Shown: positions 1-25,002 of the stretch, piece by piece
Numbering within the stretch: the stretch's first letter is position 1
Layout of the letters: each line of letters begins with the position of its first letter
Source: an uncultured Verrucomicrobiae bacterium
GTDB taxonomy: Bacteria; Verrucomicrobiota; Verrucomicrobiia; Limisphaerales; JAFGQR01
Direction: 5' to 3'
Length of the DNA: 25,002 bases
Assembly (NCBI GenBank): GCA_963788655.1
Contig: CAWBHS010000001.1
Location: 1 to 25,002, forward strand
The notes under the pieces: generated by a model
The model's input: only the letters and a program-made list of their open reading frames with translations
Databases searched by the model: none
What the model was told of the DNA's origin: nothing
Made by a program: the position numbers and the translations under genes

Positions 1-91
1 AAGGAGTCTGGCCGGATACCATGACGACCAGGGCCAACAAGGCAGTAAAACTCAACGACAGCCGGACCGTAAGCGAGTGCTTCATTTTCAT
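1..91 (-). CDS. 5' end of an exported protein gene (signal peptide only; runs off the left edge)
   Basis: Manual translation from the ATG at 91 (alternative ATG at 85) gives MKMKHSLTVRLSLSFTALLALVVMVSGQTP, open to the window edge. Basic N-region plus hydrophobic H-region is typical of a Sec signal peptide. Not in the ORF track because it is truncated. Confidence 0.6.
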   Translation of the reverse strand, partial: MKMKHSLTVRLSLSFTALLALVVMVSGQTP

Positions 92-198
92 AATTACGCA
101 GGTGAAGACGTTGCTCGCTCTTTTTACATTCGAAACGGTCCGACTGCAAGGAATGACAAACCGCAGCACGCACGGCTCAAAACCAAAGTGTGACCGAG

Positions 199-253
199 GT
201 GGATGGTTTCGCGCTGCGAGGCCAGGCGCTCGCAACGCGAACGCCTCTACCAC
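199..253. repeat. GTAG-type REP-like palindrome with a degenerate partner
   Basis: The minus strand of 224-251 reads GGTAG-AGGCGTTCGC-GTT-GCGAGCGCCT (GTAG tetranucleotide followed by a hairpin). 208-220 (TTCGCGCTGCGAG) pairs 12/13 with 229-241. Confidence 0.5.
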
Positions 254-377
254 GCGGCGGTCGCTGTTTCCGAAACAGTCCAACTCCGGGAGTCCTCCAG
301 CAAAGCCAGACGTTTCCCAATCGAATCGCAATGAGCCTGCTCACCAGCCGCCGCCAACTGAGTATTCCACACGAGCG

Positions 378-447
378 GTAGCCGACGACGTAAGGAGGCG
401 GACCTGGTGCTTTTTCTGGCGCTCCGCCTCCTCACGACAGCGGCTAC
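378..447. repeat. REP doublet / REPIN-like element, family A, copy 1
   Basis: Arms 378-402 (GTAGCCGACGACGTAAGGAGGCGGA) and 423-447 are inverted with 21/25 matches and GTAG ends. The whole 70 nt is 58/70 identical, ungapped, to the reverse complement of 21868-21937. Confidence 0.85.
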
Positions 448-535
448 AGGCGGTTGAGGTCTTAAGCTCAGGGTGAAATATGCAGGCCAGTAACCGTCCC
501 GCCACCAGTACCCCTACGGCACAGTTTCAGCGCCG

Positions 536-2659
536 TTATGGTTGACTGAGTTGCGATTGCAACTCCCGCAGGGCGGTCTGCAATTCAGCGGCCGAGGGAA
601 AGCGCCGGTCCGGATCGGGCGCACAGGCCCGCAGAATGACGCGATTGAACTCGACCAATTGCGCGCGGTCCGGTTGCGCAAACAGCTCGGGCGGCAATTC
701 GGGAAACGCATCCCGCGGCAAGCCCATTCCGGCTTCATAGAGGACCTTGCCGAGCGCGTAAACGTCGGCCGTCCGGCTTCCGGGTCCTTCGGGCGGCAGG
801 TAGCCGCTGGTGCCGACGTAGGAAAGATCGCTCGAGCGCCGGTCCAGGTCCGTGACCAGTCCGATGTCCGCCAATTTGGGGACGCCGTTCACGAACAGGA
901 TGTTGGACGGTTTGATGTCGCGATGAATGAGCTGGCGGCCATGCAGGAAGGCAACCGTGCCGGCGAGGTCGATGCCCAATTGCACACAAACGGACAAGGA
1001 CAGACGTTGATGCTGGCTCAGTTCCTGAGCCAGGGTTTTCGGCACATAAGTCGCGGCTTCATATTGCGGACCGGCCACCACGTCATCCGCCGCTTCCATA
1101 ATGTAATACAGGCATTCGGGCGCGGCGTGCCGGCCCACGTGCAGAATGTGGATCAAACCGGGATGCGTTCGGGAAATCGGCGTAAAACGTCGCAGTCCAT
1201 TAAACTCGCGCTCGAAAGGGGCGTCTTCGCGGAACGTATGCCGATAGACAATTTTCACGGCCAGATATGTGCCCACCAGGTCGCGCGCCAACCACACTTC
1301 CCCATACGCACCGTCGCCGATCCGCCGGAGCAATTCGTGGTTCGGTACGTCGGGCACTGCCGGTCGGTGTGCGGCGCGTCCCTGGGTGACCACCGCGTCA
1401 GACTGGGGAGAATTGCTTGGCCCGTCCGGTTCCAACACTCGTGGTGGCGCGGTGGGTGCCGTGGCGATGGTTTGGTTGGTCACGCCGGACGCCGCTTCTT
1501 CACGCGCCGCCAACAACAGGCGCAGCCAGTTGCGCTCGCGCCACAAACGGTGCGAGTGCGTGAGGACCGTCCAACCCAGTGCGCACGGAACCTGGACGAA
1601 GGCGACAATCGTCCACGGAAACCAGGTCAGGGTCTGCCACGTAAGGATGATGGCGACAACGGCAACCGCCAAAACCACGGCCACCGCCACGCCCGCCGCC
1701 GCCAACGGTCGCCGCCGCGCCAAACCAAACCCCAGCAAGCCGCCGAGCGCCAACGTCACCAAGCCCTCCATCCACCCTGGCAAGCGTCTGAGCCAATCGC
1801 CGCGGATCAGATTCAGCGTGGTGGTGGCAATGATTTCCACACCGGGCGCCCATCGTCCGGTCGAGTGTGTGTACGGGGTGCGATATTCGTCGGTGCCCGT
1901 GCCGCCGCTGAATCCGATGCTCAAGTGCGCCCCTACAAACACCAGCTTGCCGGCGAACATCGTCAGATCCAGGTTGGTGAACAGCACGTCGGCGTAACTG
2001 ACGTAGGCCAGCACCCGCCCCGGCGGTCCGTAGTAATTGATCCAGCGCTCCGCCATGGGATCGGGCAACGGCTTCACGCCAACCATTTCCGCGGCCCGCC
2101 AGCCGAGGCTGGGCACGTTAAACTGGTCATCCCGATAGTGTTGCCGAATGAATTTGGTTTCGTCACTGGCCTCGGCCAATCCCCACGGGGTCACCTCTTC
2201 CAGCGCCGGAAACGGGCGCCACACAGTGTTTTGGATCAGCTTGTGGTTGTGCGTGAGGGGACCGATCATGGCCCCCACCGCCACCTTTCCGTAATTGGTG
2301 ATGGCGCGGATTAACTCCGCATCTTCCAGGGCATTGGTGCTGGCGGGCCGGAATAGCATATCGAACACCACGGCTTTGGCGCCGGCCTGGGCCAATAGGT
2401 CGAGCAAGCGCGCATGAATTGTACGGCCCCAATTCTCCCAACTGCCCTGGTGCAACAGATCCTGGGAATGGTTGTCCATGTAGATGACGATCGCATCGGG
2501 AACAGGAATGTCCCGGCGAAAGAGAAACGCCCAATCGTAGCTCTTGTTGATCAAGCCATCCATCGGCCAGGCCAGCGCGATGAAGCCGGCCACTGCCGCC
2601 AGGAGCGCGCCTTGCGTCGCCGGATTCCACCAGCTTGTCGATGGCCCTTTCAGTTTCAT
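536..2659 (-). CDS. CHASE2-domain membrane sensor fused to a Hanks-type Ser/Thr protein kinase
   Basis: N-terminal TM segment; CHASE2 motifs (IVIYMD, WGRTIHARLLDLLAQAGAKAVVFDMLF, INYYGP, SYADVL, GKLVFVG, DEYRTP, PGVEIIA); three TM helices; then a kinase domain with IGDGAYGEVW, AVK, HRDIKPSNIL, KLADIGL, GTSGYLPPE and DVYALG. ATG at 2659 has GGAG 7 nt upstream; the ORF track starts at GTG 2671. Confidence 0.93.
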   Translation of the reverse strand: MKLKGPSTSWWNPATQGALLAAVAGFIALAWPMDGLINKSYDWAFLFRRDIPVPDAIVIYMDNHSQDLLHQGSWENWGRTIHARLLDLLAQAGAKAVVFDMLFRPASTNALEDAELIRAITNYGKVAVGAMIGPLTHNHKLIQNTVWRPFPALEEVTPWGLAEASDETKFIRQHYRDDQFNVPSLGWRAAEMVGVKPLPDPMAERWINYYGPPGRVLAYVSYADVLFTNLDLTMFAGKLVFVGAHLSIGFSGGTGTDEYRTPYTHSTGRWAPGVEIIATTTLNLIRGDWLRRLPGWMEGLVTLALGGLLGFGLARRRPLAAAGVAVAVVLAVAVVAIILTWQTLTWFPWTIVAFVQVPCALGWTVLTHSHRLWRERNWLRLLLAAREEAASGVTNQTIATAPTAPPRVLEPDGPSNSPQSDAVVTQGRAAHRPAVPDVPNHELLRRIGDGAYGEVWLARDLVGTYLAVKIVYRHTFREDAPFEREFNGLRRFTPISRTHPGLIHILHVGRHAAPECLYYIMEAADDVVAGPQYEAATYVPKTLAQELSQHQRLSLSVCVQLGIDLAGTVAFLHGRQLIHRDIKPSNILFVNGVPKLADIGLVTDLDRRSSDLSYVGTSGYLPPEGPGSRTADVYALGKVLYEAGMGLPRDAFPELPPELFAQPDRAQLVEFNRVILRACAPDPDRRFPSAAELQTALRELQSQLSQP

Positions 2660-2695
2660 GTTGCGCTCCACCGTTCCATAACTGCACTTCCGATT

Positions 2696-5600
2696 TCAAA
2701 AGGCAAACTCCAGGCGCACCGCCACCGTCCGGCCGCGCGGCAACTCGGGCGTGAGATTGAGCGGATTCAACCGGTAATCCTGGTCGGTCACGTTGAGCAG
2801 GCCCACCAACACCTCGGCACGTCGCCGCGGAAAACGGTAGCCGGCCCACAAATGGCATTGCCAGAATTCATCGCCGGGCCGCGCGCCCTCGTAGCCGTCA
2901 TTGCGCTGCCGGTACCACCAACCTTCAGCCCGGCCAAAGAATCCACGTGGATCCTGATACAAAGCGAACAATTGGAGTTGGTGCAACCCGGACTCCTGGC
3001 GTTCGGGTTCAAAGCCAAACGGAAACCGCGCGTCGCTGGGAATTTGCTCGAAGAGGTCGTGCAATTCCGCCTGACTCAGCCGGTAGCGAAGTCCCAGGGA
3101 CCAGCCGGCGCCGATCAATTGGTTCGCGGTGAACGTCAACGTGCGTTCGGTGTAGTTCAATCGTTCCCGGGTGCCGGAGGCGTTGACCGTAAACGACGGC
3201 AGAAGGTCATAGACGCCGCGCGTCCGGTTGACATCGGAGTCCAACCATTCGCCGCTCAACGCCAGATAGGTTCCGCGCCCAATTCGTTGCTCGAGTGAGA
3301 AGCCCCACGTCTCGAAGCGGGCGCCCCCGTTGGCACCGGCCACGGCTTCGGGCAGGATACTCCGAAACGCCTGGTTGAACCCCGCCACCTGCGTCGGCTC
3401 CAACTGGAAGCTTTGGTCGAACGCCACGCCGTTCAGCGCCTGCGCATAACCCGCGCGGAGGGTCGTCGTCCGAAACGGCGTCCAGATGAACCCGCCTTTG
3501 GGCGACACCTGGTCCTTCGTTTCCTCGCCTCCGTTGATCGGGGCGTAACGGAAGTTCTCGGGCATTCGCAGCCAGTCATAATTCAGCCCGGCCACCAGCA
3601 GCAGCGGATCGGCAATTTGCCAGCGATAGTAACCATAGACATTTGCCCGCCGGAAATCCGGCGTCACGTTTTGCGCGTTGGTGGGAAACAATCCGGCCAG
3701 GAACGGATAGAGCGGTACGACCGGGTGCGCGTGTTGATTCTGCGTGGCGAACGCGCCGCTCTGATACCGTGCGCCCACCGTGACGCTGTGATTGGCCTGC
3801 TGCCAGATTTGCTGGAGTTCCGCGGTGTAGATTTCCGTGTTGCTTTGGTAACGCTGCTCGAGGGTAATCGGGAGTCCATCAGTGACCTTGCCATTGACGT
3901 CCTTGGCCAACAGATAGGTGCCTTGACGCGAATTGGTCACCTGCAATTCGTCCTTCAACCGGCCCGCCAAAACGAGCGTGTGGATGCCCGGAGCCCATTC
4001 GTGATGATAGCCCGCCAGCAAAAGGGGTTGTTGGTTTTCCTGGAACCGAAATCCCGGATTCGCCTGGTTCGTGTTCTCCGGATCATAAACCGGGGTCAAA
4101 TGCCCGCCGTCGGCATCGTAATAAATCGCCTGGAAATAGAGCGTATCCTGCGGGGTCAGTTGCTGCTTTGAATTGCAATCCCAGCGTGAGTTGCTCCAAG
4201 TCGTTGTTCACGCGCTGGCCATTGCGAGACTGGTAGAACGCCTCAAGCGCATATTCCGAATTACCCCACGTGCCGAACTGCGCGCCGGACTGCGTCCAGT
4301 CACCGCGGCTGAGATATTCGGTGGCCGACACCACGCCCAGCCGATTGCGCTCGAACAGCCGGCCATATTCGTTTTGTGACACGGTCTGCGACAGCGCGCC
4401 GGCGCCGACCGGAGCCAGGAGATTGCCCACCAGGTACTCGCTCAACCACGGCGTCTCGTAGCGAAGATTGATCTGCCGGGGATCCCGCAGCGCATTGTAA
4501 CTGTTGGCCAGAAACAGGTGCGCCGAGTAATTGGCATAATCGTAATTCACCGCGCGGGCCGCTTCGCGCAGACTCACGTCGGTCATGCCGGCGTCACGAT
4601 AAACGCTGGCCAGATTGGCGCCGCGTACGGCCCGGTCCTGATCGAGCAGAAGCTGCGAGCGATAGACCCCACGATTACCAACCAGTTCCTGCGAATGCTC
4701 CAGGTCGCGCACGGCTTGATTGATCCGGTTGTGCTCCTGGTTCAACAGCGCGGAATACAACCACGCGGTCGGATCAGCCGGGTCCAGTTCCTGGCCGCGT
4801 CGCAGTTCTTTGGCGGTCTGGGCATCCAGACCTTGCTGATCAAAAGCCTTTCCCAGATAGCTGCGCAGGACCGACCGTTGCGGTTCCAGCGTGACGGCGG
4901 TCTGCAAATCGGCCAATCCCCCTGCCCCATCGCCGCGGTGAATGCGGCACAGGCCGCGTCCCAGCCACGCATTGCCCAAGGCGCCGTTCAAAGCGATGGC
5001 CCGATCGAACGCGGCGATGGCTTCGCCATAACGATTCTCCGCCGCCAGCAAGAAACCTTTCAACGCGAAGGCCTGGGCGTTGCGCGGCGACAATTCCAGG
5101 CTTCGCTCGACGGCCTTCCGCGCCGCCTTCGTATGACCAAAGCTGAACTCCAATTCCGCCAAACGCGCCTGGGCAAAACCGAAGCGCGGCGCACGCGCGA
5201 CTGCTTGACGAGCCGCTTCGAGCGCCGGCTCCAATCGCGCTTGCGCCTGCTGGTAATAGGACTCGGCGAGCAACTCGGTAGCGGTAGGAGTTGAAGGCTG
5301 AGCGCTCAGGTTTGAGGGAAATGGTCGCCGCTTGACCGCGGCGATCACCTTCCGCAACGCCACCGCCAACCACGCTGTCCGCTGACTTCCGACCTCTCCA
5401 CTCTGGCCATTGGCGGCCGGCTCCAACAGGTTCTCCGCCGGTTCGACTTGCCCCACGGTCAGTAACAGCGCCGCCAGGTAAACCCGTTCCGCATTCGACG
5501 CGGGGGCGCGGCCAGCGGGATATTGCTCGAGGGCGGCCAATAAATCCCCCGCCCGATAAGCCGCCAGCGAGCCAGCCAGCGCCGCCGGTTCGCCACCCGG

Positions 5601-6225
5601 CCAAACCAGTTCATCCGGATCCAGGATGCCCGGATAGGTACAAGACCCATTGGATGACATTCACCGCTTCGAGCCGGGGAACCTTGAACGGGATGCGTCC
5701 CGGTGCCGCCACCGCCGCTTCGCCGCTCGTGATGGAAACTGCTCCCCAATTGTTCGTGACCATGGCCTCACCGTCGATGAGGTCGAGCCGCATCGTATCA
5801 TTGGCATCGACGCTCACCGTGAATTCCGTTCCCAGCGTCAGTGCAAACGCGGTTCCTGAGTGAACTGGAAACTCGCCCCGCCGGTCACGGTGAAAGAGCT
5901 CCAGCAGCCCGCGAAACAGGTGGAACCCACTGCGGCGCGGGGCGGCTGGCGGCATCTGGAGGTGAGTGTAGTCGTCCAACCGCATCAGGCTCCGGTCCGA
6001 GAGCCGCAGGGTGGCGCGACTGTGCGCCAGAGTGCGGAGATGGTCGCCGGGCAGGAGCGTTTGGTTGGTGTGCGCCGGGGTCCAGTTCAGCACCGGGCCA
6101 TGAGCCACCTGCACGGTCCCTTCCAATTCCACCACGACGGGCCCCGGCGGTTCGGCAGCCAGCGCCGCGGTGGCCGCCAGCCAAAGCCCTGGTACCGCCG
6201 CGGCTCTGAACAGCCAGCGCCCCAT
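2696..6225 (-). CDS. FecR-domain / TPR / outer-membrane beta-barrel (TonB-dependent-receptor-like) protein, ~1175 aa, split by two frameshifts
   Basis: Three track ORFs join in order. 5611-6285: signal peptide and FecR domain (GDHLRT..SRATLRLSD.S, GTEF, LIDGEA). 4083-5660: TPR helices (FGFAQARLA, LELSPRNAQA, LNGALGNAWLGRG, LDPADPTAWLY). 2696-4099: amphipathic beta-strands ending RLEFAF, a C-terminal Phe OMP signature. Removing one extra G at ~5637 gives QWVLYYPGILD; removing one extra T at ~4168 gives LQFKQQLTPQDTLYF. Start uncertain (ATG 6225, GTG 6267 or GTG 6285). Confidence 0.88.
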
Positions 6226-6281
6226 CCGGCACCCGGAGGCACCCCAACGATGAAAATCAATAGTCACCAATCCACTCTCTA

Positions 6282-6307
6282 ACACGTTGTAAATCGCCGA
6301 CTTTTTA
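6282..6307 (-). promoter_or_regulatory. Candidate ECF-type promoter TAAAAA-N15-CGTGT for the receptor-kinase operon
   Basis: The minus strand reads TAAAAA (6307-6302), GTCGGCGATTTACAA, CGTGT (6286-6282). Same elements and spacing as the sites at 6338 and 19677. Confidence 0.6.
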
Positions 6308-6337
6308 CTTTACACCCATTATTTTTGAAAATAATAT

Positions 6338-6363
6338 TAAAAATTCGGACTGATGCTCCGTGT
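6338..6363 (+). promoter_or_regulatory. Candidate ECF-type promoter TAAAAA-N15-CGTGT for the secreted-protein operon
   Basis: TAAAAA (6338-6343), TTCGGACTGATGCTC, CGTGT (6359-6363), 45 nt upstream of ATG 6409, in the AT-rich divergent intergenic region. Confidence 0.6.
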
Positions 6364-6408
6364 TCAGGGATGCTGATATTGCATTAATCCTAAACGAGAC
6401 AATCAGTT

Positions 6409-9400
6409 ATGAAACCAACAAACCGCATCGCATCTGCAATTCTCAATTCATTGTTGCCCACGGGACGGAAGGACTCATGGATCACCCGCGGTCTAACAAA
6501 AGTTCTACGCCCCCTAACCACCCCGCTTAGCTTGCTAACTGCCGGCCAACTCACGCTCTGTCTCTTCGCTGGTTCACCTGCCACCGTCGAAGCAGCCGAT
6601 CTTTCGTTGGCAGAAGCATTGGAGGATGCCAACCTCGCCTGGACCACCGGGGGCCAAGTTCCATGGTATGGCCAACAGATTGTCAGTCACGATGGAGCCG
6701 ATGCCGCCCAAAGTGGGATCATTGCTGATGCGCATGAATCCTGGCTGCAAACCACGGTCGTCGGACCGGGGACCTTGGAGTTCTGGTGGCAGGTGTCGTC
6801 GGAGCAGGATTTCGACTGGCTCCGCTTTCACATCGACGACGTGTTGAAGGAGCAAATCTCCGGCGAAGTGGATTGGCAACAACAGCAATTCGCCATTCCG
6901 GAAGGGAGTCACACGCTGGAATGGCGATATGTTAAGGACCCAGCGGATAGCGCCGGCCAGAACCGAGGATGGCTGGACCAAGTTTCCTTCGTGGCCGCCA
7001 CCGGCGGCCCGATGATCGCAACCCAACCCGCCAGTCAGACAGTTTGGGAGGGAGCCAACGTGTCGTTCACTGTCACCGCCCTCGGCAGTCCGCCCATGAG
7101 CTATCAATGGTTCGTTAACGGAACGCCCGTCCCCAGTGCCACAAACCTCACCCTGGCCCTAGCCACTATTCTCCCGGCCAACGCAGGTAGCTATCGCGTC
7201 GAGGTCAGCAATGATGCCGGCACCGTCACCAGCAGCCCGGCAGTTCTGACTCTCGGGAATAACGCCCCAGCGAACCAGATTCTGCTCTATGTAGATAGCC
7301 CGGTCCCTAGCCCTTTTGAAATCGCTCTGCTCAACCTGGGCTTCGACTACCAGCGTTTCACGTCTGCATCCGAGTTCACTTCGGCACTGAACAACGCCAA
7401 TCGCGATACCGACCTCGTAATCGTCGATCAACCTGGTAACTTCTTTACGCCCACCAGCCTCGTCAGCTTCATCAACGGTAGAGGTCGTGCCCTGATCCAG
7501 GCCAACACTCTGGCCGGCAGTCCCGCCCTCGCCACCGCCCTTAAGGTCGCCGTGGACTGGCGCTCCAATACGCCAATTTCCGTTTACGAATGGGGTGGCT
7601 CTCCGCTTTTCGAGGGACTATCCGGTCCTTTGAATCGGACCGAAATCGGCCTCGATGAGGATACCCAGAGGCTTCAGGTCGTCCCCGGAGGTTACGCTGT
7701 CGCCGGATTCTCCGCGGCAACCACGCCTGGGGAGGCGGCCATCGTCGTTGGCAACAACGGGCGAACCATCGTCAACGGGTGGTGGTTAGCTGGAATCATC
7801 TCTGGAAACGACGCTGTCCGGCTCGCTGAAAACCAAATCCTGTTTCTCACCGGACCCGTCTCCGCCACCACCCCCATCATCCAAATTCAACCGCGCAGCC
7901 AGACACTGCTGCCGGGAGGCAGCGTGCATCTGGACGTGAGAGCATCTGGAGGCTTGCCGCTGAGTTACCAATGGTACAAGGACAGCGTTGAACTCCCTAA
8001 CGCCACCAGCGCCTCACTCGACATCAGCAACATCCAGGTCGAAAATGAAGGCAATTACACCGTCGTCGTCGCCAACAGCTACGGCTCCGTGACTAGCGAT
8101 CCGGCCAGCCTGTCACTCCTCATCAAGCCCACCGGCCAGATCGCAAGCATCTTGTTGTTTACGGACACGTTCCTGGGAGTTCCCAGTCCCTATGAGACTG
8201 CGCTTACCGAGATGGGCCTGAACTTTCAACGCTTCACTTCGGCGCCAGCTTTTGCGGCCGCGGTGAGCCAGGCGAATCACAACAACACCCTGCTCATCAT
8301 CGCGGCTATCGACAGCTTCTACGATTTTACCAGCACAGCAAACTTCATTAGTGCTGGGGGGCAGGCCATTGTTCAGGATCCTGGGCGCTGTTGTCGGATT
8401 CCAGCGGGCTCGCCAGCGCCCTTGACGTCACGGCCGTGCAGGATATCCGATTCGTCGAGCCGGTTTATGAATGGGGTGCCACGCCTTTCTTCAGGGACTT
8501 GCCGAGCCCTGTCAACTTGACCGACCGCTTCGGAGGGGATGGGCAACTTCTTCAACCGGCCCCGAACGCGGCAGCAGCGGCAGGATTTGTGGACGCACCA
8601 ACCCAAAATCAGGCGGCCCTTGTTGTAGGCAACAGCGGGCGCACCATCGTCAACGGATTCGCAATGGAAGAGATCACCTCCGCCGCCGAGGCCGTCCAGT
8701 TCGCCCGGAACCAAATCGAGTATTTTGTGCCACTAGCCCCGGAAATCGTAACCCAACCGGAAGATCAAGTCGTGGTCTTGGGCGGCACCGCGAATTTCAA
8801 TGTGGCGGTGGCCGGAGCTCAACCGTTGAATTACCAGTGGCGCAAAGACAATATTGATATCCCCGGCGCCGAGGGCAGCGCGTATTCCATCACCGGCGTT
8901 CAATCGAACCATTACGGCAATTACAGCGTGGTGGTAACCAATAGGTTTGGCGTGGTGACAAGCCGGCTGGCCAAGCTGGATTGGGGGCTCAAGCCTGAGA
9001 TCATTCAAGCTCCCTTGAGCCAATCCATCGTCGAGGGAGGGAACATCACTTTCAGTGTGGAAATAGTGGGGCATCCTGCACCTTTCACCTACCAATGGCG
9101 GCGCAGCTCCACCATCCTGACCAACATCGAGTCCGACGAACGCCACGCTTTCTTCACCTTGAATGATGTGGAATCGAATCAAGGCGGACTTTATCGCTTG
9201 GTGATTATCAACGCCGTTGTGCCCGTGGTAACCGGCTCGTCCCCCAATGCCACTTGGACGCTGACCGTTCTCCCCGACACCGATGGCGATGGCCTGCCCG
9301 ACGAATGGGAAGCGGAACATCTGGTGGATGATCCCAACGGCGATCCCGACAGGGATGGAATGACCAACCGCGAGGAATACGAGGCCGGGACCGATCCCAA

Positions 9401-9638
9401 CGAGCCGGACAGCACTTTGCGGATTGAACCCCTCGATCCGTTGGGCAGTGCCGCCATCGAGTTCCAGGCCATTTCGAACAAAACCTACACCGTGCAGTAC
9501 CTCGATGAGGTGGGCCGTGGCTCATGGTCAAGATTGGCCGATGTCGTGGCCCGAACGACCAACCGCGTGGAGGTGATTTACGACCCGAGGAACGCCGCGC
9601 GGCGCTACTACCGCGTGGTGACCCCCAGACAGGAATGA
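6409..9638 (+). CDS. Large secreted Ig-domain protein (~1076 aa) with a duplicated alpha/beta domain, DxDxDG Ca-binding motifs and the shared C-terminal domain; one frameshift
   Basis: ORFs 6409-8520 and 8391-9638 join via a single missing base at ~8377. Order: extended signal peptide; Trp-rich beta-sandwich (GPGTLEFWWQVSSE..DWLRF..HTLEWRYVKD); Ig I-set-like (QPASQTV..YQW..GSYRVEVSN); alpha/beta domain 1; Ig; alpha/beta domain 2; two Ig; DTDGDGLPDEWE / DPDRDGMTNREEYEAGTDPN; C-terminal domain ending RRYYRVVTP. Confidence 0.85.
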
Positions 9639-9649
9639 GGATATCCAGC

Positions 9650-9673
9650 GCCTGCCGCAAGGCAGGCCTCTTT
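9650..9673 (+). terminator. GNRA-loop hairpin between the first two operon genes (weak terminator or mRNA-stabilising stem)
   Basis: GCCTGCC-GCAA-GGCAGGC (9650-9667) followed by CTCTTT, 11 nt after the stop codon at 9638. Confidence 0.45.
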
Positions 9674-9695
9674 GGCAATCTATTGCAATGACATC

Positions 9696-12600
9696 ATGAA
9701 ACACTATCGTTCCGTCGCTCTGATCACCGTCGCGATTGCCGGGTCCGCGAGCGGCGCCCAATGGACTGTGTCCAATACCAACGACAGCGGAGCCGGTTCA
9801 TTGCGGCAAGCCATTATTGACGCCAACACGTCCTCCGGGTTGGACGAGATTCATTTTGCGATACCGGGTCCAGGACCGTTCACAATCCGGCCCACGTCCC
9901 AACTTCCGACGATCACCGGCTCGGTAATCCTCGACGCCACCACGCAACCCGGATATGCCGGCCGACCGGTTGTTGAACTGAAGGGCAGTTTTGCCGGGGT
10001 CCAAGTACATGGACTACGTCTGGGAAGCTACAGATTCCACCATTCGCGGATTGGCCATCACCGGTTTTTCCCGCACGGGGATCTGGCTGGATGGCGGCAG
10101 CGGCAACGTCATTGCGGCCAACTTCATCGGTCTGGCTCCCGCCGGCACTTCCGCATCCGGCAACGCCACGGGGGGCATCTGGATCTGGAACTCGATCAAT
10201 AACCGGATTGGAGGCACCACCGCCGCAGCGCGCAATGTGATTTCAGGAAATTCCGGGCCCGGGGTCGAAATGGGCGGGATACCACGGGCACGCAGGTTGA
10301 AGGAAACTACATTGGCACCGATGCCACCGGTCTGTCGGCGATGAGCAATCAGTCAGGGGTGTTGATTATCAATGCGGGTGGCAATGTCGTTGGTGGAACC
10401 TCGACGGGAGCCGGTAATCTCATTTCGGGCAATTTCCTGGCGGGCGTGGAAGTCGATCAAAGCCTGGTGGAGAATATCATCGAAGGCAATTGGATTGGCA
10501 CCGACCTCACCGGCACCCAGGCATTGGGCAACGCCGGCGGCTTGTTGATCGATTTGAACGCGATGAGCACCCGGATCGGGGGTAACCAATACGGAGTCGC
10601 GGAACATCATTTCGGGCAACACGGTCAGTGGCATCATCATCCGGGGTGGCGCCATGAACACCAGGGTCGAAGGCAACTTTATCGGAACGGATATCACCGG
10701 CACCCATGCTCTCGGCAACCATTCCAGCGGCATTGTGATCTACGAAGGAGCCTCCGGCACGAGCATCGGCGGCACCGCACCCGGTAGCCGCAATGTGATT
10801 TCCGGCAACACCCTCTGGGCGGTGGAAATGGACAACAGCGAAACCCGCAACAATGTGGTCGAAGGCAACCACCTTGGGACGGACCTTACCGGCACGAAGG
10901 CTTTGGGCAATGACGGGGGCGTGCTGATCGATAATTTTGCCGCGGACAATCGTATCGGCGGCACCAACACCGCTGCTCGCAATGTGATTGCGGGTAATAC
11001 CATAGCCCCGGGAGTCAACCTCCGCGGCGGGGCTACCGGGCAATCTCGTTCAAGGTAATTTCATCGGCACCGATGTCACCGGCCACACCGCGCTGGGCAA
11101 CGGAAATGTGGGCGTGCTGATTGAGTCCTCCGGCAACGTCATCGGGCCCCTGAATCTCATCTCCGGCAATCAATCCGATGGCATTGAGTTGCATTCTGAG
11201 GCCAATAACAACTGGATCAAAGGCAACTTCATCGGCACCGACGCCACCGGCTTTGAATTCCTCGGCAACGACGGGGTGGGAGTGGTGCTGGATGTCGGTT
11301 CGTCCGCGAATCTCATTGGCGGTGTGGATCGGCGGACCGGAACATCATTGCCGGCAATAGAATTTCCGGAGTCAGCATCGAGTCCACCAACGCCACCGGC
11401 AACCGCGTCGAAGGCAACTACATCGGCACTGACATCACCGGCACCAACGCTTTGGGGAACGGTGAGAACGGTGTCTTCATCCGGCAAGCCAGGAGCAATG
11501 TGATTGGTGGTCCTTACCAGGCGCCCGCAACATCATCTCCGGCAATGGCCGCTTGGGCCGGCCCAACGACGGGCGCAGCGGTATTGAACTGGAGCGGCGA
11601 CCTGCCGGCAACCTGGTCGAGGGCAATTTCATCGGCACTGACGTTCCCGGCACCCTGCCACTCCCGAACCGCGAATACGGCGTCTTCATTCAAAGCTCAT
11701 CCAACAACACGGTGGGTGGTTCGAGCGCAGCGCAAGCCAACCTCATTTCCGGTAATCTGCTCGATGGCATTCTGATCGAGGCGGCCGACGCCGTCGGCAA
11801 TACTGTCAGTGTAATCTGATCGGCACCGACGCCGCTGGCACCAACACCTTGGGAATGGCGCCAATGGCATCCACATCAACGACGCGCCGAATACCTCGTC
11901 GTCAATCTGGGCGCGGGCCGCAATGTGATTTCGGCCAACGCCGAGGCGGGGCTGCTGCTCGAAGGCGCCAACGCTCAGGCCATCCGCGTTCGGAACAACT
12001 TCATTGGCACCGACGTGGCCGGCACGGCTCCATTGGGCAATGGCGGCGATGGCGTTCACTTGCGCAGCGGGGCGTCGCACAACACGATTGGGTTTACGAT
12101 GTCGCCCGGCCGCAACGTCATCTCGGCCAACCTCCAGCACGGCGTCCACCTCGAGCACGAAGGCACGGTCAGCAATCTCGTGGAAAGCAATTTCATTGGC
12201 ACCGACCTCACCGGCACCAATGCCCTGGGCAACCACGGCAGCGGCGTGCGCACCAGCCGCGGCGCCAGCCAGAACACCATGGGCGGCAGCAGCGGCGGCA
12301 ATACCATCGCCTTCAATCAGGAGCACGGGGTGCATCTGCGCGATGGCACGCAGAACTTGATTCGTAACAACGCCATCTTTGCCAATGGCGGATTGGGGAT
12401 CAACCTGGGGTTGGATGACGAGGTTACCCCCAACGACGTTGGCGACGCGGACACTGGCGCCAACGAGTTGCAGAACGTGCCGGTGCTCCACAGCGCCGTG
12501 GCCGACACGAACGGCACCGTGCTGCTCACCGGCACCTTGGCGAGCTTGCCGATTACTTCGTTTACGCTGGAGTTTTTCGTGAATGACACGTGCGACCCTT

Positions 12601-13001
12601 CGGGCTTCGGCGAAGGCGCGGCTACGTTGGGACTGACCAACGTGATGACCGATAGTGGCGGCGCGGCGGATTTTACTCTGACGTTTCCCACTGGGGTGGC
12701 GATCGGGCAGTACGTGACGGCGACCGCAACCGATCCGTTCCTGAACACGTCCGAATTCTCCGCGTGCGCACCAGTTGTGCCGGCGGACGGCGCCCCGCGG
12801 TTGGCTATTGCAAACTCGGAAACCGCGCTGATCATTTCGTGGGCGGAAGCCACCGGGTATCAGCTTTATTGGGCGACGAATCTGAGCCAGCCAATCCTTT
12901 GGCATGTCGCGACCAACACGGTACAATCGCTCAATGGCACCAACGCGGTATCCATCGAATCCAAGGCCGGTAACAGGTTCTTCCGGCTGTGCAATCCATA
13001 A
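9696..13001 (+). CDS. Secreted right-handed parallel beta-helix repeat protein (~1100 aa) with the shared C-terminal domain; about nine frameshifts
   Basis: Signal peptide MKHYRSVALITVAIAGSASGA, then VSNTNDSGAGSLRQAIIDAN. About 12 repeats of ~60 aa (N[VI]ISGN...GN[FY]IGTD.TG..ALGN) continue across track ORFs 9672, 9991, 10341, 10654, 11108, 11452, 11553 and 11925. These are followed by a TPNDVGDADTGANELQN..FTLEFF..TATATD..NTSEFS module and a C-terminal domain ending NRFFRLCNP. Frame switches at ~10023, 10277, 10584, 11039, 11330, 11513, 11811, 11852 and 11895. Confidence 0.85.
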
Positions 13002-13009
13002 ACTGAAAC

Positions 13010-16000
13010 ATGGCAACAACCCACCCCCATCAGCAAGTTCGTGGTGTGCGCCGGGGCCGCGATTGCTTGAGATGCGCCGGGATTGGCGGAGTTCTTTTAG
13101 CGGTCACTTTGTTCACCAGAGTATCATGGGGAGCAGAAAGCGGGACCACGCAACTCACGGTTGTCAATCCCACGGCGATCAGCATTCCGACGAATAACGC
13201 CGGCCCAGCCACTCCGTATCCGTCCACGATCAGCGTTACCGGCCTGACGGGTTTCATCAGCCACGTTTCGGTGACGATCAGCAACCTGAGCCACACCTGG
13301 CCCAGCGACGTGGACGTGTTGTTGACCTCGCCCGCCGGGCAAGGGGTAATACTCCTGTCCGACGCCGGTTCGGATCATTCGATTACCTACGTCACGCTGA
13401 CTTTCGACGACGGTGCTCCGAAGACGCTACCCAAATCCAGCCGCATTGTTTCCGGGCGCTATAAGCCGACCAATCATTCCGGCGATGATTTCTTTCCGGC
13501 TCCGGCTCCGGACGGTCCTTATGGCGCGTCGCTGTCCGTATTCAACGCTTACGATCCCGACGGCCTATGGCGGCTTTACGTGGTGGATTCCGAACCGGGT
13601 GATGGCGGAGCCATTGCTGACGGATGGAGCCTGACGATCACCGTGACCAATCAGCAGGCGCTTCCGTCAATTAACATTAGCGATCCGGTGCTCGAGGAGG
13701 GGCAAAGCGGCATTACCAATGCAGTGTTTATCGTCAGCCTTTCCTCGACCAGCAGCCTGCCGGTGGCAGTGGATTATGAAACCGCCGATGGCACGGCGAC
13801 CGCCAATACGGATTATGTTCCACAAACCGGAACAATCCTTTTTCCGCCCGGAAGCCTCGAACAAACCGCCCTTGTGCCCGTGATCGGCGACATTCTTTTC
13901 GAGCCGCACGAGACGTTCTTCCTGCTGCTCAGTCAACCGACGAACGCCATCCTTGCCGACGCCATCGGAATGGCGACCATCCGCAACGACGATTCGCTGC
14001 CGTTGGCCGATGCGTTTGCCGAACGCCCGGTCGTGAGCGGCATCTTGCTCACGATGATCGGCTTCAATACCGGCGCCTCCCGCGAACCGGGCGAACCGGA
14101 GCACGCCGGGAATCCCGGGGGCGCGTCCGTTTGGTGGTCCTGGCGGGCGCCGGCGGCGGGTGGGGTGAATGTCTTCTTTGGAGCCAGCACCTTCAATCCC
14201 CTGCTGGCCGTCTATACCGGTGAGTCTTTGTCCTATCTGGCCCTGGTGGCGGACAATCGCGCCAGCGCTGGCTTCACCGACCAGTTCCACTTCAATGCCG
14301 TAAGCAACATGACATACATCTTTGCCGTGGATGGTGTGGATGGCCAAACCGGGGACTTCATCCTTCAACTCGGGTTGCGGCCCGGTCAGTTCTACATGTC
14401 CAGCGAAGCGGGCGCGGAAGTTTGGGTGCCGAACGGACCGGTCCTGGCGCTGGCCGAGCTGGACGACGTCATTTATCTGGGCGGCGAGTTCACCCATCTG
14501 AGTCCGAACGTGGGGAAAGGTGAGTTGTGGGAGACGGTTTCGGGCCTCCCGGTGCCGGGTTTTCCCCGAGCCAACGGGCCGATCTACACGGCCGTTCCGG
14601 ACGGACACGGTGGCTGGTTCCTGGGTGGCGAATTTACCCAACTCGGGGAGACCGGTCGGACCAACCTGGCGCATCTCCTCCCCGGCAACGTTGTGGATCC
14701 CAATTGGCCGCCGTGGACGGACGGTTTTGTTTTCGAACTGGTCCTGGCGAGCGACCGGCTCTACGTCGGCGGATCGTTCACCAATTTCTCCGGCCTGGCG
14801 CGGTGGAACCTGGCCGCTGTGGACCCGGGCACGGGCACGGTCACCGATTGGCAACCCGTTGTCCGGCACGCGCTGGAACCGGAGGTTGGAGCTGCGGTCC
14901 GCGCCATCGCCGTTGCCGGCAACACGGTTTTTGTTGGAGGAACGTTCACGGAGGTCGGCCGACAACCACGATCCAGTCTCGCCGCCTTGGATGCTTCGAC
15001 GGGCCAGGCTACGGCATGGAACCCGGCTCCGGCAGCGGCTGAAGGCGTCGTGATTCATGCTTTGGTGGTCCATGACGAAACCGTCTTTGTCGGCGGCAAA
15101 TTCACCTATATCGGAGGACAGCCACGGAACAACTTGGCGGCGCTGGATATCCAATCCGGCCTTGCCACACCATGGGCCGCTTCGGCGGACGCTCCTGTGC
15201 TCACCCTGCAATCCTCGTGCAATACGTTGTATTCGGTGGGGAATTTGCCTCCGTGGATGGCCAACCGCGCAACCGGCTTGCCGCCGCGTGGCTGAGTGAT
15301 GGCAGCGTAACGCCGTGGAATCCGAATATCACTGGTGCACAGGTCTCGCGCATCGTTCTTGATCAAGACCTGCTTTATGCCGGCGGCGCCTTCTCTGAAG
15401 TGGCTGGAGCGCCGCGTGATAATGTTGCGGCGGTGGACACAGCCACAGCCCTGCCCACCCCGTGGAATCCCGGAGCCGGTGTCGCCGTCGAAAGCCTGGC
15501 CGTCGCGGCCGGGAACGTTTTTGTGGGAAGCGTCCATGACCGTGGCGGTGTGGTCCGGCATAATCTGGCCGCCATCGATGCTCGCACCGGACAACCGGTG
15601 GCGGATTGGAACCCGGACCCCGACGGACGGGTGACCGCGTTGTCCCTTGCCGGCGGCAACCTCTACTTCGGCGGCGACTTCACCACGGTCGGCGGCCAGT
15701 CCCGCGAACGGCTCGCCGCGGTGCGCACCGCGACGGGTGAATTGACCGATTGGAATCCCGGCGCCAACGCCACCCCGTTGGCCATTGTCGCCGGAACGGT
15801 CTTCGTGACCGTGGGGGGCCGGTTCACCTTTATTGGCGGCTCCGGCAGCGCCTACGTGGCGACGCTGGACGCAACGACCGGAGCGCCGGCGCGTTGGTCG
15901 CCGACCCCCAACGGTGAAGTCCACTCCCTCCACCTCGAAATCGGTTCTTTGTATCTCGCCGGTCAATTCACCCAAGTCAACGGTTACAGTCGTCCGGGAT

Positions 16001-18626
16001 TTGCCGCGGTGGATTTGCACAATGAACAAGTGTTGTCATGGGACCCGCAGATTCAGGGCGGCGCCGCGGTGGGCGAAGCGGTCCGGGTGTTTGCGTCGCC
16101 GGCGTACCTGGCGGGCTCATTTACCACCGTGCGAGGTGAACCGCGCCTGAACGTGGCTGCCGTGGACAAAGCCACGGGAGTTGTCCTCCCGTGGAATCCA
16201 GTGGTGGAACCGGCGGGCCGTGGCGTGACGACTCTGGCCCAGTCGAAAGCCTTCTTCTATGTCGGCGGAAACTTCGATCATGTCGGCGGCCAACCGCGCA
16301 ACGGCCTCGCCGCCATTGAAGATCTCTCCGGAGCGACGACCCCGTGGAATCCGCAGCTCAAGTCGCCGGTGCCTGGCACGGTGGTTTCCGCCCTGAACGC
16401 GAGCGTCGAGCGGGTGGAGGTGGGCGGCGCCTTCACCACCATCGGCGGACGGTTTTCTCCCAATTTCGCCATCTTTCCGCCGGAAGGAGTGCCGCGAATC
16501 GGGCGCGAGCCCCGCGACCAGATTCTGCCCGTGGGAGATACGATCCAACTGCAAGCTGAGGTGAGTGGCCAGCAACCGCTCGTCTTTCAGTGGCAGTTCA
16601 ATGGCACCAACCTTCCCCATGCGGTCACTGACCGACTGGAAATTCCGAACGCCCAGGTCGAACACTCGGGGGAATACACGCTGATCATTGCCAATGGACT
16701 GGGCCTCACGCGGACGCGGGTCGCGACGGTCGTGGTTTACACGCCGATCGCCATCACCGCCGATCCGATCAGTCAGGTGGTCTCGCCCAACGCCACGGTT
16801 CATCTCGCCGTCTCCGCCACTGGCGATCCCGCGCCAACCTACCAATGGCGCCTCAATGGCGTGAACATTCCCGGAGCCGTTTATCCCACCTACACCATCA
16901 CCAATGCCCAGCCGGCCGATGGTGGCAGCTATGATGTCGTGGTCGTCAATATCGGCGGCGCCGTGGCCAGCGCGGTCGCCACCGTGATCATCACCAGCCC
17001 GACCCTCGATCTCGAAGATGATTTCACCAATCGCGTGACCTTTGTTGACGCGACCGGATTGGGAGCAGCACCAACGGCTTGGCCTCCCAGGAAGTCGGCG
17101 AACCCAATCATGTCGGCAAGTTCGGCGGCAAATCCGTGTGGCTCGGTTGGATCGCGCCCGCCAACGGCATCGCCACGTTCAGCACCAGGGGCAGCACGTT
17201 CGATACGTTGCTGGCCGTTTACACCGGCACCAATTTGGACGCGTTGACCGTCGAAACCGGCGATGAAGACCGCGGCGGTTTCTTGACCAGCGAGGCTTCC
17301 TTCAACGCCGCGGCCGGCACCCATTATGCCATCGCCATCGACGGGTTTGCCGGCGCTTCGGGCCACATCGTGCTCAGTTGGAGCCTGGACACCAATGCCA
17401 TGCCCTTCCCGCACATCATCAGCGAGCCGCTCAGCCAAACCCACTTTCGCGGCGACACCGTTACGTTCGCGGTGGTCGTCGATAATCCGGCAGTGACTTA
17501 CCGATGGTATTTCGGTTGTGATTCGATATCCGGGGCGACCAACGCTCAGTACACCATCGCCAACGTTCACCCAGAGAATGTAGGCGGCTATCACGTCGTG
17601 GTGCAAAACGCTTCTTCGTACGTGGCCGAGAGTTTGTAGCGTTCCTGGAAATTGGTCCCGAGCCCAAAGCCTTGTCCCTTGACAAACCCGAAGACTTGCT
17701 GTTCGGGCTTGCCCCAGGCGGCGCGGGCGGCCAGCGCCGGGCCGGCGCGTCGCTGTTCACTGCCGGTGCAGCCGGCGGCTTTATCTCGGTGGCCATGGGC
17801 ATCACCGATTCGCAACTGCTGGACAACACCGACGCGGTCACCCAACCCGGCGAGCCCATTCGCTGCGGCGTGCTGGGCGGCGCCTCGTTGTGCCTGGTGA
17901 TCCAACCGCAGGAAAGCGGCGCGGTGGAAGTGGACACCTTGGGCAGCGCCATCGATACGGTGCTGGCCGTCTATCACTGGACCAATCTGTTCGCTTTGTA
18001 CTCGGGCCTGCTCGACTGCGATGACAACAGCGCCGACGGCCTTCGCAGCCGGTTGGTGTTCAACGCCAAGCTCTGGAGTATTACCTGGTGGTCGTGGACG
18101 GCGTGAACGGCGCGCGCGGCCCGATTGAGGTGAACTGGCACTGTGGGCGAGGCCCCGAGCCGATCCGGGACCGCCGCACGCTAATGCAATCGGATGGCCG
18201 GCATCTTGTTGGTGGCCCGGTCACCAATGCGGTGCCCGCGGTGACCTACCAATGGCTGGTAAACGGAACCGCGATTGTGGGGGCGACCAACGAGACCTGG
18301 GCCGTGCCGGGGCTGACCGGCACGGCCGGCACCTACAGTTTTCGCGCAGACAACTTCGCGGGAAGTTTGGAGGGCCCGTCGCGGTGCTGCTGGCCTTGCG
18401 TTGCGAATTGGACCAGGAAGCGGGCGTCGTGCGGGTGCGCTGGCCCGACGGGATCACTGGGCCGGCGGTGCTGGAGGGTTCAACCGATTTGGACGCGTGG
18501 GAGACAATGCAGGAAATCACGCCGATGGAGGCTGCCGGCATCCAGGAGGTCCCGATTGCGGACGAACGTCTGCAGTTCTTCCGCGTGCGTCCGTTGCCGG
18601 AAGCAACCAGCGTTCAACCCAAATGA
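13010..18626 (+). CDS. Giant secreted modular protein (~1870 aa): proprotein-convertase P-domain-like, Calx-beta, three PPC-like domains, 14-blade beta-propeller, Ig domains, shared C-terminal domain; at least five frameshifts
   Basis: ORFs 13010, 15172, 17079, 17672, 18088 and 18252 join through single missing bases at ~15232, 17062, 17633, 18069 and 18376. Motifs: PYPSTISV..LSHTWPSDVDVLLTSPAG..GLWRLYVVD (P-domain-like); VAVDYETADGTATANTDY..ETFFLLLSQPTNA..TIRNDD (Calx-beta); EPGEPEHAG..SVWWSWRAP..LLAVYTG..AVDG (PPC-like, x3); [YF][VL]GG.FT..G..R..LAA.D..WNP (x14); QWQFNG and YQWRLNG (Ig); ends LQFFRVRP. Confidence 0.85.
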
Positions 18627-18729
18627 ACGATCCGGAACGGGATCGTGATGAATGCGATGGAAATCCGAAACCCGAGGTCCGAAATGGACCTTGCGCACGC
18701 CTTACATCCTTTGGAGTCTCAATACCGGA

Positions 18730-18911
18730 TGGTAGGGCGAGACTCCGTCGAGCCCTGATTCTTCCGCATCGTTTTCGAACCATTGGAGGCCGGAACCGCG
18801 GTCGGCCACCGGCAGTCTCATGGCCGAGCGCCAGTCATTTCCCATCGATCGCTTTTGGGCTTTTGAACGCACTCCGGGGAAATCAGGGCTCGACGGAGTC
18901 TCGCCCTACCA
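18730..18911. repeat. REPIN/MITE-like element: perfect 31-bp inverted repeats around a 120-bp spacer (family B)
   Basis: 18730-18760 (TGGTAGGGCGAGACTCCGTCGAGCCCTGATT) is the exact reverse complement of 18881-18911. GTAG lies near the outer ends. Located between convergent stop codons (18626 and 18927). Confidence 0.9.
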
Positions 18912-18926
18912 GAGCGCCCGGCCTCG

Positions 18927-19610
18927 CTAGAACAATTCTGCTTTCAAACTCCGAACTTCCTGACGCAGGAGATGGGTGATTTTGTATTTGGCGAAATAAA
19001 CCTGGCTGAGTTTGACGCGCAGACTTTGAACGACCCGCTGGGCCGGCCACTGTTGCAACACGTGCAGTTGGAACATTTGATAATGGGCCGGGTCGGCGTG
19101 ACGCTTCACTCGCTCAAGCGCGATGGTCATCAGGTTCTGCTCCCAATCGGCTTCCCAGATGGCGTCGAGATCGAGACTGGCCGGATCCGGCAGCCGATCC
19201 GTGGTGGAGGTGTGGGCAGTCTCCCCCGGCGCCCGCAGTCGGTGCGACATGCCGGGCGGGCGTTTGCGGAGTTCATCGGTGATGCGCCAGCGGGCCAGCT
19301 TAAGCAACCAGCCCTTGAACGAACCGTGTTGGGCGCCCACCTCGAAGTTCCCAATGTTGCGCGCCACGGACACCAGAGTTTCCTGCAGGACGTCTTCCGC
19401 CTCTGCGTCGGTCAGGCCGGCTTTCCGGGCGGTATTGACAATGAGCCGGCCGTACAATTGGGAGAATTCGGCCCAACTGGCGCCGTCCTCCCAATTCTTC
19501 AGCCGCTGCAACAGGCTTGCCCGGGTGGGCAACCGTTCAAACGCCGGTGAAGACTGAACCGGCGGTGCGGACGCCCGCGCATCCTCCTGCTCTTCGATTG
19601 AGTTGTTCAT
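18927..19610 (-). CDS. ECF (group 4) sigma-70 family RNA polymerase sigma factor
   Basis: Region 2: PTRASLLQRLK..SWAEFSQLYGRLI..EAEDVLQET..GSFKGWLLKLARWRITDELRKR. Region 4-like C-terminus: ALERVK..YQMFQL..PAQRVVQSL..SQVYFAKYKI. The N-terminal TRxSLLxRL motif is typical of Planctomycete/Verrucomicrobia ECFs. ATG 19610 preferred; the track starts at TTG 19658. Confidence 0.93.
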   Translation of the reverse strand: MNNSIEEQEDARASAPPVQSSPAFERLPTRASLLQRLKNWEDGASWAEFSQLYGRLIVNTARKAGLTDAEAEDVLQETLVSVARNIGNFEVGAQHGSFKGWLLKLARWRITDELRKRPPGMSHRLRAPGETAHTSTTDRLPDPASLDLDAIWEADWEQNLMTIALERVKRHADPAHYQMFQLHVLQQWPAQRVVQSLRVKLSQVYFAKYKITHLLRQEVRSLKAELF

Positions 19611-19676
19611 ACGCGCATCGTTCGTTGATTCAGCCACGTTTCCCGTCCATTCGCTCAAAAGTTTTCGATATATTTT

Positions 19677-19702
19677 TAAAAAGTAAAGCTTTTCTTCCGT
19701 GT
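19677..19702 (+). promoter_or_regulatory. Candidate ECF-type promoter TAAAAA-N15-CGTGT upstream of the triple-domain protein, divergent from the sigma gene
   Basis: TAAAAA (19677-19682), GTAAAGCTTTTCTTC, CGTGT (19698-19702). With the 6337-6363 site it shares the longer pattern TTAAAAA-N13-TCCGTGT. Confidence 0.6.
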
Positions 19703-19801
19703 ATTCCTTAGCCGACGGTGTCGTGCCGGCGGCTCACAGCGAACAACCATCAACCTAACCAACTCAGGCGCAACGGCGCCGGGAAGAAAAAAGGATAAAT
19801 T

Positions 19802-21820
19802 ATGAAAAATCGAATGCTGGCTTCCGCGCAAAAACATCGCGCTGGTGGCCTTCAACTGATTGTGGCCACTGGATTTCTCTGGTTCGCCATGTTGTCTCCA
19901 GGGTGGGCGAAGGAACCTCACCATCCGAAGATTGTGCCCCCCGGCAAGAAGGTGCATGGCAAGACCTACGACCAGTGGGCCGCCCAGTGGTGGCAGGATC
20001 TGTTTGCGATTCCCGTGGTGAATGGCGATCACCCGTTTTTCTCCGGGGGCACATTCGGCGGGGACCATAAAGTAGTGTTTCTGACGGGTGTGGGCGGCCC
20101 CACCACCGTCGAGATCAATCTGCCCAAAGACACGGCGATCTTCTTCCCGGTGCTCAACTCCGAGTGCTCGGTGCTGGAGGACCCGCCGTTCCATGGGGAT
20201 GACGAAGCCTCACTACGAGCCTGCGCGAACAGCTACCTCGATCATGCGGTCAGCCTCTTCGCCGAAATTGATGGGGTTCCCGTCGAGCACCTCGAAGCCT
20301 ATCGCAGCGGATCGCCCTGGTTCGAGTTCGGGCCGTTGCCGGAGGGCAACCTCTTCGGGGTGCCGGCGGGCACCACGTCCCTCTCGGTGGAGGCGGGCAT
20401 CTATCTGTTCCTGGAACCGTTGCACGACGGAACGCACACGATCCATTTCGGCGGAAGCACTTCGGGGTCGGCGTCCGACTTCGCGATCGACACCACGTAT
20501 GTCGTTCACGTTGGGAAAAAGGGAAAGGGCCTGGTCGTGCCGCCCGACAAAAAAGTGGAAGGCAAGACCTACGGCGACTGGGCGAATGCCTGGTGGCAAT
20601 GGGTGATGGGCATTCCGGCGGACCGCAACCCGTTGACCGATGAGACGGGCGAGTTTTGCGGGGAAGACCAACACGGTCCGGTGTGGTTTCTGGCCGGCAC
20701 GTTTGGGAACTCGGTGGAACGTACCTGCCAGATGCCCAAGGGCAAACGCATCTTCATGCCGGTGTTCAACTGGATCTTTGGCGCCGGCGTGTTCGACTGT
20801 GATCCGACGGTTCCCGGCGTGCCGTGCGATGTGGCCGGGTTGCAACAATTGGCGGCGGAACAAACCGAAAAGGCCGAGGTGCTCGACGTGACCATTGACG
20901 GGATGTCAGTCCCGAACGTGCGGGACTACCGGGCCAGTTCGCCGAAGCCCTTTGCTCTCAAATATCCGGACAACTCCGTCACCGGCGTGCCGAAGGGCAA
21001 GTATTCTCCGCAGGTGACCGACGGTTACTGGTTGATGCTCGAACCGCTGCCCGAAGGGGAACACGAAATCCGGATCCACGTCAGCGCCCCGGACACCGCG
21101 TTCGGTCTGATCGAGTTCGACATCATCACTCATCTTACGGTGGGCAAACCCAAGAAGGCCCACGTGGTCCCGCCGAAGGCCAAGTACCGCGGGCTGAGCT
21201 ATGGCGAATGGTCGGCCGAGTGGTGGAAATGGTGCTTCAGCCTGCCCGCGGACAGACACCCGTTGTTCGACACCGCCGATTCCAGCGCCGGCCAGTCGGG
21301 GAACGTCTGGTTCCTCGGCGGCACCTTCACGCTGATCGAAGATGAGGACGGTTCGGCGTCCGGGGTGGTGACGCGCGATTGCACCGTTCCGAAAGGTACG
21401 GCGTTGTTCTTCCCGATCCTGAATACCGAATGTTCCACCGTGGAAGGCAATGGCGATACCGAAGCAGAACTCCGTGACTGCGCGGCCTTTTATGGCAGCG
21501 CGGCCATGAATCCCGATTCCAATCTGCAATGCACCATTGATGGCATGCCCGTGAAGGATCTGGATCACTATCATGTGCAGTCGCCGGCATTTATGTACGG
21601 ACCGCTGCCGGAGGACAACATCCTGCAGGCCCTGGGCTTGGACGTGCCGGCGGGCACGACGTCGTTATCGGTGAGCGACGGTATCGATGTCATGCTCGAA
21701 CCTTCGTCCGCTGGTCGCCATACCATTCACTTCTCGGGCAGCGGCATCTATACCGAGGCGGAACACGGCTTTGATTACGTGTTCCATCTGGACATCACCT
21801 ACCACGTGACCGTCGAGTAA
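19802..21820 (+). CDS. Secreted hypothetical protein, 672 aa, with three tandem copies of a ~200-aa Trp/Cys-containing domain
   Basis: Signal peptide ending PGWA. Repeats start at ~19928, 20531 and 21161 and share VPP..K..G.[TS]Y..W...WW, V[VW]FL.G, [IL]F.P[VI].N, IDG..V, Y...SP.F, [AD]G....LEP...G.H.I and D[TI].. . AGGA lies upstream of the ATG. No frameshifts. Confidence 0.9.
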   Translation: MKNRMLASAQKHRAGGLQLIVATGFLWFAMLSPGWAKEPHHPKIVPPGKKVHGKTYDQWAAQWWQDLFAIPVVNGDHPFFSGGTFGGDHKVVFLTGVGGPTTVEINLPKDTAIFFPVLNSECSVLEDPPFHGDDEASLRACANSYLDHAVSLFAEIDGVPVEHLEAYRSGSPWFEFGPLPEGNLFGVPAGTTSLSVEAGIYLFLEPLHDGTHTIHFGGSTSGSASDFAIDTTYVVHVGKKGKGLVVPPDKKVEGKTYGDWANAWWQWVMGIPADRNPLTDETGEFCGEDQHGPVWFLAGTFGNSVERTCQMPKGKRIFMPVFNWIFGAGVFDCDPTVPGVPCDVAGLQQLAAEQTEKAEVLDVTIDGMSVPNVRDYRASSPKPFALKYPDNSVTGVPKGKYSPQVTDGYWLMLEPLPEGEHEIRIHVSAPDTAFGLIEFDIITHLTVGKPKKAHVVPPKAKYRGLSYGEWSAEWWKWCFSLPADRHPLFDTADSSAGQSGNVWFLGGTFTLIEDEDGSASGVVTRDCTVPKGTALFFPILNTECSTVEGNGDTEAELRDCAAFYGSAAMNPDSNLQCTIDGMPVKDLDHYHVQSPAFMYGPLPEDNILQALGLDVPAGTTSLSVSDGIDVMLEPSSAGRHTIHFSGSGIYTEAEHGFDYVFHLDITYHVTVE

Positions 21821-21867
21821 ACGCCGGGTGGCGCGTTTTTGCTTAGCCCGTATGTTTCACGCGCGCT

Positions 21868-21937
21868 GTAGCCGCCGACGTGAGGAGGCGAAGCGCAATT
21901 CGAAGCATCAGGTCCGCCTCCTCACGTCGGCGGTTAC
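21868..21937. repeat. REP doublet / REPIN-like element, family A, copy 2
   Basis: Arms 21868-21890 (GTAGCCGCCGACGTGAGGAGGCG) and 21915-21937 are inverted with 22/23 matches. Homologous to 378-447 in the opposite orientation. Confidence 0.88.
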
Positions 21938-21994
21938 GGTCGGACGGTGGGTTACGCTCAGTGTGAAATATCTCGGTTAGACTCCATCGAACAA

Positions 21995-22023
21995 AACCCG
22001 CTGCCGGAATCCGGCAGCGGGTT
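21995..22023. other. Perfect 14-bp inverted repeat (strong hairpin) just upstream of the propeller gene
   Basis: AACCCGCTGCCGGA-A-TCCGGCAGCGGGTT. Followed by a T-rich tract only on the minus strand. Ends 22 nt before ATG 22046. Confidence 0.7.
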
Positions 22024-22045
22024 CAAGGAATGCAAGGGACAAGCC

Positions 22046-24415
22046 ATGATCTCCAATCTCAAAGTCCTGATCGTGCTGGCGGTGGCCCTGGCTCAACTGG
22101 CAGCGGCGGCGACCGCGGCTGGTTATTGGGACAGCGGGTTCTTCCGGTCCGGCATCCAGGGTGAAGTGCGTGCCATCGCCGTCAGCGGGACCGATCTCTA
22201 CGTCGTCGGCAGCTTCACGGTCGCCGATAACGTGGCGGTCAACAACCTCGCCCGCTGGAACGGCACGAATTGGTCGGCACTGGGAGGCGGGGTCAACGGG
22301 GCGGTCAACGCCATCGCGATTGCCGGCACCGATGTGTATGTGGCCGGTGATTTCACCGAGGCGGGCGGCCTCAGCGCCAATCGCGTGGCCAAATGGGACG
22401 GCACGAACTGGTCGGCTCTGGGCAGCGGTCTCAGCGCAGGCACCATTCATGCGTTGGCGGTCAGCGATGAGAATGTGCTCTATGTTGGCGGCGAATTCGA
22501 TGCCATCGGCGGCATCAACGCCACGAACATTGCGCAGTGGCATGGGACGGAGTGGACGCCGTTGGGCGATGGCCTCAATGACCTGGACGCGGCCACGGTG
22601 TTGGCGCTGGCCTTCCACAACGGCTTTCTCTACGCGGGCGGCTACTTCACGCTGGCGGACGGCGAAGCCGCCAGTTCCTTGGCGGCCTGGGATGGTTGGG
22701 CCTGGTACACTGCGGACTTCGAAATGGATGATTTGGATTACCCGCCCATTGTTTCGGCCCTGGCCGCCAGCGGGACGGATTTATACGTTGGCGGCGCCTT
22801 TCATTACGCCGGTCCCATTGATGCCAACCACGTGGCTCGCTGGGACGGCACCAATTGGTGGCCATTGGGCGAGGGCTTGGAACGCTTCTTTGGTGACGTA
22901 CCGGTTGCCGCGTTGGCCACGCGGGACAATGAACTACTCGTGGCCGGGCGCTTCGAATCGGCCGGCGGAGTGGCCGCCACCAATCTGGCGCGTTGGGACG
23001 GCACCAACTGGACGGCCGTGGGCGAGGGCGCGTCGGGCGCGCTCGATTCGTTGGCCGTGATCGGCGACGACCTGCTGGTTGGCGGAACGTTTTCCGCTCC
23101 CGATGATTCCGTTCCGCTGGCCCTCGCGCAATGGAATGGCGCGGCTTGGTCTGCCCTCACCGCCAAGGAAGGCCAGGGCATCGCTGGTGACGGCGTCGCC
23201 GCTTTGGTCGCGAACGGTAACGATGTGTATGTCGCCGGTTCATTCAGTGCCGCCGGAGCTGTGGCGGCGAACAACGTCGCGCGTTGGGATGGCGCAAACT
23301 GGACGCCGCTTGGCAATGGAGTGGCCGGAGAAGTCAATGCCCTTTGTTGGTTGAACAACGATCTGTTTGTGGGCGGCAAATTCGCCGCGGCGGGCGGTGT
23401 GCCGGCGGGCAACGTGGCGCGTTGGGACGGGGCCTCCTGGTGGGGATTGAGCAATGGCGTCGATGGTCCCGTCTATGCGCTGGCCGCGTACGGTGGAGAG
23501 CTGATTGTTGGGGGCTCGTTTACTTCCGCCAGTGACCTTACCGTCAACCATATCGCCCGTTGGGACGGCGCAGCGTGGTGGCCGGTGGGAGATGGAGTAA
23601 CTGGCACGGTTTACGCGCTGGCCGCAGGAAGCAACGATTTATTTGTCGGCGGCAAATTTACCACGGCCGGAGGGATCGGAGCGAACAACGTAGCGCGGTG
23701 GAACGGCGTTGTCTGGGCGGCGTTGGGCGGCGGCGTCAGCGGCGTGGTCAGTCCCTTGCCACGGTACCGCCCGCCACCGGTTTCCGTGTTGGCCGTGTCC
23801 GGCAACGATTTGTTTGTCGGCGGTGATTTCGCGTTGGCGGGCGGCCTTCCGGCCACGAACATTGCCCGCTGGAACGGGTCGAGTTGGTCCGCGGTGGGTG
23901 GCAGTTTGCCCGGTGTGATCACCCTCGCGCCGCCTCCTGCGGTGAGCGCCTTGCTCATGCATGAGGGGTGGCTCTATGCAGGCGGAAGCTTCCTCCGCAC
24001 CGGCGGGCTTGAGGTTAACGGCCTGGCCCAGTGGGACGGCACGAACTGGAGCGAATTCGGCGCAGGTGTGAACCGAGGAACCGCCGGCTTTTCTGTTGCC
24101 GCGCTGGCAATGACTTCCAGCGGCCTGGGTGCGGGCGGGCATTTCCTGTTCGCGGGCAACGCCCCGGCCGCGAACTTCAGCATCTGGCACTTTGCTCCCC
24201 GCCTCCGGTTGGCGCCCTTGGGACGCGCGGTCCAGGTTTCCTGGCCAGCCGAGGCGGGAGATTATGAACTGCAGGCCGCGGACTCATTCGGATCCAACGT
24301 TTGGCGGAGGTTGACCAATTCCATGAGCATCATCAAAGGCCAGACCACCGTCATTGACGATGGCACTGATCCACTTCGGTTCTACCGCCTGCGCCAAAGG
24401 GGGACCAACCCTTAA
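22046..24415 (+). CDS. Secreted 14-repeat beta-propeller protein with the shared C-terminal domain
   Basis: Signal peptide MISNLKVLIVLAVALAQLAAAATA from ATG 22046 (AAGGGA upstream; the track starts at GTG 21947). 14 repeats of ~46-55 aa: V.ALA....LYVGG.F..AGG..A.N.ARWDG..W..LG.G. C-terminal domain ending LRFYRLRQ. Confidence 0.92.
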   Translation: MISNLKVLIVLAVALAQLAAAATAAGYWDSGFFRSGIQGEVRAIAVSGTDLYVVGSFTVADNVAVNNLARWNGTNWSALGGGVNGAVNAIAIAGTDVYVAGDFTEAGGLSANRVAKWDGTNWSALGSGLSAGTIHALAVSDENVLYVGGEFDAIGGINATNIAQWHGTEWTPLGDGLNDLDAATVLALAFHNGFLYAGGYFTLADGEAASSLAAWDGWAWYTADFEMDDLDYPPIVSALAASGTDLYVGGAFHYAGPIDANHVARWDGTNWWPLGEGLERFFGDVPVAALATRDNELLVAGRFESAGGVAATNLARWDGTNWTAVGEGASGALDSLAVIGDDLLVGGTFSAPDDSVPLALAQWNGAAWSALTAKEGQGIAGDGVAALVANGNDVYVAGSFSAAGAVAANNVARWDGANWTPLGNGVAGEVNALCWLNNDLFVGGKFAAAGGVPAGNVARWDGASWWGLSNGVDGPVYALAAYGGELIVGGSFTSASDLTVNHIARWDGAAWWPVGDGVTGTVYALAAGSNDLFVGGKFTTAGGIGANNVARWNGVVWAALGGGVSGVVSPLPRYRPPPVSVLAVSGNDLFVGGDFALAGGLPATNIARWNGSSWSAVGGSLPGVITLAPPPAVSALLMHEGWLYAGGSFLRTGGLEVNGLAQWDGTNWSEFGAGVNRGTAGFSVAALAMTSSGLGAGGHFLFAGNAPAANFSIWHFAPRLRLAPLGRAVQVSWPAEAGDYELQAADSFGSNVWRRLTNSMSIIKGQTTVIDDGTDPLRFYRLRQRGTNP

Positions 24416-24608
24416 GGCTTCACCACACCTGCCGGGTCAAAGCGCAGGGCGCCGCCACGTGGGCAGGTGGCGACCACTTGGGGCCAGTCAGCATAGGGCC
24501 TTCGCCATTGAAACCCGCTCCCTTTGCCCGCACACCAAGAATTCGCTTGGGACGAATCCCACCGGGCTGGTAGGCTCATTCACATTCCGAAGACAACACG
24601 TGAATTCA

Positions 24609-25002
24609 ATGGACACCAATAATGGATTACTTTTAACGGCGCCCCGCCTCACGCCGGCGCTCGATGATTCGTTCCGGCCCGCCGTGCTGGCCAACCGCAA
24701 CTTTCGCGAAAGTCTGGGCTCAGCCGCCACGCCGGTTCACTTGGCGCTGGAGCGCGGCGATGGATCAGTTTCCCGTTTTGATACGCAAGTGGCGGCTCCC
24801 AACTCGGCGCCGGCAGCGGGCAATTTCACCTACCTCGAACGTATCCTCAAGTTCCTGCTGTGGTCACGCGGCGGTTACCGAATTCATTTCGCCGGCCCCG
24901 TGGAATTGGGCCGGCAGTTGCAGCGCCATTTCCAAGAGCGCGCAACCGGAAAATTTGATGCCGCGTTGCTGGGCGGCAAAGTGTACGAGAAGACCTTCGA
25001 GG
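24609..25002 (+). CDS. Probable ROK-family protein, N-terminal part (runs off the right edge)
   Basis: Manual translation, open to the edge: MDTNNGLLLTAPRLTPALDDSFRPAVLANR...LALERGDGSVSRF...YLERILKFLLWSRGGYRIHFAGP...FDAALLGGKVYEKTFE. The P.LD..F.P and ER..KFLLW..GG motifs match my recollection of the N-terminal extension of a long ROK subfamily; the ROK core lies outside the window. Confidence 0.65.
   Translation, partial: MDTNNGLLLTAPRLTPALDDSFRPAVLANRNFRESLGSAATPVHLALERGDGSVSRFDTQVAAPNSAPAAGNFTYLERILKFLLWSRGGYRIHFAGPVELGRQLQRHFQERATGKFDAALLGGKVYEKTFE

Follow-up and report, generated by a model that had tools for sequence, protein, structure and literature searches.

The 25,002-nt stretch of verrucomicrobial DNA analysed here (the window) carries genes for an outer-membrane receptor, a membrane-bound Ser/Thr kinase and an ECF sigma factor, and we put the probability that these three relay a surface signal to a few large secreted-protein genes at slightly above one half (about 0.55). 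In the proposed mechanism, an NsrA-type receptor, in which a plugless 22-strand barrel carries a periplasmic FecR domain and a TPR solenoid, would sense something at the surface, and its periplasmic part would act on the CHASE2 domain of a co-transcribed inner-membrane Hanks kinase. The kinase may then phosphorylate the ECF sigma, which has no anti-sigma partner, and the sigma would guide RNA polymerase to three putative TAAAAAKT-N13-CGTGT promoters confined to the locus. Motif 1 would turn on the sensor operon, creating positive feedback, and the other two would drive the A-B-C operon and gene D, perhaps gene E too, all encoding large secreted or surface proteins. We infer every physical step of this relay, from receptor to CHASE2, from kinase to sigma and from sigma to promoters. 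The features of the window are as follows.

536..2671 (-) CHASE2/Hanks Ser-Thr kinase; intact ORF, likely start ATG at 2659
2696..6225 (-) NsrA-type outer-membrane receptor; signal peptide, FecR, TPR solenoid, 22-strand barrel
6282..6307 (-) motif 1, TAAAAAGT-N13-CGTGT; precedes the receptor start codon by ~57 nt
6338..6363 (+) motif 2, TAAAAATT-N13-CGTGT; precedes gene A by 46 nt
6409..9638 (+) gene A, secreted Ig-domain/TSP3 protein; shared ...YYRV domain at the C terminus; single frame break (~8352-8520)
9696..13001 (+) gene B, secreted beta-helix repeat protein (Pfam Beta_helix/NosD); C-terminal ...FFRL domain; ~8 frame breaks
13010..18626 (+) gene C, secreted P-domain/Calx-beta/beta-propeller/Ig protein; C-terminal ...FFRV domain; ~5 frame breaks
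18730..18911 (no strand) inverted repeat (arms of 50 nt, spaced by 82 nt) separating the convergent gene C and sigma gene; genome-wide repeat family; possibly a two-way terminator
18927..19610 (-) ECF sigma of a kinase-linked verrucomicrobial subfamily; monocistronic
19677..19702 (+) motif 3, TAAAAAGT-N13-CGTGT; precedes gene D by 100 nt
19802..21820 (+) gene D, secreted, three ~215-aa repeats; no known family
21868..21937 (no strand) hairpin with 23-bp stem in the D-E intergenic region; from a second palindromic repeat family spread over the genome
22046..24415 (+) gene E, secreted beta-propeller protein; Rax2/DUF5122 repeats; C-terminal ...FYRL domain

Receptor and kinase genes

Pfam searches of the kinase ORF (536-2671, minus strand) matched CHASE2 at residues 27-313 (E 4e-30) and Pkinase at residues 447-649 (E 1e-23). 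The protein consists of an N-terminal transmembrane helix, the periplasmic CHASE2 domain, three further transmembrane helices and the cytoplasmic kinase domain, the helices being judged by eye. All kinase motifs were present (GDGAYG 452, AVK 471, HRDIKPSN 583, DIG 602 and PPE 626).

The receptor gene lies directly upstream, with 25-37 nt between its stop codon and the kinase start. Its Pfam matches (FecR, TPR and TonB_dep_Rec_b-barrel) are spread over three abutting minus-strand ORFs (5611-6285, 4083-5660 and 2696-4099), and the gene is read in three frames as 6225-5629, 5636-4167 and 4168-2696. In tblastn comparisons (residues 53-224, 222-701 and 701-1183), intact homologues spanned both junctions, at ~5629-5636 and 4167/4168, with no loss of sequence; the receptor is therefore encoded by a single gene (~1175 codons) interrupted by two one-base frame breaks. 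Pfam and homologue alignment thus agree with the initial annotation, which had placed a FecR-TPR-barrel gene directly upstream of a CHASE2-kinase gene. The AF2 model of an orthologue (locus L031; pLDDT 85.5) had TonB-dependent transporters as its best Foldseek matches (E ~1e-14), and FecA was among the matches. The window receptor has a signal peptide and a barrel without a plug domain, and a cytoplasmic anti-sigma domain was absent from both its sequence and the L031 model. Because of its signal peptide and outer-membrane barrel, the receptor cannot hold the sigma in the cytoplasm.

Receptor and CHASE2-kinase genes adjoin in seven more same-order loci (six retrieved loci and contig C23 of the window's own genome), and the receptor gene adjoins a CHASE2-kinase in 15 of the 29 species-level loci with enough upstream DNA. 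On two further contigs of this genome (C87 and C88), the same receptor type sits beside CHASE2 cyclases. The verrucomicrobial receptor also matched Sinorhizobium/Ensifer megaplasmids across FecR and TPR (E 1e-9 to 6e-14; 21-25% identity); an Ensifer megaplasmid encodes a FecR-TPR protein of 1222 aa, presumably NsrA, followed by a CHASE2 cyclase. For NsrA-CyaK, the genetics outlined in PMC7529298 and PMC13001267 show that the receptor is required for signalling.

ECF sigma factor

The sigma ORF (18927-19658, minus strand) matched Sigma70_r2 and TIGR02937 (47.1 bits against a cut-off of 42.9). None of the 24 ORFs scanned matched an anti-sigma family, in line with the earlier description of an ECF sigma with no neighbouring anti-sigma gene, and only short ORFs, overlying the repeat, lie between the sigma gene and the next gene.

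ECF43 sigmas lack the acidic DxxDxxQE of sigma2.2 (QTTA consensus), whereas the window sigma retains ExxDxxQE. Its relatives all keep the second acidic residue and QE (27/27), and 25 of the 27 keep the first; non-ECF43 groups retain the acidic motif according to a review (PMC8999054). The EcfP logic invoked in the initial annotation is therefore not applicable as such. Since the acidic sigma2.2 surface is kept, an EcfP-type phosphosite in sigma2.2 is not expected, and the regulatory phosphosite would be expected either at the linker Thr (T150 counted from TTG, T134 from ATG), by analogy with EcfK T106, or at T83 directly ahead of the acidic motif. The linker Thr is kept in 25 of 27 subfamily members; it is just as conserved among sigmas without a nearby kinase and so is not specific evidence for a kinase link.

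Linkage of kinase and sigma

The window's kinase and sigma genes are on the same strand, 16 kb apart. In a tree of 48 CHASE2-kinases, the window kinase grouped with those of four loci (L063, L064, L066 and L067; SH-aLRT 94), and in all four a sigma of this type lies 45-258 nt downstream of the kinase. The sigmas of these loci form a clade (support 99) to which the window sigma is sister (SH-aLRT 83), on a long branch (1.25); the trees were quick IQ-TREE searches with SH-aLRT as sole support. The window kinase domain shares 49-52% identity with sigma-adjacent kinases and at most 29% with the kinases of its genome other than CHASE2-fused and sigma-adjacent copies. CHASE2-fused and sigma-adjacent kinases were united in one clade (support 99).

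Across 41 same-order genomes, 37 of 54 sigma-subfamily matches have such a kinase within 10 kb; the remaining 17 have no kinase match within that distance, and some of these adjoin glycosyltransferases or transposases. A sigma lies within 1 kb in 22 of 34 entries for non-fused kinases. Operons ordered receptor-kinase-sigma were found in L031, L064, L065, L066 and L109, and in L103 a sigma match lies ~5.5 kb from the kinase. Two genomes, each 96% complete (G026 and G031), have a CHASE2-kinase and no sigma-subfamily match at E ≤ 1e-15. At the same-genus locus L034, 20 kb of sequence, stopping at the contig end 311 nt beyond the kinase, holds no sigma, and such a motif is missing too; the best identity matches of the window sigma (48-50%) include sigmas with no kinase match on the contig. 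The synteny that the initial annotation had set as a test holds within the window kinase's own clade, where all four other members are sigma-adjacent, and is infrequent overall: only 8 of the 42 CHASE2-kinases surveyed have a sigma of this type within 9 kb, and 34 have none.

Promoter-like motif and secreted proteins

TAAAAAKT-N13-CGTGT occurs three times in the window, compared with 0.01 copies expected from shuffles (0 of 100 shuffles reached three), and these are the only matches in the entire 8.96-Mb genome. Each copy points toward a gene, 46-100 nt upstream of the start codon. The motif first reported ahead of the sensor operon and two output units was recovered and found to be unique genome-wide. 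It is absent upstream of the sigma's own gene. A relaxed pattern, written after the orthologues had been viewed, picked out look-alikes right in front of the L031, L064 and L109 receptor genes, a near-match in L103 and no clean match in L065, L066 or L067. The sigma-kinase operons of relatives have a similarly built element, with an A-rich -35 and a CGT -10 (GAAAGAT-N11-CGTCCGA).

Five signal-peptide-like N-termini, judged by eye after following the frame breaks, bear out the five large exported proteins described earlier; gene E lies past the end of the region annotated then. The adhesin- or matrix-like role that the initial annotation gave to these proteins is hypothetical. In gene B, beta-helix repeats in different frames match each other.

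Alternative interpretations

The receptor and CHASE2-kinase could form a sensing pair with other substrates, the sigma being an unrelated neighbour that is otherwise controlled, for example by its own transcription. The 34 CHASE2-kinase loci and the two near-complete genomes without such a sigma would fit this, as would the 17 sigma matches away from a kinase and, in the window, the 16-kb distance and the lack of a motif upstream of the sigma gene. We consider it unlikely, since the window kinase belongs to the single clade of CHASE2-kinases in which every other member is sigma-adjacent, the window sigma is closest to the clade of those members' sigmas, and the motif connects the sensor operon with the sigma's neighbouring gene. 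The motif itself might serve a different DNA-binding regulator or, as an AT-rich promoter element, the housekeeping sigma, rather than being a promoter of this sigma. AAC is typical in the -35 of many ECF promoters, and the -35-like TAAAAAGT lacks it; motif 3 overlaps a TTTTTAAAAA palindrome (19673-19682), and the tie between motif and sigma is a prediction, with no copy at the sigma's own gene. However, the motif has two parts at a constant distance of 13 nt and includes a CGT element resembling a -10, all three copies face a gene with none elsewhere in the genome, and the look-alikes precede receptor-kinase-sigma operons at three to four orthologous loci, the arrangement that an autoregulated ECF should show. 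Another role for the motif therefore appears improbable.

We also think it quite improbable that the FecR-TPR-barrel protein is an export or anchoring component for the giant proteins and not a sensor, with kinase and sigma only tuning its supply. Its barrel is transporter-like, and large secreted proteins are encoded beside the receptor gene in the window and on C87, in the receptor operon of L031 (a >2072-aa LTD/Calx-beta protein) and by a divergent gene at L034 (3329 aa). Such proteins are, however, common all over these genomes, and receptors of this type are also paired with CHASE2 cyclases, with no giant gene required. The constant partner is the CHASE2 sensor domain (the 15 of 29 loci above), and the S. 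meliloti receptor is described in PMC7529298 as needed for signal perception. There is very little chance that the locus is decaying and that the receptor and giant genes are true pseudogenes. The receptor has two breaks and genes A-C ~14, spread unevenly, with ~8 in the 3.3 kb of gene B versus none in the 6.7 kb of the kinase, D and E. Yet the essential rpoB is split into three pieces and rpoC into at least five, in differing frames, and the ~16 frame breaks of the window therefore reflect a noisy assembly and not gene decay. Frame changes also occur in four of the six receptor paralogues of the genome, homologues cross the receptor breaks without loss, and third-position GC bias runs on through every break.

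A relay through receptor, kinase and sigma is thus the reading we prefer. The pathway as initially proposed was strengthened by the kinase clade, the sister position of the sigma and the look-alike motifs, and weakened by the low overall synteny and the poor fit of an EcfP-type switch.

Comparison with known systems

The receptor-kinase pair resembles NsrA with CyaK, CyaD1 and CyaD2 of Sinorhizobium meliloti, where the gene for a ~1200-aa protein with a C-terminal barrel lies directly upstream of an inner-membrane CHASE2 gene; the window's own genome also has the NsrA-like cyclase version. Unlike the S. meliloti system, the output is a Hanks kinase instead of a cyclase, and a proposed sigma instead of cAMP/Clr. 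Clusters outlined in PMC5192318 and PMC9239204 combine a LysM-FecR protein with a CHASE2 histidine kinase (Burkholderia) or a FecR outer-membrane protein, a TPR protein and a CHASE2 cyclase (Campylobacterota). As described there, they share with the window a periplasmic FecR-domain partner and a CHASE2 receptor, but their output is a histidine kinase/response regulator or cAMP and includes no sigma. FecA-FecR-FecI likewise has a periplasmic FecR-type domain, a 22-strand barrel of the TonB-dependent-transporter type and an ECF sigma as output. In contrast, the window system lacks a plug, a stand-alone FecR in the inner membrane with an anti-sigma domain, and a proteolytic release step; its FecR domain and barrel are parts of one protein, and the kinase would replace the anti-sigma factor.

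On the sigma side, the locus is similar to ECF43 EcfP-PknT (Vibrio parahaemolyticus) and EcfK-PknS (Xanthomonas citri), in which an anti-sigma-free ECF is genomically linked to a membrane Hanks kinase. EcfK is described as regulated via phosphosites in the sigma2-sigma4 linker (PMC13147305), where the verrucomicrobial subfamily has its conserved Thr. In the ECF43 kinases, the kinase domain is at the N terminus and the sensor at the C terminus; the window kinase has its kinase domain C-terminally, behind CHASE2. Compared by description, the Planctomycetes groups ECF59, 61, 62 and 217, notably ECF62 with its WD40 kinases, share a sigma with a kinase at +1, no anti-sigma and membership of the PVC superphylum; contig C72 of the window's genome carries a paralogous sigma with a kinase-WD40 gene. 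These groups are described from Planctomycetes only, and the supplementary descriptions covered mention no CHASE2 or outer-membrane partner.

The initial annotation knew of no description of the full combination, and ECF267 (Sorangium, Chondromyces; Casas-Pastor et al. 2021) is a partial precedent. A 'FecR-like' TPR fusion occupies its +1 position and protein kinases occur in its gene neighbourhood; those authors left undecided which neighbour regulates the sigma. ECF267 differs in being confined to myxobacteria, in having its FecR-TPR protein read as an anti-sigma factor and in the absence of any mention of CHASE2; the window FecR-TPR protein carries a signal peptide together with an outer-membrane barrel. 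With both halves already known, from NsrA-CyaK and from kinase-linked ECFs, the locus would probably join two signalling schemes.

Gene content and assembly

The window is an entire contig (C1; 25,002 b) of an assembly of 115 contigs and 8.96 Mb, with a G+C content of 59.6%, an estimated completeness of 86% and contamination of 5.6%. Protein relatives of this genome (G000) were all Verrucomicrobia of the Pedosphaera/Limisphaerales type. The following features were located.

Features of the window (coordinates, strand, description)

2671/2659-536, minus: CHASE2/Pkinase gene, intact
6225-2696, minus: receptor read as a single gene, signal peptide MGRWLF...ALAAEP, directly upstream of the kinase gene
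2696-4099, minus: receptor ORF, barrel (TonB-receptor-like)
4083-5660, minus: receptor ORF, TPR
5611-6285, minus: receptor ORF, FecR
6307-6282, minus: promoter-like motif
6338-6363, plus: promoter-like motif
6409-9638, plus: gene A, Ig domains and TSP3
9696-13001, plus: gene B, beta-helix repeats that match one another in different frames
13010-18626, plus: gene C, P-domain, Calx-beta, propeller and Ig
19610-18927, minus: sigma gene, convergent with gene C
19677-19702, plus: promoter-like motif
19802-21820, plus: gene D, divergent from sigma, three ~215-aa repeats of an unknown domain
between genes D and E: hairpin with a 23-bp stem
22046-24415, plus: gene E, propeller
9420-9638, 12790-13001, 18400-18626 and 24200-24415, plus: C-terminal domain shared by A, B, C and E

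Judged by third-position G+C and overlapping open frames, coding on the plus strand is unbroken between 6409 and 18626 and changes frame about 14 times; the borders of A, B and C are stop codons followed by fresh signal-peptide-like N-termini. Single-base indels were numerous across the whole assembly. In this genome rpoB lies in three pieces with frame changes, rpoC in at least five, and four of six receptor paralogues also change frame. Because these genes are broken as well, the frame breaks of the window, including the two in the receptor, should be read as putative assembly errors. Frame-breaking indels occur about once per kb in G000, essential genes included (rpoB/rpoC, C45:51013-58956); for this reason neither gene calls nor 'pseudogenes' from any part of this genome are reliable, and indels may have depressed the completeness estimate.

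The last 480 b of the window (24522-25001) encode a protein piece with 97.5% identity to C55:42684-42205 of the same genome, and the first 140 b (3-143) show a 47% match to the adjoining part of that C55 gene. The contig probably ends inside a repeated or strain-variant gene.

The receptor is of the NsrA type

The receptor ORFs matched three Pfam domains: FecR, TPR and barrel. Between them the pieces matched residues 53-224, 222-701 and 701-1183 of intact homologues, changing frame from one to the next but losing nothing, and one of the breaks falls within the conserved ...QWVLYYPG... stretch. Since homologues align across all three pieces without loss, we treat the receptor as one gene. The Pfam domains and this alignment across the breaks bear out the initial annotation, which placed a FecR-TPR-barrel gene directly upstream of a CHASE2-kinase gene. 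In build the receptor resembles NsrA: a single polypeptide of ~1150-1250 aa with a signal peptide, FecR, TPR and a C-terminal beta-barrel. At least 3646 database proteins of 1130-1280 aa share the FecR, TPR and barrel build (E<=1e-20), most of them named merely 'TonB-dependent receptor' or 'TPR protein'.

The orthologue from L031, a relative's locus with a receptor-kinase-sigma operon, was modelled with AlphaFold2 on a 45-row alignment (pLDDT 85.5, pTM 0.82). The model consists of an N-terminal hydrophobic helix, a FecR beta-sandwich (55-207), about 24 TPR-region helices (239-618) and, straight after these, a 22-strand barrel (644-1182). Foldseek matched the barrel to TonB-dependent transporters, OprC, FptA and FecA among them, with E ~1e-14 and a TM-score of ~0.55 (target-length normalised). 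Neither the Pfam scans nor the L031 model contained a plug domain.

A receptor of this build adjoins a CHASE2 gene in the window, in an Ensifer locus and twice more in the window's own genome (C88 and C87), where the CHASE2 partner is a cyclase. Matches to Sinorhizobium/Ensifer megaplasmids covered FecR and TPR in 29 records; in the Ensifer case a CHASE2 adenylate cyclase comes directly after a FecR-TPR protein of 1222 aa.

Kinase and sigma are linked in the closest relatives

The window kinase scored 105.6 bits for CHASE2 (PF05226; cut-off 26.3), and by eye this domain is flanked by TM helices. Its catalytic motif set is full (GDGAYG 452, AVK 471, HRDIKPSN 583, DIG 602, PPE 626), with these positions invariant or nearly so in a 46-row alignment. 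Its cytoplasmic portion comprises roughly residues 430-711 and includes the catalytic residues K473 and D585. The kinase domain is 49-52% identical to sigma-adjacent kinases on contigs C72 (kinase-WD40) and C73 (kinase-TIR) of its own genome, and at most 29% identical to the own-genome kinases outside the CHASE2-fused and sigma-adjacent copies. In a quick tree, CHASE2-fused and sigma-adjacent kinase domains formed one clade (support 99) apart from other kinases.

Two further kinase arrangements were seen. The sigma-linked paralogue with a TIR fusion (C73:9403-11016; L047) lies beside a paralogue of the window sigma. Triple fusions of adenylate/guanylate cyclase, CHASE2 and Ser/Thr kinase, 900-960 aa long, occur at L033:8234-11053 (contig C28 of the same-order genome G021) and as proteins P0179, P0181, P0203 and P0236; in these, two different outputs would depend on one and the same CHASE2 sensor.

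Eighty species-level loci retrieved with the CHASE2-kinase alignment were surveyed for neighbours, 47 of them with CHASE2-kinase fusions. A receptor adjoined the fusion in 15 of the 29 loci with enough upstream DNA. Where downstream DNA was present, a sigma lay within 1 kb in 7/42 and within 9 kb in 8/42; the corresponding count for non-fused kinase rows was 22/34 within 1 kb. With only 8/42 having a sigma within 9 kb, CHASE2-kinases for the most part function with no sigma next to them. All three genes were present at six loci (L063, which is L031, L064, L065, L066, L103 and L109). Receptor, kinase and sigma thus fall within ~5.5 kb in at least six species-level genomes, in tandem in five. 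Viewed from the sigma, such a kinase was found within 10 kb of 37 of the 54 subfamily matches in 41 same-order genomes, and within 2 kb of 24. At 12 verrucomicrobial species-collection loci, sigma was immediately upstream of the kinase in nine; the other three had no upstream DNA.

Phylogeny placed the window among the sigma-adjacent kinases. When 48 full-length CHASE2-kinases were placed in a tree, that of the window fell in a five-member clade with those of L063, L064, L066 and L067 (SH-aLRT 94), and at all four of these loci sigma sits 45-258 nt downstream of the kinase. The kinases of L065 and L109, also sigma-adjacent, belong to the same 99-supported set. Sigmas adjoining these kinases formed a 99-supported clade of seven in a 58-row tree, with the window sigma beside it on a long branch (SH-aLRT 83). 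An earlier 15-row sigma tree had given branching without resolution. The co-occurrence expected from such a neighbourhood survey thus held for the clade-mates of the window kinase, all sigma-adjacent, but not for CHASE2-kinases at large.

In the window itself 16 kb separate sigma from kinase; in its nearest relatives the two are adjacent. Layout varies among the 41 same-order genomes: G021 has the order kinase-sigma-receptor, and G036 has sigma divergent from receptor-kinase. Read most simply, the window contains a putative cognate kinase-sigma pair with the 12-kb A-B-C operon between its members.

At two loci of relatives, L054 (G028:C659) and L057 (G005:C73:50000-69999), sigma is directly beside a FecR-TPR-barrel gene with no adjoining CHASE2-kinase; in the case of L057, the gene after sigma codes for a hybrid histidine kinase. 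Association of the receptor with sigma may extend further than the link with the kinase.

The sigma factor retains its acidic surface

The window sigma scored 47.1 bits for TIGR02937 (cut-off 42.9; residues 62-232) and E 7.6e-10 for Sigma70_r2, and has sigma2 and sigma4 only, as in ECF (group 4) sigmas. Its sigma2.2 stretch reads L-T83-D-A-E86-A-E-D89-V-L-Q92-E93. Among 27 subfamily members the first acidic position is kept in 25, the second in all 27, and QE also in all (QD in two); a Ser/Thr precedes the acidic motif in 20/27.

These residues bear on the EcfP/PknT logic invoked by the initial annotation, in which a Hanks kinase activates an ECF sigma. According to the available text of PMC13147305 and PMC8999054, ECF43 sigmas are without the acidic DxxDxxQE of sigma2.2; DxxD is replaced by uncharged residues and a conserved Thr (QTTA consensus), which is phosphorylated. 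The window sigma retains the acidic positions and QE; in this feature it therefore departs from ECF43, and an EcfP-type switch does not apply as such. The same sources state that EcfK also needs linker phosphosites, of which T106 contacts RpoC. A Thr in the linker of the window sigma (T150 when numbered from the TTG, in ...R-T-x-x-V-E-R-x-P-D-P) is kept in 25/27 members, and its conservation is the same with or without a nearby kinase. As an inference, this Thr is the likely candidate for the switch of the window sigma; T83 is a further predicted phosphosite.

A private promoter-like motif

The motif TAAAAAKT-N13-CGTGT occurs three times in the window (0.01 matches expected; three attained in 0/100 shuffles) and nowhere else in the genome. 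Its copies face gene starts 46-100 nt away, those of the receptor operon, gene A and gene D, in agreement with the initial annotation, which had reported a shared motif before the sensor operon and two output units. The copies are not a recent intergenic duplication, because their 13-nt spacers differ. The motif is absent from the region upstream of the sigma gene itself. A weak by-eye candidate before the ATG of sigma, GAAACGT-N11-CGAACGA, was dropped because the start codon is too close.

A search of 40 loci for the strict motif and small variants gave a sole match, in the unrelated Lentisphaerota locus L014. L034, from the same genus, has the same divergent layout of a sensor operon and a 3329-aa secreted protein, and its intergenic DNA contains no motif of the window type. 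Relatives' sigma-kinase operons have a T-run and then GAAAGAT-N11-CGTCCGA just upstream of sigma (six strict matches in 15 upstream regions, with further near-variants by eye). Their consensus, GAAAGWW-N11-CGYMCGA, has no match in the window and one unrelated site in the rest of the genome; the window motif is therefore alike in build and not identical.

Sequences nearer to the window motif were seen at the three-gene loci, directly upstream of the receptor gene.

Receptor-upstream look-alikes of the window motif

L031: TAAAAATC-N12-CGAAT
L064: TAAAACTC-N13-CGTAT
L109: TAAAAAGC-N13-CGAAT
L103: TAAAAATC-N12-CGTAG

A relaxed pattern, drawn up post hoc from these orthologue sequences, matched three times among other loci totalling 1.6 Mb and 14 times in the remaining 8.9 Mb of the window's genome. 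Because the pattern is rare elsewhere, its recurrence by chance at the same spot in three to four orthologous operons appears unlikely, with the reservation that the pattern is post hoc. Autoregulation is usual for ECF sigmas. As sigma is the last gene in the operons of the three-gene loci, the motif would there give sigma autoregulation; in the window it would feed back on the sensor operon and not on the sigma gene. The window promoter set is apparently small and private.

Secreted proteins and repeats

Neither Pfam nor NCBIfam matched gene D, which also lacks a paralogue in its own genome; its nearest Atlas clusters are hypothetical proteins of 230-250 aa (scores 0.95-0.96). Of the five secreted proteins, all but D (A, B, C and E) end in a common domain of ~70 aa whose last residues are (F/Y)(F/Y)R(L/V). 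Pfam gave no match to this domain, which might serve these bacteria for sorting or anchoring.

The genome carries two widespread families of palindromic extragenic repeats, which are present in the window at 18730-18911 and 21868-21937. One, GGTAGGGCGAGACTCCGTCGAGCCC, has 156 half-sites on 44 contigs (<=3 mismatches); the other, GCCGCCGACGTGAGGAGGC, has 278 half-sites on 74 contigs (<=2 mismatches). Copies lie in the convergent gap between C and sigma, where a repeat-derived inverted repeat separates the two genes, in the D/E gap, and upstream of the sigma paralogue on C73.

A possible third kind of cell-surface signalling

Synteny, matching trees and the private motif support the receptor-kinase-sigma pathway put forward in the initial annotation, but its physical steps stay proposals read from sequence. 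In the most far-reaching form of this relay, the outer-membrane FecR-TPR-barrel receptor would gate the CHASE2 receptor kinase. The kinase would then phosphorylate the conserved Thr in the sigma2-sigma4 linker, activating an ECF sigma whose acidic core-binding surface is intact. Signalling of this sort, free of TonB and anti-sigma factors, would count as a third way of relaying cues from the cell surface; we give it roughly one chance in three (0.35). We know of no mechanism for signal reception by CHASE2 domains, and NsrA-CyaK is to our knowledge the sole CHASE2 case studied, by genetics in one symbiont. Direct sigma phosphorylation is known to us for two ECF43 proteins only, both without the acidic sigma2.2 surface.

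If the relay is correct, sigma phosphorylation would be a general mode of control well beyond ECF43, and what ECF267 lists as 'FecR-like anti-sigma factors' would be outer-membrane receptors of this kind that have been misinterpreted. The arrangement suggests that such pathways in Verrucomicrobia control a handful of large secreted surface proteins. With a compact operon and apparently private promoters, a heterologous host could serve to test whether a signal passes from the outer membrane to the inner one with neither TonB nor proteolysis, and whether a kinase controls a sigma already expected to be capable of binding core polymerase.

Comparison with known systems

Both halves of the pathway, receptor-CHASE2 and kinase-linked ECF, are already known. 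In S. meliloti, the available text of PMC7529298 and PMC13001267 describes NsrA as an outer-membrane barrel protein needed for signalling via CHASE2 cyclases; the evidence in PMC7529298 that signal perception requires the receptor is genetic and from that species only. The Ensifer locus has this NsrA-CyaK arrangement. Campylobacterota have a cluster of FecR outer-membrane protein, TPR and CHASE2-cyclase genes (PMC9239204, accessible sections), and Burkholderia an operon of LysM-FecR and CHASE2 histidine kinase (PMC5192318). On the sigma side, PMC7826278 lists ECF43 and, in Planctomycetes, ECF59-62 and ECF217 as kinase-associated; sigma-kinase adjacency in the window's subfamily follows this pattern.

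The initial annotation knew of no description of the full combination. Our literature searches found no published description of a CHASE2 kinase coupled to an ECF sigma, and the part of the Casas-Pastor et al. supplement that was examined does not contain the term 'CHASE2'; ECF267, however, is a partial precedent. The window and the three-gene loci share its context, a FecR-TPR protein and protein kinases near sigma, and in the same part of the supplement ECF267 is confined to Sorangium/Chondromyces. It is a precedent for the gene combination and not for the relay reading. The FecR-TPR protein of the window family is exported and ends in an outer-membrane barrel. In Fec-type systems an inner-membrane FecR carries an N-terminal anti-sigma domain, whereas in the receptor the signal peptide is directly followed by the FecR domain. 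The TonB-dependent transducer of Fec systems has a plug and a signalling domain; the receptor gave no plug match in the Pfam scans, and in the L031 model the barrel comes straight after TPR. The window locus and its relatives would unite the NsrA-CyaK and sigma-phosphorylation schemes in a compact, conserved operon.

Follow-up and report, generated by a model that had tools for sequence, protein, structure and literature searches.

Promoters read by ECF sigma factors typically combine an AAC-containing -35 element with a -10 element that includes CGT; the two are held 16-17 nt apart with a tolerance of one or two bases, and the whole lies shortly before the coding sequence. One route from the cell surface to such a sigma factor is FecA-FecR-FecI (ECF242/243), in which an outer-membrane barrel and a periplasmic FecR domain lead to an ECF sigma output and the operon for the sensor is itself part of the regulon. 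Other ECF sigma factors are linked to protein kinases. Those of group ECF43 are described as directly phosphorylated by Hanks kinases (PMC13147305): in the pairs EcfP/PknT of Vibrio parahaemolyticus and EcfK/PknS of Xanthomonas citri the sigma factor has no anti-sigma factor and its gene is linked to that of a Hanks-type Ser/Thr kinase, a membrane protein whose sensor part is extracytoplasmic. Anti-sigma factors are reported to be usually absent from kinase-linked ECF groups (PMC7826278), and the same source describes a FecR-like TPR protein and protein kinases near the sigma gene of ECF267 (Sorangium, Chondromyces; Casas-Pastor et al. 2021). In Sinorhizobium meliloti the outer-membrane beta-barrel NsrA signals to inner-membrane CHASE2 receptors, the adenylate cyclases CyaD1, CyaD2 and CyaK (PMC13001267); clusters similar to this system are described in Campylobacterota.

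The locus analyzed here occupies a stretch of 25,002 bases (the window), which is the entire contig C1 of an 8.96-Mb assembly (115 contigs, 59.6% G+C, 86% complete); the host is a soil Verrucomicrobium. It encodes an ECF-type sigma factor, a sensor-kinase operon and two sets of genes for secreted proteins (Table 1). An initial annotation had interpreted a motif standing in front of three of its transcription units as the target promoter of the local sigma factor. Our analysis supports this interpretation, because matching sites occur beside sigma homologues in foreign genomes, a matrix made from those sites ranks two of the window sites among the best in the genome, and the -35 element co-varies with the sigma-4 helix; the weak match at W1 and the sigma gene's lack of a copy speak against it.

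Table 1. Candidate promoters, neighboring sequence features and genes of the window.
Feature	Position	Strand	Details
W1 candidate promoter	6282..6308	-	-35 GTAAAAA (6308-6302), -10 CGTGT (6286-6282); putative target FecR/TPR/barrel/CHASE2-kinase operon; predicted start ~6275
W2 candidate promoter	6337..6363	+	-35 TTAAAA(A) (6337-6343), 16-nt spacer, -10 CGTGT (6359-6363); putative target 12-kb secreted-protein block; predicted start ~6370
W3 candidate promoter	19676..19702	+	-35 TTAAAA(A) (19676-19682), -10 CGTGT (19698-19702); putative target 672-aa triple-repeat gene; divergent from sigma gene; predicted start ~19709
Perfect 8-nt palindrome ATTATTTT-TG-AAAATAAT	6318..6335		Between W1 and W2
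Sigma-70-like promoter match TTTACA-17-TAATAT	6309..6337	+	Abuts W2 -35; 9/12 positions match
ECF-type sigma factor	18927..19610	-	227 aa from ATG 19610; proposed motif reader
FecR-domain protein	5611..6225	-	Pfam FecR 3.7e-9; signal-peptide-like N-terminus; first piece of NsrA-like outer-membrane sensor
TPR protein	4083..5660	-	Pfam TPR families; sensor piece 2; 50-nt overlap with FecR ORF in a different frame
Outer-membrane beta-barrel	2696..4099	-	Pfam TonB_dep_Rec_b-barrel 4e-13; sensor piece 3
CHASE2 receptor Ser/Thr kinase, 711 aa	536..2671	-	Pfam CHASE2 4.3e-30, Pkinase 1.3e-23; last gene of W1 unit
Large secreted-protein block	6409..18648	+	Proposed W2 unit; ORF list and Pfam
672-aa exported protein	19802..21820	+	Three repeats of a ~220-aa uncharacterized domain; first gene of W3 unit
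Rax2/DUF5122 beta-propeller protein, 822 aa	21947..24415	+	Pfam Rax2 5.1e-34

Three copies of a bipartite motif

An exact search of the window for TAAAAA-N15-CGTGT returns just the three copies that had been reported, at 6307-6282 (-), 6338-6363 (+) and 19677-19702 (+); 0.02 matches are expected and none of 100 dinucleotide shuffles reaches three. All are intergenic and oriented to a start codon 45-99 nt away, in agreement with the earlier figure of within ~100 nt: measured from the last T of CGTGT, the distance is 56 nt for W1 (to ATG 6225 of the FecR-domain gene), 45 nt for W2 (to ATG 6409) and 99 nt for W3 (to ATG 19802). ATG 6225 was taken as the start of the FecR-domain gene because a signal-peptide-like N-terminus begins there; the earliest possible start of this ORF is GTG 6285, which overlaps the motif. 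The extension of both plus-strand copies to TTAAAAA-N13-TCCGTGT, also noticed at the outset, is present in each, and W1 and W2 have TAAAAA[G/T]TCGG in common as an 11-nt inverted repeat. When up to two mismatches are allowed a single extra match appears (20515, within the 672-aa gene), and the total of four is not above the chance expectation of 3.65.

The palindrome between W1 and W2 can be seen as two back-to-back -35-like elements, with no -10 partners at the right spacing. An imperfect palindrome lies within the W3 spacer.

The same signal beside sigma homologues in other organisms

The initial annotation had pointed to conservation upstream of relatives as a check, and the signal is indeed present among the 84 regions that were examined upstream of homologues of the local sigma factor in other organisms, where it takes the form T[C/G/T]AAA[A/G]-N15-17-CGTG. 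The nearest relatives of the local sigma factor are 60-62% identical to it; a genome of the same genus has nothing above 44%. On the sigma strand the strict pattern is found 21 times at N17, four times at N16, four times at N15 and not once at each of N12-14 and N18-20, counts that, like all those from foreign loci, overstate independence because many of the loci are mutually related. With the -10 relaxed to CG[AT][AG], the 72 dereplicated regions give 17, 10 and 5 matches at N17, N16 and N15 on the sigma strand, as against 0-4 at other spacers between 10 and 23, and 6, 11 and 5 on the opposite strand. A second copy is often found on the other strand of the foreign sigma loci, facing a divergent secreted-protein gene. 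In an unbiased count of 4-mer/gap/4-mer pairs, pieces of the motif come out top (8 of 72 regions; shuffle maximum 5-6). The bipartite form and the CGTGT -10 proposed initially were retained; for the -35 element, T-N-AAA-A separated from CGTG by 16 nt is the better reading.

W3 is near-identical to the divergent promoter of a sigma homologue at foreign locus L026/L022 (TATTTTAAAAAAG..N..CGTGTATAG). At L026, whose sigma factor is 55% identical to the local one, a divergent TTAAAA-N16-CGTGT faces an operon whose last gene codes for a single-domain protein homologous to the W3 target (45% identity, E 8e-53); the three repeats of the 672-aa protein align to one 268-aa L026 protein with 45, 39 and 33% identity. 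The motif stands before the sigma gene on its own strand in 19 of the 72 dereplicated relatives by the strict pattern and in up to 32 by the relaxed one; none was found on the own strand upstream of the local sigma gene (19611-19801).

The same sites might be read as an operator, with CGTGT and the A-tract as two half-sites for a DNA-binding regulator, and the W1/W2 inverted repeat, the perfect palindrome between these sites and the imperfect one in the W3 spacer would all suit such a reading. The two halves are, however, dissimilar, and each of the three sites keeps one orientation to its downstream gene, as do those of foreign loci on either strand. The layout is that of an ECF promoter: the spacing varies by one or two bases, the -10 contains CGT, and the sites stand 45-140 nt ahead of coding sequence. 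The sigma factor is the sole regulator gene in the contig. We regard an operator as quite improbable.

Occurrence in the genome

Throughout the assembly the exact motif has six occurrences with spacer 15; the 17 other spacers from 8 to 25 give 0-4 each (mean about 0.8). The three copies beyond the window each lie inside a long ORF (542, 631 and 503 aa), so that the genome-wide scan for gene-facing copies foreseen in the initial annotation finds the exact motif both intergenic and facing a gene in contig C1 only. The shuffle statistics in the window, together with these spacer counts, show that the fixed spacing of TAAAAA-N15-CGTGT is real.

A family matrix was compiled from 29 sites, all from foreign sigma-homologue loci and with the window sites left out. 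In a scan of the 8.96 Mb it places W3 first (29.3) and W2 second (27.1), and two stricter matrices, built without those foreign sites that have T as the second base of the hexamer, still place W3 first, making it rank 1 genome-wide in all three, with W2 sixth or fifth; the selection pattern for the foreign sites was written with the window already seen, which biases these ranks somewhat toward it, a bias that the stricter matrices limit and do not remove. With the family matrix, spacer 16 is enriched in the genome (10 sites scoring at least 22; 0-5 at other spacers). W1 is a poor fit to the sigma-family promoter model: its score is only 7.9-10.1, because it has G instead of T at the first hexamer position and no upstream T-tract, and it is absent from the matches of at least 12 in the stricter-matrix scan.

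The three motif-bearing intergenic regions are AT-rich (44-47% G+C, compared with about 60%), and the sites could in principle be a functionless product of chance in such DNA or of local duplication. The W1/W2 inverted repeat could reflect duplication, and the exact copies elsewhere in the genome look like chance. Neither the shuffles nor the other spacers bear this out; W3 is 13 kb distant from the other two sites and has only the motif in common with them, and the matrix drawn from foreign DNA ranks W3 and W2 among the best sites in the genome. AT-richness does not explain a CGTGT at fixed distance, as had been argued from the start, and on the statistics chance or duplication is very unlikely.

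Paralogous FecR-TPR-barrel-CHASE2 operons elsewhere in the genome are without the motif. As judged from these scans, the motif-defined regulon is purely local, with three candidate promoters and none elsewhere. The claim that the motif defines the regulon of the sigma factor is supported for these three, but extends neither to the rest of the genome nor to motif-mediated autoregulation of sigma.

The local sigma factor

The sigma factor matches Pfam Sigma70_r2 (7.6e-10) and NCBIfam TIGR02937 (sigma70-ECF, 47.3 bits, cut-off 42.9), and we found no description of its family in the literature. By Pfam, the contig has no regulator gene besides sigma and encodes no anti-sigma factor. The sigma-2.2 consensus of the family, DAEAQDVVQET, retains its acidic residues, and Thr134 (T134) in the sigma2-sigma4 linker is invariant. 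The sigma-4 helix of the local protein reads VYFAKYK; no other of the assembly's 37 Sigma70_r2 matches has this helix. In the eight dereplicated foreign loci with a VYFAKYK-type helix all 12 site hexamers end in A; in nine with a VY[L/V][A/I]K[H/N]R-type helix all 12 sites are TGAAAG. The window sites for the VYFAKYK sigma read TTAAAA. These counts indicate that the sigma-4 helix and the final base of the -35 hexamer vary together, and they place the window sigma in the AAAA class. A paralogous sigma on contig C72 (VYLAKHR) has TGAAAG-N16-CGTAT upstream, in agreement with this rule; a second paralogue, on C73, has a sigma-4 region without a match to the helix pattern.

The promoters may be real and yet be read by a different sigma factor, either the housekeeping one or one of the roughly 36 other sigma-70-family proteins that the Sigma70_r2 matches imply. 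Two overlapping sigma-70-like matches were found near W2 (0.2 expected), one of them abutting its -35; the gene for the proposed reader is itself without the motif; and the assembly, which is 86% complete, could lack another sigma of this subtype. No sigma-70-like match was found near W3, however, and the small number of high-scoring sites in the genome argues against a general promoter type. Moreover, in other organisms the motif class occurs next to homologues of the local sigma family, the -35 subtype fits a sigma-4 subtype that is unique in the assembly, and both family paralogues differ, the one on C72 in having its own TGAAAG/CGTAT-type promoter and the one on C73 in its sigma-4 helix. 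Another reader is, on balance, unlikely.

Genes of the three proposed units

The FecR, TPR and barrel parts, separate in the window, are fused into a single ORF in paralogues and homologues; the TPR protein, for example, shares 57% identity with the central part of single 1,200-aa proteins from L063 and L072. Of 99 foreign loci, 26 have a kinase homologue beside the sigma homologue and 10 have a FecR-domain homologue, despite the short flanks. In L025 the barrel, CHASE2 kinase and sigma genes are consecutive, and in L057, L062, L064 and L088 the kinase immediately follows sigma. In the window itself 16 kb separate the CHASE2 kinase from the sigma gene, and the proposed connection between the two comes from neighborhood and analogy.

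The domains of the W2 block include Ig, TSP3, beta-helix, Calx-beta, P-domain and DUF5122 propeller (Pfam), and there are no further motif copies inside it with up to two mismatches. Its reading frame is interrupted many times, and with frames broken in many of the target genes the unit may be in decay. The 672-aa protein has no Pfam or NCBIfam match. The 822-aa gene follows it after a gap of 126 nt with no motif copy of its own, and is possibly co-transcribed from W3.

A proposed local regulon

We put at roughly 0.78 the probability that W1-W3 are ECF-type promoters read by the sigma factor at 18927-19610, and that they define a three-unit local regulon with probable activation of sigma by the kinase. 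RNA polymerase carrying this sigma would read all three sites, with sigma domain 4 on the A-rich -35 (T-N-AAA-A; TTAAAA or GTAAAA here) and domain 2 on the CGTGT -10, 16 nt further downstream; transcription would begin a few bases after the -10, at the predicted starts of Table 1. The first unit would be an operon for an NsrA-like sensor (FecR-TPR-barrel) and a CHASE2 receptor Ser/Thr kinase, the second the 12-kb block of large secreted proteins, and the third the triple-repeat exported protein, probably with the beta-propeller protein. By analogy with kinase-linked ECF groups, the CHASE2 kinase most likely activates sigma by phosphorylation, possibly at Thr134. We infer the sensor-to-kinase step, the kinase-to-sigma step and the extents of the operons. 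Since the sigma gene is without the motif, feedback, if any, would run via the sensor and kinase genes and not via sigma.

W1-W3 are very probably the promoters of the local sigma factor, so that the sensor-kinase operon and the two secreted-protein gene sets would switch together. Wiring of this type is ordinary for bacteria; here it is mapped for a sigma family of which no description was found.

Comparison with described systems

EcfK has phosphosites in the sigma2-sigma4 linker (PMC13147305), the region that holds the invariant T134 of the window's family. ECF43 differs in its uncharged sigma-2.2 stretch, which bears the switch threonine (PMC13147305), whereas the window's family keeps acidic residues; furthermore, ECF43 is described from Proteobacteria only, with TPRs on the kinase (PMC7826278 supplement), while the present case is a Verrucomicrobium with CHASE2 on the kinase. 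The available text of the ECF43 sources gave no target motif for comparison. ECF267, likened here by description, is likewise reported from Proteobacteria only, with a target promoter motif given as non-conserved (PMC7826278), and an anti-sigma role has been considered for its FecR-TPR protein; the window's counterpart has a signal peptide and is followed by an outer-membrane barrel.

The proteins of the window resemble, again by description, those of the NsrA system, whose output is a cyclase, with cAMP and the CRP-type regulator Clr; here it would be a protein kinase and an ECF sigma with a defined promoter. In contrast to FecR of FecA-FecR-FecI, the FecR-domain protein has neither a cytoplasmic anti-sigma domain nor a membrane anchor, being the N-terminal part of an outer-membrane protein, and a kinase would stand where that system has its anti-sigma factor.

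Target motifs of other ECF groups are given in the PMC7826278 supplement, in the available part of which CGTGT appears once, as GCGTGTC in actinobacterial ECF51 with the unrelated -35 GCAACCG. The promoters proposed here depart from the generic ECF form in their -35, a T-flanked A-tract (TTTTCAAAAAC, TTGAAAGAA or the window's TTAAAAA) without the usual AAC, and in having CGTGT as the -10. They share with it a bipartite build, a rigid 16-17 nt spacer, a -10 containing CGT and a position shortly upstream of the regulated gene, and, in many relatives of the local sigma factor, the signal stands upstream of the sigma gene as well.

Distribution of the motif

The bipartite motif TAAAAA-N15-CGTGT occurs three times without mismatch in the 25,002-base window: once on the minus strand (W1) and twice on the plus strand (W2 and W3). 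The initial annotation had described these copies, the longer form TTAAAAA-N13-TCCGTGT in both plus-strand copies, and the orientation of each toward a start codon; all three statements hold, and positions and distances are listed in the table. Every copy lies within one of the contig's two AT-rich intergenic regions. The chance expectation is 0.02 matches per window, and none of 100 dinucleotide shuffles reached three. A search tolerant of two mismatches picked up one further, intragenic site, no excess over chance.

A genome-wide scan, proposed in that annotation as a check, was run on the complete assembly (8.96 Mb in 115 contigs, 86% complete; the window is one entire contig). The exact motif was found six times at spacer 15 and from 0 to 4 times at each other spacer between 8 and 25. 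The three exact copies beyond the window sit within ORFs of 542, 631 and 503 aa, and the scan confirmed that intergenic, gene-facing use is restricted to this contig. A search of the whole window against Rfam returned nothing at gathering score, and a look-up of sequencing runs, RNA included, listed none that contains this DNA.

Motif copies and genes of the contig
Feature	Coordinates	Strand	Remarks
Motif copy W1	6307-6282	minus	56 nt from last T of CGTGT to ATG 6225
Motif copy W2	6338-6363	plus	45 nt from last T of CGTGT to ATG 6409
Motif copy W3	19677-19702	plus	99 nt from last T of CGTGT to ATG 19802
FecR-domain protein	5611-6225	minus	204 aa; signal-peptide-like start; only match PF04773, residues 62-153
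TPR protein	4083-5660	minus	W1 unit
TonB-receptor-like beta-barrel	2696-4099	minus	W1 unit; Pfam TonB_dep_Rec_b-barrel
CHASE2 Ser/Thr kinase	536-2671	minus	W1 unit; Pkinase 1.3e-23
Large secreted-protein genes, ~12 kb	6409-18648	plus	Behind W2; Ig, TSP3, beta-helix, Calx-beta, P-domain, DUF5122 propeller
ECF-type sigma factor	18927-19610	minus	Divergent from W3; Sigma70_r2 7.6e-10; TIGR02937 above cut-off
672-aa exported protein	19802-21820	plus	First gene facing W3; without family match
Rax2/DUF5122 propeller protein, 822 aa		plus	Next after 672-aa gene

The intergenic regions hold further symmetrical sequence. Midway between the divergent W1 and W2, at 6318-6335, there is a perfect palindrome, ATTATTTT-TG-AAAATAAT. 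It can be read as a pair of -35-like elements, TTTTTGAAAA and TTTTCAAAAA, placed back to back, neither of which has a correctly spaced -10. The palindrome may be a relic of the back-to-back layout seen in relatives, or it may be a regulator site. The -35 elements of W1 and W2 themselves form an 11-nt inverted repeat, CCGACTTTTTA/TAAAAATTCGG, within 6297-6348, and an imperfect palindrome (AAGTAAAGCT/AGCTTTTCTT, 19681-19696) occupies the W3 spacer. A sigma-70-like sequence, TTTACA-17-TAATAT (6309-6337, plus), ends where the -35 of W2 starts; it may provide basal, sigma-independent transcription of the secreted-protein block. Nothing similar was found near W3.

A probable promoter signal upstream of sigma homologues

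No close orthologue of the window's sigma factor was found: identity peaks at 50% in 60 related genomes (44% in the only congeneric one) and at 60-62% in a search of 5.8 billion proteins, and does not exceed 56% and 50% in scans of metagenome and genome contigs, respectively. The loci of distant homologues were therefore gathered: 19 from related genomes, 80 from metagenome contigs and 21 from genome contigs, these last 21 nearly all labelled Verrucomicrobiota. Upstream regions of sufficient length numbered 84, or 72 after dereplication.

In the first 19 loci, those of related genomes, no TAAAAA-type pattern with CGTGT was found; the family signal is visible only once the -35 is relaxed. With the strict pattern T[C/G/T]AAA[A/G]-N-CGTG the sigma strand of the 84 regions contains 21 sites at N17, four at N16 and four at N15, and zero at N12-14 and N18-20. 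The opposite strand contains seven at N16 and four at N17: these are divergent promoters, their -35 elements standing back to back with the sigma-facing -35. Relaxing the -10 to CG[AT][AG] in the 72 dereplicated regions gave 17, 10 and 5 sites on the sigma strand at N17, N16 and N15, and 0-4 at other spacers from 10 to 23. An assumption-free count of 4-mer/gap/4-mer pairs returned pieces of the same motif as its top pairs (8 of 72 regions; shuffle maximum 5-6). The proposal that the copies are ECF promoters of the local sigma factor is supported by this fixed-spacing bipartite signal upstream of that factor's homologues in other organisms.

Typical foreign sites read TTTTTCAAAAAC-N-CCGTGTACCTG or CTTGAAAGAA-N-CGTGT, and the window sites, written as TTAAAA-N16-CGTGT, belong to this class. 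One divergent promoter (loci L022/L026, TATTTTAAAAAAG...CGTGTATAG) is nearly the same as W3 (TATTTTTAAAAAG...CGTGTATTC). Among the 21 genome-contig (GTDB) loci, used as a hold-out set, the strict pattern was present in L102 only; L103 reads GTTAGAA..CGTGTA, and seven others (L108, L109, L113, L115, L117, L120 and L121) read TTGAAAGA..N..CGAT. CGTGT is therefore typical of only part of the family, and the -10 varies.

Matrix scan of the genome

Both strands of the whole assembly were scanned with a two-block weight matrix built from 29 dereplicated foreign sites. W3 scored highest genome-wide (29.3) and W2 second (27.1). At spacer 16 there were 10 sites scoring at least 22, against 0-5 at other spacers from 8 to 26; at a score of at least 24 there were six, against 0-1 elsewhere. 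Because the pattern that selected the foreign sites had been devised after the window was inspected, the scan was repeated with two stricter matrices: one drew on the 25 foreign sites whose second hexamer base is not T, and the other on the 13 AAAA-type sites within that subset. W3 still ranked first, and W2 ranked sixth or fifth.

W1 fails this test, with scores of 7.9-10.1, because it carries a G where every foreign site has T and lacks the upstream T-tract. Its assignment is supported not by the family model but by exact 11-base identity with W2 and W3, together with five more bases in common with W2 (TAAAAA[G/T]TCGG).

Covariation of the sigma-4 helix and the -35 element

The best conserved part of the sigma family is the C-terminal helix, and its variants differ in the -35 hexamers that accompany them. 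At eight dereplicated loci with sites where the helix reads VYFAKYK, A is the last base of every one of the 12 hexamers (TCAAAA, TGAAAA, TTAAAA); at nine loci of the VY[L/V][A/I]K[H/N]R type, 12 of 12 are TGAAAG. Many of these loci are interrelated, so the counts are not independent events. At two loci of the [V/I]YMAKHR type the hexamer is TTAAAA and the spacer 15. In the window the sites have TTAAAA and the sigma factor has VYFAKYK; it is the sole VYFAKYK sigma found in six-frame translations of the assembly, in which Sigma70_r2 matches total 37. A paralogue on contig C72 of the same assembly has VYLAKHR and is preceded by TGAAAG-N16-CGTAT, as the rule predicts.

The C72-type promoter (TTGAAAGA...CCGTATATAA) recurs at five further places in the genome. 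The copies form a second promoter class of equal architecture, TTGAAAGA-N-CCGTA[T/C/G]ATAA, at C62:108726(+), C72:363840(-), C89:15394(-), C109:37067(+), C60:330739(+) and C12:3241(+). One precedes the C72 paralogous sigma gene, and another precedes an ORF that, from its sequence, looks like an AraC-type regulator. This class is probably the separate regulon of the C72 paralogue. Because three sigma-4 helix residues covary with one -35 base, the two types would serve without redesign as a pair of orthogonal sigma/promoter sets.

The sigma factor

The sigma factor is the sole regulator gene on the contig. Its Sigma-2 domain is present (PF04542, 38.9 bits, cut-off 24), there is no Pfam Sigma70_r4 match, and TIGR02937 (47.3 bits, cut-off 42.9) aligns residues 46-216 to model positions 3-162 of 165. 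Foreign loci and window alike display the ECF hallmark of a group-specific bipartite promoter whose -10 contains CGT and whose spacer is rigid.

A target promoter upstream of the sigma gene itself is common among ECF factors, but not universal. Among the dereplicated relatives 19 of 72 loci have the strict pattern there; on the minus strand of 19611-19801, upstream of the window's sigma gene, an autoregulatory copy of the motif is absent. The motif would therefore control the sensor, kinase and secreted-protein genes rather than the sigma gene. No anti-sigma factor was found among the genes of the contig.

An alignment of 26 family members shows one invariant threonine, Thr134, where the sigma2-sigma4 linker ends (within T-S-T-T-D-R-L-P-D-P-A-S-L). 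By analogy it is a candidate phosphosite for the associated kinases.

Probable target genes and their conservation

The FecR, TPR, TonB_dep_Rec_b-barrel and CHASE2 domains of Pfam are spread across four consecutive minus-strand ORFs (536-6225). The same gene order is repeated in paralogues elsewhere in the assembly. No motif was found upstream of the FecR-TPR-barrel-CHASE2 operons on contigs C2, C88, C87 and C27, or upstream of the C3, C72 and C73 kinase genes; the motif is therefore not general to this type of operon.

In the window FecR, TPR and barrel are three overlapping ORFs (2696-6225, minus). They constitute a single ORF in the paralogues at C88:73705-77277 (1,190 aa) and C27:88353-92030 (1,225 aa) and in the foreign loci L063 and L072, where the resulting protein of ~1,200 aa adjoins the sigma gene. 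The 12-kb secreted-protein block is itself broken in at least 10 places; by contrast, the genes for the kinase, the sigma factor and the 672-aa and 822-aa proteins are uninterrupted. Either assembly errors or gene decay may account for the broken frames of 2696-6225 and 6409-18648.

In the window the kinase and sigma genes lie 16 kb apart on the same contig; homologues of the kinase are present in 26 of 99 foreign loci and adjoin the sigma gene in L025, L016, L057, L062, L064 and L088. Barrel, CHASE2 kinase and sigma are consecutive in L025, and the kinase immediately follows the sigma gene in L057, L062, L064 and L088. Homologues of the FecR-domain protein occur in 10 of the 99 loci, whose flanks are short.

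Where flanks are adequate, opposite-strand copies in foreign loci face genes for large secreted proteins (NHL/PKD/HYR in L026, FG-GAP/ASPIC in L030, HYR in L057 and a hydrolase in L081). The 672-aa protein consists of three copies of a ~220-aa domain, and the last protein of the divergent unit in L026 (268 aa) is 45, 39 and 33% identical to these repeats (best E 8e-53). The window therefore shares one conserved motif target with L026, where the sigma factor is 55% identical. Single-domain relatives of the 672-aa protein abound: 354 proteins reach E <= 1e-10, and not one of them has a Pfam family. A protein atlas query with it returned unnamed clusters only. The predicted structure of the third repeat is very confident (pLDDT 95.6). 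Its matches to the PDB are weak Ig-sandwich matches only (Foldseek TM-scores 0.2-0.4), the best fold match, also weak, being the cysteine-protease inhibitor EhICP2 (Z 5.1, rmsd 6.1 over 103 residues).

Proposed mechanism

W1, W2 and W3 are very probably ECF-type promoters of the local sigma factor, with the A-tract read by sigma-4 and CGTGT by sigma-2; the usual geometry of ECF promoters predicts transcription starts at ~6275 (minus), ~6370 and ~19709. Small local regulons governed by a group-specific ECF promoter are textbook material, and the accepted view of how an ECF sigma factor works is unchanged by the finding. What is added is, for a Verrucomicrobiota sigma family, a regulon of three units and the concrete sequence it targets, and a link between a kinase-type cell-surface relay and output genes for large secreted or surface proteins.

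The sigma family, its A-tract/CGTGT consensus and the sigma-4/-35 covariation are new; no description of the family or motif was found in the available part of the ECF classification supplement (PMC7826278) or, judged by abstracts, in full-text literature searches, nor does that part of the supplement name a kinase-linked ECF group that includes Verrucomicrobia.

A wider scheme can be offered tentatively, with the balance of probability leaning somewhat against it: the motif may be the output end of an envelope relay that is, as a whole, as yet undescribed. An NsrA-like outer-membrane FecR-TPR-barrel protein would signal to a CHASE2 Hanks kinase, and phosphorylation of the linker would activate an ECF sigma factor that has no anti-sigma partner. 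A helix code (F..YK for AAAA, L..HR for AAAG, M..HR for TTAAAA/TTAGAA) would stop cross-talk among relays in one genome, and here the sensor/kinase operon, rather than the sigma gene, would be under sigma control.

Comparison with known systems

FecI/FecR-type cell-surface signalling is one comparison. The window's FecR-domain protein differs from a FecR of that type: it begins with a signal-peptide-like sequence, lacks a cytoplasmic portion and corresponds, in paralogues and homologues, to the N-terminal part of the 1,190-1,225-aa barrel protein.

Kinase-activated ECF factors offer a second comparison. In ECF43 the acidic DxxD of sigma-2.2 is replaced by uncharged residues and a switch threonine is conserved, according to PMC13147305. 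Membership of ECF43 is ruled out for the window's sigma family because the sigma-2.2 acidic residues, which ECF43 lacks, are kept (family consensus DAEAQDVVQET; window DAEAEDVLQET).

The two halves of the system resemble different precedents. The sensor half is like the pairing of NsrA and CHASE2 cyclases in Sinorhizobium meliloti (PMC13001267), and also like the CHASE2/FecR-domain/TPR clusters of Campylobacterota (PMC9239204). As in the NsrA/CHASE2 module, genes for FecR, TPR and outer-membrane-barrel proteins stand beside a CHASE2 receptor gene; the receptor output of that module, however, is a nucleotide cyclase, whereas that of the window's receptor is a Pkinase domain. The output half resembles the kinase-activated ECF sigma factors (PMC13147305; PMC7826278).
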